The notes under the pieces: model-generated
Told to the model about the DNA's origin: nothing
Databases searched by the model: none
What the model saw: the letters and a program-made list of their open reading frames with translations, nothing else
NCBI GenBank assembly: GCA_015222205.1
Contig: JADFUW010000001.1
Span: 44 to 64,043, forward strand
From: Chloroflexota bacterium
Lineage (GTDB): Bacteria; Chloroflexota; Dehalococcoidia; Dehalococcoidales; UBA5760
Length of the DNA: 64,000 nt
Reading direction: 5' to 3'
Shown: piece after piece, positions 1 to 64,000 of the stretch
Layout of the letters: each line of letters opens with the position of its first letter
How positions within the stretch are numbered: the first letter of the stretch is position 1
Position numbers and translations under genes: made by a program

Positions 1-1793
1 ACGGTGTGCCATACCGGCACCCCCTCACAGCAGTCCCACGGAATGGGGTCGCCCATGCACGCAAGGTTAGGCCAAGGGGTAGAATCCTGTTCCCAGTCAA
101 TATAGCGGCCGACCATTGCCTTGCAGGAGTCGGCATCACCGTGGACGGCGATGCTGGCCAGGAGCGGGTCGCCCGATGGACCACAGCGCGGGCTTAGCGA
201 GTCATCCTCAACCATGACCACCGTGCCACCAACCGTCTCGGTAACCGAGTTGTAGGCGTCAACATAGAGGTAGATGTTCCGGGCTCCCGGGTCACTGCCG
301 TCATAGTCAGCCGGCAGGGCAAAGCCCATCATCCGCAGACCGTAGATGCACCACAGCTCCTGGCCGTCATTCTTGATTTGGACGGCGGTGGAGAAGTCAG
401 CCGAGTCGTTCCAGGTGCCGCCACTCTCCCAGATGCCTGACTGGAGATAGGGGATAGGGTCACTCGTGCTGTTAAACGCCATGCCCATAAACAGGATGGA
501 GACATCAAGGTCAAAGTTGGGGGAGAAGTCAACGGCGACGACACAAGTGGTGGAGCTGCCCATTGGGTCAACGCCGCTGTCCCAACCAGCGTAGAACGAG
601 GTGTCTTCCCAGTTGCCACTAAGCCAGGTGCCGGCTTCCAGCCGGAAGATAGTGCCGGCGTTGCTACCAGTAAAGCAGGCACCGTCATCGGCGTAACCGG
701 CGATGGCCAGGTTGTGGATGTCATCCATCTCCGGGGAGACGGCGACATCGTAAATCCTCTCCATCCAGGTGCCGTTGGCAGTATCCTGCATATCACCGGC
801 GTAGGTAAACTCGCCAGCGCCATCCTGAGAGGCGACCACGGCTGGTGCCCCGTTCCAGTCAGGATACCAGCCAAACCAGCAACCTGGACTGTATTCATAG
901 TCGCAGGGCGGCAGGTAGATGCCACCGGCCACTATCAGCCAGTCCTCGTCGTCCGGTGCTACATCAACACCGCCGTATTGGAACTGGATGAAGGGTCCGG
1001 GGAGGTTGTTTGCCTCCTGAACGGTGGCGGTGATGTCACTCCAGGTAACACCGCCGTCGTCTGACTGCCATGCCCGCGGCTCGGTGAACGAGTCAACCGG
1101 ATCACCATCCTTGGCAAGCGCAAGGCTACCAATTGTGACCGGCAGGATTTCCCATTCGTCAACACATATCGTCTTGCCGGTGGCGTCGTGGGTGCCGGCA
1201 ATGTCGCCAACTAGACCGGGAGTAACTCCCGTACCCGTGTCGCGGTATACCTTGCCGCTGAAGGTCATGGTGTCGTTATGGAGGACGGTCGGGTCTCCAT
1301 AGACTATCTCGCCGCTGACCGCCATCTCACCAGTAAAGTCGTTGACTAAGTTAGCGTAGGTGTACATGACGGCGGTGAAGTCACCATCAAGGTAACAGGC
1401 ATCACCGGTAAAGCTGCCCAAGACATCACCGACCTCATCGGAGACTCTGGTGATTTTAATCGTGCCGCTACTAATGTCAAAGCTGCCGGAAAGCCCGATG
1501 GCATTGTCGTTGTCACCGCAGGTGGCACTAACAAGGTGACTATTTATAGTACCAGAGTGACCGCCAACTACTTCACCCAGGGCATAGACGATATCGCCAT
1601 CATCGCTGCCGATGGCGTAGTCAAAGATGTCAGAGCCGGGGGCGATAACCTCGTCCTCCCAGCTGGGGGTGGTTACCTCAGCCCACTCCATCTCGCCCTG
1701 AGCGCCGACGGGTAGGGCTGCCAACCCCAGGCTAAGGACAACCGCTATTGATAGCCCCCAGCCCAGAAGTTTAGATATTCTTTTAGTTTTCAC
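1..1793 (-). CDS. Large secreted surface/S-layer-like protein (5' part; runs off the window edge)
   Basis: Absent from the ORF track because no stop falls in the window. GTG at 1793 follows AAGGAGG and reads MKTKRISKLLGWGLSIAVVLSLGLAALPVGAQGEMEWAEVTTPSWED... (signal peptide, acidic). The same frame reads ...DPIPWDCCEGVPVWHT at the edge. Not every intermediate codon was checked. Confidence 0.75.
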   Translation of the reverse strand, partial: MKTKRISKLLGWGLSIAVVLSLGLAALPVGAQGEMEWAEVTTPSWEDEVIAPGSDIFDYAIGSDDGDIVYALGEVVGGHSGTINSHLVSATCGDNDNAIGLSGSFDISSGTIKITRVSDEVGDVLGSFTGDACYLDGDFTAVMYTYANLVNDFTGEMAVSGEIVYGDPTVLHNDTMTFSGKVYRDTGTGVTPGLVGDIAGTHDATGKTICVDEWEILPVTIGSLALAKDGDPVDSFTEPRAWQSDDGGVTWSDITATVQEANNLPGPFIQFQYGGVDVAPDDEDWLIVAGGIYLPPCDYEYSPGCWFGWYPDWNGAPAVVASQDGAGEFTYAGDMQDTANGTWMERIYDVAVSPEMDDIHNLAIAGYADDGACFTGSNAGTIFRLEAGTWLSGNWEDTSFYAGWDSGVDPMGSSTTCVVAVDFSPNFDLDVSILFMGMAFNSTSDPIPYLQSGIWESGGTWNDSADFSTAVQIKNDGQELWCIYGLRMMGFALPADYDGSDPGARNIYLYVDAYNSVTETVGGTVVMVEDDSLSPRCGPSGDPLLASIAVHGDADSCKAMVGRYIDWEQDSTPWPNLACMGDPIPWDCCEGVPVWHT

Positions 1794-2055
1794 GATATTT
1801 GATTAATCCTCCTTTAGAATAGTTCCTGCTCTCCACAAATACAAAACTAGGAACCTCAGTTCCCTCTTTCCTGTGAGAGCAAGGTTAAGTTCTTGTTTTT
1901 CCGTAAGTGCCCTATCAGGCTTTCCCCTTCAGGACGAATCCTAAGAACCGTAATTCTCAAGCCCCCCTCCGGGACTCTGTCATCACACCACCCCCTTTCT
2001 ATGCTTGCATTATACCACACCACAGCCTGTCAACAGGCGTGCTAGATATGAAACC

Positions 2056-2083
2056 ACTATAACATAAATTATCCATTTGTCAA
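2056..2083 (-). promoter_or_regulatory. Sigma70-type promoter for the surface protein gene
   Basis: TTGACA-16 bp-TATAGT on the minus strand; a second TGG-TATAAT lies at about 2009-2017. Confidence 0.45.
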
Positions 2084-2205
2084 TACCCTTTCTCACCCAT
2101 ATGGTTAGTACCCCGGTTCTTTTGGCTCTATCCTTTTTACTTTACCAGCGTTATAATACATAGAGCTAAGCTAAAATATCACTACTTAATATAACGGGGG
2201 GTACT

Positions 2206-3075
2206 ATGAAGAGGTTAGCTTTAATAATGATAGCCATGTTATCTATTTGCCCGCTGATTGTTACCGGCTTTAATGGCTGTGAGGGTGAGCCATCATATTA
2301 CGGGGGTGAGGGCTACGAACCGATGCCTGCCCCAATGCCAGCCATGCCACCAGAAGAGAAAGCAGCAATGCCGGGGATGGAGGGCTTTCCTGAGGACAGG
2401 GATATGACCATACCAACAGAACGGATGATAGTCCGCAATGGGGACATATCACTGGTGGTGGAGGATGTACCTACCGCCCGGGATGAGATAGAGCAGCTGG
2501 CAGTAGGGCTTGGTGGCTGGGTGGTAGACTCCAACATCTATGGTGAGGAGGAGACGAGGGGGTGGATATCTATTCGTGTCCCCAGTGAGAAGTTTGACCA
2601 GGCACTAACCGAGCTCAGGGCACTGGCAGTAAGGGTGACCTCAGAGAGCACCAGCACCCAGGATATAACCGAAGAGTATGTTGACCTTGAGTCCCGGCTG
2701 CGGAACGCTGAGGCAACCGAGGACCAATATCTAGCCCTCCTGGGAAAAGCCGAGGAGGTAGAGGACATCCTCAGCATCTATGAAGCGCTGTCCCGGATAC
2801 GCTATGAGATAGAGCAAATCAAGGGCCGGATGCAATATCTGGAGCAGAGATCAGCCATGAGCCTGATTTCGGTAAGCCTCGCTCCGGAGGTCAGCCTCGG
2901 GCCGTTGGTGCCTCCCGGGTGGAGTGCTAGTGAGTCGCTTAACTCTGCTATCCGCGGGCTGACGACCTTCGGGCAGGGGCTGGGAACAGCGTTTATCTGG
3001 ATTGGTATCTTCAGCCCGATATGGGGAACGATACTCGGTGTTACTTACTGGCGTCGCCGCAGGAGAAAGGTTTAG
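2206..3075 (+). CDS. DUF4349-domain membrane protein
   Basis: RMIVRNGDISL...IRVPSEKFD...QDITEEYVDLESRL pattern, N-terminal signal and C-terminal TM helix. Confidence 0.8.
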   Translation: MKRLALIMIAMLSICPLIVTGFNGCEGEPSYYGGEGYEPMPAPMPAMPPEEKAAMPGMEGFPEDRDMTIPTERMIVRNGDISLVVEDVPTARDEIEQLAVGLGGWVVDSNIYGEEETRGWISIRVPSEKFDQALTELRALAVRVTSESTSTQDITEEYVDLESRLRNAEATEDQYLALLGKAEEVEDILSIYEALSRIRYEIEQIKGRMQYLEQRSAMSLISVSLAPEVSLGPLVPPGWSASESLNSAIRGLTTFGQGLGTAFIWIGIFSPIWGTILGVTYWRRRRRKV

Positions 3076-3347
3076 TCTTTATGTAGCAGTCGCTTGAGCA
3101 GTTCTTCCTGGCTCAAGCCACTAGCCACTACTGTCTTATTACGGCTGGTATGTCCCCTGGTGATAGTAAGCGCCCCCTGGCTGATACCCAAAAGCTGACT
3201 GAGAAAGGCTAACAGCTCCCTGTTGGCTTTACCCTTAACCGGCGGTGCCGATATCCTTACCCGTAGCATCCCCTCAGTAAAGCCGAGCAGCTCATTCCTG
3301 GGGGCGTCGGGGTAAACCCGTAGTGAAATCTTGGCTTCGTTTCTCAA
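3072..3347 (-). CDS. DUF167 (YggU-like) protein
   Basis: LRVRISAPPVKGKANRELL...GHTSRNK motif. Confidence 0.85.
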   Translation of the reverse strand: MRNEAKISLRVYPDAPRNELLGFTEGMLRVRISAPPVKGKANRELLAFLSQLLGISQGALTITRGHTSRNKTVVASGLSQEELLKRLLHKD

Positions 3348-3371
3348 AGCAGATGAAGTAAGCGTGGCTGC

Positions 3372-3563
3372 TTACTGATACTCGCCTTTACCCTGATTGG
3401 TGTTAAAGGCGATAGAGCCTAGAAGAAAAACTCCGGCTAGAATAAACCAGAACATCCAGGTGAGTTCGGCGCTCAGTAGGGGAATTACGCCTCCGGCAGT
3501 GAGACCACCTATCACGGCACATATACCACCGAGGATACCGAAGATTAAGCCTGCTGTTTGCAT
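3372..3563 (-). CDS. Small two-TM membrane protein
   Basis: Two hydrophobic segments; AAGGAGG RBS. Confidence 0.65.
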   Translation of the reverse strand: MQTAGLIFGILGGICAVIGGLTAGGVIPLLSAELTWMFWFILAGVFLLGSIAFNTNQGKGEYQ

Positions 3564-3746
3564 TAACGAGACCTCCTTCTTATTTGGCAGCTAAATATTT
3601 TGGAATAGTTTTAGCTTTATTTTATCCCGTGATTCTTATATACTAATATACCCAAAGACTAAGTAGATAATAACACGAATTTGGCAAGTAGTCTATACCT
3701 TTCACCCTGAAATTAGGGAAAAGTTGCCTGTCTAAAGGGGAAAGAC

Positions 3747-4238
3747 TTGTCCCAAGCTGTAAGCAGTCTAGCGCAAGAGGTGGGAAATCTACTCCGCCAG
3801 AGGGGGCTAACCCTGGGGTTGGTGGAATCAGCCACTGGCGGGCTCTTGTCCCATCTGATAACTAATGCCCCTGGTAGCTCGGACTACTATAAGGGTTCGG
3901 TTACCGCCTATAGCAATGCGGTTAAGATTAAAGTAGTTGGGGTTAACGAGGATGCCATTAATAAATATGGTGTCGTTAGCTCCCAGGTAGCTAAGGAAAT
4001 GGCACAGGGCGGTAGGAAAGTGCTAGCCACCGATATATGCTTGGCTGATACCGGCATTGCTGGCCCTAGTGGGGCTACCCTGGAGAAACCGGTTGGGCTG
4101 TTCTACATTGGGTTATCTCATAAAGCCGGGACTTATTCTCAGAAGCATAATTTCTATGGAAACCGGGAGCAAAACAAGCTAGACGCTGCCAACACCGCCC
4201 TAAGATGGTTAAAAGAATACCTGCTAAGCCTGAAATAA
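3747..4238 (+). CDS. CinA C-terminal domain / NMN amidohydrolase (PncC-like)
   Basis: ESATGGLLSHLIT...PGSSDYY...TGIAGPSGAT..KPVGL. Confidence 0.85.
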   Translation: MSQAVSSLAQEVGNLLRQRGLTLGLVESATGGLLSHLITNAPGSSDYYKGSVTAYSNAVKIKVVGVNEDAINKYGVVSSQVAKEMAQGGRKVLATDICLADTGIAGPSGATLEKPVGLFYIGLSHKAGTYSQKHNFYGNREQNKLDAANTALRWLKEYLLSLK

Positions 4239-4245
4239 ATTAGTT

Positions 4246-4770
4246 TTAGTCAGCTAATGTTACGAAATCTTCTAGTCTTTGATATGCCACTTTAACTATT
4301 TGCTCTATATCTTCCTCCTTCATATCAAGCAGTTCCTTTGTTTGTTTGGTCAGGATAGAACTTACAAGGGCTTGTTGTATAGTTTTTCTTGCTTCCTCGT
4401 TGGTAATAGCAACAGCCAAAGGTAATAATTCTGTAAGTGTTTTACGCATATTGCTAATTTCTATCCCACGCTGAAGCTCTTCCAACATCTCTACATCTCT
4501 CAATGATTCTTGTTTTAAGATACCTTGCTCTTTAGCTTTGAATAGAACATCTACATATTCACGAAATGCTAGGTTGGCTTGGATTTCATTTAAGGCCGTT
4601 CTAACTGGTGCGATTATGTTTTCCCTATATTTTCTTCTTGCCTCTCTTATCTCCTGCTCCCTTTCGAGTTCTTGTCTTTTAGCCTCCCTTCTCGATTGTA
4701 TGTGCTGTACACCTAGCATTCCAGCAAGCACCAGGGCTGCCGGTATTGTTGCAAGTAATATATCATTCAT
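4246..4770 (-). CDS. Hypothetical protein with N-terminal TM and coiled coil (AT-rich, accessory)
   Basis: 174-aa ORF with GGAGG RBS; visibly lower GC. Confidence 0.6.
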   Translation of the reverse strand: MNDILLATIPAALVLAGMLGVQHIQSRREAKRQELEREQEIREARRKYRENIIAPVRTALNEIQANLAFREYVDVLFKAKEQGILKQESLRDVEMLEELQRGIEISNMRKTLTELLPLAVAITNEEARKTIQQALVSSILTKQTKELLDMKEEDIEQIVKVAYQRLEDFVTLAD

Positions 4771-4825
4771 GTCTCACCTCCACTATAGTGTTTCACTATA
4801 GAGTATATAACGAGGTTGCTTATTA

Positions 4826-4915
4826 AGGAAGGGGTGTTTAAGAGGGGCGCTAGTCCCTCTTCCTAAATTCATTCCCCCTCTCCTTGAAAGGAGAGGGGGA
4901 CAAAGGGGGTGAGGT
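4826..4915. repeat. REP-like double-hairpin repeat
   Basis: ccccctctcctt-ga-aaggagaggggg palindrome at 4874-4899; close copy at 35511-35555. Confidence 0.75.
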
Positions 4916-4996
4916 AGATAAGTGAGTTTAATTGCCAGCGCCGTCTATCAATGCTATACTTTGGCACAGGTTATAAGCTAGAAGGGAAGATTTTAT

Positions 4997-5719
4997 ATGA
5001 AAAGGGTTGATGGGCGCGCCTATGATGAAATGCGGCCGATAAGAATAATACCCGGCTACCAGGACTTTGCTGAAGGCTCAGCACTGATAGAGATAGGCAA
5101 GACCCGGGTGCTGTGTTCAGCGAGTGTTGAGGAGAGAGTGCCCCCTTTTCTTAGGGGTGGGGGTAGTGGCTGGGTTACGGCTGAATATGCCATGCTACCC
5201 CGCTCCACCGTTACCCGCAGCCCCCGTGATTCCTCATTGGGGAGGATTGGTGGTAGAAGTCAGGAGATACAACGCCTTATTGGGCGCTCGCTACGGGCCG
5301 TAACCGACCTTGTGGCACTGGGCGAAAGAACTTTAATAGTTGATTGTGATGTGCTTCAGGCTGATGGTGGCACCAGAACGGCGGCTATCACTGGTGCTTA
5401 TGTCGCCCTGTATCAAGCACTGCAGACCCTGGCTAATATGGGGATAATATCGTCAATACCCTTGAAGACGGCAGTGGCGGCTACCAGCGTGGGCATCGTG
5501 CATAGCTATATGATGTTAGACCTGTGCTACGACGAAGACTGCAATGCTGGGGTTGACTTTAATGTAGCTATGACGGGTAAGGGTGAGTTTGTTGAGATTC
5601 AGGGGACAGCGGAAGCTAAACCTTTCTCCAAAGAAGTTGTCGATTCTCTCCTCTCTTTAGCCGAAAAGGGCATCAAGCAACTATTTCAAGTTCAAAAAGA
5701 GGCGCTCAAGATAGGTTGA
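4997..5719 (+). CDS. rph: Ribonuclease PH
   Basis: [41 protein letters not shown]. Confidence 0.97.
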
Positions 5720-5724
5720 GGCAG

Positions 5725-6999
5725 TTACGGTCTTACCTGTCCGCTGCCAAAGATAATCCACTTATAGGTGGTTAGCTCTTTTAGTCCTAGCGGGCCTCGA
5801 GCATGTAGCTTCTGAGTGCTGATGCCAACCTCAGCCCCCAAGCCAAACTGACTACCATCGGTGAACCGGGTGCTGGCATTAACATAGACACAGGCTGCAT
5901 CCACCTCATTAAGAAAGCGCATGGCGGCTTCATATTCCTCAGTAACAATAGCCTCGGAATGCCCGGAGCCATAGCGCTCAATGTGCTCCAGTGCCTCATC
6001 CAGAGAATCTACCACCTTTATAGCAGCCGCTAGCGATAGAAATTCCTTGCCCCAATCCTTATCTATCGCTGGGACAAGCTTCAGAGAAGGCTGTGGCTTA
6101 AGGATATCTAGAGCTCGCTCATCACAGTGCATCTCTACCCCCGCTTTTGCCCATTCCGCAGCCACCAACGGTAGATAGCGCTCGGCAATATCAGCATGAA
6201 CCAGCAGGGTATCTAAAGCGTTGCAAACAGTGGGGCGCTGCACCTTGGCGTTAAAGGCTATTGCCACTGCCTTATTCAAATCGGCACTCCGGTCTATGTA
6301 GGTATGGCAGACACCAATGCCACCGCTAACCACCGGCATAGCCGCATTTTCGGTAACGAATTTTATCAGTCCGGCACCACCGCGAGGGATAATCAAGTCG
6401 ATAATACCACCCATTTTAAGCAGGTGATTTACTAGGGTTCGGTCGGTATTCTCAATGAACTGCACAGCGCCATCAGGAACCTCGGCTCTAGCTATCGCCT
6501 CCTGAACTACCTTGGCTAGGGCATTGTTGGAGTGAACTGCCTCCTTACCCCCTCGTAAGATGATGGCATTACCTGATTTCAGACACAGGGCAGAGATGTC
6601 TATGGTAACATTGGGTCGGCTTTCATAGATGGCACCGATTACCCCTAAGGGAACCCGTTTCCTACCGAGCTGTAAGCCATTGGGCAGGGTGCGCATGTCA
6701 AATACCTCGCCCACCGGGTCAGGAAGGGCGGCCACCGCCAGCACATCCTGTGCCATGGACTCAAGACGGTCAGTGGAGAGCATTAAGCGGTCAAGCATGG
6801 CAGTACCCATACCTTGGGTCTCACCTTCCCGGTAATCAGTCTGATTAGCTGTCAGTATCCTGTTTTTCTTAGCCAGAAGGTCGCTAGCAATATTACGCAG
6901 TGCGTTATTCTTGACCTCAGAGGGAAGGTAAGCCATGCGGCGAGAGGCTGCTTTTGCTGCCTTGCCCTTTGCTTCAAGTTCCTCAATAGGTGATTTCGT
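5725..6999 (-). CDS. proA: Gamma-glutamyl phosphate reductase
   Basis: VPLGVIGAIYESRPNVT, VCNALDTLL, NASTRFTDG.QFGLGAEVGISTQKLHARGP. Start placed at ACG 6999 after AAGGAG; the ORF-track start at 7056 lies inside a REP-like repeat. Confidence 0.95.
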   Translation of the reverse strand, partial: TKSPIEELEAKGKAAKAASRRMAYLPSEVKNNALRNIASDLLAKKNRILTANQTDYREGETQGMGTAMLDRLMLSTDRLESMAQDVLAVAALPDPVGEVFDMRTLPNGLQLGRKRVPLGVIGAIYESRPNVTIDISALCLKSGNAIILRGGKEAVHSNNALAKVVQEAIARAEVPDGAVQFIENTDRTLVNHLLKMGGIIDLIIPRGGAGLIKFVTENAAMPVVSGGIGVCHTYIDRSADLNKAVAIAFNAKVQRPTVCNALDTLLVHADIAERYLPLVAAEWAKAGVEMHCDERALDILKPQPSLKLVPAIDKDWGKEFLSLAAAIKVVDSLDEALEHIERYGSGHSEAIVTEEYEAAMRFLNEVDAACVYVNASTRFTDGSQFGLGAEVGISTQKLHARGPLGLKELTTYKWIIFGSGQVRP

Positions 7000-7023
7000 G
7001 ATATTTACTCCTTTTTGTATAGT

Positions 7024-7100
7024 GGCCTCTCCCCTTTTATTAAGGGAAAAGGGCATTGCTTATGTAAGAGAGACTCCGCCCCTCTTCAACTCCCCTTCAA
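7024..7100. repeat. Degenerate REP-like repeat
   Basis: cctctccccttttattaagggaaaaggg...agagagactccgcccctct. Confidence 0.5.
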
Positions 7101-7269
7101 ATTTATCCTCGGGCAAGGATAATAGTTTTGAGAAGGACGAAGCCCTCTATAATATTCCCTTAACTATTACCCCATTACCCCCAAAATAAGGAGGAAACGA
7201 GGGTGATTTGCTAGCGGACTTTTTGACAACTATTTATCAAGGTCTAATCTCTCGTGGCTAGCTAACAGG

Positions 7270-8550
7270 TTAAGGATACAGTCCCCTGATTGTCATAGCG
7301 TCTTCTATTCGCTTTATCGCCACTAGGTAGGCAGCATCTCTCATATCTGTTTTATCACGCTGGCTAGCTTCTAGTATCTCGTTGAAGGCACTATTCATCA
7401 CTACCTCTAGCTTGCAGTTTACCTCCTCTTCACTCCAGAAGAAGGACTGTAGCCCTTGTACCCACTCAAAGTATGATACTACCACCCCACCGGCGTTAGC
7501 TAGGATGTCAGGAATAACGAACTGGCCGTTCTTAAAGAGAATCTTGTCAGCTTCAGGGGTGGTTGGGCCATTGGCGCCTTCTACAATCATCTTTGCTTTG
7601 ATAGATGAGACGTTGTCGGCACGTATTTCGCCTTCAAGAGCAGCCGGGACCAACATGTCGCACTCCAGTGCCAAAAGCTCAGCGTGGGTTATGGTTTTGG
7701 TATCCTTAAAGCCAACTACGGAGCCGGTTTCCTTTTTGTGACGGATTACGGCTTCTACATCTAGACCCTTCGGGTTATAAATGCCGCCCTTGGTGTCGCT
7801 TACGGCTATGATTTTGCAGCCTTCTCTGGCTAAAAGCATAGCGGACACGGAGCCGACATTACCGAAACCCTGGACGGCTACTGTAGCCCCCTTAAAGTTT
7901 ATGCCCAGGTGTTTGGCACCCATCTTGGCGACGAGCATACAGCCGCGGCCGGTTGCCTCACCCCTGCCCTTACTACCACCTATGCTGAGAGGTTTGCCGG
8001 TAACTACACCCAGAATAGAGTAGCCCTTAGTCATGCTGTAGGTGTCCATAACCCAGGCCATCACCTGGGGGTTTGTGCCGACATCGGGCGCTGGGATATC
8101 CCTTTCTGGACCGATTATGAGCGAGATTTCATTGGTGTAGCGTCGGGTTAATCTCTCGAGTTCGCCTAGAGACATGGTCTTCGGGTTACAAATAACCGAC
8201 CCCTTGGCTCCGCCATAGGGTATGTTGACGACGGCCGTTTTTAGTGACATCCAGGTGGCTAGGGCCTTGGTTTCATCCAGGTTAACATCTGGGTGGAAAC
8301 GAATCCCGCCCTTGGCTGGTCCCCGAATGTCGCTGTGCTGAACCCGGTAGCCGGTAAAGACTTTTATCTCCCCATCATCCATTCTTACCGGAAAGTGGAC
8401 GGTAAGCTCACGCTGGCATTCCCTGATTCTTAGGCGGGCAGCTTCGGGAATGTTACCCCTTTTACAGATAGTATCAATTCGTTGTTGTACCATTTCAAAG
8501 GGGTTAGTTGTTTCACCTGTTGCCCCCACGGTCTGCGTCTGTTTAGACAT
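7270..8550 (-). CDS. gdhA: Glu/Leu/Phe/Val dehydrogenase (glutamate dehydrogenase)
   Basis: GPAKGGIRFHP, PYGGAKG, DIPAPDVGT, QGFGNVG, PDILANAGGVVVSYFEWVQ. Confidence 0.95.
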   Translation of the reverse strand: MSKQTQTVGATGETTNPFEMVQQRIDTICKRGNIPEAARLRIRECQRELTVHFPVRMDDGEIKVFTGYRVQHSDIRGPAKGGIRFHPDVNLDETKALATWMSLKTAVVNIPYGGAKGSVICNPKTMSLGELERLTRRYTNEISLIIGPERDIPAPDVGTNPQVMAWVMDTYSMTKGYSILGVVTGKPLSIGGSKGRGEATGRGCMLVAKMGAKHLGINFKGATVAVQGFGNVGSVSAMLLAREGCKIIAVSDTKGGIYNPKGLDVEAVIRHKKETGSVVGFKDTKTITHAELLALECDMLVPAALEGEIRADNVSSIKAKMIVEGANGPTTPEADKILFKNGQFVIPDILANAGGVVVSYFEWVQGLQSFFWSEEEVNCKLEVVMNSAFNEILEASQRDKTDMRDAAYLVAIKRIEDAMTIRGLYP

Positions 8551-8622
8551 TTTTGAACTTCACCACCCTTTCTAATTATTTTTTGTTTCTTCTTATTATA
8601 GCAAGGGTATGTCTACGATGAC

Positions 8623-8710
8623 AACCCTATCCCCTTTATCCCCTTCCCCTTGATAAGGGGAAGGGGAAGTATTTTAGAGAGGGACTTCGCCCCTCTAGCA
8701 CCCCTTTTAA
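8623..8710. repeat. REP-like double-hairpin repeat
   Basis: accctatcccctttatcccccttccccttgataaggggaagggg...; near-identical copy at about 46836-46918. Confidence 0.8.
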
Positions 8711-8726
8711 TGCCCCTCTCACCCCC

Positions 8727-10205
8727 TTAGCCCATAGATAGCTGTTCTCCTTCCTTCTTAGAAACGCTAGGTGCTTTAGCAAAGGTTACACTGGTCTGGG
8801 TCTGTGGGGGCATATCAACTGTCTTACCCTGTAAAAGCTCCTCTATGGTGAATATCTGTATCTTTGGGTAGTCCTTATCATAGACTGGTGAGTGATAGTA
8901 GCCAGCATCAACTGCCTCAACCTTCATCGGGCTGGTAGGTGGCTCAAGGGTGATAAAGACACCTATGGCATCATTGGCAGCCACTGCCTTGAGTTCCCGA
9001 ACAGCGTTTACCCCAACATGCCCACTCTTAACCTGAACCACTACTCGCTTCGGCTTACCACTCGCTTCATCTATAAAGTGAATAACCCCGTCAATACCCT
9101 TATCTGCCCCCTTCTTCTTCTCACCGAGGGGTCTGGCTCCAATCTTGCCCAGCGCCCACCACTGGAACTGATAGCGTCCGTCAGGTTGATGGTGAGCCAG
9201 AGCCTTAGCTCCAGCCAAGTCCACCGGCTCACCAATAACCTCGGCTTTAATGCCAAAGCTATCCTTCAAGCGATTACGCATCAGGTTAATAGCTAGGTGG
9301 GTAATATCAATGCCTATCCAGCGCCTATTCAGCTTCTGGGCAGCGACTACCGCTGTCCCGCAGCCACAGAAGGGGTCAAGGACAACATCCCCCTCGTTGG
9401 AGCTTGCTTTAATAATGCGCTCCAAGAGAGCAAGCGGTTTCTGGGTTTCATAACCAAGACGCTCCTGCGCGTTACCTTGTATCATAGAAATTTGCCACCA
9501 ATCCTCGGGACACTTGCCACCCGCTGGTAAAACTCTTTCACTTATCCCTTTCGTCACCTTGCTTGTTGCGACTGAGTATTTACCTCTCTCAAGTGTACTT
9601 TGTGAATATGGAATGCGAATAGGGTCTACATTAAACATCCAAGTCTTGTTGCTCTTGGAATACCAGAAAATAGTGTCATGAGTTCTCGGAAGTTGCCTTT
9701 GATGTTTAGTTCCTGGCCTAGTGTAAGCCCACACAATCTCATTTCTAAAGTTTGCTGGCCCAAATATCTGGTCTAGCACCAGCTTCAAGTAGTGGCTGGC
9801 GGTGGGGTCGCAGTGGAGGTAGAGAGCGCCGGTATCTCTGAGAACCCGGTGGAGTTCTATTAGCCTTGCTGTCATCATCACTAGATATGCCATAACATCG
9901 TTACTACCTATGGTATCGTGCAGAGCACCAATTAACTTACCCACCTTCAGCGGTCCATTAACCACTACATCGTGATAGGTATTCTCTGCCGTCTGCGTCC
10001 AGTGCCAGGTATCGGTGAAGGCTTTTATCTGAGCTTCAGACTCCATCCCGCTGTTCTCTTTGAACAGGATGTTATAGTCCTTCTTACTGTTAAAAGGGGG
10101 GTCTAGGTAGATGAGGTCAATAGAGTTATCGGGGAAATATTCGTGGTTTCGTAATATTTCTAGATTATCGCCAAAGTAAAGGACATTAGTCTTTATTGTA
10201 TCCAT
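8727..10205 (-). CDS. N6A/N4C DNA methyltransferase fused to an Mrr-like endonuclease domain
   Basis: LIYLDPPFNS, TQKPLALLERII, VLDPFCGCGT; C-terminal D.GIDG...VQVKSG. Start at MDTIKTN. Confidence 0.9.
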   Translation of the reverse strand: MDTIKTNVLYFGDNLEILRNHEYFPDNSIDLIYLDPPFNSKKDYNILFKENSGMESEAQIKAFTDTWHWTQTAENTYHDVVVNGPLKVGKLIGALHDTIGSNDVMAYLVMMTARLIELHRVLRDTGALYLHCDPTASHYLKLVLDQIFGPANFRNEIVWAYTRPGTKHQRQLPRTHDTIFWYSKSNKTWMFNVDPIRIPYSQSTLERGKYSVATSKVTKGISERVLPAGGKCPEDWWQISMIQGNAQERLGYETQKPLALLERIIKASSNEGDVVLDPFCGCGTAVVAAQKLNRRWIGIDITHLAINLMRNRLKDSFGIKAEVIGEPVDLAGAKALAHHQPDGRYQFQWWALGKIGARPLGEKKKGADKGIDGVIHFIDEASGKPKRVVVQVKSGHVGVNAVRELKAVAANDAIGVFITLEPPTSPMKVEAVDAGYYHSPVYDKDYPKIQIFTIEELLQGKTVDMPPQTQTSVTFAKAPSVSKKEGEQLSMG

Positions 10206-10260
10206 AAACTTAGTCTCACCCTCAAACCTTTTAATACCACCGCCTTGCTTATCAGGAGTT

Positions 10261-10524
10261 TTATTCAAGCCGTCCTCGTCCCCGGAACTGATAGTGATAG
10301 AGTGGTGGAACGCCACTCACGGCCCGGTTAACCCTTTTTCTGAGAGAGCACTGACCCCGGCGCCCATCCTCTAATTCAATCACATACCCGTCACCATCGC
10401 TAAGGCGTCTGTATTCCGTAGGTATAAGCTCCCCCCACCAGCTGGCTTGTGATTCACTGTGGAACTGGTAATTAACATTAACTATAAACTCATCATTCTC
10501 AAAGTAGAGTTTGCCGATACCCAC
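10261..10524 (-). CDS. Hypothetical protein
   Basis: 87-aa ORF immediately downstream of proB with GAGG RBS. Confidence 0.6.
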   Translation of the reverse strand: MGIGKLYFENDEFIVNVNYQFHSESQASWWGELIPTEYRRLSDGDGYVIELEDGRRGQCSLRKRVNRAVSGVPPLYHYQFRGRGRLE

Positions 10525-10539
10525 TTTAAACCTCTCTTT

Positions 10540-11670
10540 CTAAAGCACCACCAGGTTATTTCGGTGGACTATTTCAGAACCGTAGTCATAACCAAGAAGG
10601 GTAGCAATCTCCCTGGAGTGTACCCCTTTGATAGTAGCAATATCCACCGAGCTATAGTTAGTTATGCCACAGCCAAGGCGTGACTTGTCAGGATTATAGA
10701 TATTGACTATGTCACCCTGCTGGAAATCGCCTTCAACCTGTTTAATGCCAGCGGCCAGCAGGCTCCCTTGCTGCTTCTTTAGCGCCGTGGCTGCCCCTGA
10801 ATCTACTACCAGTTTACCCTTAGTGCAAAGACCGCTGAGCATCCAGCGCTGGCGACTCTCAAGTTTGCTGGTAGTGGGCAGGAAACGGGTGCCTAGTGCC
10901 TCACCGGCGGCTACCCGTAAAATAACATCTGGTTCTCGGCCATCAGCGATGACTAATGTCACCCCTGAGGCAGTAGCCAGCTTGGCGGCCTCTATCTTGG
11001 TAACCATACCACCGGTGGCTAGGTTGCTGGAGGTACCAACTGCCAAACGCTCAATCTCGGCATCTATCCTGTCTACCTGTGGGATAAGATGGACCCCGGT
11101 GTTGCGGTGTGGGTCGGCCGTATATAGTCCGGCAATATCAGAGAGAATTAATAATAGGTCGGCGTCAACCAGGTTTGCCACCATGGCTGATAGGTTATCG
11201 TTATCGCCAAATCTAGCCTCTTTAATCTCGTCCACCGCCACCACGTCGTTCTCGTTGACAATGGCTAGCACCCGAAGCTCCAGCAAAGCCAGCAGGGTAT
11301 TACGGGCATTGAGATAACCAGCCCGGTTGGCGAGGTCAGCCTTGGCTAGTAAAGCCTGTGCCACCGTAATATTATATCGGCTGAACAGTTGGTCATAGAC
11401 ATGCATCAGGCGGCTTTGACCCACTGCCGCCAGCACCTGTCTATAGGGAATACCCCTAATCTTCTTGGATAGCCCCAGCCTATACCGGCCCGAGGTGATA
11501 GCTCCTGAGGAAACAACTATAAGCTCCCGCCCCCGCTTATGAAGCTCTGCTACCTGGGTGACTAAGCCTGACATTAGCTCCTGGTTGAGACAGTCGGTGG
11601 CGCCGGTGAGCAGACCGGTGCCGAACTTGACCACTATTCGCTGATAAGCTAAATCCTTGACTTTGCCCAC
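10540..11670 (-). CDS. proB: Glutamate 5-kinase
   Basis: RIVVKFGT, VSSGAI, NENDVV..DEI..FGDNDNLSA, TGGMVTKIEAA, PUA domain. Confidence 0.96.
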   Translation of the reverse strand: MGKVKDLAYQRIVVKFGTGLLTGATDCLNQELMSGLVTQVAELHKRGRELIVVSSGAITSGRYRLGLSKKIRGIPYRQVLAAVGQSRLMHVYDQLFSRYNITVAQALLAKADLANRAGYLNARNTLLALLELRVLAIVNENDVVAVDEIKEARFGDNDNLSAMVANLVDADLLLILSDIAGLYTADPHRNTGVHLIPQVDRIDAEIERLAVGTSSNLATGGMVTKIEAAKLATASGVTLVIADGREPDVILRVAAGEALGTRFLPTTSKLESRQRWMLSGLCTKGKLVVDSGAATALKKQQGSLLAAGIKQVEGDFQQGDIVNIYNPDKSRLGCGITNYSSVDIATIKGVHSREIATLLGYDYGSEIVHRNNLVVL

Positions 11671-11729
11671 TTACAACCCACCTGTTGAATCTGCTTCATT
11701 ATAGCAAGCCGAAGCGGGTTAGACAATAC

Positions 11730-11792
11730 ACCCCTCATCCCCTCTTCAGAAGGGGAGGATATTAAAAAGAGAGGCGAAGTGCCTGTTAGACT
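11730..11792. repeat. REP-like repeat
   Basis: cccctcttcagaaggggaggatattaaaaagagaggcgaagtgcctg. Confidence 0.6.
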
Positions 11793-11808
11793 ATCTTTAA
11801 CCTAAAGA

Positions 11809-12042
11809 TTATCTGCGCCCTGTAGCTTGTAGAAATTTGTCCTCGTCAATCTCAAGCCGCTTGAGAATATCTGAGAGAAAATAAGGGCTGATGGTTTTAG
11901 CTGGATGAATGGGAATAGGCACTCGCCGGCAATCTTGATGATGGAATATTGCATGGCTGCCTCTCTGCCTTACCTTCTCAAAGCCCAGTGTCTTAAGACC
12001 CTTAACTACTTCACGTGCTTTGAGTGGAGGTAACTTTGTCAT
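11809..12042 (-). CDS. hicA: HicA-family toxin
   Basis: MTKLPPLKAREVVKGLKTLGF...RQRGSHAIF..RRVPIPIH. Confidence 0.9.
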   Translation of the reverse strand: MTKLPPLKAREVVKGLKTLGFEKVRQRGSHAIFHHQDCRRVPIPIHPAKTISPYFLSDILKRLEIDEDKFLQATGRR

Positions 12043-12251
12043 ATAGCAACAGTAACCTGCTTTGCCCCAATTTCCTCCGGAATTTCCTCGTCCCTCTGTT
12101 TGCGGTATTCGAGGCAAAGTTCAAGCACTTCTTTAATATTGGTCAGACATTCCTCATAGGTCTCACCCTGAGCATGTGCTTCTGGAATCAGAGGGCAGCT
12201 AGCTATATAGAATCCATCAGGAGCTTTTCTGATAAGAATGGTATATTGCAT
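12039..12251 (-). CDS. hicB: HicB-family antitoxin
   Basis: YIASCPLIPEAHAQGETYEECLTNIKEVLEL. Confidence 0.9.
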   Translation of the reverse strand: MQYTILIRKAPDGFYIASCPLIPEAHAQGETYEECLTNIKEVLELCLEYRKQRDEEIPEEIGAKQVTVAI

Positions 12252-12321
12252 CTTTATCTCTCCCATTTGACCCTATTATAGCACCTTTTCTTTTATGGGA
12301 TAAGGGACTAGAGATTTCTTA

Positions 12322-12445
12322 TCAACTTCACCCCCTGTGTCCCCCTCTCCTTCAAAGAAGAGGGGGGAAGGATATTAAAAAAGAGGGGGCTTTTATCAAC
12401 CTCACCCCTCGGTCCCCTCTCCTTCAAAGAAGAGAGGGAGATAGA
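12322..12445. repeat. Two tandem REP-like repeats
   Basis: tcaac(t/c)tcaccc...cccctctccttcaaagaagag(g/a)ggg occurs twice. Confidence 0.75.
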
Positions 12446-12518
12446 GAAGGATATTGACAACTTGGTGACACTGCGTTAAATTACCATTGCAAATATGCTA
12501 GTAGAAGGAGGTAATCAA

Positions 12519-12788
12519 ATGCTATTCATGACTATTTACACGTATGAACCTAAGGATAGAGAAGCAGTAATCAAGAGGCGAGCAGAAAAAGGGACGATGG
12601 CACCTCCGGGCATGAAGATTGTTGGCGAGTGGAGTGCCCTTACTGGTGGCCGAGTTTTCAGACTGGTCGAGGTGGATGACCCTCGGGTTATGTTGGGAGC
12701 TAGTGCTGCTTGGGCTGACCTGGGCAAGATTGAGAGCGTTCTTGTGATGGAAACAGAAGAAGTAATGAAGCTTTTTGCCAGCAGGTAA
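12519..12788 (+). CDS. DUF3303-family protein
   Basis: MLFMTIYTYEP...GMKIVGEWS..GGRVFRLVEVDD; GGAGG RBS. Confidence 0.75.
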   Translation: MLFMTIYTYEPKDREAVIKRRAEKGTMAPPGMKIVGEWSALTGGRVFRLVEVDDPRVMLGASAAWADLGKIESVLVMETEEVMKLFASR

Positions 12789-12808
12789 CAAAGGGTAGAT
12801 TTAGACAG

Positions 12809-12941
12809 ACTGCCTTCAGATTATGCGCTTACAATGCCAATTCCTGGTCTTATATTTGTAAGCTCTATCGCTAATTCTAGTGTCAATTGTTCACTCCTTC
12901 AAAGGAGAGGGGGAAGATATTAAAAAAGAGGGGATAAGTGC
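12809..12941 (+). repeat. ~133-bp direct repeat, copy 1
   Basis: Matches 13862-13994 with 4 substitutions in the first ~100 bp. Confidence 0.9.
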
Positions 12942-13113
12942 TTCTTAGACTCTCTCCATTTGGGATAGAGTAGGAATAACCCTAGTTTTTTGCTTTATTA
13001 ACGCTGTGGCGAAGTTCCGAGAAGTTGTGGAGGCAATACTTAAATATTTAAGTCTAAAAGGTAAAGTCTTTGTTTTGAGGTTCATTTCTTTTACCAGTCA
13101 TTTTACCAGTTTA

Positions 13114-13458
13114 CTATAACCCGAGACTGGCCCTGATAGCATCACTTACTTCAGTCATTTTTGTTTCGGCTAACTCGCCACATTTATCACCTACACGTGA
13201 TTTATCTATAGTCATGATGGATGCACAATCAATTGTGCTATCTTCGGTTAATCCGCTCTCTGCTGACGTTATTTTAACCAAGAATGGGTAGGTTTTCTTA
13301 ACGGTAGTGGTTAGTGAAGCAACAATTGTTGTCGCCCCATATTTGTTGCCCACATCATTCTGAATAATAAGGGCGGGTCTTATCCCGCTCTGTTCAGAAC
13401 CCCTGCTTGGATTCCAATTAATCCAATATATCTCACCTCGTTTAATCTCCTTCGGCAT
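13114..13458 (-). CDS. mazF: MazF/PemK-family toxin
   Basis: IKRGEIYW..NPSRGSEQSGIRPALIIQND.GN. Confidence 0.93.
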   Translation of the reverse strand: MPKEIKRGEIYWINWNPSRGSEQSGIRPALIIQNDVGNKYGATTIVASLTTTVKKTYPFLVKITSAESGLTEDSTIDCASIMTIDKSRVGDKCGELAETKMTEVSDAIRASLGL

Positions 13459-13465
13459 AGTGGTA

Positions 13466-13708
13466 TCACTTCCATTCGGGTACTGTTTCTAACATTATAC
13501 CTTCGGTCATTTTGGCGAATTTCTTATGCTCATTAGCCATTGCCTTATACCCTTCTTCCATCTCAGCGAGTTTACGCCTTCGAGCATATTCCTCCAAGCA
13601 ATCAGAAACGACTTTACTGCGACTTATTCTCTTTTCAGCGGCGACTTCATCCGCAAACGAAGCCAATTTTTGGGGCAGGCTAATAGTTAGCTTTGCTGTT
13701 TGGTTCAC
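13466..13708 (-). CDS. CopG/RHH antitoxin (MazE/NdoAI-like)
   Basis: KLTISLP..L...DEVA....SRSKVV...MEEGYKAMA; directly upstream of mazF. Confidence 0.85.
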   Translation of the reverse strand: MNQTAKLTISLPQKLASFADEVAAEKRISRSKVVSDCLEEYARRRKLAEMEEGYKAMANEHKKFAKMTEGIMLETVPEWK

Positions 13709-13861
13709 CTCTATCTACCTCCTGGTATGAAGATTTTTAACTACCATTAGAGCATACCATCGGTAGTATGATTTGTCAATACCCAGCATATGTATGTTTG
13801 CTATTGACACCCCCTGCCATAGTGTAGCGTCTCACCGGTAACATCTAACGCAGCTTCTCAA

Positions 13862-13994
13862 ACTGCCTTCAGATTATGTGCTTACAATGCCAGTTCCTGG
13901 TCTTATATTTATAAGCTCTATCGCTAATTCTAGTGTCAGTTGTTCACTCCTTCAAAGGAGAGGGGAAGGATATTAAAAAAGAGGGGCGAAGTGC
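13862..13994 (+). repeat. ~133-bp direct repeat, copy 2
   Basis: Matches 12809-12941. Confidence 0.9.
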
Positions 13995-14021
13995 CTGTTG
14001 GAGTGCCTGTATATACTGACT

Positions 14022-14450
14022 TCATAACAAATGGGGGCGCACCTTATCTGAGAACTGCTTCGCATTTATAGTCCTAACTCCTAGTCTTTTAGCTACACGC
14101 GTGGCTAGCCCTTCTTCTACTACATATGTCCCTTTACGATGGTGTGCTATAACAATGCCTTGAACATCAGCATCACTTAAGAGTCGCTCCTCTACAAGTA
14201 TTTTTATAAATAGTTTGTGTTCACTATCAACGTTGAATGTTGATAGTTTACCACTCCTTAGCCAATTCTTTGTATCTGCTGGCGCACCTTCGCTGTTCGT
14301 TTCCTTTGCTACTTTTGATGGAATAACAAGCCACCTTCCTGGACGATCGGGCATGTGATTGAGGCCATTGCGATTCGGTCCTTCCAACTCAATAAGAGAT
14401 GAGGCATCAAATACATAGCAAGGAGGTTCTGAGGGCAATTTGTCTTCCAT
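14022..14450 (-). CDS. PIN-domain protein
   Basis: YVFDASSLIEL...IPSKVAKE...DADVQGIVIA. Confidence 0.7.
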   Translation of the reverse strand: MEDKLPSEPPCYVFDASSLIELEGPNRNGLNHMPDRPGRWLVIPSKVAKETNSEGAPADTKNWLRSGKLSTFNVDSEHKLFIKILVEERLLSDADVQGIVIAHHRKGTYVVEEGLATRVAKRLGVRTINAKQFSDKVRPHLL

Positions 14451-14473
14451 CTAAATATCCTAACCTGTACTTA

Positions 14474-15577
14474 TCAGTGCCTAGACTCCTCTACTACTTT
14501 CGTCACGGTCCTTACATCCTGCCCGAAGTATTGAGATAACTTGCTTAACGAGATGTGTCCTTCTGAATGCGCTGCTAGAGCAAGCGAAACAAATTCCTCT
14601 CCCAGTTGATGTTTCCATATTGGGCCTTTTCTGCCTCCATAATGTTTTTGTCTCCTCTCCCACTCGACTATATGCGAAGTAGTAGTCCCCTCAGGAATTA
14701 GCCTAAGGTCTTCTAGTCTTATTCCCATCGCTTCTAGGCTTACCCTATAACGATTTGCGAGTCTGCCTAAATCTTGGTCGCTAGGCAAGCTACCATAAGG
14801 CCCCACCAGTTCTACAAAAGATTTCTTTAAATCTGTGGCTGGCATAAGAAAGACAGCAGCAAATTGATGGGCGAATCGTTCCTCGGGGATATCTAGCATA
14901 AAAGCACACACTGTTGGAGGGTCGGCTCGCAGAAGGTGAGCGTATTCGTGCGCTATAGTAAATGACCGACGACCAAGATTATTGTGGCTGTTGACAAGTA
15001 CGCAAGGGCCATAAGCATCATGCCACCATGATAAACCAGACAGCTCGTTCGCTGGAATATCTGGAATAGGTAGCACGAAAATTCTGATGCCCTGATTCGT
15101 TAGGAGCTTACGCAAGTCTCTAATGGGTTGCTCATCTAAACCTAATCTCTTCCTTTCTTTATCGGCAAGCTCCTGAGGACTATAATCACCAGTGACTCTT
15201 CTAATTAGTATCTTGCGAGGCTTTTGCAATGCCTCTTCTATTTCAGCTTCCGCACGGCACAGCTCTTCGAAACGCACAATGACTCTCCGTACTTCTGGTG
15301 GTAGGTCTTGCATCACTTTTCGGCGTTCTAATCTAAAACTTAGGTGTTCAGGCAAGGCAGGTGCTTGCCTAAGGAAATAGTCTGTACTTCGTTGGTATAA
15401 TTCTGCAAGGCTCCATAGATGTTCTAGAGGAGGTTCTAAAATCCCCCTTTCCCATTTGGTTACTTCGTCTACGCTTATACCCAAAGAATCGGCTGTTTCC
15501 TTAGGTTCTAGTCCTAAGCTTTTTCTCGCCTTAATGAGCTGGTCTGGGATAACTCGCGCCATATGTTCATTAGTCAT
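14474..15577 (-). CDS. XRE HTH plus ImmA/IrrE-family Zn metallopeptidase
   Basis: N-terminal HTH; RRSFTIAHEYAHLL (HExxH); E.FAHQFAAVFLMP. Confidence 0.92.
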   Translation of the reverse strand: MTNEHMARVIPDQLIKARKSLGLEPKETADSLGISVDEVTKWERGILEPPLEHLWSLAELYQRSTDYFLRQAPALPEHLSFRLERRKVMQDLPPEVRRVIVRFEELCRAEAEIEEALQKPRKILIRRVTGDYSPQELADKERKRLGLDEQPIRDLRKLLTNQGIRIFVLPIPDIPANELSGLSWWHDAYGPCVLVNSHNNLGRRSFTIAHEYAHLLRADPPTVCAFMLDIPEERFAHQFAAVFLMPATDLKKSFVELVGPYGSLPSDQDLGRLANRYRVSLEAMGIRLEDLRLIPEGTTTSHIVEWERRQKHYGGRKGPIWKHQLGEEFVSLALAAHSEGHISLSKLSQYFGQDVRTVTKVVEESRH

Positions 15578-15648
15578 TGCAGCCTCCTAATCTTCGTCTT
15601 TCAACCAGTCCACAAACCAAAATATCGGCACACTGCCATTCTACATAC

Positions 15649-18600
15649 CTATCCTAGTTTTGGCAATATATCCTCCAGTTCCCCCTGCCACTCCCTGCCA
15701 AGCTTCTTATAGTTCAGCCTGAGCTGGGTTAAGCCTATCTTTATGCCGTCTTTAGCTAAAGGTTCAAGTTTGTGCCTATCAAGGTGCATGCCGGTAAATG
15801 GTCTTATTATAATCTGGCCGTGCTCGGTGGCGATGGACTCAATGCCCGCCTTAGCCGCCAGCGCCTTAACCTTGAGGGCATAGAGCAGGTTTTTGACCTC
15901 TACCGGTAGTTTGCCAAATCGGTCGCCAAGCTCACCGGCTAGCCCCTCTATCTCATCAACTTCTGATATGTTTACCAGCCGCTGGTAGAGGGATAGCCTG
16001 GTATTCAGGTCGGCTATATAATCTTCGGGTATATAGGCGGGCAGGGGGAGGTCTATCGTCGGTGGTGGTAATGGTCTGGTTATCTTCTTGATAGTCCCAG
16101 TCCGCCGAGCTTTTTGTTGCTCTACTGCCTCAGCCAGCAGGCGACAGTAGAGGTTAAAACCAACGGCGCTGATATGCCCGCTCTGTTTTGCCCCCAGCAG
16201 GGTGCCGGCGCCCCTAATCTCCAGGTCTTTCATAGCGATGTTAAAACCAGAGCCAAGCTCGGTGGCTTCAAATATAGTCCTCAAGCGTCTTTCCGCCGTA
16301 TGGGTTAGGTGCTGACCCCGGTCATAGAGAAAATAGGCGTAGGCAAGATTGGCGCCGCGACCTACCCGCCCCCGAAGCTGATACAGTTGGGTCAGGCCAA
16401 ACCTGTCCGCTTTGTTAACCATCAGGGTATTGACATTGGGCATATCCAGCCCTGATTCAATGATAGTGGTGCAGACCAGAATGTCTATCTTGCCCTGGGT
16501 AAAGTTAGCCATCACTGCTTCCAGCTCACCCTCAGGCATCTGCCCGTGAGCGATGGCAATATTAGCCTCCGGTATCAAAGACTGGAGTCTATTGGTGACG
16601 GCTTGGATGGTTTGAACCCGGTTGTGGACAAAGAATACCTGCCCATTTCGTTCCAGCTCTCTGAGTATGGCTTCTCTGGTAAGGCTATCGTCATATTCAG
16701 CAATATAGGTCTTAATCGGCAGGCGGTCTTCAGGAGGGGTCTCAATAGTGCTCATATCCCTCACCCCCACCAGGGACATATGGAGGGTGCGGGGAATGGG
16801 GGTGGCGCTCAGGGTGAGGACATCTACTTCTTGTCTCATCTGCTTGAGGTATTCCTTATGGGCGACGCCGAAGCGCTGTTCTTCATCAATTATTAAAAGC
16901 CCCAGGTCCTTGAAGACAACATCCTTTTGTAGCAGACGGTGCGTGCCGATGCAGATGTCTACTCTGCCGTTTGTCAGCCCGTCAAGGATAATACTCTGCT
17001 CTTTTGGTGTCTTAAATCGGCTTAACACCTCAATCCTTATCGGAAAGGCGCTCAGTCTCTGGCTGAAGGTGGCAAAGTGCTGTTGAGCCAGCACGGTAGT
17101 GGGCACCAGCACAGCTACCTGCTTGTCATCCATTATTGCCTTGAAGGCAGCGCGAATAGCTATCTCCGTCTTACCGTAGCCCACATCTCCACAGACCAGT
17201 CTATCCATAGGCTTGGCTTTTACCATATCCTCTTTTACCTGATTCAGCGATTCTATCTGGTCCGGGGTCTCAACATAGGGGAAAGAAGCCTCAAGCTCCT
17301 TTTGCCATACTGTATCGGGAGAAAAAGAAAAGCCGGGCACAACGCCTCGGGCGGCATAAAGCGCTAATAGTTCCCCAGCAATGCTGGCTACTGCCTCCCT
17401 GGTTCTCTGCTTGGTTCGTGTCCATTCTTGGGTGCCCAGTCGGCTTAATGTCGGCGGCTGTTCGCTAGCGCCGATATAGCGGCTCACACGATATATCTGG
17501 TCGGTAGGAACGTAGAGCTTATCGCCGGCCGCATATTGCAGCATCAGATATTCCTTTTCGCTGTTACTCACATGCATGATAGTAACGCCGGCGAACTTGG
17601 CGATGCCATGTTCAATATGCACCACGTAGTCACCAGGAGTTAGTTCCATAAGCAACTTCTGATGTGGCACCGGGTGTTTTTTGGCCATTCGGCGCTCTTT
17701 TGTGAAACCGAAGATTTCATAATCAGTCAGCAGGTGAGTGTCACTATTCATAACCCAGCCCTCAGCCAGCGAACCCTGGACTAGAGTCAGTGAGCCGGGG
17801 GGAGGTATCTCTTTGATTTTAGTAAGGGGTGGGGCAATAATATCTTCTTCATTAAGTAGCTCCGACAGGCGGCTTGCCTGATGGCTGATAATTATAAGTC
17901 GGTGTTTTTGGCTCAGGAGTTTTTTAACATTCCTGATAAGGGTGGGTATCTGTCCTGCGTAGCTAGGAACCGGAGCAAAGTTTAACCGGTGTGGCTTTTC
18001 ATCGTCAGTATTACCCCAACTGGTGAATATCAAGCGCTGTCTCTTCATCATGTCTGGCTCTAATTCATCCCAGGTAAAGTACGGTCTGGGGAGGTTAGTC
18101 GGCATTTCGCCACGCTGTAATTTCTCGGCACGTAGCTCGCTGGCTTTGGCCTCCAGGTCTTCGGTGGCTGATTTAATACTCTGGGACTCATTAAGTATTA
18201 TTAGTGTGCCTTGCGGTAGATAGCTCAGGATGCTGTCTGCATTAAACAGCGGGGCATAAAACTGCATATTAGGGGGTCTCTGCCCATCAATTAGCATAGC
18301 TGTCTCCTGCCTAAGCTGCTGGTGTACCTCGGGGCTTAAGCCGGCTAGATTAATACTACTTAGGGTCTGCTCCAGCTCTAGCTTACTGTTTAGCATGGGT
18401 GCCAGTAGTTCTGTCGCTGGTGTAATGGCTACTTCTGATACTGCCGCCTGTGAGCGCTGATTTGTTGGGTCGAAGAGGCGGATACTTTCTATAGAGTTAC
18501 CATAGAACTCTAGTCTGGCTGGTAGTTCGTTGGAAGGCGGATAGATGTCAACAATACCCCCCCGATGGCTGATGGTACCGGGCACCTCTACTGTGTTTTC

Positions 18601-19113
18601 CATGCTGTAGCCCATAGCCTGCCACCGGCTCAGCAGGCTGAGTGGTTCTGTGTCTTGTCCCACTTTTATGGTGTGGCAGGCAGAGGTGAAATCACGGTGC
18701 GAGACTATCTTTTGCATCAGGGCGAGGGCAGAGGTGATAATCAGGGGGGCATTTTGGTTTCTATCTGTATTGGCTACAGCCGAAAGTACCCGGAGCCTCT
18801 CCATCTCGGCGGAGGTATCTGAGATAGTACGTTGGTAGAAAAGAGTATCCGGCTCAGGAAAGAGCCTTAGCTGGGGAGAGTTACACCAGGTTGAGAGCTG
18901 TTCATAGAGCTTTTTAGCATCCTCTGGTTGTGCCGTAACGATGAACACAGGTCTTTTTAGGCTGTGGTATAGAGAGGCTATGAGGTAGGGTTTGGCGGCA
19001 TCAAGCACCGTTACCTTGTTGCTGCCGTGTGGCTTCTGTAGCCCATCTAAAAGCTGGCGGTAGGCAGGCATTTCGCCGATGAGATGTAATAATTTGGTTA
19101 TGTCTAGTTGCAT
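15649..19113 (-). CDS. mfd: Transcription-repair coupling factor
   Basis: GDYVVHIEHGI, DRLVCGDVGYGKTE, DEEQRFGV, LYQLRGRVGR, DLEIRGAG. Confidence 0.98.
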   Translation of the reverse strand: MQLDITKLLHLIGEMPAYRQLLDGLQKPHGSNKVTVLDAAKPYLIASLYHSLKRPVFIVTAQPEDAKKLYEQLSTWCNSPQLRLFPEPDTLFYQRTISDTSAEMERLRVLSAVANTDRNQNAPLIITSALALMQKIVSHRDFTSACHTIKVGQDTEPLSLLSRWQAMGYSMENTVEVPGTISHRGGIVDIYPPSNELPARLEFYGNSIESIRLFDPTNQRSQAAVSEVAITPATELLAPMLNSKLELEQTLSSINLAGLSPEVHQQLRQETAMLIDGQRPPNMQFYAPLFNADSILSYLPQGTLIILNESQSIKSATEDLEAKASELRAEKLQRGEMPTNLPRPYFTWDELEPDMMKRQRLIFTSWGNTDDEKPHRLNFAPVPSYAGQIPTLIRNVKKLLSQKHRLIIISHQASRLSELLNEEDIIAPPLTKIKEIPPPGSLTLVQGSLAEGWVMNSDTHLLTDYEIFGFTKERRMAKKHPVPHQKLLMELTPGDYVVHIEHGIAKFAGVTIMHVSNSEKEYLMLQYAAGDKLYVPTDQIYRVSRYIGASEQPPTLSRLGTQEWTRTKQRTREAVASIAGELLALYAARGVVPGFSFSPDTVWQKELEASFPYVETPDQIESLNQVKEDMVKAKPMDRLVCGDVGYGKTEIAIRAAFKAIMDDKQVAVLVPTTVLAQQHFATFSQRLSAFPIRIEVLSRFKTPKEQSIILDGLTNGRVDICIGTHRLLQKDVVFKDLGLLIIDEEQRFGVAHKEYLKQMRQEVDVLTLSATPIPRTLHMSLVGVRDMSTIETPPEDRLPIKTYIAEYDDSLTREAILRELERNGQVFFVHNRVQTIQAVTNRLQSLIPEANIAIAHGQMPEGELEAVMANFTQGKIDILVCTTIIESGLDMPNVNTLMVNKADRFGLTQLYQLRGRVGRGANLAYAYFLYDRGQHLTHTAERRLRTIFEATELGSGFNIAMKDLEIRGAGTLLGAKQSGHISAVGFNLYCRLLAEAVEQQKARRTGTIKKITRPLPPPTIDLPLPAYIPEDYIADLNTRLSLYQRLVNISEVDEIEGLAGELGDRFGKLPVEVKNLLYALKVKALAAKAGIESIATEHGQIIIRPFTGMHLDRHKLEPLAKDGIKIGLTQLRLNYKKLGREWQGELEDILPKLG

Positions 19114-19300
19114 TTTCTTTCCCAAACACCACTGGGGCTAGCCGAAACGGCCTAGCCCGACACAAGAATTTTAACACAGGGCAGGGTGTTAGGGAAGCTA
19201 AATGGGGTGAATAGGTTGATGCATGACAGATGGCTTTTGACGATATATTGACAAGCATGCTATATTATGATAGGTTCGTAATCCTAAAAGATTTGGCATA

Positions 19301-19735
19301 ATGGGGATGATAATGAGCGAGCTAGCTCAAGGTGCTTCAACTCCTTTTCCAGTGGCATTGTTGCTATGTGACAGCGTTGTAGTTGATGAGAGGAGTAAGA
19401 AAAAGACACTAGTAGGCGTTTTTGACAACATTAATGCTGTTAGCTTTCCAACAACCTACCGTCCTATCACACTATACGCACGGCTTACAGATGCAGAGGG
19501 ACAGTATAGTTTTCGTTTGGACTATGTTCAAGTTAAGACAGACCAACTTTTAGCGAAAGCTGAAATTCCATCATTAAACATACCTGACCGGCTAAGCGCG
19601 TACGAGATAATGCTGGAACCTCCTCCTATCGTCATACCGGAACCTGGTGAATATGAGTTCCGACTATGGGCAAACGATCGATATATAGGCAGAGTAAAGT
19701 TCAGAGCTAATAAGATAGAAAAGAGAGGTAACTAG
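19301..19735 (+). CDS. Hypothetical protein (DUF6941-like)
   Basis: LLCDSVVVD...KKTLVGVFD.I...P.PGEYEFRL. Confidence 0.6.
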   Translation: MGMIMSELAQGASTPFPVALLLCDSVVVDERSKKKTLVGVFDNINAVSFPTTYRPITLYARLTDAEGQYSFRLDYVQVKTDQLLAKAEIPSLNIPDRLSAYEIMLEPPPIVIPEPGEYEFRLWANDRYIGRVKFRANKIEKRGN

Positions 19736-19738
19736 ATT

Positions 19739-20197
19739 ATGGCAGTAGAAACTCTCCTTCATGTAAGCGAATCTGAAACGGGAAAAAATGAGATACCGAT
19801 ACCGGTTCCTCGTGCTTGGAATGAAGGCAATCAGAAGATTTCAGGAGACCTTCTGCCGATACAGACATACGGTGGAGGACGAGATACGAGTTTTGAAACT
19901 TTACCTAAGCCAGCTCAAGCAACTCCTACGCTGCTCTATATTGGAACCTTAACAGATGATAGGCTACGTCTAAGAATACCAATAGAGGTAGAGATAGAAC
20001 GGGAAGCGGTATTCTATATTGCTAAGTGCCAGTATGTCGACGAATTTGGATATGGCGAGAGCCCGATGAAGGCTGTCGATGACTTGCAGGCAGCCTTAGC
20101 TGAACTATATTGGGCACTTAAAGAAGACGAGAAAAGGTTGGGGCGTAATTTGGCTGAGACATGGGAATGGTTGCGTAAAGTGGTAGAGGAACGATGA
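19739..20197 (+). CDS. Protein with C-terminal HicB-like domain
   Basis: FYIAKC...FGYGESPMKAVDDLQAALAELY. Confidence 0.55.
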   Translation: MAVETLLHVSESETGKNEIPIPVPRAWNEGNQKISGDLLPIQTYGGGRDTSFETLPKPAQATPTLLYIGTLTDDRLRLRIPIEVEIEREAVFYIAKCQYVDEFGYGESPMKAVDDLQAALAELYWALKEDEKRLGRNLAETWEWLRKVVEER

Positions 20198-20463
20198 CCA
20201 TCAAAGCCAAGGACTTTGATCACATCGTAAATAAGTTTGGTTTACGGACTAGAAACAGTGGCGATCGGTTGGCTTGGTTCGAGTGTGAAGGAAGAATAGT
20301 AACCCGAACCCGACGCTCCAATAAAAAGGGAGGAGACCTTCCCTTCCAGCATAGCATACGTCAGCAATTAAAACTTAATGATAATGAATTTCGACGAGCT
20401 GCTGCATGTAATCTTGACCGCAACCAATATGTAGCAATACTAAAACAAAAGGGTGTCCTATAG
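20194..20463 (+). CDS. Small basic HicA-like putative toxin
   Basis: ATGA overlap with the upstream gene; KFGL...TRTRRS...SIRQQLKL pattern. Confidence 0.5.
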   Translation: MTIKAKDFDHIVNKFGLRTRNSGDRLAWFECEGRIVTRTRRSNKKGGDLPFQHSIRQQLKLNDNEFRRAAACNLDRNQYVAILKQKGVL

Positions 20464-20593
20464 GGTATCCTAATTACGTACGCCTCAAATTGTCCGCTGG
20501 GCTTGTCTTCTTATAACTACTGTAATATCATCTTGTGCTTGACACTCTACCTGCGTAATTGATAAAATAAGTAACTTGTTTGTGGAGAAGAAG

Positions 20594-20944
20594 ATGTACG
20601 CTATCATTGAAACTGGTGGCAAGCAATATAAAGTGGCCCCGGGCCAGACTATAGATGTGGAGCGGCTGGATGTGGCTGAGGGTAGTAGTGTTGACCTGGA
20701 TAGGGTATTATTTATTGCCGGGGATGGTAAGACAACAGTGGGTAATCCTACAGTTACCGGGGCGAAGGTAGTGGCGACATCACAGGGTGAGGGTAGGGGA
20801 AAAAAGATTATCGTCTTTAAGTATAAGCCCAAGGTGCGTTATAGTAAGAAGACGGGGCATCGTCAATCTTATACCCGGTTGACTATAGAAAAGATAGTTG
20901 AACCAAAGGCTAAGAAGGCTGAGCCGGTAGAGGCGGCTCGGTAG
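20594..20944 (+). CDS. rplU: 50S ribosomal protein L21
   Basis: [14 protein letters not shown]...GHRQSYT. Confidence 0.98.
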
Positions 20945-20968
20945 CTCAAAGTAGAGAGGTAGGGGCAA

Positions 20969-21223
20969 GTGGCACATAAAAAGGGCGGTGGCTCTACCCG
21001 CAACGGTCGGGATAGCAATGCCCAGCGGCTCGGTGTGAAGAGGTATGCGGGGCAGAGCGTGAATGCTGGGACTATTCTGGTTCGGCAGCGTGGTACACGT
21101 ATTCACCAGGGAAGTAATGTGGGTGTTGGTAAGGACTATACCCTCTTTGCCCTTATTGATGGTGTCGTTAAGTACGAGCCGGCCGGTAAGAATAAGAGGA
21201 AGGCTAGCGTTTACGCTATTTAA
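20969..21223 (+). CDS. rpmA: 50S ribosomal protein L27
   Basis: [24 protein letters not shown]. Confidence 0.99.
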
Positions 21224-21227
21224 GGGT

Positions 21228-21434
21228 ATGAAGGACAAGATTCACCCCAAGTATTATACTGATGCCCAGGTAATTTGTGCTTGTGGCAATACTTTTACTA
21301 CTGGCTCCACCCAGAAGATACTGAAGGTTGAGGTGTGCAGTAAGTGTCACCCATTTTTCACCGGAGAGCATAGGGTGGTAGATACCGCCGGGCAGGTGGA
21401 GCGGTTTAAGCGACGCTACAAGCTGGAAGGTTAA
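21228..21434 (+). CDS. rpmE: 50S ribosomal protein L31 (Zn-binding type)
   Basis: MKDKIHPKY...CACG...[10 protein letters not shown]. Confidence 0.97.
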
Positions 21435-21458
21435 ATAGGCAAGTTGTAGTAGGGTCAG

Positions 21459-21486
21459 GAGCGGCTTTGCGGAGCTGCTCTTTTTG
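21459..21486 (+). terminator. Rho-independent terminator after rpmE
   Basis: gagcggct-ttgcgg-agctgctc followed by a T run. Confidence 0.7.
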
Positions 21487-21518
21487 TTTATCAAGTTGTT
21501 TATCAAGGGGTTCTTGTT

Positions 21519-22418
21519 GTGGTGAAGAAGTTTAATTATGGTGGTCAGGCGGTTATTGAGGGGGTGATGATGCGGGGACAGGCAGCGATGGTAACAGCGG
21601 TGCGCCGGTCTGATGGCGGAATGGCTATGGATACTCAGTTACTGCCGGCTATGGCTAATAGTAGAATGAGGAAAACCCCGTTCATTCGGGGTGTTGTTGC
21701 CTTGATTGAGGCTATGGTTTTGGGTGTTAAGTCCCTCCTCTACTCGGCTAATGTATCTATAGAGGAGGAGAAGGAGGAAAAGCTTTCGGGGAGGGCCGTT
21801 GGGGGAATAGTGGCTGGTTCAGTGGCTTTTGCTGTTGCTGTCTTCTTCATGGGGCCTCTTTTTCTCACCAGATTAATTGATGACTATATTGAGTCATCAA
21901 TCGTATTCCATTTGGTTGAGGGTTTTGTCCGGCTGGGTATTTTCGTTGCTTACCTCAAGCTACTAACCTTATCTACCAGCCTTAGGCGGATATTTGCTTA
22001 TCACGGTGCTGAGCACAAGGCGGTGAATGCCTATGAGGCCGGGGTTCCTCTAGAGGTGGGGGCGGTGAGGGAATATAGTACGGCTCATACGCGTTGTGGT
22101 ACCAGCTTTCTGTTTGTTGTCTTGATTATAGCTATCATCGTTTTTGCCCTTATTGGTCGGCCTTCACTATGGCTTATGGTGCTATCGCGAGTTATCCTCA
22201 TTCCGGTTATTGCTAGTCTGGGTTATGAGATTACTCAATTTGGTGCTAGGCATATTGAAAGTCGTTTAGTGAGGGCTTTTCTGGCTCCAGGACTTTGGTT
22301 GCAGAGACTGACGACCAGAGAGCCTGATGATAGCCAGCTTGAGGTTGCCCTATCGGCGTTAAGAAAGGCCGTGGAGATTGACCAGCTTGAAGAGGCGGAA
22401 CCAGCTGCCTCTGGGTGA
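21519..22418 (+). CDS. DUF1385 membrane protein
   Basis: GGQAVIEGVMMR, YHGAEHK, RCGTSF, LQRLTTREPD. Confidence 0.92.
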   Translation: MVKKFNYGGQAVIEGVMMRGQAAMVTAVRRSDGGMAMDTQLLPAMANSRMRKTPFIRGVVALIEAMVLGVKSLLYSANVSIEEEKEEKLSGRAVGGIVAGSVAFAVAVFFMGPLFLTRLIDDYIESSIVFHLVEGFVRLGIFVAYLKLLTLSTSLRRIFAYHGAEHKAVNAYEAGVPLEVGAVREYSTAHTRCGTSFLFVVLIIAIIVFALIGRPSLWLMVLSRVILIPVIASLGYEITQFGARHIESRLVRAFLAPGLWLQRLTTREPDDSQLEVALSALRKAVEIDQLEEAEPAASG

Positions 22419-22470
22419 CTGGTCTTCATATCTAGTGCGGTTATCTACTTAAATTGCTGGGAAGCAGGTT

Positions 22471-22788
22471 TTATAACTCGGTTATCTCTTGAAAAAAGCA
22501 GGTCTTATTGCCAGTGTGACATACCGGACCAGCAGGTTTACCTAGAATCAGAATAGTATCGCTATCGCAGTCCTTCCATACCGAGACTACTTTAATTATA
22601 TTGCCTGAAGTTTCACCCTTGTGCCATAGAGCCTTTCGGCTTCGGCTATAAAACCAGGCTTCGCCGCTGGATAGAGTTCGGCGCAGTGCCTCCTCGTTCA
22701 TGTAGGCTAGCATCAAGACAGCACCGGTATCAGCATCTTGGGCAATGGCCGGGATGAGTCCGTCTTTATTGAACTTTAGATTAGTTAT
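22471..22788 (-). CDS. hisI: Phosphoribosyl-AMP cyclohydrolase
   Basis: LKFNKDGLIPAIAQD...YSRSR..LWHKGETSG..DCDSD..CHTG..TCF; apparent ATA start at 22788. Confidence 0.93.
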   Translation of the reverse strand: MTNLKFNKDGLIPAIAQDADTGAVLMLAYMNEEALRRTLSSGEAWFYSRSRKALWHKGETSGNIIKVVSVWKDCDSDTILILGKPAGPVCHTGNKTCFFQEITEL

Positions 22789-22841
22789 CTACCTCACCCC
22801 CTTCATATTTCCCCTGATATGGCCGCTTTCCCCTATGTTAT

Positions 22842-23555
22842 CTAGCTAATAGTGGCTAGCGCCCGTTTTAGATTTATGTCACCGGTGTAGAGTGCCTTGC
22901 CGACTATAGCCCCCTCGGCACCAAGCTGCCCCAGCATTCTAAGATGGTCTAGTGATGAAATACCACCGGCGGCAATGATGGGTAATCTGATGGTATTAGC
23001 TAGGTTAGCAATAGCGGTAAAGTTAGGCTCGGTGAGGGTGCCATCGCGGCTAATGTCGGTATAGATGAAGCGCTTCACCCCGAGCCTAACCATTGATTCG
23101 GCAAACTCTATAGCCCTTAACTCTGTCTTCTGTTGCCAGCCGTGTATAGCGATATGTCCTTCCCAGGTATCAATGCCAACAATGATAGATTCGCTGAAGT
23201 TACGGCACGCTTCTTTAACCAGCGTCGGGTCTTTTACCGCGGATGTACCCAGGATTACGCGCTCTATGCCGGTTTTCAGGAGCTGTTGTATTGTCTTCAG
23301 GTGGCGGATGCCGCCGCCCACCTGGGTAGGAATTAATAGGGCACTGGCTATCTCGGTGATGATATCCAGGTTACAAAGCTCACCACTGGCGGCACCATCG
23401 AGGTCAACAATGTGTACTCTTGGTGCCCCCATTGATTGCCACTCCAAGGCTATTTCTAGCGGGTCATCAGAGAATATCGTTTCCTGGTCATAATCGCCCT
23501 GATAAAGGCGAACGCACTTACCTTTTCTAATGTCTATAGCTGGGATTATCTCTAT
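22842..23555 (-). CDS. hisA: ProFAR isomerase
   Basis: In-frame N-terminus EIIPAIDIRKGKCVRLYQGDY lies upstream of the ORF-track start; HIVDLDGA, QVGGGIR, TDISRDGTL; apparent ATA start. Confidence 0.95.
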   Translation of the reverse strand: MEIIPAIDIRKGKCVRLYQGDYDQETIFSDDPLEIALEWQSMGAPRVHIVDLDGAASGELCNLDIITEIASALLIPTQVGGGIRHLKTIQQLLKTGIERVILGTSAVKDPTLVKEACRNFSESIIVGIDTWEGHIAIHGWQQKTELRAIEFAESMVRLGVKRFIYTDISRDGTLTEPNFTAIANLANTIRLPIIAAGGISSLDHLRMLGQLGAEGAIVGKALYTGDINLKRALATIS

Positions 23556-23732
23556 TGTCGTTTTATCTCCCCTTTGGTTACGGGTTTTCTGCTGCTAGTG
23601 CTCATTATAATATCATTATTGTCAGGTTATTAACAATAATATCTTCTGGCTTATTTCTTGACTTGACTAATTTAGGTTGTTACACTAGTAATACTGCCTT
23701 AATGTCCATTACTGTCTTCTGTTCAGGGGCTT

Positions 23733-24302
23733 TTGTTGACAAAAGAAGAAATATCGCAGTGGCACCTGCCCTTAGAAGCTCGTAGCCGGGGTTTGGTTCA
23801 GGTCTTTACTGGCGATGGTAAGGGGAAGACCACCGCTGCACTGGGAACAGTAATCCGAGCCTTGGGTCAGGGTCAGAGGGTATATATCGTGTTCTTCATG
23901 AAGGGCAATTACCCCTACGGAGAGCGTAAAATTCTGGCTCAGTTACCCAATGTTGATATAGCTAGCTTTGGTAGTCTGGAATTTGTTGACCCGACTGATG
24001 TTAAGCCGGAGGCAAGAGAGCAGGCGCGGCTGGCTTTACTGGCAGCTCGTGAGGCGGTACTTAGCGGTAATTATGATATAGTGGTTCTGGATGAGGTTAA
24101 TGTGGCGGTGGCTTTTAGGCTAATCGAGCTGGGTGAAGTAGTTAAACTTATTAAAGATAGGCTACCCAATGTGGAGCTTATCCTTACCGGTCGTAAGGCT
24201 GCTCCTGAGCTGATTAAGCTGGCCGACCTGGTTACCGAGTGCGTGAAGATTAAGCATCCTTACGATAAAGGGATAGAGTCACGAAGGGGAATCGAGTATT
24301 AA
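23733..24302 (+). CDS. cobO: Cob(I)alamin adenosyltransferase (CobA/CobO/BtuR)
   Basis: VFTGDGKGKTTAALG, VLDEVN, ELILTGR, KHPYDKG. Confidence 0.93.
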   Translation: MLTKEEISQWHLPLEARSRGLVQVFTGDGKGKTTAALGTVIRALGQGQRVYIVFFMKGNYPYGERKILAQLPNVDIASFGSLEFVDPTDVKPEAREQARLALLAAREAVLSGNYDIVVLDEVNVAVAFRLIELGEVVKLIKDRLPNVELILTGRKAAPELIKLADLVTECVKIKHPYDKGIESRRGIEY

Positions 24303-24329
24303 AATGAATATCGTCAAAGGGGGCAAACG

Positions 24330-25427
24330 ATGAAGATTACATTGAGCGTCATTAAGGCTGATGTTGGTGGTTATGTCGGCCATTCCGAGTCTCACCCTGA
24401 TGTCTTGGCTAAGGCGAGGGAAGGTTTGGCTAAGGCTAAGCAGTCTGGGTTACTGATTGACTATCATGTCACCAAGTGTGGGGATGACCTGCAACTTATT
24501 ATGACTCACCAGCATGGGGAGGAGAACGAAAAAATACATAAGCTAGCCTGGGATACCTTTGTTGAGGGCACCGAGGTGGCTAAATCCTTAAAGCTTTATG
24601 GTGCCGGGCAGGATTTGCTGTCTGATGCCTTTTCGGGCAACATTAAGGGGATGGGCCCTGGGGTGGCGGAGATGGAGTTTGAGGAGCGGAAGTCGGAGCC
24701 GGTTATTATTTTTATGGCGGATAAGACCTCGTCTGGAGCCTGGAATATGCCGTTGTATAAGATGTTCGCCGACCCATTTAATACTATTGGGCTGGTTATT
24801 GCTCCCAATATGCACGTTGGCTTTACCTTTGAAGTACACGATGTTAAGGAGCACAAGAAGATAACCCTTAATGCCCCCGAGGAAATCTATGACCTCTTGA
24901 TTTTCATTGGTGCCCCGTCCCGCTATGCGGTAAAGGCGGTTTACAGTCGGGAAACCAGTGATATAGCGGCTGTGTCGTCAACTCAGCGTCTATCTTTAAT
25001 TGCCGGTCGGTATGTGGGTAAGGATGACCCGGTGTGTATTGTCCGCTCTCAAGGGACATTTCCAGCGGTAGGGGAGGTGCTGGAGCCATTTGCGTTGCCC
25101 CACCTGGTAGAGGGGTGGATGCGTGGTTCACACCATGGTCCCTTTATGCCGGTAGCTATACCGGACAGTATACCCAGTCGCTTTGACGGGCCGCCCAGGG
25201 TAACAGCGGCTGGTTTCCAGATTGCTGATGGTAGGTTGGTTGGGCCTCGGGATATGTTTGCTGACCTGTCATTTGATAGGGCTCGCCAGCAGGCCAACGA
25301 GATAGCTGAGTATATGCGTCGTCACGGTCCCTTTGAGCCGCACCGTCTGCCTTTAGAAGAGATGGAGTACACTACTATGCCTCAGGTGGCGAAGAAGCTA
25401 GAGGGCAGGTTTTCTGACCTTAAATAA
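24330..25427 (+). CDS. fbp: Bifunctional fructose-1,6-bisphosphate aldolase/phosphatase (class V)
   Basis: SVIKADVGG..GH, YGAGQDLL, GRYVGKDDPV, GWMRGSH.GP, EMEYTT. Confidence 0.96.
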   Translation: MKITLSVIKADVGGYVGHSESHPDVLAKAREGLAKAKQSGLLIDYHVTKCGDDLQLIMTHQHGEENEKIHKLAWDTFVEGTEVAKSLKLYGAGQDLLSDAFSGNIKGMGPGVAEMEFEERKSEPVIIFMADKTSSGAWNMPLYKMFADPFNTIGLVIAPNMHVGFTFEVHDVKEHKKITLNAPEEIYDLLIFIGAPSRYAVKAVYSRETSDIAAVSSTQRLSLIAGRYVGKDDPVCIVRSQGTFPAVGEVLEPFALPHLVEGWMRGSHHGPFMPVAIPDSIPSRFDGPPRVTAAGFQIADGRLVGPRDMFADLSFDRARQQANEIAEYMRRHGPFEPHRLPLEEMEYTTMPQVAKKLEGRFSDLK

Positions 25428-25500
25428 ATATTAAAATAGCTGGAAGAGCGTGGTGAGATTCATCACAGTATTGGGGAATATCTAAATGGGGGTGAGGCAA

Positions 25501-25782
25501 ATGGCAACCTATGTTATGCTTACTACATTAACTGACGAGGGAAGAAAGACGATAAAAGAAAATCCACAGAGAATCAAGGGGGTAAATAAGGAAGTTGAGG
25601 CCATGGGGGTCAAGATAGTCGCCCAGTATGCCCTATTAGGCCCGTATGACTTCGTTAACATCCTGGAGGCCCCGGACAACATCGCAGTATCCCGGGTGGC
25701 TATGGAACTGGGCTCACGAGGCACCCTCCAGACGATGAGTATGGCGGCTATGACTCTTGATGAATTTATTGGCAGCCTCTGA
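25501..25782 (+). CDS. GYD-domain protein
   Basis: YVMLTTLTDEG...YALLGPYDFVNILEAPD. Confidence 0.85.
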   Translation: MATYVMLTTLTDEGRKTIKENPQRIKGVNKEVEAMGVKIVAQYALLGPYDFVNILEAPDNIAVSRVAMELGSRGTLQTMSMAAMTLDEFIGSL

Positions 25783-25806
25783 GGTATTATCTGTTCTGGA
25801 GTTCCA

Positions 25807-26406
25807 TTGGTTAACAAATTGCTCTTGGCGACCAACAATGACGCTAAGGTGCGTGAGTATAGAAGGCTGCTTCAGTCTCTTCCCATTGAACTGGTTACCC
25901 TAGCCGAGCAGGGTATTACTACTGTAGTTAGTGAGGTGGGGGAGAGTTTGGAGGAGAATGCCCGATTAAAGGCAGTGGCTTTATCTGCCGAGAGCCGGCT
26001 GGTAGCGCTGGCTGATGATTCTGGGCTGGAGGTTGATGTGCTGGGTGGTGAACCGGGGTGCCTGTCGGCTCGGTATGCTGGGGAAGGGGCCGCAGATAAA
26101 GATAGGATTGATTATTTACTGGCTAGGCTAGGGGGTGTGCCCTGGGAGAAGCGTACCGCTCAGTTCCGGTGTGTTATTGCTATAGCTATGCCTGAGGGCA
26201 GGGTAGAGTTTTGTTCTGGTGAGTGCCAGGGGATTATAACCCTTGAGCCAAGGGGGGAAGAAGGGTTTGGCTATGATCCCGTCTTCTACCTCCCCGAGTT
26301 AGATAAGACGATGGCTGAATTATCTTTGGAGACCAAAAATAGGGTTAGCCACCGGGGGCAGGCAGCCAGAAAAGTGCCCCTGGTGCTGGCAAGGTTAGGG
26401 ATATGA
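25807..26406 (+). CDS. rdgB: dITP/XTP pyrophosphatase
   Basis: LLATNN.AK, ADDSGLEV, GFGYDPVF, KNRVSHRG. Confidence 0.95.
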   Translation: MVNKLLLATNNDAKVREYRRLLQSLPIELVTLAEQGITTVVSEVGESLEENARLKAVALSAESRLVALADDSGLEVDVLGGEPGCLSARYAGEGAADKDRIDYLLARLGGVPWEKRTAQFRCVIAIAMPEGRVEFCSGECQGIITLEPRGEEGFGYDPVFYLPELDKTMAELSLETKNRVSHRGQAARKVPLVLARLGI

Positions 26407-27389
26407 CCGGGCTTTGTGATTCTTTTCAGCGTCCGATAAACTATCTGCGCATCTCGGTAACTGACCGTTGCAATCTGCGCTGTATCTATTGCATGCCGGC
26501 GGCTGGTGTTTGCCGGATGTCTCATCAGGATATTCTCACCTATGAGGAAATCTATACCGTAGCTCAGGCGGCGGCTGAGTTAGGCATAAATAAGATTAGA
26601 CTCACTGGCGGTGAGCCCCTGGTGAGGTTGGGACTGGCTAAACTGGTGCAAATGCTTAAGCGGATAGATACTATAGATGATATTTCCTTGACGACCAACG
26701 GAATTTTACTTAGCCGTTATGTGGCTGAGCTAAAGCAGGCCGGCCTAAAGCGGGTTAATATAAGCCTGGATACACTTAAGCCGGAGAGATTCAGGCTTAT
26801 TACCCGTAGTAGCTATGGGCTTAACGATGTGCTGGCGGCTATTGATACCGCTAGGGCAGCCGGGCTCAGCCCGGTTAAGATTAATATGGTGGTTATGGCC
26901 GGTATTAACGATGATGAAATCATTGATTTTGCTAATAAGAGCCTTAGTGAAGAGTGGCATGTGCGCTTTATCGAGTTTATGCCCACGGCGGGGTTAAGTA
27001 ATGCCACCTTACATTTTGTCTCGGCAGATGACATAAGAAAAAGCCTGGAGCAATTAGGAGAACTGGAGCCATGTCTACCTGGTATCGGTAACGGGCCGGC
27101 CAGGTATTTTCGTTTTCCTGACGCCAGGGGGACTGTTGGTTTTATAACCCCGGTTAGTGAACATTTCTGCTTTCGTTGTAATCGCCTGCGACTTACCGCC
27201 GATGGTAAGCTCCGCCCCTGTTTACTGGCTGATGATGAAGTAGACCTAAAGCAGCCTCTGCGTAGCGGTATATCTAGAGATGGGTTGAAGAAGTTGATTA
27301 AGACAGCCGTTACCCAAAAACCACTGCAGCATCAACTGGCAGATGGGTATAGGCTTGAAGGTCGTCCCATGACTCAGGTGGGGGGATAG
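26403..27389 (+). CDS. moaA: GTP 3',8-cyclase (radical SAM)
   Basis: [32 protein letters not shown]-terminal GG. Confidence 0.97.
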
Positions 27390-27397
27390 TTATAGTT

Positions 27398-27874
27398 ATG
27401 GAAGAGCTAACCCACATAGATGCCGAGGGCCATCCCAAGATGGTAGATGTTACCGGCAAGCCGGATACCCAGCGTGAGGCGGTAGCCAGAGGTGTGGTCA
27501 GGATGCAGCCGGCTACTCTTGACCTGATAAAGAAGGGTGGGATGGCGAAGGGGGATGTTTTGACAGTAGCCCAGTTGGCTGGCATTATGGCGGCTAAAAA
27601 GACACCGCATCTAGTACCCCTGTGCCACCCGATTCTCATTGGCGACAGTAAGGTTGAGTTCAGCCTAGATGAAGCCAGTAATGCGGTGGAGATTACGGCT
27701 ACGGTAAAAAGTATCGGTAAGACTGGGGTGGAGATGGAGGCGCTCACGGCGGTGGCGATTACTGCTCTAACCATCTATGATATGTGTAAAGCAGTAGACC
27801 GGGGCATGAGGATTGAGAATATCCGTCTCGTCAGAAAGAGCGGTGGTAAGAGCGGGACGATAAGTCTTGAGTGA
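27398..27874 (+). CDS. moaC: Cyclic pyranopterin monophosphate synthase
   Basis: [33 protein letters not shown]. Confidence 0.97.
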
Positions 27875-28006
27875 AAAAATGGGTGGCTGAATTGGGGCGA
27901 AAACCCTTGAGTAAAAGGGGATGGCGAAGTCGGGGCGAAAACCTTGAGTAGCATTAATTATTAGTGTATACTACTCGGTTACAGGGATATATGTTGGGGG
28001 TGCATT

Positions 28007-29143
28007 ATGAAGTTGACATGTCTTCAGGAGAACCTAAGCCGGGGGCTTGGTGTGGTGGGCAGGGCGGTGGCTACCAGAACAACACTGCCGATAACCGGTA
28101 ATGTCCTTTTAGCTACCGACCAGTCTCGTCTCAGACTGGCGGCTACTAATCTGGAGATGGCTACTTCCTGCTGGATTGGTGCCAAGGTAGAGGAAGAAGG
28201 AGAGATTACTGTTCCGGCGCGGCTTCTCATTGAGTTTGTTAACTCCCTGCCCAGTGATAAGATTGACGTTAGCCTCTCTCCACGCACCAAGACTCTGGAG
28301 TTGAAGTGTGCCCGGTTTGAGGCGCGCATTAGCGGGGTTGATGCCAAGGATTTCCCGCCTATACCCAAGGTGGAGCCGGTTATTACTACCAGGGTTGAGG
28401 TAGAAGCCTTGCAGCGGGGAATCACGCAGGTTGTCTTTGCAGCGGCTACGGAGGAGTCTCGGCCGGTGCTTACCGGTATTGATGCTGATTTTGAGGGTGA
28501 TTTACTGACGCTAGCTGCGGCTGACGGCTTTAGGTTGGCCGTACATAAGCTACCGCTTGCCCTGTCAGTTAGCCAGAAGGCTAAGGTCATTATTCCAGCG
28601 CGGACTCTGGCTGAGCTAAATCGACTGATGGCTGACCAGAAGGAAGCTGTTGAGATAACAGTAGACCCCAATAAGAGCCAGGCTCTATTTCGCCTGAAGA
28701 ACATTGAGCTGGTATCTCAGCTGGTTCAGGGTACTTTTCCTAATTACGCTCAGCTCATCCCCCAGAGCTACAGCACACGGGCGGTAGTTGATGTGGCGGC
28801 ATTCTTAAGGGCAACTAAGACGGCGGCTATCTTTGCCCGTGATGGTAGTGGTATTGTTCGTCTGGTGGTAGCCCCCGGTAGTGGGGAGCTGACCCCGGGT
28901 AAGATAACTGTTTCCGCCCGCTCTGAAGAAGTGGGCGATGATGTTGGCGAGATTGATGCCGTTGTCGAGGGTGAAGAGGCAAAGATTGCCTTCAACGGTA
29001 AATATTTGACCGATGTCCTTGGGGTGCTTTCTGAGGCACAGGTAGCTCTAGAGATTACCAATCCGTCAAGCCCAGGCGTTATACGGCCGGTGGGCGTGGA
29101 TAACTATGTCCACGTGGTCATGCCGATGTTTGTGCAGTGGTAG
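28007..29143 (+). CDS. dnaN: DNA polymerase III beta sliding clamp
   Basis: ATNLE, ITVPARLL, SRPVLTG, AADGFRLA, VVMPM. Confidence 0.96.
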   Translation: MKLTCLQENLSRGLGVVGRAVATRTTLPITGNVLLATDQSRLRLAATNLEMATSCWIGAKVEEEGEITVPARLLIEFVNSLPSDKIDVSLSPRTKTLELKCARFEARISGVDAKDFPPIPKVEPVITTRVEVEALQRGITQVVFAAATEESRPVLTGIDADFEGDLLTLAAADGFRLAVHKLPLALSVSQKAKVIIPARTLAELNRLMADQKEAVEITVDPNKSQALFRLKNIELVSQLVQGTFPNYAQLIPQSYSTRAVVDVAAFLRATKTAAIFARDGSGIVRLVVAPGSGELTPGKITVSARSEEVGDDVGEIDAVVEGEEAKIAFNGKYLTDVLGVLSEAQVALEITNPSSPGVIRPVGVDNYVHVVMPMFVQW

Positions 29144-29220
29144 ATTGTCGATAAGGTGGAGGCAATTTGGTAATTATCGCTAGTGGGGTTGGATATCGTC
29201 TGTCGTAGCAACTAATCTTG

Positions 29221-30090
29221 TCAAACCCTGTGGCAGAAGGTATAGTCAATAAGCCCTCTACCGTTGTGAACAGCTACACTGGCTCCTTCCTCGGCAACGT
29301 AAAGCCAGTCGAACTGAAGCTCAGCGAGGAGCATATCCCTCAGTTTCTCCGCTCGGTCAGCAGCGCCTCTGGTATAGCCGATTAGAGCGTGGAGCTTGTC
29401 GCCGTTGCTTCGCTCTTTGGTTATTTCCACCAGCTTATCCATTATCTGAGCTACGGTTCTGGCTCTGGCTACCGGCTTTAGCATTCCATCTGTAGAGGCG
29501 TCGGCCTCGGTGATAGACCTGAAGCTACTGGCTGCCTCGGCTTCCGCCCAGGAGCGAGCCTCAAATATTCTACCCCCTTCGGCTTGATAGAAGAGGGTAT
29601 CTCGGGCATACAATGCGACTACTCCTGGTACAATGTGGTTAACCAGTTCCGTAACTTCATCTATGTTCTTGCCCTGCTCTGCTGTCCTGGCAGCTTCTAT
29701 GGCAAGGAGAGCAACTCCTGTCCCCATGGTGCGGGAATCAAACACCTCAATCCTTGTCCTGGGCAGCTTTTCCCTAGCCAGCTCCTTAGCCTGTAAGATA
29801 TTTTTATATTGGGGGCTAAACACTGAGGACATACAGATGTGCAGGATAGCCTCTGCTCCCTGACTAAGCCCGGTGAAAAACTGCAAGATTTCATCTATAT
29901 TAGTGGTTGAGGTCTTGGGCAGGTTTTCCCTGGTATCCAGTCGGGCATAGAGCTCATCCATATCTATCTCGGTATCCAAGTGCTGCTTGCCATCCACGAT
30001 AATAGGGCAGGGGATGAGAGTGAAACCATACTCCATGGCTGCTTCTGGAGTTAAGGAAACAGAGTCGGCACTAATCACTACTTTTCCCAT
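29221..30090 (-). CDS. DegV/FakB-family fatty-acid-binding protein
   Basis: VVISADS, PKTST, IEVFDSR, GGRI. Confidence 0.85.
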   Translation of the reverse strand: MGKVVISADSVSLTPEAAMEYGFTLIPCPIIVDGKQHLDTEIDMDELYARLDTRENLPKTSTTNIDEILQFFTGLSQGAEAILHICMSSVFSPQYKNILQAKELAREKLPRTRIEVFDSRTMGTGVALLAIEAARTAEQGKNIDEVTELVNHIVPGVVALYARDTLFYQAEGGRIFEARSWAEAEAASSFRSITEADASTDGMLKPVARARTVAQIMDKLVEITKERSNGDKLHALIGYTRGAADRAEKLRDMLLAELQFDWLYVAEEGASVAVHNGRGLIDYTFCHRV

Positions 30091-30142
30091 CGTTAAACCC
30101 CCTTAGAATATTTTTGTTTAGCTTGTGCTCGGTAGCTGGCTT

Positions 30143-31090
30143 TTACGATTTGATTTCTTTTTTAATGCTGGTTAGCTCTGATTTGAGGGCACCGATGAGG
30201 TCGGCTTTAATCGCCTGCTTGGCTTGATGTATCGTTGCTGCTACGTGAGGGGCCTGGCTAGCCCCATGTAGCTTTCGGACAATGCCATTAACCCCTAAAA
30301 TAAGACCACCGCCCTGATTATACCCATGCGCCTCGGGGAGGTCATGAAACAAACCGATTGATTCCACGAACTTAAACAGTATGTTACCAACGAAAGCGTC
30401 ACAGACAAGGACATTGGCTCGTCCGCTCATCATTTGGTTGCCTTCTATATTGCCAATAAAATTCAAACCACATCCCTGAAGGAGATGATAGGTCTCCCGT
30501 GTTAGCTGATTACCCTTACCTTCTTCAGCGCCAATGTTTAATAGACCCACGGTGGGGTTACTGATATTAAGCAGCTTTTTGCAACAGACAGAACCTATAA
30601 CAGCAAAGGTCAGCAGGTGGTATGGCTTGCAATCCATGTTAACCCCACAGTCAAACACTACCGTATTGGGAGCCGTATCAAAGATGGCCCCACCGATTAC
30701 CGGACGCTCTACCCCGGCTAGCATTCCCAGGTACTGGATAGCACTGGTAACTACGGCCCCGGTAGGGCCGGCACTAATTAGACCATCCGCTTCCCCTTCT
30801 TTTACCATCCTAGCCGCTACGGCGATAGAGGAGTTTGGTTTGCGGCGTACCGCTAGAGCCGGATTTTTGCCTTCGGGGATAAAGTCATCAGCCCTGATAC
30901 AACGAATGGGTAGATGTGAGGCGTCATACTTGGCTAGTTCTGCCTCCACGATATCTAAGGGGCCAACTAAGGCAATGTCTACGCCGTTTCTTTCTGTAGC
31001 TAGTACCGCGCCCTTAACTATCTCGGTAGGGGCATGGTCACCACCCATAGCATCCACCGCTATCCTGACTCTCTGATTAGCTCTCGCCAT
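30143..31090 (-). CDS. plsX: Phosphate acyltransferase PlsX
   Basis: IAVDAMGGDHAP, SAGPTGA, LLNIGAEEGKGN, VCDAFVGN. Confidence 0.92.
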   Translation of the reverse strand: MARANQRVRIAVDAMGGDHAPTEIVKGAVLATERNGVDIALVGPLDIVEAELAKYDASHLPIRCIRADDFIPEGKNPALAVRRKPNSSIAVAARMVKEGEADGLISAGPTGAVVTSAIQYLGMLAGVERPVIGGAIFDTAPNTVVFDCGVNMDCKPYHLLTFAVIGSVCCKKLLNISNPTVGLLNIGAEEGKGNQLTRETYHLLQGCGLNFIGNIEGNQMMSGRANVLVCDAFVGNILFKFVESIGLFHDLPEAHGYNQGGGLILGVNGIVRKLHGASQAPHVAATIHQAKQAIKADLIGALKSELTSIKKEIKS

Positions 31091-31129
31091 AGGATACCTC
31101 CTTAGCTACTTGTAAGCGACTAATTTATC

Positions 31130-32002
31130 TCAGTCTTCGTGCCACCAGCTGAAGATACGAGTACCTAACCCGGTATGAGTTGTCACTAGCGGTCCTATAT
31201 TACTGATAAAGACCTCTTCACACTGAAACTCAGCTAGTGCTTTTTCTTTCAGTTCCTCGGCTTCTGCCAGTGCGTCAGCGTGGTTTATAGCAATATGCAG
31301 CTTCTTACCCCCACTTCTCTGCTTCACGATATCAAACAGTGTTGTAAGTGTCTGGCCTTTGGTCTTACACCTGGCTAGGGGAGTGTGTTCTCCACCAGTC
31401 GCAGCATCCGCCTCTAGAAGTACCGTGTTAGTAATTTTAGTACTTGCCCAGGGGCGGGCTTTATGTATCCTGCCTCCCTTGGCTAAGTAGTAGAGGTCAT
31501 CCAATATGACAACAAAGGTAACCCTTTTTATCAAATCATTTGCTATCGCAACCACTTCGGAGAGACTACTGCCGGCGGCGGCAGCTCTGGCCGCCTCTAT
31601 AGCGACAAGCATCTGGGCACCACAGGCAGTCTGGGAATCGATCACCTCTATGGCAGTTTGAGGCAGCTCATCTTGTACTAGCGCCTTAGCTTGCGATGCT
31701 GCGCTTATTGCCATGCCAAGCTTGGGGCTGTAACCAATGTAAACGATGGCTTGAGCCTGCCGGCTTAGTTTGCGGTAGGCTTGTAGGAAGTCATCCGTAG
31801 AGGGCGACGAAGTTGTAGGTAGCTTGTCCTCTTTTTTCCATTCAGGCAGTTGCTCATAGAACCGAGCTAAGTCTATCTCATTCTCACGATGTGATTTGCC
31901 GTTTATGATAACATGTGTTGATACCAGCGTGACATCATGTTCGTTAGCAACTTGCTTCGACATATAGCTTACGGTATCGGTCATAATAGCTACTTTTTTC
32001 AC
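31130..32002 (-). CDS. DegV/FakB-family protein
   Basis: VAIMTDT, PTTSSPS, IEVIDS, YLAKGGRI, IGP...HTG; GTG start at 32002. Confidence 0.9.
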   Translation of the reverse strand: MKKVAIMTDTVSYMSKQVANEHDVTLVSTHVIINGKSHRENEIDLARFYEQLPEWKKEDKLPTTSSPSTDDFLQAYRKLSRQAQAIVYIGYSPKLGMAISAASQAKALVQDELPQTAIEVIDSQTACGAQMLVAIEAARAAAAGSSLSEVVAIANDLIKRVTFVVILDDLYYLAKGGRIHKARPWASTKITNTVLLEADAATGGEHTPLARCKTKGQTLTTLFDIVKQRSGGKKLHIAINHADALAEAEELKEKALAEFQCEEVFISNIGPLVTTHTGLGTRIFSWWHED

Positions 32003-32066
32003 TTTTGACTTCCTCTCATACTTTCTACTAACCGGTGTTCCTGTTTTTACCATTTTGGCATAGTGG

Positions 32067-32417
32067 CTATATCCGGCGCGCTGCTGGCTTGACTCGTTGT
32101 GCCTCGCCCAGCACATTAGTGATAAAATCCAGGGGTACTTTACATATCTTCGCTGTCTTTATCACCGCTTCATGAAGAAGACTGTTTAGGTGCCAGGTAT
32201 TCTTACAATTGGCCAGGAGAGTAGCAAAAGCACTTTGTAGTTCACTAATGGAGGCATCTTCCTCATGTAGTTCCAGGCATCGCTCGCAGTCAGCGGCAAC
32301 ACTAATAAGGTCTCGTAGACTGTCTTGAAGCAGTGCTCCCTGCCGGACAAAAAACCTCTTGCTACGGTCAAGCTGCTCTTTTTTAACCTTAAAGCTATAG
32401 ACGGTTAGGTCACCCAT
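32067..32417 (-). CDS. Hypothetical protein, possibly RHH-like regulator
   Basis: 116-aa ORF with AGGAGG RBS heading the degV-plsX-degV unit. Confidence 0.55.
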   Translation of the reverse strand: MGDLTVYSFKVKKEQLDRSKRFFVRQGALLQDSLRDLISVAADCERCLELHEEDASISELQSAFATLLANCKNTWHLNSLLHEAVIKTAKICKVPLDFITNVLGEAQRVKPAARRI

Positions 32418-32641
32418 AATATTCCTCCTTCTTCAAATTAAGCCTACTAATAATATCGACTGAGTTTACTGAAATTATTACCAGAAGTATACTCTTCTGT
32501 CAAGGCTTGGGCGGGGTTTTGGCAATATTGCTATTATGAGCTTCGTCTGACATGACGGCTAGGGGAAATTGACCGGTAGGTAGAAAATTGTTTATAATTT
32601 AATATACAGGGTAGTTATTTGGGCTGAATTGAGAGGCAAAG

Positions 32642-34057
32642 TTGCACGAGTCTTGTGGCGTTTTTGGTGTTTATGCCCCTAATGAGGATGTAGCTCGTCT
32701 TACCTTCTTTGCTTTATTTGCTCTCCAGCATCGTGGCCAGGAGAGTGCCGGAATTGCCACTAGTGATGGCAAGGGGCTCCAGGTTTGTGCCAAGATGGGG
32801 CTGGTGTCCCAGGTGTTCAGCGAGGATTCGTTAACTAGGCTCACCGGGGATATTGCCATTGGTCATAATCGCTATTCTACTAGGGGTTCTAGCCGGGTAG
32901 GTAATGTTCAGCCCATCATCGTTGGCGAAGGCTCAAATACTCTTGCCTTAGCCCATAATGGGAATATAATCAATGTTGAGTACCTGTATAAGGAGCTCTG
33001 TGGCCAGGGCTATACCTTCCGCTCGTCTACTGATAGTGAGGTTATTGCTAATCTTATTCTATCTTCCCCAGAAAAAGATTGGGTTGGTAGAATAAGGTAT
33101 GCTATGAACCGACTTCAGGGGGTGTACTCTCTTACCATTATGACCCATGATACCCTGTTTGGAGTTCGTGACCCCCTTGGCGTGCGCCCTCTGTGTCTGG
33201 GGGATGTTAATGGTGGCTGGGTCATAGCCTCTGAAAGTTGTGCCCTTGGCCATATCGGGGCCAGCTTTGTTAGGGAGATTAAGCCGGGTGAGATAGTTTC
33301 TATTAGTCAGAACGGCATTGATAGCTACTGCGTGGATGTGGGCAGAAGGGCGCTCTGTATTTTTGAGTATATCTACTTTGCCCGCCCGGATAGCGTGATT
33401 AACGGTCGGTTGCTTTACCAGGCGCGGCAGGCTATGGGGGCAGGTTTAGCTGAAGAGTATCCGGTAGATGCTGACCTTGTTATGGGCGTCCCTGACTCAG
33501 CTACCGCAGCTGGCGTTGGCTATGCCTTAAGGTCAGGCATACCCTTGGGTGAGGGGTTAATTAAGAACCGCTATGTAGGGCGCACCTTTATTGAGCCTCA
33601 TCAGCGAATCAGGGACCTTGGTGTTAAGCTGAAGTTCAATCCTTTACCTGAGATATTATCGGGTAAGCGGCTGGTGGTAGTTGATGATAGTATTGTCCGT
33701 GGCACCACTACCCCTAAGGTAGTAGGCTTATTGAAACGGGCGGGGGCTAAAGAGGTGCATCTGCGTATCTGTGCTCCGCCCCTCCGTTACCCCTGTTTCT
33801 TCGGTGTGGATATGGCTACCCGCCGGGAGCTAATTGCTGCTCGTAAGACTGTGTCTGAGATTAGGGATTTTATCGGGGCTGATTCATTAGGCTACCTGAG
33901 TGTTGAGGGATTGATTAAAGCTGTCGCCTTGCCTAAAGATATCTTTTGTCTGGCCTGTTTTACTGGTGACTATCCCATACCGGTTCAGCTTGAGATGGAT
34001 AAGCTGGCGCTGGAGGCTATGGCTGCTACTCAGAAAGCCTCCTCTGATGTAAAGTAG
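32642..34057 (+). CDS. purF: Amidophosphoribosyltransferase
   Basis: ESCGVFG, LQHRGQESAG, VDDSIVRGTT. Confidence 0.98.
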   Translation: MHESCGVFGVYAPNEDVARLTFFALFALQHRGQESAGIATSDGKGLQVCAKMGLVSQVFSEDSLTRLTGDIAIGHNRYSTRGSSRVGNVQPIIVGEGSNTLALAHNGNIINVEYLYKELCGQGYTFRSSTDSEVIANLILSSPEKDWVGRIRYAMNRLQGVYSLTIMTHDTLFGVRDPLGVRPLCLGDVNGGWVIASESCALGHIGASFVREIKPGEIVSISQNGIDSYCVDVGRRALCIFEYIYFARPDSVINGRLLYQARQAMGAGLAEEYPVDADLVMGVPDSATAAGVGYALRSGIPLGEGLIKNRYVGRTFIEPHQRIRDLGVKLKFNPLPEILSGKRLVVVDDSIVRGTTTPKVVGLLKRAGAKEVHLRICAPPLRYPCFFGVDMATRRELIAARKTVSEIRDFIGADSLGYLSVEGLIKAVALPKDIFCLACFTGDYPIPVQLEMDKLALEAMAATQKASSDVK

Positions 34058-34179
34058 CCGTGAATAATGACGCTTAGTCATCTACAGTTTTAGTCTGTTT
34101 ATCGGGGTAAATTTGTTGTGGTGAGACTTAATATTTAGTAGTCTGGGAGGTGGGAGTTTTTACCGCCAAGGTGGGACAA

Positions 34180-35187
34180 ATGAGTGAAACCTACACTAAA
34201 GCCGGCGTTAATATTGATACTGCCGCTAAGGCTAAAGAGCTGATAGGTAAGTATGCCCAATCTACCCTCCGCCCCGAGGTTTTAAGCGGCATCGGGTTTT
34301 TCGGTGGGCTTTTTGAGTTTAAGGGCTATCGGCAGCCAGTGCTGGTCTCCAGCGTTGATGGTGTTGGTACCAAGCTGAAGATTGCCTCGGCTCTGGGCAG
34401 GCACGAGACTGTTGGTATAGACATCGTTAACCACTGCGTTAATGACATACTTACCGGTGGTGCTGAGCCGCTCTTTTTTTTGGATTATATCGCTATGGGC
34501 AGGCTGGTGCCGGAACAGGTGGGGGCTATTGCTCAGGGACTGGCTCAGGCTTGCCGTGAGGCTGGCTGTGCCCTTATTGGTGGTGAAACGGCCGAGATGC
34601 CCGGGCTATATGCTGGGGGGGATTATGACCTGGCGGGTTTTATCGTCGGGGTGGTGGAGAAGGAGAAGATTATTCAGGGTAGAACGATTGTGGCTGGTGA
34701 TAGTATTATTGGCTTACCCTCCAGTGGGCTTCATACCAACGGTTATTCTTTAGCACGCAAGATTTTTGGTGAAACCAGAGAGGTGCTGGATAAGTATTAC
34801 CCTGAATTGGGCAGGACTCTGGGCGAGGAGCTTCTGGAGCCTCACCGCTGTTATTATCGCGAGCTTAAGCCACTTTTGCCCCTGATTAAGGGGATGGCAC
34901 ATATTACTGGTGGCGGCTTGATTGGTAATGTGCCCCGGGTTTTGCCTCAGGGCATAACGGCGCGATTTCATAGTCGGGCGTGGACTGTGCCGCCCATTTT
35001 CCGGCTAATTCAGCAGCGGGGTAGTGTAGCTCAAAATGAGATGTATAGGGTGTTCAACATGGGTATCGGCATGGTGGTTATCTGCTCGCCAGATAACGTA
35101 GCCCAGCTTACTGGAGCTTTGCCTGAGGCTAAAATTATTGGTGAGGTGGTGAAGCAAGTGGGGGGGAAGAGGGTAGTTATCAGATAG
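34180..35187 (+). CDS. purM: AIR synthetase
   Basis: DGVGTKL, GGETAEMPG, SSGLHTNGYSL, FNMGIG. Confidence 0.98.
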   Translation: MSETYTKAGVNIDTAAKAKELIGKYAQSTLRPEVLSGIGFFGGLFEFKGYRQPVLVSSVDGVGTKLKIASALGRHETVGIDIVNHCVNDILTGGAEPLFFLDYIAMGRLVPEQVGAIAQGLAQACREAGCALIGGETAEMPGLYAGGDYDLAGFIVGVVEKEKIIQGRTIVAGDSIIGLPSSGLHTNGYSLARKIFGETREVLDKYYPELGRTLGEELLEPHRCYYRELKPLLPLIKGMAHITGGGLIGNVPRVLPQGITARFHSRAWTVPPIFRLIQQRGSVAQNEMYRVFNMGIGMVVICSPDNVAQLTGALPEAKIIGEVVKQVGGKRVVIR

Positions 35188-35209
35188 GTAGCATAGCTGG
35201 AGGCACGAC

Positions 35210-35467
35210 ATGCTAAAAAAGAAGGTTATAGTCCATCTTGATTCTGGAGCAACAAGAGAGCATGAAATACATACCAAAGACGAGGCTGCTTATGAGGAAA
35301 AGGTGGTCGATTGCGCTAAAGCGTTAATGAAAAACAGGGGCGTTTTGCAATTTGGCACACCTTTTTGCCTCTATAAGATTCTGAATGTAGCTGCACTTGA
35401 GTTTACAGACCCACCACAGCCAAGCGAGAAGTTACCCTTTGGGTTTAGAAGTAAGCAAGAAGATTAA
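35210..35467 (+). CDS. Hypothetical protein (accessory)
   Basis: 85-aa ORF with GGAGG RBS, followed directly by a REP-like repeat. Confidence 0.55.
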   Translation: MLKKKVIVHLDSGATREHEIHTKDEAAYEEKVVDCAKALMKNRGVLQFGTPFCLYKILNVAALEFTDPPQPSEKLPFGFRSKQED

Positions 35468-35555
35468 GGGAGAGTTAAAGAGAGGCAAAGCCTCTCTTGT
35501 ATAACCAATTCCCCCTCTCCTTGGAAGGAGAGGGGGACACAGGGGGTGAGGTTGA
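35467..35555. repeat. REP-like double-hairpin repeat
   Basis: agagaggcaaagcctctct...ccccctctccttggaaggagagggggacacagggggtgagg. Confidence 0.8.
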
Positions 35556-35585
35556 AACTAAATAATAAAGTAATTGGAGGTATTT

Positions 35586-37130
35586 ATGCGAGCAATTGTA
35601 AGTGTATCTGACAAGGCGGGGGTAACCGATTTTGCTAAAGGTTTAAGCCAGTTGGGATTTGAATTATTCTCTACCGGCGGCACCAAAAAGGCGCTGGTAG
35701 AAGCTCAGGTGCCAGCTAAAAGTGTCTCCGAAATCACTGGGTTTCCTGAGATTCTTAACGGCCGGGTGAAGACCCTGCACCCGATGGTTCATGGTGGCAT
35801 CCTGGCCCGGCGCGACCTCCCATCTCATATGGAGGAACTGGCTAAGAATAATATGGAGACTATTGATTTGGTGGCGGTTAATCTCTATCCCTTTGTCCAG
35901 ACGGTGGCTAAGGAAGGGGTTGCCCTTGAGGAGGCACTGGAAAATATTGATATTGGTGGGCCGACCATGATTCGGGCGGCAGCCAAGAATTTCCCCAGTG
36001 TCATCGTAGTGGTAGACCCGGCTGATTATACCCTGGTTCTGGAGAAATTGAAGCAGGGGGGTATAGACCTGACGGAGCGTAAAAGGCTGGCGCAGAAGGC
36101 TTTCCAGCATGTGGCTATCTATGATACGGCTATTTCGCAGTATCTGAGACAGGATACGGAGGGCTTACCTGAGGAGATGACCGTAGCCTTAAAGAGGCGC
36201 TACGGACTTCGCTACGGTGAGAATCCCCACCAGCAGGCTGGCTTCTATGCTGAGCTATCGGTGGGTGGCAAAAAGCCAACCGGTATCACCTGGGCGGAGC
36301 AGTTATGGGGTAAAGAGCTGTCATTTAATAATATTCTGGATGCTGATGCTGCCTGGGGGGTGGTAACCGATTTTGCCGCGCCAACGGTAGCTGTTATCAA
36401 GCATACTAATCCCTGTGGCCTCGCCAGTTATGACGACATCACTGAGGCTTACCGGCGGGCTTTTAGCGGTGATGCGGTGGCTGCCTTTGGCGGTATTGTG
36501 GCGTCAAATCGGGCGGTTACCCTAGCTATGGCTGAGGCAATGAAGCCTGTTTTTTATGAGATAGTTATTGCCCCGGAGTATCAGCCAGAGGCGCTTGAGC
36601 TACTGAAGAAAAAGAAGAATTTGCGTATTCTGGTTGCTGAGCTACCACCGGGCTATGGCAAGGCTGAGCCAGCCTACCTTGATTTCCGTCGGGTAAAGGG
36701 AGGATTTTTGGTTCAGACCTCAGACTCACTACCTGAGGGTAGCGTTACTCTTAAAACGGTGACCAAGCGTAAGCCTACCCAAGCTGAGGTAGATGACCTG
36801 CTCTTTGCCTGGCGTGCGGTTAAGCATGTGAAGTCTAACGCTATTTTACTGGTGAGGAATAAGACACTTTTAGGTATGGGGGCGGGGCAGCCCAGCCGCA
36901 TTGTCAGTGCTCAGATAGCTAAAGAAAAGGCGGGGGACAAGACTGGGGGCAGCGTTCTGGCTTCGGATGCTATGTTTCCCTTCCCTGATGTGGTGGAGGC
37001 AGCGGCGGTAACTGGGGTAACGGCTATTATCCAGCCCGGCGGCTCAATAAGGGATGAGGAGTCAATTAAGGCGTCGGATAGGTATAATATCGCCATGGTT
37101 TTTACCGGCGTGAGGCATTTTAGGCATTAA
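35586..37130 (+). CDS. purH: Bifunctional AICAR transformylase/IMP cyclohydrolase
   Basis: SVSDK, GRVKTLHP, IDIGGPTM, LRYGENPHQ, RHFRH. Confidence 0.98.
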   Translation: MRAIVSVSDKAGVTDFAKGLSQLGFELFSTGGTKKALVEAQVPAKSVSEITGFPEILNGRVKTLHPMVHGGILARRDLPSHMEELAKNNMETIDLVAVNLYPFVQTVAKEGVALEEALENIDIGGPTMIRAAAKNFPSVIVVVDPADYTLVLEKLKQGGIDLTERKRLAQKAFQHVAIYDTAISQYLRQDTEGLPEEMTVALKRRYGLRYGENPHQQAGFYAELSVGGKKPTGITWAEQLWGKELSFNNILDADAAWGVVTDFAAPTVAVIKHTNPCGLASYDDITEAYRRAFSGDAVAAFGGIVASNRAVTLAMAEAMKPVFYEIVIAPEYQPEALELLKKKKNLRILVAELPPGYGKAEPAYLDFRRVKGGFLVQTSDSLPEGSVTLKTVTKRKPTQAEVDDLLFAWRAVKHVKSNAILLVRNKTLLGMGAGQPSRIVSAQIAKEKAGDKTGGSVLASDAMFPFPDVVEAAAVTGVTAIIQPGGSIRDEESIKASDRYNIAMVFTGVRHFRH

Positions 37131-37152
37131 GCGATAGTAGATTGAGACTATA

Positions 37153-38241
37153 ATGGCAACTAACTTAGGCATTACTAATCTTGAAGAATTAGTGGATTCC
37201 TTGCCTGCTGGGGAAAAGGCACTTTTTCGGCGGCTATATGCGGTTACTACGACGGTGGGTGAGTTAAGTATTCCACAGAGCATGGAGCCCTGGATTAGCC
37301 AGCAGTTTGGCTCGTTAGACGCCGTTACCAGACAGAAGATTGTCAGGATAACCAATGTGATAACCTTTGAAGAAGCCTTATTTAACAGGCTACGGAGTTC
37401 CCGCCCTACTAAGTGTAGAGAAGAGAATAGCCCGGATGTTCAGCTGGCTGCGGTTAGTAAAGACGATTTGTTTAGTAAGCCAAAGGATAATACCCCTGAA
37501 GACCTTTTTGGCCGGGTAGTCGGTAAGCACTGCGTCACGGCGAGCAATGTTGCCAAGTATGATGGGCTACATGGCATGATTATCTTTAATGAGTTTCATC
37601 CTCTTCATTTTTCCCGGGAGCAGATTGCTGACTATATTGATGTTGGCTGGGAATGGGCAAAACGGGCACAGTTGGCAGAGCCACAGGCTAAGTATTTTTT
37701 CTCCATCTGGAATTGCCTGTGGCGGGCTGGTGCCTCTATATGTCACGGGCATGCTCAGGTGATGCTGACCAGGGATAGGCATTATGCTAAGATTGAGGGC
37801 TTACGGAAGGCTTCTTTGCGTTATAGGGAAGATTATGGCTCAAACTACTTTGCTGACCTGTTTCAGGCTCACCACTCTATAGGCTGTGCTGTGGGGAAGG
37901 GAGGGGTTAAAATACTTGCCCATCTGACTCCATTTAAGGATAATGAGGTTATTATCCTGGCGGAGGAACTAAACCTTCCCCTTAAAAATATAATATACGA
38001 GGTGCTGGCCTGTTTTAGGGATAAGCTTGGTGTATCATCTTTTAATCTTGGCTTGGTTACCCCGCCGCTGGCTGATACTGAGGAGAGCTGGGAAGGCTTC
38101 CCCGTAATAATTCGGCTTGTAGACCGGGGTGACACCGGTAGTCGGGTTTCCGATATAGGTGGCATGGAAATCTATGCCTCTAGCGTTGTCTCCAGCGACC
38201 CATTTGAGTTAGCCCGGCAATTAGAGGAGTGCCTGACTTAG
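37153..38241 (+). CDS. GalT-like HIT-superfamily protein
   Basis: WN...AGASICHGHAQ resembles the GalT HxHxQ motif. Confidence 0.6.
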   Translation: MATNLGITNLEELVDSLPAGEKALFRRLYAVTTTVGELSIPQSMEPWISQQFGSLDAVTRQKIVRITNVITFEEALFNRLRSSRPTKCREENSPDVQLAAVSKDDLFSKPKDNTPEDLFGRVVGKHCVTASNVAKYDGLHGMIIFNEFHPLHFSREQIADYIDVGWEWAKRAQLAEPQAKYFFSIWNCLWRAGASICHGHAQVMLTRDRHYAKIEGLRKASLRYREDYGSNYFADLFQAHHSIGCAVGKGGVKILAHLTPFKDNEVIILAEELNLPLKNIIYEVLACFRDKLGVSSFNLGLVTPPLADTEESWEGFPVIIRLVDRGDTGSRVSDIGGMEIYASSVVSSDPFELARQLEECLT

Positions 38242-38292
38242 GAGGTTTTCAAACCGACTTCAAGGGTGTCTGGTTTGGGAGGTAATACGGCT

Positions 38293-39822
38293 ATGGCTGA
38301 TGTAGTTTTAGTTATAGATATGACCAGAGGTTTTTTTGAGAAGGGTTATCCTCTCTATTGTGGTGATAAAGCCCGCCGGATAATCCCGAATGTGCAGCGT
38401 CTTCTGGAGCAGGAGCTTACCAGGGGTTCCAAGATATTGTTTCTTAATGACCACCATGACCCCGATGACTCGGAGTTTAGGATGTTTCCGCCCCATTGTA
38501 TAGCTGGTACCCCTGAAACCGAGGTTATTCCTGAACTAGCTGAGTATCCTGGAGAGATAATACCCAAAAAGCGTTTCAGCGCTTTTTATGGCACCAGCCT
38601 TGGAGAGAGATTGCTCCAGCTTAAGGCGGCTAAGATAATAATTACCGGTGTTTGCACTGATATTTGTGTATATCATACTGCCGGCGATGCCAGGGACCGC
38701 GGCTATGAAGTAGAGATACCAGTTGACTGCGTGGCTACCTTTGATGATGAGGCACACTACTTTGCCCTGGGGCATATGGAGAAGGTTCTGGGGGTAAAGC
38801 TAACTAATGTTAAAGCTAGCCAGGTTAAGTCGGCTAAATTTGAACCCACTGAGGCTGTTCTTTCCGGGGAGACGGCTGATATTTACTTTGCCCGCACTAT
38901 AGATGTATTGCGTTGTGAGCAGCTTAACCCGGTAGCGACTATGGAAGTGTTCTCCAGTCGGGCTGGGATGCTCTGTGGCATAGAAGAGGTCAAGGCTCTG
39001 CTCTCCCGTGTTCTACCTGAGGGTAATCGTGAGGTATGGGCTCTGGCTGAGGGCGAGACCATGGGTAAGAAAGAAGTGGTGTTACGCATAACCGCTCCCT
39101 ACCAGAGCTATGGTCTTTATGAAACGGCTATTTGTGGTATTTTAGCCGACTGTAGTGGTTGGGCGACGGCGGCTAGGGAGTGTGCTGAGGTGGCTCGGGG
39201 AATACCCATTACCAGCTTTGGTGCCCGTCATGTTCACCCTTCTGTAGCCGGAGTGATGGAATATGCAGCTATAGTCGGCGGTTGTGCTGGCTGCTCCAGT
39301 ATCGCCGGTGCCAGGCTGGCTGGCATTGAGCCCACCGGGACGATGCCTCACGCCCTGATTATAGTTATGGGGGACACGGTTAGAGCAACGCTAGCTTTTG
39401 ATAAGCATATGCCGCCTGAGGTGCCCCGGGTATCCCTGGTTGATACCTTTAGGGATGAAGCTGAGGAAAGCCTGCTGGTGGCTCAGGCACTGGGGGAGAG
39501 GCTTAGGAGTGTGCGCCTTGATACCCCCAGTGAGCGGGGTCGGGTTACCCTGGACCTAGTTAAAGAGGTAAGAGCCAGGCTGGATTTAGCCGGCTTTGAG
39601 CATGTCGGCATTTTTGTGAGTGGTGGTCTTGACCCGGAGCGCATTACCTACTTTCTTGAGAGTGGTGCCCCGGTTGATGGCTTTGGCGTCGGTAGCTATA
39701 TTAGTGGGGCTAAACCGATTGATTTTACTGCTGACCTGCATGAGATTGAGGGTAAGCCAATAGCCAAAAGGGGCCGAATCCCCGGCATTACCCCTAATCC
39801 CAAACTCAAGCGAGTGATGTAA
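38293..39822 (+). CDS. Nicotinamidase-nicotinate phosphoribosyltransferase fusion (PncA-PncB)
   Basis: N-terminal VID..D.H..PPHC..K.RFSAF..GVCTDICV; C-terminal DIYF, FGARH, GTMPH, LVDTF, VRLDT, SGGL. Confidence 0.88.
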   Translation: MADVVLVIDMTRGFFEKGYPLYCGDKARRIIPNVQRLLEQELTRGSKILFLNDHHDPDDSEFRMFPPHCIAGTPETEVIPELAEYPGEIIPKKRFSAFYGTSLGERLLQLKAAKIIITGVCTDICVYHTAGDARDRGYEVEIPVDCVATFDDEAHYFALGHMEKVLGVKLTNVKASQVKSAKFEPTEAVLSGETADIYFARTIDVLRCEQLNPVATMEVFSSRAGMLCGIEEVKALLSRVLPEGNREVWALAEGETMGKKEVVLRITAPYQSYGLYETAICGILADCSGWATAARECAEVARGIPITSFGARHVHPSVAGVMEYAAIVGGCAGCSSIAGARLAGIEPTGTMPHALIIVMGDTVRATLAFDKHMPPEVPRVSLVDTFRDEAEESLLVAQALGERLRSVRLDTPSERGRVTLDLVKEVRARLDLAGFEHVGIFVSGGLDPERITYFLESGAPVDGFGVGSYISGAKPIDFTADLHEIEGKPIAKRGRIPGITPNPKLKRVM

Positions 39823-39837
39823 GAGAAAGAGGCCAAT

Positions 39838-40611
39838 TTACATACTCTTAGCCGCCCACCTGACAGCATTCAAGAAGATCTGAAAGCCGTCCCCATACTT
39901 TTTAGCGCCCTCTCGTGTCCAGCGGGGGTGTTGGGTGCCCCGGATATGGCGCTCGGGGTGTGGCATTAGGGCAAAAATACGCCCGGAGGTATCACAAATG
40001 CCGGCAATGTTCTTTTCCGAACCACTGGGGTTATGGGGATAGCCGACGTTAGTATTTCCCTGCTCATCGGTGTAATACAGGGCAATACTTAAACCGGAAA
40101 AAGTGTCGGCGCTGGTGACAACCTTCCCCTCACCATTAGCCACCGGCAGGTACAGACGGTCAATCCCCTTAGTGAATAGGCAGGGGCTGTCCTCATTCAC
40201 CTTGAGATATACCCAGCGGCACTCAAATTTACCGGAATCATTAGCCGCTAAGGTTATCGTTTGTTCTTTGCCATTAGATAACCTGGGCAGAATCCCCGCC
40301 TTGACCAGCACCTGAAGACCGTTACAGATACCCAAGATTAGTCCACCACTGTCAATGAAGTTCCGGATATCCTCACCCAGCTTTAATCTAAGCTCGTTGG
40401 CAAGCACCTTGCCAGCACTGATATCATCGCCATAGGTAAAGCCGCCGGGAATAACCAGTATTTGATGGTTGGAGAGTTGCTCCTGGCGACGGATTAGCTG
40501 ATTAACATGAACCCGGGACACTATGGCTCCAGCCTGCTGGAAGGCGAAAGCAGTTTCAGCGTCGCAATTTGTCCCCGGGGCACGTATTATCAGCGTTCGT
40601 ACTTTAGCCAT
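39838..40611 (-). CDS. purQ: FGAM synthase glutaminase subunit
   Basis: PGTNCD, PGGFTYGD, GICNG.Q, MPHPER. Confidence 0.96.
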   Translation of the reverse strand: MAKVRTLIIRAPGTNCDAETAFAFQQAGAIVSRVHVNQLIRRQEQLSNHQILVIPGGFTYGDDISAGKVLANELRLKLGEDIRNFIDSGGLILGICNGLQVLVKAGILPRLSNGKEQTITLAANDSGKFECRWVYLKVNEDSPCLFTKGIDRLYLPVANGEGKVVTSADTFSGLSIALYYTDEQGNTNVGYPHNPSGSEKNIAGICDTSGRIFALMPHPERHIRGTQHPRWTREGAKKYGDGFQIFLNAVRWAAKSM

Positions 40612-40617
40612 TTAGTT

Positions 40618-43455
40618 TCACCACCTGATTGGCTTCTGCCATGCCTCCTTGAGTTCGCCGAGTGATTTATGGAGAATCCGCTGACCGTTTAAGCCATATA
40701 TTTCTAGCACTCCGGAACCGGTAACCTGACCGATAGTGGCCAGGCTAATGCCCTTCATTATCTCCAGAAATTCATCCTCGCTCTCGGGCGCTACCTCGAC
40801 CAAAAAGCGACTGTTTGATTCCGAGAAGAGTATGAAATCGTCCCGGGCTACAGGCTCACCCAGTGGCACCGGCTTCAAATGGACTAGCGCCCCCAGCCCC
40901 CCAGCAAATGCCATCTCCGCTACAGCTACTCCGATACCACCCTCACTCAGGTCATGGCAGGCTCGAACTAAGCCTTTTGCAGTAGCCACACTTAATCTAT
41001 CCATCAGCTCTTTCCCGTGATGTGGGTTTACCCGGGGCACGCTATTGCCGATAAGACTATGAATCCTAAGGTACTCCGAGCCTCCCAGTTCATTCTGCGT
41101 GGTGCCGACCAGATAAATAATGTCGCCAGCTTGCTTAAAGTCCATTGATACAGCTCGGTTTACATCCTCCATAACACCGATGGCGGAGATGAGCAGGGTG
41201 TGGGGGATAGAAATAACCTTGCCCTCGTATTCGAACTCGTTGTACAGGCTATCCTTTCCAGAGATAAATGGGGTCTCATATATGGTTGCCATATCATAAC
41301 AAGCCTGAGCTGCCCTCACCAGAGCACCGAGTATATCTGGCTGCTGGACATTACCCCAGCAGAAGTTATCCAGCAGGGCTACCTTCGTTAGATTACCGCC
41401 CACAGCGATAATCTGTCTTAAGGCTTCATCAATAGCTGAGGCTGCCATCCAGTAGGGGTCAATCTCCCCGTATCTCGGGTTTATACCGCAAGCGACGATA
41501 ACCCCCCCTTCTGAATTTAAGACCGGCCTGATGATAGCCGCATCACCTGGCCCATCGTTATCCTTTCCCACCAGAGGTTTGAGAACACTGGCTCCCTGCA
41601 CCTCATGGTCGTACTGCCGTATTACCCACTCCTTGCTGCACACATTCCACGAGCCAAGAATCTGAAGCAGAGCCTCACCTAAATCTTGGGGGCAGGTGAA
41701 ATCGGGTTCACTGGGCCGTGGTTGCGTCCATACGGCTTCCCGCTCGATTTGGGGGAGACCATCGTGTAGGAATTCCATATCAAGGTCACATACCAGATTG
41801 CCTTGGTAGAGGAGCTCTAGCCGTCGCTCACCGGTAAACTCACCGATAACTACAGCCTCGACATCTTCACTGGCAAAAAGGTCTAATAATTCGGTGGCAC
41901 ACTCTGGTGGGACTGCCAGTAGCATGCGCTCCTGAGATTCCGAGACCCATATTTCCGTATAAGAAAGCCCAGCATACTTTAGCGGCACCTTATCCAGATA
42001 CACCCGTACCCCGGTACTGGCTCCCATCTCACCCACTGCCGAGGAAAGCCCCCCCCCTCCACAATCAGTTATCCGGGAGTAGAGCTGGCGGTCCCTAGCT
42101 TGGAGTAGAATGTCAATAAGCTTTTTCTCCACAATGGGATTACCAATCTGGACTGAGCTATAGGAAGAGGCACTTGACTCTTCGGTGAGCTGTTCTGAAG
42201 CAAAGGTGACCCCGTGTATACCGTCGCGCCCGGTTTTGCCCCCGACCAGTACCACCAAATCGCCAGGTTGCTGCTGACCCCTCGGGGCCAGTTCTTTAGG
42301 TAGTAGCCCTAGTGTGCCGCAGAAGACAAGGGGATTAGCCAGATAGCGGTCATCGAAGAGTACCGCTCCGTTAAGGGTAGGTATCCCCAGGCGGTTGCCG
42401 TAGTCAGCCACCCCCGCCCGGACCCCCTTAAAGATGCGCCGGGGATGCAACACGCCCTTGGGCAGTTTTTCATACGGGAAATCGGGGGGTGCAAAACAGA
42501 ATACGTCGGTGTTTAGTATTGGCTTGGCACCTAATCCGGTACCCAGAGGGTCCCTGACCACCCCACCAATACCGGTGGCGGCACCCCCATAGGGTTCGAT
42601 TGCCGAGGGGTGGTTATGGGTCTCAACCTTAAAACATAGCGCCCAGCGGCCATCAAGGTCAATCACGCCGGCATTATCGGCAAAAACAGAGAGGCACCAT
42701 GGTTTATTCAGCTCCTCGGTTACCTTCATAATAGTATTCTTGATTAGGTTATCTATGATTGTTTCCCCCAGTTTGATCTTGGCCTTAAACGTCTTATGAA
42801 CACAGTGCTCAGACCAGGTTTGGGCCAGTGTCTCCAGTTCGGCATCGGTGGGGTTTCGCCCCTGCTTTTGAAAATAAGCAGAAATAGCCTTAAGCTCATC
42901 TTTACTAAAGCCAAACTGCTGTTCTGCTTGCGTGATATCTAACTCTTTTAGGGTAAATTCATACCGGGGATTTTCCGGGAATGCCACTGGTTCCTCTCTA
43001 ACAACATGTTGAATAATCGGGTTTACCAGCAGTTTACTGCATATCGCCTCTAACTCTAGCGCATTCAATTGCCCTTCAATGAGATACCGTTTGGCTGTCT
43101 TAATTGCCCTGATATCTACTACGCCCAAATCCTTAAGTGCCTTGATAATAGTATCCTCAATTGGGTCGGTGACGCCGGCATTATAGGCAACCTCAACGCT
43201 ATGGTGCTCGGTACCGGCTTCACCCTCAGGGCGGGGATACTGTCCATGCCAGTATTCTTGGGTTACCGGGTCAACGAGCAGGCGGCGGCAGACGAGTTCC
43301 AGCGCCTCTGGTGTTAGCTCGGCGTCCACCCGGTATATATCAACCACGCGGACATTAGATACCGAGGGTATTCCCAGGTCATGTATATCCCTGACCAAAC
43401 CCAGCCCTCTGGCATCAGGTAGATGTTTTTTTAAGCTCACTTCGACTTTATGCAT
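40618..43455 (-). CDS. purL: FGAM synthase PurL with N-terminal PurS-like domains
   Basis: QTWSEHC.HK, ETHNHPSAIEPYGGA, SESQERM; two N-terminal segments ending LLVDPV and LLVNPI. Confidence 0.96.
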   Translation of the reverse strand: MHKVEVSLKKHLPDARGLGLVRDIHDLGIPSVSNVRVVDIYRVDAELTPEALELVCRRLLVDPVTQEYWHGQYPRPEGEAGTEHHSVEVAYNAGVTDPIEDTIIKALKDLGVVDIRAIKTAKRYLIEGQLNALELEAICSKLLVNPIIQHVVREEPVAFPENPRYEFTLKELDITQAEQQFGFSKDELKAISAYFQKQGRNPTDAELETLAQTWSEHCVHKTFKAKIKLGETIIDNLIKNTIMKVTEELNKPWCLSVFADNAGVIDLDGRWALCFKVETHNHPSAIEPYGGAATGIGGVVRDPLGTGLGAKPILNTDVFCFAPPDFPYEKLPKGVLHPRRIFKGVRAGVADYGNRLGIPTLNGAVLFDDRYLANPLVFCGTLGLLPKELAPRGQQQPGDLVVLVGGKTGRDGIHGVTFASEQLTEESSASSYSSVQIGNPIVEKKLIDILLQARDRQLYSRITDCGGGGLSSAVGEMGASTGVRVYLDKVPLKYAGLSYTEIWVSESQERMLLAVPPECATELLDLFASEDVEAVVIGEFTGERRLELLYQGNLVCDLDMEFLHDGLPQIEREAVWTQPRPSEPDFTCPQDLGEALLQILGSWNVCSKEWVIRQYDHEVQGASVLKPLVGKDNDGPGDAAIIRPVLNSEGGVIVACGINPRYGEIDPYWMAASAIDEALRQIIAVGGNLTKVALLDNFCWGNVQQPDILGALVRAAQACYDMATIYETPFISGKDSLYNEFEYEGKVISIPHTLLISAIGVMEDVNRAVSMDFKQAGDIIYLVGTTQNELGGSEYLRIHSLIGNSVPRVNPHHGKELMDRLSVATAKGLVRACHDLSEGGIGVAVAEMAFAGGLGALVHLKPVPLGEPVARDDFILFSESNSRFLVEVAPESEDEFLEIMKGISLATIGQVTGSGVLEIYGLNGQRILHKSLGELKEAWQKPIRW

Positions 43456-43588
43456 TAATTCGCCTGCCTTTTTAAGTAAACTGCAACCCTATGCACTAGC
43501 TAGCTCTATTATACCACCTTGAAAAACTAAGAGGGGCAAGAGCCCCTCTATCAAAATAACTTTTTTCTGGAACTTACTGCAAATCATA

Positions 43589-44041
43589 CTATGAACTCAA
43601 TAACTCGGTTACTACCTCGTTTATCTCTCGCCCGTCAGCTCTGCCTTTAAGCTGAGGGATAATCTGAGACATAACCCTTCCCTTGTCGCCGGGTCCCTGT
43701 GCCCCTGCCTCGGCAATAACCTGACGGGCCTTAGCGATAATTTCCTCCCGGGTCAACTGCTGGGGTAGATATTCCTGAAGTATAGCTAGCTCGGCCTCTT
43801 CTTGAGCCACCAGGTCTTGGCGATTACCTTGCCTGAAGGCTTCAATGCTCTCGTGACGTTGCTTAACCTCCTTGGCGATAACACCGAGGATATCAGCATC
43901 AGCCAGAGTAGCGTGCTGGGCAATCTCAGCATTTTTAATGGCGGCCATCACCAGTCGGAGCACGGAACGCCTTACATTATCTCCAGCCCTTATTGCCTGC
44001 TTCAGGTCAGTTTCTAATTTTTGTTTTAAATTAGCTTCCAC
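43589..44041 (-). CDS. GatB/YqeY-domain protein
   Basis: KQRHESIEAF..GNRQDL...YLPQQL...GRADG. Confidence 0.92.
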   Translation of the reverse strand: MEANLKQKLETDLKQAIRAGDNVRRSVLRLVMAAIKNAEIAQHATLADADILGVIAKEVKQRHESIEAFRQGNRQDLVAQEEAELAILQEYLPQQLTREEIIAKARQVIAEAGAQGPGDKGRVMSQIIPQLKGRADGREINEVVTELLSS

Positions 44042-44143
44042 TCTAGCCCCTCTGGTAATGACTCAGATTTTACTTGTCAGGTGATAAAGAGTGTGAGCGC
44101 TTAGATTAAAGGACGAGATTACTGGCAATCTCCTAAGATTCTA

Positions 44144-44332
44144 TTAACTCCTCACCGCTCTGGCAGATTTGCGTCTTTTAGCGGCTCGCTTCCGCTTTCG
44201 CTGCGCACTAGGCTTCTCATAGTGTTCACGGCGGCGCACTTCCGACAGGATACCATCCTGTTGCACCCTTTTGTTAAACCGTTTGAGCAAACTGTCAAAG
44301 CTCTCGTTATCACCGGCGACTACATTAGCCAC
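44144..44332 (-). CDS. rpsU: 30S ribosomal protein S21
   Basis: [10 protein letters not shown]...[10 protein letters not shown]. Confidence 0.96.
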
Positions 44333-44588
44333 ATAGCATCAGCCTCCTTTAGACCCTCAATAAATATTGTGCCTTGATGCTACTAAATACTAAAGATAAC
44401 TAAATACTAAAGATAATTTAAGGGTAAAGCCTCACCACCACTTTCCCTCTCTCGTGCTGTGAGTGAGGGTCAGGGTATAAGACCAGTTAAACATCCTCAT
44501 TTTAATTGGCATGAGCTAGTCCTGTCAAGGATGGGCGGGTAGGTTGCGCCCTCCTCTGGTTCACCACATAGCCCTGTAGAAACCAGCC

Positions 44589-45932
44589 TTAATGGGTGCT
44601 TCTCTTTAGTATCTCACGGGCGGCTAGTACACCCGAAGCTGATGCCTGAATTAACCCCCGACTGACCCCGGCGCCATCACCGCAGGCAAACATATTGCTT
44701 ACCTCGGTTTCCAGGCTAGGACTAAGGTGAGGCCGGCAGGAATAGAATTTGACCTCAACCCCATAAAGCAATGTATGTTTAGATGCCACCCCCGGCGCCA
44801 GTTTATCTATTGCCTGGAGCATCTCCATAAGCCCGGTAAGGTGACGGTAGGGGAGAACAAAGCTGAGGTCGCCCGGCGTAGCCTTACTTAGGGTAGGTCT
44901 AACTATGCCCCGCTCAATGCGGGCTGGGGTAGAGCGATGACCTTCGGTGAGGTCACCCAGTCGCTGTACCAGCACCCCACCACTAAGAATATTAGCCAGT
45001 CTAGCCAGATACTTGCCATAGGCAATAGGCTCCCGGAACGGCTCGGTGAAGTTTGTGCTTACCAGCAGGGCAAAATTAGTGTTGTTACTCCTGTGGTTAG
45101 TGTAACTCTGCCCGTTAACCGTGATAACGGGGTCAGCGCCACCAGTAGTCTCCAGGGTAACCTCACCACCGGGACACATGCAGAATGTTCTAATCCGATC
45201 ATCAAAGCTCTTGGACAGGAACTCTAGTTTTGCTTCATATAGCACATCGGTTAACTTCTCCGTTACGGCCATGGGTACCTCCACTCTAATGCCAACGTCA
45301 ACCGGGTTATTATACATAGTTAGTTTAAGTTGCTTGGCCTGTGTAGATAACCAGTCCGCCCCCTCCCTACCGGGGGCTAAAATCAGGTAATTACAGTCAA
45401 GCCTCTCGCCGGTCTCAGTTTCAATCCCTTTAACCTCACCATTATCGGCAATAACCGCGCTAGCCATGACCTCAAGCCTGATTTCCAGGCGCGACATAAG
45501 GTAATCTCGCATTGCCTTGAGCACCAAGCGGCAACGCTCAGTGCCTAAATGACGGAGAGGCACCGGTATTAGACGTAGCCCTGCCAGGGATGCTTGACGG
45601 CCAATCTTGTCAATCTCATCGCCTACCCCGTAGAGCTTATCGGAAGCGCCGAACTTGAGGTATGTGTCATCGACATACTTAATCAGAGATTTAGTGTCGT
45701 CCTTACCGAGATAATCTTGAAGCCGACCCCCCACCTGTGGTGTTAGTGTTAGCTTACCATCGCTATAGGCACCAGCCCCACCTAAACCACAAACCAGGTT
45801 GGTGCGTTTATCAATGTCCTTACCCTTCTCAATAAGTAAAATACTAATATCGGGTTTCTGAGAGAGCTCTAAAGCGGCAAAGATACCAGCCGGGCCACCG
45901 CCTACAATAATAACATCGTATCTCTTAGTCAT
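44589..45932 (-). CDS. NAD(P)/FAD-dependent oxidoreductase
   Basis: IIVGGGPAG, GGAGAYSDGKL, RTFCMCPGG, YGVEVKFYS, GDGAGVSRG. Confidence 0.9.
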   Translation of the reverse strand: MTKRYDVIIVGGGPAGIFAALELSQKPDISILLIEKGKDIDKRTNLVCGLGGAGAYSDGKLTLTPQVGGRLQDYLGKDDTKSLIKYVDDTYLKFGASDKLYGVGDEIDKIGRQASLAGLRLIPVPLRHLGTERCRLVLKAMRDYLMSRLEIRLEVMASAVIADNGEVKGIETETGERLDCNYLILAPGREGADWLSTQAKQLKLTMYNNPVDVGIRVEVPMAVTEKLTDVLYEAKLEFLSKSFDDRIRTFCMCPGGEVTLETTGGADPVITVNGQSYTNHRSNNTNFALLVSTNFTEPFREPIAYGKYLARLANILSGGVLVQRLGDLTEGHRSTPARIERGIVRPTLSKATPGDLSFVLPYRHLTGLMEMLQAIDKLAPGVASKHTLLYGVEVKFYSCRPHLSPSLETEVSNMFACGDGAGVSRGLIQASASGVLAAREILKRSTH

Positions 45933-46110
45933 TTTATTTAAGCAGTGCCATTGTATAATTCTCAGCCTTAGCCGTCAAGAAACAGAATTTAACAGAATTT
46001 TAATGCTATTTTTATGGACGTTTAATGCCAGTAGGCTAGTATACAAGAGGCAAGAGTTCTAAGCGAGGGTTGCTTTTACGCCATTTGGGGGATATTACAA
46101 TCTAGGGATT

Positions 46111-46174
46111 TTGACATTTGGCGAAAAATATGATACTATTTACATATTGACACTTGTCCGATGGAGGTTATAAT
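46111..46174 (+). promoter_or_regulatory. Two tandem sigma70 promoters for the XRE regulator
   Basis: TTGACA-17-TACTAT (46111-46139) and TTGACA-16-TATAAT (46147-46174). Confidence 0.6.
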
Positions 46175-46180
46175 TAAGTC

Positions 46181-46570
46181 ATGGTCAGTAGTAATCGGGG
46201 TGATTTTGGTGAGATAATCAGGCAGCAAAGGGTTATGATGTCGCTTACCCTGGGGGAGTTAGCCAAGAAGTCACTGGTATCGGCATCACATCTAGGCCGT
46301 ATAGAGAGGGGAGAGCGTTTTCCCTCCGCCCGTATCCTGCGTCGGCTGGCTAAACCTTTGGACTTTGAAGAGAATGAGCTATTTGCTTTGGCTGGTTATC
46401 TGTCCTCTCGTTCCCTTAGCGTAGCTGAAGAGAGCCCAGCCTATGCTGGTCGGCGATTGGACCCTTACGTTGCCAAGGTGTTATCACAAGAGCCGGTTGA
46501 GGTGCAGCGGGCGGTCATTGGTATCCTCAGCATCCTGAAGAGCATCGCCACCAGCATGACCAAAGAGTAG
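46181..46570 (+). CDS. XRE-family HTH transcriptional regulator
   Basis: IRQQR...LTLGELAKKSLVSASHLGRIERGER.PS. Confidence 0.9.
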   Translation: MVSSNRGDFGEIIRQQRVMMSLTLGELAKKSLVSASHLGRIERGERFPSARILRRLAKPLDFEENELFALAGYLSSRSLSVAEESPAYAGRRLDPYVAKVLSQEPVEVQRAVIGILSILKSIATSMTKE

Positions 46571-46594
46571 ACGCCATAGGATGTGGGGGAATGA

Positions 46595-46807
46595 CTAAGT
46601 ATAGACGGCTATGACTACTGCTTCTTTGGGGTTATATTCATCAAAGAAGATGACAGCTACCTTCCGGCCCAGTGCCATTTCGGCAGTGGGTAGATTTCTG
46701 GCCACGGTAACACCCTTAAGATAAGCCTTATAGCTACCAGTGAGCTGGATAGTAGCTTCGTAGTCTGTAGAATTAAAACCCTTTAGTATTGCTTTCTTAA
46801 GTCTCAT
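46595..46807 (-). CDS. Small beta-rich protein; last gene of the phage-like structural operon
   Basis: 70-aa ORF with AAGGAG RBS, co-oriented with the cluster. Confidence 0.65.
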   Translation of the reverse strand: MRLKKAILKGFNSTDYEATIQLTGSYKAYLKGVTVARNLPTAEMALGRKVAVIFFDEYNPKEAVVIAVYT

Positions 46808-46835
46808 TTTGCTTATCTCCTTTAAATTTTTAATA

Positions 46836-46918
46836 ACCCTATCCCCTTTATCCCCTTCCCCTTAACAAGGGGAAGGGGAGGATATTTTAAGAGGGGCTTT
46901 GCCCCTCTAACTCCCCCG
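46836..46918. repeat. REP-like double-hairpin repeat
   Basis: Near-identical to 8623-8710. Confidence 0.8.
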
Positions 46919-46988
46919 ATGTCAGGGGGTATGGACAGGCGACAGAAGAAGAGCCTATTAGTAATCCTTGATTACTACCTCGGGGGAT

Positions 46989-48992
46989 TTATACTGCTCC
47001 CAGTAGCAACCGCTCCTCGTATTCCCTGCGGAGAGGGTGGTAAACCAGAATTAGTCCGAGTACCCTCTTTTTTTCACTACTAAGCCCCACTCGGCTGTCG
47101 GTTATGTCAATGACATCATATAGCTGCTGTCCGCAATTGGGCGGGATGCGAATAGCCCCGCTAGTTGATTCTATCTCAGCCTGCCTTAAATAGGCCTCCC
47201 CTCGCTGCTCGGCTTGAGACACGCTACCTATATTCCTGTCCTCAAGCTGGTGTAGCCGGTCATAGAGCCTGTCTATCTCATCCCAGGAGAAGCGGTCAAC
47301 AACAATTGGCTCATCATTTATCGGGTCGTAGCCCTCAACCTGAATGCGATTAAGCTCCCAGCCTCCCTTTTGGTATTTTCCGTCTAGTATGGGATGGGCT
47401 GAGCCATAGGAATACACAGAACTATCGGCGGACTCAGGATTAACCACGTAGGCTTTACTGCCCTCGATAAACACGACATCGGGGACGAAGGATAGTAGCT
47501 TTCTTAAGACCGTATCCCCGGTATTATTAGGATGGATGGTAAAGTCCGGGTAGTAGCTATCTAAAACTGTTGACTGAGATTTAACCTCAAGCTTGAGTCC
47601 ACATCGGCCTAACACAAAAGCCAGGAGTTCTTTAACGCTCATATCATCACTTGCCTTATTCCACCGGAACTGGTGTCGGGCTCGCCAGTTTTTAGCTAAG
47701 TCCCAGCCGTCTGAGGCATGTAGAATAAGGCTGGCTTTGCCCCCGGAGCTGGTATGCTCACAGGCTGTAACCCAGAAAGCTAGACCGGAACTAATCTCGT
47801 TGCCCTGAGAGGTAGTATAGCCCGGGCTTAGCTCTAACTGACAGCCTATATCAAGGACGGTAAGCTCGCCCTCCCTCGGTGAGGCATAGTGCCCGTTACT
47901 GTTATCTAGCTCGACTATTAGCCTCCCTTCCCCTTTAGTGAGTTCCTGCCTTACACTTAAGACATCAGCGGTTAATTCAAGGCTCTCCTCGGTGAGTTTT
48001 GCCCGCCATACACCGCTGGGACTTGACAGCCAGCAGTAGTCGCCATAATGGGCTATGGCCAGTCCGTACTCACTGGACAGGTTAAACGGCACTGGCTCAT
48101 GCCACAGGTTATTACTAAAATCGGTGTCGGGGACAGAGTGTGACCAGAAGGGGCGGCTGTAGGCTTCGGTGCCGGTAAACTTCTCAATGAAGAAACACCG
48201 ATAGGCATCGGGCTTAGCCATAAACGCCCGGCGGTATTCAAAGTTACCATCTGAGGGGGCTGAAGCAAACGGCTTTAAGCCAGACCAGGTACCTGATGGT
48301 AGCTCACCGCCGTCGCCGTAGATAAGCGACCACAGCTTAAAGTTACCATCTGAGTCCTTACCGGTAATAAAGAGATTAAAGTCGCTATCATAACAAGCGG
48401 CCACTCCGGATAAATCACCGGTGGTTTTATCCCAGGCGACCTTGCTCTGCCAGCTACCACCTACATACTTTTTAACATACAGGGTTGCCTGGTCAGCAAA
48501 GAACAGGGCGATATCACCGTTTGGCTTATAGCTGGCAGCGATACCGTAGATAGCCGTGGTTGGCGAGTAATCAATAAGCTCTGGAGTGCCCCAGCTAGCC
48601 CCGTAATCGGTGCTTTTTAGCTGGTAAATTCCCCGGTCGCTCTTTATCCAGAAGATAGAGACCTCAGCCCCCAGCGAGCTGGCGGTTACGATAACGGCAT
48701 TATACTGGTTACAGTATGTCCACTGGCTGAAATCTGATTCCGGGTTGGGGTTAGCTACCCTTTGCCGGTAGAGCTTCCTGCCATCGGCTGGGGGCGTCAG
48801 CCTCAGCCTGATGAGAGAGCCATCACCGGGGATAGTTAAGGCGTGAAAGTAGTCAGTCTCGGCGCCGGTGTACAGCCGTGTCCAGTCTAACCTCGGAGTA
48901 CCGGTGATTTTATTCTTGGCTTCAACCTTGACATAAGGGGTGCGGCTGGCTTCCTTCTGAGCGGCTAGCAGCGTTGGCGATAGGCTTCTCAA
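46989..48992 (-). CDS. Putative virion tail/baseplate-hub-like protein with beta-propeller region
   Basis: 667 aa; Asp-box STDYGASW; C-terminal QLYDVIDITD similar to tail hub ends; AGGAGG-TTG start. Confidence 0.55.
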   Translation of the reverse strand: MRSLSPTLLAAQKEASRTPYVKVEAKNKITGTPRLDWTRLYTGAETDYFHALTIPGDGSLIRLRLTPPADGRKLYRQRVANPNPESDFSQWTYCNQYNAVIVTASSLGAEVSIFWIKSDRGIYQLKSTDYGASWGTPELIDYSPTTAIYGIAASYKPNGDIALFFADQATLYVKKYVGGSWQSKVAWDKTTGDLSGVAACYDSDFNLFITGKDSDGNFKLWSLIYGDGGELPSGTWSGLKPFASAPSDGNFEYRRAFMAKPDAYRCFFIEKFTGTEAYSRPFWSHSVPDTDFSNNLWHEPVPFNLSSEYGLAIAHYGDYCWLSSPSGVWRAKLTEESLELTADVLSVRQELTKGEGRLIVELDNSNGHYASPREGELTVLDIGCQLELSPGYTTSQGNEISSGLAFWVTACEHTSSGGKASLILHASDGWDLAKNWRARHQFRWNKASDDMSVKELLAFVLGRCGLKLEVKSQSTVLDSYYPDFTIHPNNTGDTVLRKLLSFVPDVVFIEGSKAYVVNPESADSSVYSYGSAHPILDGKYQKGGWELNRIQVEGYDPINDEPIVVDRFSWDEIDRLYDRLHQLEDRNIGSVSQAEQRGEAYLRQAEIESTSGAIRIPPNCGQQLYDVIDITDSRVGLSSEKKRVLGLILVYHPLRREYEERLLLGAV

Positions 48993-49005
48993 GTTAGACC
49001 TCCTT

Positions 49006-49200
49006 TTAATTCCCTAACTGTCCTGGGACCCAGGGCGTTCCCCAGAAGATATGGCCGAGCAGGATGCCGATACCTGTGGCTAGCCCTAGCCAGAGAAGCG
49101 GCTTGCGGTGATAGGAGTCCCGGATAATATAGGTCCAGGGACGTCTGCCTACCCTTGACCACATGGTTTTATAAAGGCAACACAGCCAATCTTGCTTCAT
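49006..49200 (-). CDS. Small single-TM protein
   Basis: MKQDWLCC...LLWLGLATGIGILLGHIFWG. Confidence 0.55.
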   Translation of the reverse strand: MKQDWLCCLYKTMWSRVGRRPWTYIIRDSYHRKPLLWLGLATGIGILLGHIFWGTPWVPGQLGN

Positions 49201-49314
49201 AGCTCTCTTCAAGCCTCACCTTCTTGGTCGCAGGGTTTTATAAAGACGACACAGCCGATCTTGCTTCATAGCTCTCTTTAAGCCTCACCTTCTTGGTCAC
49301 AGGGTTTTATAAAG
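49165..49314. repeat. 69-bp tandem repeat (two copies plus a partial third)
   Basis: ggttttataaag recurs at 49165, 49234 and 49303. Confidence 0.9.
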
Positions 49315-49334
49315 ATAACGTGCCCAGTTCTGCT

Positions 49335-49523
49335 TTATGGCTTTTCCTTGAGCCGTTTCATGGCTCTCTCGCCGAAGTATTCTATGATGACGGCGGTAAT
49401 TAGCCCGGCGAGCAGTTGAGGTATCTCCACCCCGGTTATGACACAGATGCCATAAACCAAAAACCCCCAGACGATGATAAATGGTCTGATAATACTCTTT
49501 ATGAAGTCTGCCCACTCTTTCAT
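49335..49523 (-). CDS. Holin-like two-TM protein
   Basis: 62 aa, two TM helices, ends YFGERAMKRLKEKP (basic tail). Confidence 0.55.
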   Translation of the reverse strand: MKEWADFIKSIIRPFIIVWGFLVYGICVITGVEIPQLLAGLITAVIIEYFGERAMKRLKEKP

Positions 49524-49569
49524 AACTTGCTTCCTGTAGCCTTCTTAAGCATCCTCACTCAGTCTGGGT

Positions 49570-50160
49570 CTATTCTGTGAAGAGCTGCTGGGTTCTAAGC
49601 CTCTGCCGCCGGCCCAGCTGCTTTAGCCTCTCCCTGAAGATTACCAGCCTCTCGTTGCCCCAGGCGCGGTATTCATCAGCAGTCATCTTACCCCCGATAT
49701 TTACCTTGTTTATGGAAAAGGCGGCCCAGCTAATAGCGGCATAGCCACAGGCACCGGTAGCTACTAAGTCCTCATATTTGTCGGGGACAGTGGAGCCGTT
49801 AGCATCAATGGTGTGGAGTGTCCCGTAGTAAACATAGCAATCTGAGCCGTTTGGCTCAGGGCCGCTTATTATGGTTAAGGCATCCCCCCAGATGGAGAAG
49901 CGCTGATACCTAGCCGGGGACTCATCTACTGGATATTCTACGGCTTGAACCATAACCCGATTGCTAAGGCTGGAGATATCCACCTCTCTGGAGCCACTTA
50001 CCGTCGGCAGGGTAGCCTTGGCCGGCAGTGGCACCCTCTCTGATAGCTCCCCTAAGGCGTGGTTAATATGTCTGCTTAGTTCATCATCTGACCACTGGTA
50101 AGGGGTGGTCTCATCCTTAAGGTCACGTCTGACCAGGGTTATCATCTCAGATATATTCAT
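49570..50160 (-). CDS. Putative head-tail adaptor protein
   Basis: LVRRDL.D...WSDDEL..HIN.AL N-terminus typical of phage adaptors; located downstream of the capsid gene. Confidence 0.6.
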   Translation of the reverse strand: MNISEMITLVRRDLKDETTPYQWSDDELSRHINHALGELSERVPLPAKATLPTVSGSREVDISSLSNRVMVQAVEYPVDESPARYQRFSIWGDALTIISGPEPNGSDCYVYYGTLHTIDANGSTVPDKYEDLVATGACGYAAISWAAFSINKVNIGGKMTADEYRAWGNERLVIFRERLKQLGRRQRLRTQQLFTE

Positions 50161-50235
50161 AGATTACCTCCTCAGGCGGTATTTCTGTGTGTCCTGCCTT
50201 GATGCACAGTCTTATATTATCGGCAGCGGCTGAAG

Positions 50236-51894
50236 TCATAAGTTCACCCTCTTGGATGGTATTCCTGCCTTACCTTTCCTGGTAGGCAGTTTCATATCGC
50301 TGGCAGCGGGTGAGGTCATAATCTTAGCTCCAAGCCGCTCTGAGCCTGAGCCTACCTCACTGGCGATGGTTAGCACCAGCAGACTAGCTAGGACGTCAAG
50401 TCCGGCGCCGTTATCGCTGGAGAAGAAGGCTTTATATAAAGTAGCTATATCCAGTCCTGAGCCGATATCAGGAAGGGCTATTTTTCTATTCAGCAGCTCG
50501 TCTATACCCGAGCCGGCCTCAGTGGTAGCTAGGGCAGAGATTAAACCGATAAAGGTGTCTAACCCGGAACCGGTTTCCGCTCTGGCTAAAGCGGCTAACA
50601 GGGTTAAGCTGGCATCACTACCCAGTCCGCTGTCGGTGTGATGCAGTAATCTAGCCAGTAAAGACTCACTACCGGTCACCGCCTCAGAGGCAGTTAGTAG
50701 CCGAGTAAGAAGTGATTCAACGCCTGAGCCTGAGTCAGAGCCAGTCTTTAGGGTTGGCTGAGCTAGCTCGGTGACAACATCTACCCCTGCCCCTGTTTCA
50801 CTACCTGTCAATATGGCAAGGAGCGCCACCAGGGCTTCCATCCCGGAGCCAACATCAGGGCGCTCGTGTAACGCACTTGGGTAATCGTTTTTGGTATCTG
50901 CCCCGTTGCCAGTATCAGATTTACTTAATGTGGCTAATGGATTACCTGAGATTTTGACATCTACCCCTGAGCCAGTATCAGAGGAGGTCTTTTCAGTAAT
51001 AGTTACCGCTGTGGCATACCCAACAAGGAAGAAGTCAACATCCAAATCTGATATTTTACCCTCAATTACCCTTGAGGCATCACATTCAACTACTCCCCAA
51101 TGGTGTTTATATGTGTGTTGGTATATATCTTCAGCAGTATCATCTTTTCGTAAACCATAACTGAGTTGCCATGCTCCTGTAACTTCTATAATACCCATCA
51201 AGGGGCTTGCATCAGGAAGGGCTGTGAGGTCTAACCATTCGTCAGTGTTACCTAGACTCAGGTCAGTAGCGTTAGTATTAAAGGTTGCTCCCTCAGTGAT
51301 ATACCCAGTTAACCAACAGTCTTGATTGATAAGTTCTATATATCCTTCACAAATTTGACCGGCATCACACCCGATAATGGCACTAAAACAACTATGTTGG
51401 TTAGCATAGAATGTTCTGTCGTCTGAACTACCATTCTTTCTAAAGCCAAACTCATTTACATGAGCATATACTTCAAATATCAAGCCTATAGCATTAGGAG
51501 CAGGTGTGGAGCAATCTATATCTGTCCATGCACCTGTATCATCTAATGACTTATCGGTGGCATTAGTGGCAAAGGTGACTCCAGCCATAGTGTAGCCAAC
51601 AACATAAATGTCAATGGAGCTGGTGCTTTCAACCCAGGCTTCAAAGATACGGCTGGCATCTACGCCAATCATTGCCCATGTATGGCTTTCTTCCCCAAAG
51701 TCGTAATGCCTATCATCCGTTGAGCCATTTTTTCTTAAGCCTACATACCTATCGGAGCCATAGGTACAAACAACATGCAGAATAACACCTGTAGCATCAG
51801 CAGGAATAGAACCACTAGCATCCATAGGTGTCCACTCTTTAGTAGCACCAGCTACAATCTCGGTTGGAGTAATTGGATAGAAGGTCTGAGCCAT
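50236..51894 (-). CDS. Putative virion fibre/spike protein
   Basis: Three ~95-aa repeats, then periodic (S/T)(D/E)xGxGx(D/E) motifs. Confidence 0.55.
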   Translation of the reverse strand: MAQTFYPITPTEIVAGATKEWTPMDASGSIPADATGVILHVVCTYGSDRYVGLRKNGSTDDRHYDFGEESHTWAMIGVDASRIFEAWVESTSSIDIYVVGYTMAGVTFATNATDKSLDDTGAWTDIDCSTPAPNAIGLIFEVYAHVNEFGFRKNGSSDDRTFYANQHSCFSAIIGCDAGQICEGYIELINQDCWLTGYITEGATFNTNATDLSLGNTDEWLDLTALPDASPLMGIIEVTGAWQLSYGLRKDDTAEDIYQHTYKHHWGVVECDASRVIEGKISDLDVDFFLVGYATAVTITEKTSSDTGSGVDVKISGNPLATLSKSDTGNGADTKNDYPSALHERPDVGSGMEALVALLAILTGSETGAGVDVVTELAQPTLKTGSDSGSGVESLLTRLLTASEAVTGSESLLARLLHHTDSGLGSDASLTLLAALARAETGSGLDTFIGLISALATTEAGSGIDELLNRKIALPDIGSGLDIATLYKAFFSSDNGAGLDVLASLLVLTIASEVGSGSERLGAKIMTSPAASDMKLPTRKGKAGIPSKRVNL

Positions 51895-52262
51895 TACATC
51901 ACCTGCATCGCTTTTTCTTTGACCTCAAGCAAAGGCTTCTTTAGTTCAGCCCTAATAAGATTGGTTCGCTCAATCTGCTCGTTAAGCCCATCCTCAACCT
52001 CAGTAAGCTGTTGCTCTGGGGTAACTTCCTCATACAAGCCTTGACTGATAGCCCAAGCCTTATAATCATTCCAAAGTTTAGACTTAGCTATCTTATAAGT
52101 CTCTTCTTCTTTAGCGGTTACACCAGTAGTCCTCTTCTTCTGGTAAAAGGCTGTGCTCAAGTTCTGGACGGCAATCTCATACTCGCTGTCCTTCTGAAGC
52201 TTGGCTTGGCGTTGTCCATCAGTTAAGCTAGATGGGCGTTTTGGGCGATAAATAGTCTCCAT
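51894..52262 (-). CDS. Hypothetical helical protein translationally coupled to the fibre gene
   Basis: TAATG overlap; GGAGG RBS. Confidence 0.6.
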   Translation of the reverse strand: METIYRPKRPSSLTDGQRQAKLQKDSEYEIAVQNLSTAFYQKKRTTGVTAKEEETYKIAKSKLWNDYKAWAISQGLYEEVTPEQQLTEVEDGLNEQIERTNLIRAELKKPLLEVKEKAMQVM

Positions 52263-52334
52263 AGAGCCTCCTCATGGGCAATAGGGAGTAGATAAAGCCT
52301 TAGCCGTCTCCTACCCCCTATTACCAGGTCTTTA

Positions 52335-52856
52335 TCAGCTTAGTGTTATGGATACCTCCAGAGTCCACGTGCCCGATGTTTTAGTGCCTAAGTCTTCTAC
52401 CTTACGGTTGAGGCACTTAGCGCTGGTTGATTGCTTAACCACCCATTCCTTCCAGGCGTAGTTAGCGTCGCCCGTTGCGAAGCTAGACTTGAAGGTTGCT
52501 TTCTGGCTGGTTGATGTCGGGTAGCCAGACTCCATGCCCTTATAGGTCTTGTTGCTGGCTGCTTGAAGGTCAGTCTGGGTAGCATCAGCGGCCGTATCCG
52601 AATCCCCAACGCCAATCTGGGCATGAGAATTGTCGTAAATGTGGTCAACACCAGAAACTATCCCAGTGATTAAGTCCCACATCTCGTCAATGCCTGAATT
52701 TAGGAGGCAATTTCCCTCGCCCTCTATAACCTCATAGGGCTTGAAGAGTTCGTGGAACTTAGTCTCCTCGCCTCTGGCACGGTAGGGCTCTATATCCTCG
52801 TGATACTTGCTGAGCCGGTATTGGCAGTGCCAGTTTGCTAGTTCTTGCTTTTTCAT
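52335..52856 (-). CDS. Phage structural protein (fibre-base/decoration-like)
   Basis: IGVGDS.TAA.ATQTDL...ANYAWKEW..LNRKV pattern; AGGAGG RBS; immediately follows the capsid gene. Confidence 0.6.
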   Translation of the reverse strand: MKKQELANWHCQYRLSKYHEDIEPYRARGEETKFHELFKPYEVIEGEGNCLLNSGIDEMWDLITGIVSGVDHIYDNSHAQIGVGDSDTAADATQTDLQAASNKTYKGMESGYPTSTSQKATFKSSFATGDANYAWKEWVVKQSTSAKCLNRKVEDLGTKTSGTWTLEVSITLS

Positions 52857-52932
52857 TGTTAACCTCCTATCTCCGATGTGATAGTTTCGTACATCCTTCT
52901 CTAGTATTACCCATAAAAGTGTGTCTGAAAAT

Positions 52933-53856
52933 TTAGTCGGTAACCCCAATCAGGGCGGCGGCCTTAACTGCTGAGAACAGTGCCAGGGAGCAATACCACT
53001 TAATCCTGGTTCGTGAGGCATCCTTGGTCTCCAGTGGCCCCACCGGCTCTACCTGCAAGTGTCCGGGGCTGGTTAAGCCGCAGAGGGCACCCTCTCCGAG
53101 CTGGATGGCATAGATGGTGGAACAGGTGCCACCGGTAGTCACGGTCTCCAGGCCTGATTCCAGGGTGTGAGTATCCAGAATCCAGTCATTAACCCCGATA
53201 GGGATGCCGTCCCAGAGCTGGATAAAGTTACCGAAGTTGTCCCGGTCCGTTACCATCATACCGGAGTTAGCTGTCCTGACTAGGGTGTTAATCTTCCGCC
53301 GGGTGCGCCGGCTCATCAGGAGTATAGCGGGTTTACCCCCCTTTATGGCGTCAACAAGCTCGTCTAGCTTGTCCAGGGTAAGGGTGGCTCCAGTATCTCC
53401 CATAGCTATCACCTGGTCGCTTGAGGTAGTGGTGTCAATAAGCAACCTTAGGCCGTCAAACTGCTTGGAATTGGTTACTGAATCTCCATAGATAAAGGTC
53501 TCCTCAAACTTATCCTTGAGTGCCTTGGCCTTGAGCTCAACAACCGCTCCCTCCAGATCCTGGAGATTACTGCGGGTAGCCTTGAGGAAATTATCAATAT
53601 CGGCATCTCCCCCCATAATCTTCAGGGTGGTTGTTATCTGCTCAAAGGTTGGGGTTGACTCTGCCCAGGTATCACCAACATCATAGAAATCAATCTCCGG
53701 CAGGGTCTTCTCCTGGTTGTAGGTCAGGCCGTTACCGGCAATTTCAATGAAGGGCAACCGTTGCAGTATGGGTGAATCCTTAATGATGGTCTCTACCACC
53801 CCTTGAAGTAGCATATCGTTGGACAATTTGGCGGCTTCGTCTAATGTTAGTGCCAT
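52933..53856 (-). CDS. Phage major capsid protein (HK97-fold type)
   Basis: SPILQRLPF, ETFIYGD...FDGL, LDELVD, LLMSR, WDGIPI, RTRIKWY; follows portal and scaffold. Confidence 0.88.
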   Translation of the reverse strand: MALTLDEAAKLSNDMLLQGVVETIIKDSPILQRLPFIEIAGNGLTYNQEKTLPEIDFYDVGDTWAESTPTFEQITTTLKIMGGDADIDNFLKATRSNLQDLEGAVVELKAKALKDKFEETFIYGDSVTNSKQFDGLRLLIDTTTSSDQVIAMGDTGATLTLDKLDELVDAIKGGKPAILLMSRRTRRKINTLVRTANSGMMVTDRDNFGNFIQLWDGIPIGVNDWILDTHTLESGLETVTTGGTCSTIYAIQLGEGALCGLTSPGHLQVEPVGPLETKDASRTRIKWYCSLALFSAVKAAALIGVTD

Positions 53857-53912
53857 TTATTTATTACCTCCTTTAGTGGAAACTTATTGTTGCGGGTTTA
53901 TGATTTCGTGTT

Positions 53913-54383
53913 TTATCGTTTGCTTCCTATTGCATATTGAATCTTCTCCCGTGGGGATAGACCAGAAAGGTCGGGTGGCGTCCGCTGTGGTGCTCCGACA
54001 GGAACCCTAACTGCCGAAATCTCAGCCTCCAGTCCCTGCCTAACCCGGGTTATCATGCCTTGAGCCTGCTGCAGTGACTCGTTGACCGAATCAATGCTGT
54101 CACCGCTGATAAGCTCCTCAAGCACTTCGGGGTGAGCCTCAATCACCACTTTCTTGTAGCTGGCTACTGCCTCAGCCAGAGAGTCATTCGTGGCTTTGAG
54201 CCTCTCATCTGACTGGGCTGTTGCCTGCTCCAGCTCGGTGATGCGGGCATTGGCTTTAGTTAGCGCCTCGTCCTTTTGGGCTATCAAGCCCTCAAGCTCA
54301 GCAATGCTGGATGCTTCGTTTGCCTCTGTCTCCTCCTCTTCGGGAATAGGGTCTTGACTTGGGTTTAGTTCATCATCAGCCAA
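53913..54383 (-). CDS. Putative capsid scaffolding protein
   Basis: Acidic N-terminus, coiled coil, C-terminal DLSGLSPREKI; located between portal and capsid. Confidence 0.65.
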   Translation of the reverse strand: MADDELNPSQDPIPEEEETEANEASSIAELEGLIAQKDEALTKANARITELEQATAQSDERLKATNDSLAEAVASYKKVVIEAHPEVLEELISGDSIDSVNESLQQAQGMITRVRQGLEAEISAVRVPVGAPQRTPPDLSGLSPREKIQYAIGSKR

Positions 54384-54401
54384 CTTTCGCTCTCCTTTAG
54401 G

Positions 54402-55790
54402 TTATTCCTCAATACCCTCTGCCGGGGACGGTATCGCTCTCCCTCTCGTTCCACTCCGGGCAGACTTGGTATTAAGCTCTTGGTTCATCCTGAGGATGAT
54501 TTCTCTCTCCTCAAGCCACCGGTTAAACTCTATCTCGGGGTCTTTGATGCCCAGCTCATCCATAGCCCGTTTTCGGGAATGGATACCATTCTGAATCAGT
54601 ATCTGCTCATTGGCTACCAGCCTCTCCATATCCCGGGGTAATACCGGACTCCAAACTATCCGCAAGCGGTTATCGCCGAAGTTCTCATTCTGATACTTCT
54701 CCAGAAGCTTAAGAATTAGCCGATTCCTTCGGTTATAGACGGTGGTTCTGATGAGCCGTTTTCGTTTCAGCTTCTGCAGCAGGGGCTGAAGCTCAATCTC
54801 AAGGGCGACCCCAGAGAGGTTCCGCTCGGTGCCACCAAAGGCAGACCGTGGTGATTCTGATATGTCGTGTAGGGTTCTATAGAGTAGGTTGATATAATCT
54901 ATGTGTAGCCCGACACCACCACCCTGAAGCAAATCCAGTAAGTAGGCTTTAGCGTCCTCAGGTATATTCCATACGGCACCTGGCTTAACAGCGATATCCT
55001 CGGATTCCTCCACATTCTCCAGTACAGCGACAGGGTTACCCGAAAGCTCCAGTATTCTTGATAACTGGCTCATGGCTCGGTTAAGCTCCCGCTGCGGTTC
55101 TAAAAGCTGAGATAAATCGGATATACCCCAGAATTTCTTGGGTTCCCTCAGGTTAGGGTAGATAATAAAGGGGATAAAGCCGTAGGGATTGGGTTTCTTC
55201 TCCACCAGGGCGTTGTCTAGCCATAGCTCGAATTCTTGAGCCGTCCATAGCTCAACGATGTTAGCTACTTTGCCCTTAGGTTTTACCTGATACAGGATTT
55301 CAGCTTCGTCGGCAGTCAGGCTGTATCTGGAGGCTACCCGCCACACCCGTGATGTATCGTCGCCTACCCACCAGGCATAGATGCCCTGGATATCAGGGGC
55401 AGTAATCCTGACCGCTTTTGATTCGGCATCCCAGATAACCTTAAAGCAGCCGTCACCCAGGATGGCGCAATCAATCTCAGTCTCAAAGTCAAGTTGCTCT
55501 AGGTTATTATCCTCATATACTTGATACAGGGCTTGCTCTGCCCTCTGGGCTCTAGCCCTGGCCTCATCCGAGTCCAGAGCTGGCTCAACAGTGAAGGTAA
55601 TACCGGGCATTAGATATGAGGTAATCTTATCTATAATTACCTTGGCATAGTTAAAGGTCAGGCGTTTCTCGCCTCGCCGGGCATAACCTTCCCAGTGCTG
55701 CCCATGGTAAAAATCAAGTAGTTCTTTGTAGCCCTTGAGCCGGTCGATATCACGACGATTTAGCTGTCCTGGAGTAAAGCCTTCATTCAT
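54402..55790 (-). CDS. Phage portal protein
   Basis: DFYHG.HW, NYAKVIIDK, AILGDG, NPYGFIPF, GISDL, SGVAL; 462 aa. Confidence 0.88.
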   Translation of the reverse strand: MNEGFTPGQLNRRDIDRLKGYKELLDFYHGQHWEGYARRGEKRLTFNYAKVIIDKITSYLMPGITFTVEPALDSDEARARAQRAEQALYQVYEDNNLEQLDFETEIDCAILGDGCFKVIWDAESKAVRITAPDIQGIYAWWVGDDTSRVWRVASRYSLTADEAEILYQVKPKGKVANIVELWTAQEFELWLDNALVEKKPNPYGFIPFIIYPNLREPKKFWGISDLSQLLEPQRELNRAMSQLSRILELSGNPVAVLENVEESEDIAVKPGAVWNIPEDAKAYLLDLLQGGGVGLHIDYINLLYRTLHDISESPRSAFGGTERNLSGVALEIELQPLLQKLKRKRLIRTTVYNRRNRLILKLLEKYQNENFGDNRLRIVWSPVLPRDMERLVANEQILIQNGIHSRKRAMDELGIKDPEIEFNRWLEEREIILRMNQELNTKSARSGTRGRAIPSPAEGIEE

Positions 55791-56097
55791 TTCTCACCCT
55801 CTTTAATGCTCTCTGTACTGTCCGCTGACTAATGCCAAACATCAAAGCCAGCTCTCTTATTCCCTTCCCCTCAGTGGTAAATAGCCTTAACATCTCCCTG
55901 TCTCGTAAACTTTTGATATAATGCTGCCTGCCTCCGGGTTCGTCATAGATGCACCTCTCAAAGGGGCAATTGAGGCAGGAATCGGCAAACTCGCAGCCGT
56001 CATCCTGATAGTGGCAATATTCAGGCGGCAAATCTAGCTCATCAAGAAAACCCTCGTTGTTTTCAGGCATGGTCTCGGTGCTTTCTTCTGGCTCCAT
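55783..56097 (-). CDS. Cys-cluster plus HTH regulator
   Basis: C-x6-C-x5-C-x2-C-x4-C followed by IRELALMFGISQRTVQRAL. Confidence 0.75.
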   Translation of the reverse strand: MEPEESTETMPENNEGFLDELDLPPEYCHYQDDGCEFADSCLNCPFERCIYDEPGGRQHYIKSLRDREMLRLFTTEGKGIRELALMFGISQRTVQRALKRVRNE

Positions 56098-56208
56098 AAC
56101 TCATCATCCCAAATAGCTTTTCGTTCTAACTTCATAGTTCGACCTGCCGAGAGGTTTTTTATTCTAACTTCGTAACTCATCTTGCCGAGAAGCCTTTCGT
56201 TGTTGCTT
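56095..56208. repeat. Three degenerate 38-bp tandem repeats
   Basis: Units at 56095-56132, 56133-56170 and 56171-56208. Confidence 0.75.
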
Positions 56209-56243
56209 CATAACCCAACTCCTCAAAAGTATTCGGTGATGCT

Positions 56244-56285
56244 AGATTAGCACATATGTTCTAATACCGTCAATAGTGTTTTGTC
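56244..56285 (-). promoter_or_regulatory. Promoter with LexA-box-like operator (structural operon)
   Basis: TTGACG-18-TAATCT (with TG extension) overlapped by TAGAACATATGTGCTA (56248-56263). Confidence 0.7.
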
Positions 56286-56408
56286 ATATTTTGACCTCAC
56301 CACTAATGTTGGTTTTATCATGGTTTGTCCTGCCTAACTCCGTGGCTTGACAAAAGCAGTTTTTTGCGCTATTATTGCTTTAATAAAGTAATATTTACAT
56401 TTAAGACT

Positions 56409-56615
56409 ATGACACCCTTGGATAATTATTTTAATGTGATAGAGGCCAGCCACCGTCTCAAGGTTCACCCGGAGACGGTAAAGCGGCTGTGTCGGCAGGG
56501 GGATTTGCCGGCGGTAAAGCTCCATAATACCTGGCTGATTAATCGGGATATCCTGGATAACTTCGCTGCTACCTATGTCCCCCAGCGTGGTGCCAGGAGA
56601 AGATTGATGAAATAG
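56409..56615 (+). CDS. Excisionase-like (HTH_17) DNA-binding protein
   Basis: VIEASHRLKVHPETVKRLCRQGDLPAVKL..TWLI. Confidence 0.85.
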   Translation: MTPLDNYFNVIEASHRLKVHPETVKRLCRQGDLPAVKLHNTWLINRDILDNFAATYVPQRGARRRLMK

Positions 56616-56703
56616 AAGGGAGCTAGAGGGGAGATTTATCGCTGCTCTAGAATAAGTCTCCCCTCGCCCTATAAACGGAGATTAAAAATGGGTAGGTTGC
56701 CGA

Positions 56704-58242
56704 ATGAAAAACAGTAGAATCTCACGCATTTTAGCTATAGCTTTTATCTTATCCTTGTTAGCCGTGCTTATACCAGCCACTCCAGTTCTGGCACAACCTG
56801 AGATTACCCTCTCTCCAACCTCTGGCTCAGTGGGCACCGAGGTTACTGTAACTGGAATAGACTTTGAGTCCTTTAAGGGGACTGAGGTCAGTGTCTTATT
56901 TGATAATGAGGAGATTGATAGCAGCCCCTTAACTATTCCTGAGAGTGGGACCTTCACCGTCAGTTTTGATGTTCCCGATGATGCTGAACCGGGAAGAGCC
57001 TATGTTAGGGTTAGAACCATGCTCGGTGGCGAAGCCAGGGAATCGTTTATTGTCCGGGAGCCTGAAATCGAGCTATCCGTCGGGGAGGGTACAGTGGGCA
57101 CGATGGTGACCATTGATGGCCATGGTTTTTATGCCCAGGGAACAGTGGTTCTTTACTACTACAAGGATGGTACTAGGGTCAGTGTGGGTGAAGTGGCGAC
57201 TACTCCAACCGGGGAGTTTACGTGTGCTATTACTGTTCCTGACAGCATTGCTGGGGACCATAAGATTATGGGTGAGGACGCACTGGACAACTCGGCTGAA
57301 GCCAGCTTTGAAGTGGTTCCTGCCATTACCTTAAGCTCGTCTTCGGGGGCTATGGGTGATGAGTTAACCGTCAGTGGTACTGGTTTCGGTAATAAGAGTG
57401 ATGTCACCATTTATTTTAATAATATTGTGATGGCTGGGGATACCGCTAATAAATACGGTAGTTTTGAAACCACTTTTAATGTGCCGACAATGGCATCAGG
57501 TAGCTATGATATCAAGGCGGAGGATGATGCTGACAACACTGGTAAGGCAGAGTTTACGGTCGTTGCTGGCGCTAGCCTCAGCCAATCTACGGGTGATGTC
57601 GGCACACCACTCATAGTTAGTGGTGTTGGTTTTATGGCTGGTGCGCCGGTGGCTATTACCTATGATGACCTTGAAGTAGTCACGGCTGTTGCTGGTAATA
57701 ACGGAGCCTTTTCATCTGCCTTTAATGTCCCGCCCAGTATTGGTGGTAATCACACTATAACCGTTACTGATGGCACCAACACGGCGACATGTATCTTTAC
57801 TATGGAAGCAGAGGCACCGTTAACACCAGCGCTGCTCTTACCGGAAGACAGCACTAAAGCCGGGGCAGCGGCAAGCTTTGACTGGGAGGATGTTACCGAC
57901 CCCAGTGGCGTGACCTATACCCTTCAGGTGGCTACTAAAGACGATTTTACGGTGTCTTCTATAGTGCTGGAGAAGACAGGGCTTGCTGATTCTGAATATG
58001 CCGTTGCTGATGAAGAGGAGCTGGAGCCAAGCACTAAGGAGTCCCCTTACTACTGGCGGGTAAAGGCGGTTGATAGTGCTTCTAACGAGAGTGAGTGGTC
58101 GAGTGTCAGGTCATTCTATGTTGGCTCTTCCTTTACCCTGCCGAACACAGTTAGGAACATATTGATAGGGGTCGCTATCGGGGCGGCTGTTTTCTTTGGC
58201 TTCTGGCTGGGCAGGAGGACTGCCTACTCTCGGCGGGTATAA
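56704..58242 (+). CDS. IPT/TIG-repeat cell-surface protein
   Basis: Signal peptide; repeated ITLSPTSG.VG..VTV.G.GF units; FN3-like YYWRVKAVD; C-terminal TM plus basic tail. Confidence 0.85.
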   Translation: MKNSRISRILAIAFILSLLAVLIPATPVLAQPEITLSPTSGSVGTEVTVTGIDFESFKGTEVSVLFDNEEIDSSPLTIPESGTFTVSFDVPDDAEPGRAYVRVRTMLGGEARESFIVREPEIELSVGEGTVGTMVTIDGHGFYAQGTVVLYYYKDGTRVSVGEVATTPTGEFTCAITVPDSIAGDHKIMGEDALDNSAEASFEVVPAITLSSSSGAMGDELTVSGTGFGNKSDVTIYFNNIVMAGDTANKYGSFETTFNVPTMASGSYDIKAEDDADNTGKAEFTVVAGASLSQSTGDVGTPLIVSGVGFMAGAPVAITYDDLEVVTAVAGNNGAFSSAFNVPPSIGGNHTITVTDGTNTATCIFTMEAEAPLTPALLLPEDSTKAGAAASFDWEDVTDPSGVTYTLQVATKDDFTVSSIVLEKTGLADSEYAVADEEELEPSTKESPYYWRVKAVDSASNESEWSSVRSFYVGSSFTLPNTVRNILIGVAIGAAVFFGFWLGRRTAYSRRV

Positions 58243-58400
58243 TCTTTAGGCTCTTTTACAAAACATATTAACTTACTTTATAATATAGGGGATTAGGGGA
58301 GTATGAGGGAACAGCTTATCTTGAGAAATAGCCTAACTTCCTCTATAATTTAACGTTATATGATATAGTGATATAGGGAAATACAGGAGGTAAGTTTCTG

Positions 58401-60056
58401 GTGAAGTATACTAAAAAAATCTACCGGGCACTGGTTATAGGTGTTATCCTTTCACTATTGGTGATAGTTATACCTGCCTCCCCAGCCCTGGCGGCTAGGG
58501 AGATTGACCTAGATACCGACGAGGGTGACATTGGCGACTATATTGATATTGATGGCAATGATTGGCCCCCCAGTGACCCTGGCGCAGACCCGCCATATTA
58601 TAAATATGTTGATATATATTTTACTTCGGATGAAGCGGTAAAGGGTGATGACATTGACGACGAGGTTGAGATCTACGAGCTTGTGGAAGAGAAACTTCAG
58701 GTTGATACAAGTGGTGACTTTGGTGCCCGTTTCAGAGCGCCGGATGAACTTACCGATGGCAGTCCGGACGAAGATGTGCGTGGTGGCACCTATTATGTCT
58801 GTGTTACCTATTGGGATGATGAAGACATTAAAGCTGTCGCCGATTACACTGTAATTGCGGGTAAGATTACTAAGTTTTCCCCCGATGAGGGTCCGGTAGG
58901 CACTGAGGTGGAGATTAACGGTGAGGACTTTGGCGATGGTGAAGACATTACTATAAAGTATGATGGTGATACGTTGGACATAGAAAGTGGCGATGATGCA
59001 GCCGATAGCAGTGGTGATGTTGACTGCACCATCATCATTCCGGAAAGTATTGCCGGCGACCATACACTCACTATCAGTGATGAGTCTCTCTCCGAGGTTG
59101 AAGAGGTATTTACCGTGGAGCCGGAGATAACCATCAGCCCTACCCAGGCACCACCCGGCGATACGGCAACAGTTACCGGGACCGGTTACGGAAAGAAAGT
59201 AGACGTGGATATCACCCTTGATGGTGATGTTGTGGCTACTAAGACAACCGATAGTGACGGTGGCTTCACCGTCAGCTTTGAGGTTCCCGAGGTGGATGAA
59301 GGTGACTATGAGGTTACCGCGGAGGATGAGGATAATAATGATGCTACGGTAGATTTCACCGTGGAGAAGGGTATTGAGGTCAGCGCCAGCGTGACTACCG
59401 GTCATGTCGGCAGTGAGATAACCATCAGCGGCTTTGGCTTCAAGGCTAACTCCCCGATAACTATCACCTATACCAGTGAGCCGGTTGTGTTTACTACCAC
59501 CAGTGATGCCGATGGGGTTTTCACCTACACCTTTGATGTTCCCCAGAGCGGGGCTGGTGCGCATACGATAACGGCTACTGATGGCACCGATACCTTGCAG
59601 GTTTCATTTACTATGGAGTCGCAGGCGCCATCAATACCAGCGCCGCTATTACCAGAGATGGATACTAAGGCTGAGGCGCTAGCAGAGTTTGACTGGGAAA
59701 GTGTTACTGACGACAGCGGGGTGACCTATACCCTCCAGATTGCTACCAGTGAGGATTTTACGGCCTCTTCTATAGTGCTGGAAAAGACGGGCCTTGCTTC
59801 TTCTGAGTACACCCTTACTAAAGAAGAAGCCCTGGAGTCAACGGCAAAGGAAGACCCCTACTACTGGAGACTAAAGGCAGTTGATGGTGCCTCCAATGAG
59901 AGTGGCTGGACAGGCGTTGGGTCATTCTATGTTAGCTCTTCCTTGTTTGACCTATCCGGTAAGTCCTGGCTGATACATCTGTGGTGGGGTTTAGGGGCTT
60001 TGGGTGCTGGTTTTGCTGGCTACTTCGTGGGTAAGAGACGGTCGTATTACTATTAA
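58401..60056 (+). CDS. IPT/TIG-repeat cell-surface protein (paralog)
   Basis: Same architecture; FDWE.VTD.SGVTYTLQ and YYWR.KAVD.ASNES.W shared with the upstream gene. Confidence 0.85.
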   Translation: MKYTKKIYRALVIGVILSLLVIVIPASPALAAREIDLDTDEGDIGDYIDIDGNDWPPSDPGADPPYYKYVDIYFTSDEAVKGDDIDDEVEIYELVEEKLQVDTSGDFGARFRAPDELTDGSPDEDVRGGTYYVCVTYWDDEDIKAVADYTVIAGKITKFSPDEGPVGTEVEINGEDFGDGEDITIKYDGDTLDIESGDDAADSSGDVDCTIIIPESIAGDHTLTISDESLSEVEEVFTVEPEITISPTQAPPGDTATVTGTGYGKKVDVDITLDGDVVATKTTDSDGGFTVSFEVPEVDEGDYEVTAEDEDNNDATVDFTVEKGIEVSASVTTGHVGSEITISGFGFKANSPITITYTSEPVVFTTTSDADGVFTYTFDVPQSGAGAHTITATDGTDTLQVSFTMESQAPSIPAPLLPEMDTKAEALAEFDWESVTDDSGVTYTLQIATSEDFTASSIVLEKTGLASSEYTLTKEEALESTAKEDPYYWRLKAVDGASNESGWTGVGSFYVSSSLFDLSGKSWLIHLWWGLGALGAGFAGYFVGKRRSYYY

Positions 60057-60080
60057 GCTAATTAAGATATGGTAATCGCA

Positions 60081-60149
60081 CCCCCTCTCCTTCCAAAGGG
60101 GAGGGGGTATTTATTATAAAAGAAGGGCGCCAGCCCCTCTTAAACTCCC
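60081..60149. repeat. REP-like repeat; its distal part is repeated at 61905-61946
   Basis: tatttattataaaagaagggc is identical at 60108-60128 and 61905-61925. Confidence 0.8.
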
Positions 60150-60184
60150 TTTATGAAGCTCGCATCTGTAGCTTGTTAATATAG

Positions 60185-60328
60185 AGTTTGTTAAAGCGTG
60201 GTATCAATGGAGTGTATCACGCTGTGAGTGAGAAGTATCTACAGAACTACATCAACGAGTATAGCTTTAGATACAACCACAGGAATGATGAGAAGCCGAT
60301 GTTTAAGACTGTTTTGGGGAAGATTTAG
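60185..60328 (+). pseudogene. IS1595-family transposase C-terminal remnant
   Basis: Translates SLLKRGINGVYHAVSEKYLQNYINEYSFRYNHRNDEKPMFKTVLGKI*. Confidence 0.85.
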
Positions 60329-60705
60329 GCTGGTATACGTTGATAAATCCGTTCTAAATCCGTGACAAATATCTTCTTTGTAAATGGTTTGGGGCCTGAT
60401 TTCAATAAAGCTATAACTATTTCCTTGATTATCGGGTCTGTAACTACTCTGCCTCTTAATATAGAATGATACTTTGGGGAGAAAAATCTCTTAAAACCCT
60501 CAATCTCAATACCAACAATCTTGCCTTTATCGGGATTTACCCTTACCCACAAATCACCATCCCAGTCAACCGAAACTGCGGGTATTGGTATTGGGAGTTG
60601 GAGCATTAGGCTATCTATTTCCTTGTCGTAATTAACGGCAAAAGACCTAATATTATCTATCGTATCAAAATCAATCTTGTTCCTTAGATTGCTCGCCCTC
60701 TCCAT
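60325..60705 (-). CDS. DUF2283-like putative antitoxin
   Basis: VNYDKEIDSLML...LWVRVNP..GKIVGIEI. Confidence 0.55.
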   Translation of the reverse strand: MERASNLRNKIDFDTIDNIRSFAVNYDKEIDSLMLQLPIPIPAVSVDWDGDLWVRVNPDKGKIVGIEIEGFKRFFSPKYHSILRGRVVTDPIIKEIVIALLKSGPKPFTKKIFVTDLERIYQRIPA

Positions 60706-61040
60706 ACTAGCACCTCCCCTATTTGTGGTGTAGCACAAGCCATAGCACTTATAACACCACCGCATAATTCTTCCACTTCGTTCATATTGTATTCTATTAC
60801 AATTCTTATATACCTTTCATTCTTGCCTAATTGGGCAAGATAACATTTCCTATAGAATGTAAACCTATTAGCATAAGAACGAGTTTTATTTACAAAATCC
60901 GGTTTGATGATTATTGATTTAACGATATTTTGGAGACCAACCATTTCAGCGTGAGTACATATGTGCCCCCATCTTTTTCTGGAGCAACTAACCATTTTCT
61001 TAAAAACATCCACGCACTCAAATTCTTTTCGGCTCCCCAT
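60684..61040 (-). CDS. Putative RelE-like (PBECR-type) toxin
   Basis: RWGHI..H.EM...I..PDFV...FYRK...YIRIVIEY; overlaps the DUF2283-like gene. Confidence 0.45.
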   Translation of the reverse strand: MGSRKEFECVDVFKKMVSCSRKRWGHICTHAEMVGLQNIVKSIIIKPDFVNKTRSYANRFTFYRKCYLAQLGKNERYIRIVIEYNMNEVEELCGGVISAMACATPQIGEVLVWRGRAI

Positions 61041-61331
61041 ATGCAAGATATATCCTTACTTATGAGAGGGCTTTGGCTTTTCAATCCGTTGGCTTACCTT
61101 CTTCAAAACAGACACGAATTCTTGCTTTGTTGTAGATAATTTCTTAACATCAATATCTTTTACTTCAGACATTTTTACTGCCACTTAACATTTACGCAAA
61201 TGTTAACTACACCTTTATTGTAAACCACACTATTGACGCTTTGTCAAGTAAATATGCGTATATTTACAAACCCTATTGACATCCCCTCCCATAGTGCTAT
61301 AATCAGTCTGCATTAAGCTAGGAGGAGTGTT

Positions 61332-61646
61332 ATGGCTAACGAATGTATATGGACGGGTGCCTCCGGTAAGAAGTATAAATATACAATCTATGCAATGGAT
61401 ACCGATTGGAATGACGTGGCAGGAAATTACATCTTTGCCAAAGAGACCTCACCCCACAATTGGGTCGCTGTATATATAGGCGAAACTGAAAGCTTTAAAG
61501 AACGGCTACCTAATCACAATGAGTTACCGTGTGTCCATCGCAATGGGGGCACACATATACACGCACATACTAACTCAGACAGCAGTGCCAGATTAGAAGA
61601 GGAAGCAGATTTACTTGCAGACCAAGGCACACCCTGCAATCAATGA
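61332..61646 (+). CDS. GIY-YIG-like small nuclease-domain protein
   Basis: GNYIF...VYIGETESFKERL..H...E.DL. Confidence 0.6.
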   Translation: MANECIWTGASGKKYKYTIYAMDTDWNDVAGNYIFAKETSPHNWVAVYIGETESFKERLPNHNELPCVHRNGGTHIHAHTNSDSSARLEEEADLLADQGTPCNQ

Positions 61647-61864
61647 TTCGTTGTGTTTTGATTTGTTAATTCGCCCAAGAACCTTGCTACAGCAATAGAT
61701 ATATGACTTGATGGTTTCCAGTTACCATCCCAATCTTGGCATAATACAACAAAACAGTGGTCATCAAGTGTTATGCCACATTGGCTGTGTCCTGCATCAA
61801 CCAACCACTTCGGTTTCCAATTAGGCTTTGCATCTGCTATACTTTGTTCTGTTTGCATTACCAT
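61640..61864 (-). CDS. Hypothetical protein
   Basis: 74-aa ORF with AGGAG RBS. Confidence 0.45.
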   Translation of the reverse strand: MVMQTEQSIADAKPNWKPKWLVDAGHSQCGITLDDHCFVVLCQDWDGNWKPSSHISIAVARFLGELTNQNTTNH

Positions 61865-61936
61865 TTATTTACTCCTATACGTTACCTCAAGGGATACTTA
61901 CCAATATTTATTATAAAAGAAGGGCACAAGCCCCTG

Positions 61937-63406
61937 TTAAGCTCCCCTGGCGCTTCGTGGTGAGTATTGCCTTGAGGCTTCCAGCAGGAGTGCTAGGCTC
62001 ATCAGGAAGTCATCATGTCCCCGGGCAGGGTCAACATAGAAATTCATCGTCTGGTTAGGGCGATACTGACTTCTGGCTCGCTCCATCTCCAACCAGAACT
62101 CCTGATACTCAGGTGAGCCATCCCCGGTATAGACCTTCAATCTGCCGGCGTTAACGGCGGCGAGCAGGTTAAAGCCTAGCTGTGATTTTGACTGAGCCGT
62201 GAAGGTAAAAGGGGACACCCTTGAGCCTAATGACTGCCTGAGGAATGAGCTTACCGGCTGACCGACCCCCGTGGCGTCCACCACTACCTTGCGGCAGTGC
62301 CACACATTCTTGAGAATATCAATTAACTGGGGATAGAGTTCGGTGTGTTTCTTTCCTGTCCACCAGTAGTGCTCTATAACCCTAATGAGGGGCTCTTTAA
62401 TAACCTCACTACATGTTGAGAAATCCAGCTCGCCGATAGTAACCACGGTAGAATCCTGACGGGGCTTGAGGGCCCTCAAGCTGGCTCCTTCCCCCTCCTC
62501 AGCCTCCCCCGCCAGGTCAATACCAGCGATGTAGACCTTGCCGGGGTCAGGGTGGTGCTTTCGGGTATGCTCCCCATTTAGTTGAGCTCTCTGCTGGTGA
62601 CTTAAATAACCCCCGCCGCTATGAATGGGTAGCAGTCGGTATTGGGTGAGGAAAAGGGGGTGGTTTTCCCCCAGGCGCTGACGCTCGGCGTCGACATATT
62701 TCAGGTAATCGGGGTTATGCTTAGCCACTTCCTGCCAGTCATAGCGAAAGTGGCGTCTCTGGCCGTCTTTCCTCTCCAGTTCAAGATTGGAATTTTTTAT
62801 CTCCTCCAGCAGGGTAGAATCATCCCAGGTCGTGCCATAGTGAACCGTGGTAACATTGGTAGTTGCCCCCATCGGCTTAAACTCTTTATTATACTTCTCG
62901 TTGCTCACATCCTGGGACTCGTCTATTTCCAGCAGTATATGGGCGGTATTACCCACCACATTGGCTGACTCATCCGCCGATAGGAATATTGCCCGGGCAT
63001 TACCCAGTCTGATGATATAGCCGAGTTCAGCTACCCAGATGCTATTAAAACCGGCATCGTTTAGCCTGTCCTTGAGGCGCATCATGGAGATGACGGTCTG
63101 CGGCTTAAAGGTAGGCGAGCACTTAATCAGGTTCTTGGGCTCAGCCATAAATAGGGTTAGAAGCAGAAGCTCAAGCTGGGCGGAGAGTTCATTCTTGCCT
63201 CCCTGACGGGCTATTTCTACGGAGAAGGTAAGCCCCTTCCGGCCAAAAACACTGTCTAGTATCGCCAGGGCTACCTCCCGCTGATAGGGTCTAAGTCTGC
63301 TTATTTTGGCCCTTGAAGATGTAGCATTATCGGGTGTCGGCTGATTATTTGTTGATGGTGGCACCGATGCCGATGCCGAGTGGCAGGGCGATATCTCTGA
63401 GGACAT
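61937..63406 (-). CDS. Phage terminase large subunit
   Basis: LRPYQ, Walker A ARQGGKN, Walker B LLEIDE, nuclease GIDLAG / VVDATGVG / HDD. Confidence 0.9.
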   Translation of the reverse strand: MSSEISPCHSASASVPPSTNNQPTPDNATSSRAKISRLRPYQREVALAILDSVFGRKGLTFSVEIARQGGKNELSAQLELLLLTLFMAEPKNLIKCSPTFKPQTVISMMRLKDRLNDAGFNSIWVAELGYIIRLGNARAIFLSADESANVVGNTAHILLEIDESQDVSNEKYNKEFKPMGATTNVTTVHYGTTWDDSTLLEEIKNSNLELERKDGQRRHFRYDWQEVAKHNPDYLKYVDAERQRLGENHPLFLTQYRLLPIHSGGGYLSHQQRAQLNGEHTRKHHPDPGKVYIAGIDLAGEAEEGEGASLRALKPRQDSTVVTIGELDFSTCSEVIKEPLIRVIEHYWWTGKKHTELYPQLIDILKNVWHCRKVVVDATGVGQPVSSFLRQSLGSRVSPFTFTAQSKSQLGFNLLAAVNAGRLKVYTGDGSPEYQEFWLEMERARSQYRPNQTMNFYVDPARGHDDFLMSLALLLEASRQYSPRSARGA

Positions 63407-63707
63407 TACCTATTGCCTCCTTCAGCCCCTTCTTGTCCTTCTTGCTGATGTTATACCTTGTCCTGACCAGCCGGGCCAGGGTATTGGTTGCCTGCATAAT
63501 GAGATTGATGTTGTCCGGGTCGTGGGCAATTAAGGATTTTATCTTTACCCTTAACAGGGCAATCTCATCGTCAATACCCTCCACGCCAGTAGCTAGCTCA
63601 AAGTCGAGCTTTTCTGCCTCGTCAAGAACCCTGGAGTAGAAGCCGTGCTTTCTAGCGTTTTGGTTGCCCTTGGGGGCGCCCCTTTTTCTCTCTATTTTGG
63701 CTGACAT
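63345..63707 (-). CDS. Putative terminase small subunit
   Basis: GAPKGNQNARKHG motif and IDDEIALLRVKI helix; directly upstream of the large subunit. Confidence 0.7.
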   Translation of the reverse strand: MSAKIERKRGAPKGNQNARKHGFYSRVLDEAEKLDFELATGVEGIDDEIALLRVKIKSLIAHDPDNINLIMQATNTLARLVRTRYNISKKDKKGLKEAIGNVLRDIALPLGIGIGATINK

Positions 63708-63837
63708 CTGGTTTATCTCCACCCTGCTTATTGTTCCCACAGTGTCTACTATTCAGCATCTGGGCTGAGGCAAGTATAATAGCGTGGGCGGCTAGGTCCC
63801 ATCTCTGGTTTTCTATAGCTAACCTGAGTAGTCTCAT
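63652..63837 (-). CDS. Small hypothetical protein heading the terminase operon
   Basis: MRLLRLAIENQRWDLAAHAII; GAGGG RBS. Confidence 0.5.
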   Translation of the reverse strand: MRLLRLAIENQRWDLAAHAIILASAQMLNSRHCGNNKQGGDKPDVSQNREKKGRPQGQPKR

Positions 63838-63870
63838 AACTTTACCCTCGTCAGGGGATATCTAGGGTTT

Positions 63871-63912
63871 ATGATAGCACATATGTTCTATTTAAGGCTA
63901 TAGAGTTTTGTC
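63871..63912 (-). promoter_or_regulatory. Promoter with LexA-box-like operator (terminase operon)
   Basis: Extended -10 TGC-TATCAT overlapped by TAGAACATATGTGCTA (63875-63890), identical to the 56248 copy. Confidence 0.7.
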
Positions 63913-64000
63913 TTTTTTCTAAAGTGGGTTACCGAAAAATAGAACCTAGGGGGAGGGGGTTAATAAATAGTCCCTGAATTGATATTATTGGGGGGGTCAT

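Follow-up and report, generated by a model that had tools for sequence, protein, structure and literature searches.

The window analyzed here (the whole 64,000-nucleotide stretch) contains, amid housekeeping genes, two intact operons that were recognized by open reading frame (ORF) and family searches. One encodes the terminase subunits (TerS-TerL), and the other encodes a Mor-like regulator, portal, scaffold, capsid, adaptor, hub, and OB-fold protein, in that order. The initial annotation had described packaging-particle genes in two minus-strand operons, and all of the ORFs that it listed are present and open. The locus spans 17,295 bp, with 7,740 bp of core coding sequence, and comprises the following features:

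63876..63889, minus strand: operator 1, AGAACATATGTGCT, a LexA-type box that continues into an extended -10 (TG-C-TATCAT)
63652..63837, minus strand: 61-aa ORF preceding TerS, 48% identical to that of phage G571 and found in wild phages too; no family matched
63345..63707, minus strand: small terminase TerS (phrog_1889, E 1e-7), with RBS; ATG likely at 63707, ORF open from 63740
61937..63406, minus strand: large terminase TerL (phrog_5909; weakly Terminase_6C)
56704..61864, no single strand: intervening cargo outside the virion module (two Ig/TIG surface proteins, DUF2283 ORF, weak GIY-YIG ORF, two unknowns)
56704-58242 and 58401-60056, plus strand: the Ig/TIG surface-protein genes, by family match
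56409..56615, plus strand: excisionase-like HTH_17 gene (PF12728, E 2.5e-10; phrog_66), divergent from operon 2, with the operator region in common
56249..56262, minus strand: operator 2, a 14-mer identical to operator 1
55783..56097, minus strand: Mor-like regulator, probable late activator (PF08765, phrog_836), with Cys cluster and HTH
54402..55790, minus strand: portal, SPP1 gp6-like (PF05133, E 2e-27; phrog_64)
53913..54383, minus strand: coiled-coil scaffold, called from position and a weak phrog_206 match; in 31 of 40 loci
52933..53856, minus strand: major capsid protein, 307 aa (phrog_212, E 2.5e-70; PF05065)
52335..52856, minus strand: accessory virion protein ("fiber base"), ATG likely at 52856, with RBS (phrog_23653, E 5e-43, no function attached)
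51894..52262, minus strand: 122-aa accessory ORF, no reliable family
50236..51894, minus strand: 552-aa fiber/decoration-like protein, the N-terminal 300 aa resembling viral-protein clusters by predicted structure
49570..50160, minus strand: head-tail adaptor, SU10 (short-tail) type (PF24175, E 2e-11; atlas score 0.99)
49335..49523, minus strand: 62-aa hydrophobic ORF, putatively holin-like from its hydropathy; no holin family match
49006..49212, minus strand: 68-aa small membrane-type ORF, found in wild phages too
46989..48992, minus strand: tail-tip hub, 667 aa, gp27/Mu gp44/VgrG-type by predicted structure
46835..46917, no strand assigned: REP-like palindromic repeat of the host
46595..46807, minus strand: 70-aa stand-alone, needle-less OB fold resembling the OB domain of spike proteins (AF2 pLDDT 90.7)

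Clear RBSs precede most core genes, as initially annotated, but none is clear for the Mor-like or the fiber gene. Invariant across 16 relatives are the TerL residues that we take to represent Walker A/B-like motifs, motif III, and the acidic nuclease residues. A search with the capsid against PDB sequences returned nothing significant, so no T number was assigned. In the hub model (AF2 pLDDT 93.7; Foldseek E 2e-16), a sialidase/lectin-like beta-propeller is inserted at residues ~35 to 335; in VIA comparisons, the hub domain scored Z 26.5 (rmsd 3.2, 325 aligned) and the propeller Z 24.8 (rmsd 2.7, 251 aligned). The OB protein aligned with a Mu baseplate chain (VIA Z 9.2, rmsd 2.0, 65 aligned), a match tied with those to proteasome ATPase OB domains (Z 9.6). 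A podovirus nozzle was considered for the 667-aa protein and rejected, as the structure matches listed are hubs, sialidases, and lectins. The adaptor is of the short-tail type (best match among PDB sequences, phage "Adaptor protein gp12," at only E 0.12), but the genes described as tail-like encode a long-tail-type hub and an OB fold, with no podovirus nozzle parts. The adaptor is directly followed by the hub in G041, G151, G023, G054, G090, G059, and G033.

Less central to the particle are the fiber-base and fiber genes, which had been counted with the virion set; they are present but accessory, with blastp matches in only 2 of 40 relatives' loci, and the fiber gene (GC3 0.39) sits in a variable slot that holds LamG-type proteins in relatives. 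Both surface-protein genes reported between the operons are there, but they share this interval with the HTH_17 gene and the other cargo ORFs listed above; a tRNA-Gly call at 59360-59457 falls inside an Ig gene and is regarded as spurious. The REP-like element inside the cluster is indeed a host repeat (13 contigs yielded 29 blastn pieces, counting self-hits). Base composition is broadly host-like, as had been claimed, but not central: the 4-mer distance of the locus is 0.128 versus a median of 0.108, at the 89th percentile of 99 genome windows (two wild phages, 0.177 and 0.253).

In agreement with the initial annotation, the 22 to 25 ORFs scanned between 43.6 and 63.7 kb matched no family of integrases, replication proteins, tape measures, tubes, sheaths, or endolysins. 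No prohead protease family was found in the locus and no toxin/immunity family among its ORFs. PF10145 was matched in none of five genomes, and the six PF00589 matches in this genome all lie on other contigs. The possibility that integrase or replication genes might lie just outside the window was not borne out on this contig, which continues beyond 64 kb with a zinc-ribbon protein, an RNase HI-like ORF, and an RNase P RNA-like sequence (named by eye).

Within the order, the chromosomal site is fixed, with yqeY/rpsU/FAD-oxidoreductase on one side and zinc-ribbon/rnhA/rnpB on the other. The zinc-ribbon gene lies directly upstream of TerS in 38 of 60 GTDB loci, an Ig gene is a fixed neighbor, and the HTH_17 gene is kept in G182, G210, and G012. 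Of 301 class genomes, 177 have the capsid gene and 209 have TerL, and of 151 order genomes, 108 have the portal gene, mostly in single copy; f25 (0/18) and f26 (0/8) gave no match with either query. Core gene order is conserved in 40 hand-picked loci, and dN/dS values between G000 and G182 are 0.067 to 0.233 for ten element genes versus 0.042 to 0.192 for seven host genes, with similar dS. Single-copy presence, conserved synteny, and dN/dS well below 1, all of which had been named beforehand as expected of a domesticated locus, were therefore observed.

An ordinary decaying prophage, or several of them at an integration hotspot, could be invoked on the basis of close phage relatives and of real decay elsewhere: the capsid gene is deleted in G046 and G121, G067 has lost nearly all of the locus, and several portals are truncated, although all frames are intact here. 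Such prophages would hardly be expected as single copies that occupy the same site throughout most of the order, with housekeeping-like dN/dS and an operator that the phages lack. No integrase was found in 80 GTDB loci or in 76 further chromosomal regions, and no integrase/replication module is linked to the virion genes, as it would be in an active temperate prophage. The decaying-prophage reading is already largely refuted, and we regard it as very improbable. Site, copy number, selection, and the absent integrase instead make us highly confident that, as first proposed, the locus is domesticated rather than a prophage.

The operator just mentioned is a 14-bp box, identical at both operons and to the box at lexA promoters, in keeping with the suggestion that the two operons are coregulated. 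It was found upstream of TerS in 55 of 71 chromosomal GTDB loci versus 1 of 43 integrase-bearing viral loci; ahead of Mor, 12 of 22 loci have it with at most one mismatch, versus a 4.1% background. Scaffolds split from the portal carry the box in 10 of 18 cases, and those adjoining the portal in 0 of 13. The extended -10 at the operators was read from the consensus of loci; a promoter scanner listed neither operon promoter. The same palindrome precedes all five lexA genes in four relatives. Since no lexA was found in this assembly (89.8% complete) and the recA genes of this genome and of G182 carry no box, the assignment of LexA as the repressor is drawn from these relatives. Dehalococcoides LexA reportedly binds a Gram-positive-type box; we did not locate such a report in openly licensed PMC papers and bioRxiv. 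Taken together, the motifs suggest that the host may control the structural promoters through a LexA-type operator, with probable control of the locus by DNA damage.

IMG/VR contains temperate phages of 17 to 18.5 kb, some complete or circular, that combine an integrase with the same tube-less module. G566, G567, G569, and G571 share the TerS-TerL-portal-scaffold-capsid-adaptor-hub series with the locus (in G569 and G566, the hub ORFs continue across contig ends) but, unlike it, have a tyrosine integrase along with RepO/HNH/PolX-like genes and are organized as a single uninterrupted operon; the box was absent from five wild phages checked. A phage-derived gene set that would suffice for a tailed DNA-packaging particle is present at the locus, and the same set makes up the whole virion module of the complete phage G567 (18,400 bp, with terminal repeats). 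The nearest wild phage, G571, which carries an integrase and RepO, is 66 to 79% identical in every virion gene, while the nearest cultured phages reach 40% for the capsid and 32% for TerL, with no match for the hub. Most IMG/VR matches to these genes are short, integrase-less, and resemble pieces of host chromosome. Queries with the clade-B capsid and type-2 TerL gave only short fragments, without an integrase.

In four gene trees, G571 branches as the sister or near-sister of the clade containing this genome, and integrase-bearing phages interleave with chromosomal copies; monophyly of the chromosomal capsids was rejected in a quick tree (AU p=0.00076). This interleaving led us to reject a single domestication for the whole class as the full story. 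The trees, made with distant outgroups and with viral sequences chosen by their resemblance to the window, are compatible with transfer between phage and chromosome in either direction. The vertical inheritance initially proposed therefore holds within the order, where TerL and flanking host genes agree across 40 loci (Mantel r 0.70; 7 strong splits in common, 0 strong conflicts), but not cleanly class-wide: against RpoB in 24 genomes, 4 of 15 strong element splits conflict (r 0.60 versus 0.85 for an RpoB-halves control), and TerL of genus g4 groups apart from its order.

The incongruent branches, the match between the 17.3-kb span and wild genome size, and the excisionase-like HTH gene adjoining operon 2 are compatible with a still-selfish or helper-assisted element, which would package itself or DNA from a pac site near terS, much as in lateral transduction, and spread by recombination. 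TerL, however, lies 45 kb to >1 Mb from the capsid gene in many relatives, the cluster is interrupted by host genes and has neither integrase nor Rep, and the trees track the host within the order, which makes this explanation distinctly improbable.

The locus rather resembles gene transfer agents (GTAs), which include BaGTA, VSH-1, Dd1, and VTA besides RcGTA. As in these, phage-derived head, packaging, and tail-tip genes occur without integrase or replication genes, in a multilocus layout and under purifying selection, and host control may be a further similarity. RcGTA has a tube and a tape measure. In PMC5026251, RcGTA is described as a multilocus genome under purifying selection, whose cluster is laid out like a tailed-phage genome and includes an HK97-family portal and a prohead protease; the reference list of that paper names the regulation of RcGTA by LexA. 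The SPP1-type portal, the phrog_212 capsid with separate scaffold, and the SU10-type adaptor, together with the lack of any protease, tube, or tape-measure family in the locus, argue against membership in the RcGTA family by homology and for an independent origin. Other differences from known GTAs are the LexA-type box directly on the structural promoters, the close living phage relatives, and a GTA function that here is a prediction. Capacity is probably ~17 kb, versus ~4 kb for RcGTA (same source). A GTA particle is expected to be too small for all of its own genes (PMC5026251); this holds in relatives with operons far apart but may fail at the present locus, since wild relatives pack 17- to 18.5-kb genomes in the same head module. 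With a span of about one wild phage genome length, the locus may fit as a whole into the head and may even transfer itself.

Bacillus subtilis PBSX, a defective phage that is fixed and SOS inducible, packages host DNA and kills, and it has a contractile tail and an endolysin. A comparable particle, packing random host DNA upon SOS induction and used for kin-discriminating killing or for lysis/biofilm purposes without gene transfer, would accord with the SOS-type operator, the variable fiber slot and lectin-like propeller, and the VgrG-like hub. Yet neither the tail and endolysin parts of PBSX nor a sheath, tube, tape measure, or beta-helical needle was found in the locus, which also sets the locus apart from tailocins and eCIS, and no toxin or immunity family accompanies it; we consider this explanation improbable. 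Capsid-forming PICIs (cf-PICIs) likewise have a small head-and-terminase module without tail tube, but they carry integrase and replication genes and borrow their tails, whereas the locus has no integrase or Rep and has its own hub, OB protein, and fibers. IME1 elements of Dehalococcoides, virus-like elements from the same host class, are mobile and inovirus-like and lack tailed-phage hallmark genes; "terminase," "portal," and "GTA" are absent from the available part of their description (bioRxiv 10.64898/2026.09.15.751708), and they are unrelated to the locus.

The terminase is still under purifying selection in genomes without the capsid gene and also occurs as dispersed solo pairs, neither of which a pure GTA role explains. 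Both observations would suit a defense or interference module, in which subunits of the capsid, portal, and terminase, coinduced by the SOS response, disrupt or redirect the assembly of wild phages through mispackaged host DNA or decoys, gene transfer being a by-product; the identity to wild phages is close enough for coassembly, and genes have apparently been exchanged with them. Interference needs few genes, however, and here the full set, including hub, OB protein, and variable fibers, is under purifying selection, so that we find this role fairly unlikely.

While the GTA-like reading, i.e., random packaging and transfer of host DNA, is predicted from sequence, we incline slightly toward it. 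A small temperate Dehalococcoidia phage (17 to 18.5 kb, tube-less) would have lost its integrase and replication genes, leaving virion and packaging genes as a host locus under a LexA-type operator. DNA damage would lift LexA repression at both promoters, and the Mor-like protein would boost late transcription. Scaffold, portal, and capsid, families with established roles in head building, would form the head, which TerS/TerL would load with chromosomal DNA, as the locus presumably can neither excise nor replicate. The short-tail-type adaptor would close the head and directly bear the trimeric gp27-type hub, the OB protein would cap the hub, and the propeller and variable fibers would bind surface glycans (folds predicted). 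An endolysin may be unneeded for release because the hosts appear to lack peptidoglycan: mraY was not found in four of four Dehalococcoidia tested but is present in G465, which has an amidase in its operon. A second head type occurs in other Chloroflexota. The particle would deliver ~17-kb host fragments to kin, and the locus would occasionally exchange genes with still-active wild phages.

In summary, the locus preserves one half of a very small, tube-less phage, namely the genes that build the particle, at a fixed chromosomal site in Dehalococcoidia, and it is a candidate new GTA whose viral relatives are still free-living. More tentatively, and with somewhat less than even confidence, we speculate that it represents a phylum-wide, independently evolved, SOS-switched GTA built on an undescribed tube-less virion, with a short-tail adaptor placed straight onto a propeller-bearing gp27 hub. 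Living 17- to 18.5-kb phages would still swap genes with it, and domestication would be still under way, having happened or been renewed on several occasions and perhaps going into reverse, with phages rearising from the tamed locus while the terminase pair gains a capsid-independent role. Full-text searches of openly licensed PMC papers and bioRxiv preprints returned no description of the locus.

To our knowledge, GTAs have been described from only a few lineages and have no close relatives among phages, which has kept the individual genetic steps in the taming of a phage out of reach. In the present case, identity between the tame and wild forms is 66 to 79%; the tame form has lost integrase and Rep, acquired a LexA-type operator, and become split into separate operons. 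Where GTAs come from and what they are for can therefore be tested directly. If our reading is correct, the predicted particle would represent a type of tailed virus that has a hub yet lacks a tube, and the Dehalococcoidia, which include subsurface and dechlorinating bacteria, would possess a built-in route for gene exchange.

All the packaging-particle ORFs listed in the initial annotation were found in two operons, which, with their flanks, are arranged as follows:

Operon A, minus strand: a 61-aa ORF, small terminase (TerS) and large terminase (TerL)
Operon B, minus strand: Mor-like regulator, SPP1-type portal, scaffold, capsid, three accessory genes, SU10-type adaptor, two small hydrophobic ORFs, a 667-aa protein and a 70-aa protein
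Left flank: host genes XRE, FAD oxidoreductase, rpsU and yqeY
Right flank, up to the contig end: zinc-ribbon protein, RNase HI-like ORF and RNase P RNA-like sequence (names assigned by eye)

Past 64 kb, where integrase or replication genes might have lain, only these host-type right-flank features follow up to the contig end, and the absence of an integrase stood, all six tyrosine-recombinase matches in the genome (G000) being on other contigs. The repeat near 46835 is indeed a dispersed host palindrome. Two Ig-domain genes do lie between the operons, as the surface-protein genes said to separate them, but the gap holds further genes as well. A low-GC patch (0.40; window 60325-61864), with DUF2283, a 120-aa unknown and a weak GIY-YIG ORF preceded by a perfect consensus promoter at 61276, is missing at the same spot in a genome of the same genus (G182) and is therefore a recent insertion. 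An ARAGORN tRNA-Gly call (window 59360-59457) falls within the second Ig-domain gene and is probably spurious.

Family searches for tube, sheath and tape measure, all three noted as not seen, gave no match within the locus, and PF10145 was absent from the five genomes tested. The 667-aa protein has a confident predicted fold (pLDDT 93.7) that places it among hubs of the gp27/Mu gp44/VgrG type (Foldseek E 2e-16; Z 26.5), interrupted at residues ~35-335 by a sialidase/lectin-like propeller (Z 24.8, predicted structure). The 70-aa protein is a solitary OB fold by predicted structure; since OB domains of proteasome ATPases match it as well as the spike OB domains from Mu, eCIS and VgrG do, its role as a hub cap rests on gene context. 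The hub directly follows the adaptor in at least seven relatives, and we infer that the adaptor docks straight onto it. The hub gene varies: it is in two pieces (L427, L054, L055) both in phage G567, where the C-terminal piece is fused to a LamG fibre, and in the chromosomal copies of G011 and G296; it carries a frameshift close to its C-terminus in G210; and in genus g4 (L034, L037) it is shortened through internal or terminal loss (~residues 547-615 in G086), which, with a long portal branch, suggests relaxed or altered constraints. In family f87, which belongs to another class, a full-length propeller-hub gene stands alone next to folD/FTCD housekeeping genes (L124, L125, L130, L135, L136), with no other virion genes within the fetched region.

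Three IMG/VR scans (best 80 per scan; contigs not de-duplicated) yielded at least 209 related loci, mostly 4- to 15-kb fragments. Among these best 80 per scan, 43 loci carry a tyrosine integrase, and TerL abuts the portal in 70, 41 of them with integrase. One phage record, G567 (18,400 bp), has terminal repeats and no recognised tube or tape measure among its ORFs, and in G569 (17,171 bp) and G566 (18,518 bp) the hub ORF spans the contig ends, indicating circles. Since complete or circular phages carry the tube-less module, it is a natural virion, whose head would hold about 17 to 18.5 kb. Another phage, G571 (17,319 bp), carries an integrase, RepO and a PolX-thumb protein and is close to the window (TerS 78, TerL 79, portal 71, capsid 76, hub 66 and OB 76% identity). 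L365 reads integrase-HNH-TerS-TerL-Mor-portal, and the order TerS-TerL-Mor-portal is also chromosomal in other orders. Phage hosts, assigned by similarity, are putative. A 49.7-kb IMG/VR contig (L402) comes from a phage of greater size, which encodes DnaC, primase and Sak4-like proteins and uses a TerL of the same family at 64% identity.

An identical 14-mer, AGAACATATGTGCT, precedes both operons, and these are the sole two strong sites in the assembly (scored with a matrix derived mostly from boxes of this kind). When up to one mismatch to AGAAC-N4-GTTCT is allowed, the box lies upstream of Mor in 12/22 loci and of TerS in 13/18, versus 4.1% of random windows, and upstream of TerS in 55 of 71 further loci. 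Before the scaffold gene it occurs in 10/18 loci where that gene is split from the portal and in 0/13 where the two are adjacent (kin non-independent). A conserved box mismatch yields the TG of an extended -10. The same palindrome stands immediately upstream of all five lexA genes in four relatives; G182 has two lexA paralogues (L111, L113), each with a box. No lexA was found in the G000 assembly (89.8% complete), and recA of both G000 and G182 is without a box. Judging from the operators, LexA would control both operons. The shared operator is nearly absent from the phages, with a box before TerS in only one of the 43 integrase-bearing loci (best 80 per scan).

The capsid was found in 177/301 class genomes (144/241 high-quality genomes), TerL in 209/301, the portal in 108/151 order genomes and the hub in 59/301 phylum genomes; class tallies include the unpublished genome G227 and the phylum tally two more unpublished genomes, G324 and G533, and our conclusions are independent of all three. 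Families f25 (0/18) and f26 (0/8) matched neither capsid nor TerL queries. Single-copy presence was largely borne out, as 154 of the 161 genomes with a strong capsid match (E <1e-80) have one match (hand count), and capsid identity is 52 to 89% among the 150 matches listed versus 63 to 82% for RpoB (30 genomes). Synteny is likewise conserved: the core is arranged as TerS-TerL, Mor-portal, scaffold-capsid-adaptor-hub-OB time and again across 40 loci hand-chosen from positive genomes, with breaks at varying joints and host-gene interruptions. Among 60 GTDB loci with sufficient flank, 38 have a zinc-ribbon gene as the immediate upstream neighbour of TerS, the records of these loci being nearly all labelled Dehalococcoidales, Dehalococcoidia or Chloroflexota. 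A Deltaproteobacteria-labelled record (L298) with the same zinc-ribbon/RNase H flank at TerL is probably a mislabelled assembly. In one otherwise chromosomal-type copy, a serine-integrase element sits between scaffold and capsid (L164:534-7640).

As anticipated, dN/dS is well below 1 (G000 versus G182, Nei-Gojobori: 0.067 to 0.233 for ten element genes and 0.042 to 0.192 for seven host genes, with dS similar in both sets), and pooled medians are 0.10 to 0.21 (pairs non-independent). Since phage genes too are under purifying selection (0.10 to 0.28), low dN/dS speaks for function and not, by itself, for domestication. Vertical descent, as proposed, held in part. Across 40 loci, TerL tracks the host genes beside it (r 0.70; 20/37 splits shared; zero strong conflicts), an agreement with which co-transfer is compatible because they are physically linked. 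However, the structural concatenate tracks RpoB less closely (24 genomes; r 0.60; 9 strong splits shared, 4/15 conflicting) than the control does (r 0.85; 0 conflicts), and a single clade of the 39 chromosomal capsids was rejected against 18 phages and an outgroup (p-AU 0.00076; quick search). G571 and G573, both phages, are sister or near-sister to the G000/G182/G210/G012 clade in TerL, capsid, portal and hub trees, and other phages cluster with G011, G296, G152 and G206. The box is kept in G260, G296 and G206, G260 also having the same neighbour genes, and 76 chromosomal regions gave no match to an integrase profile. The most economical interpretation is that one locus was domesticated long ago and has since been renewed by recombining with resident phages, or that domestication happened several times.

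In other Chloroflexota classes the same terminase, adaptor, hub and OB genes surround a different portal and a 650- to 716-aa capsid fusion (Phage_capsid_4; 542 aa in L141; also L126, L127, L128, L131, L133, L134, L123), and in some of these loci an amidase occupies the holin slot. As mraY was present in the one such genome tested and in 0/4 Dehalococcoidia, the data are consistent with a Dehalococcoidia particle that needs no endolysin.

Our preferred reading, that of a gene transfer agent (GTA), leaves unexplained the selected capsid-less terminases and the solo TerS-TerL pairs. The same deletion, running from mid-portal to mid-hub, is present in G046 and G121, between which dN/dS is 0.106 for TerL and 0.068 for TerS. 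Among the capsid-less remnants (L038:11022-13350, L039:11472-13758, L142), the halves of portal and hub in G046 share a reading frame that meets a stop after 188 codons, and those in G121 are out of frame with each other; terminase and hub halves of such remnants still show dN/dS near 0.1. G067 retains little beyond TerS and a truncated TerL. Solo pairs away from any portal are dispersed across genera g24 and g4 (L432-L437 in G090 and G017; L439-L442 and L447 in G086, G273 and G285), with 2 to 6 matches per genome in several; TerL matches number 5 to 6 per genome in g24 and 7 in G249. Some of the g24 matches are near-identical within one genome, indicating recent duplication.

No description of this locus was found in the literature searched, and it lies outside the RcGTA family. 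Its genes are intact and under purifying selection at a host-fixed site, its life-cycle genes are lost, and its phage relatives are living. The locus most likely works like a GTA, a reading to which we give slightly better than even credence, and its particle would then package host DNA and transfer genes.
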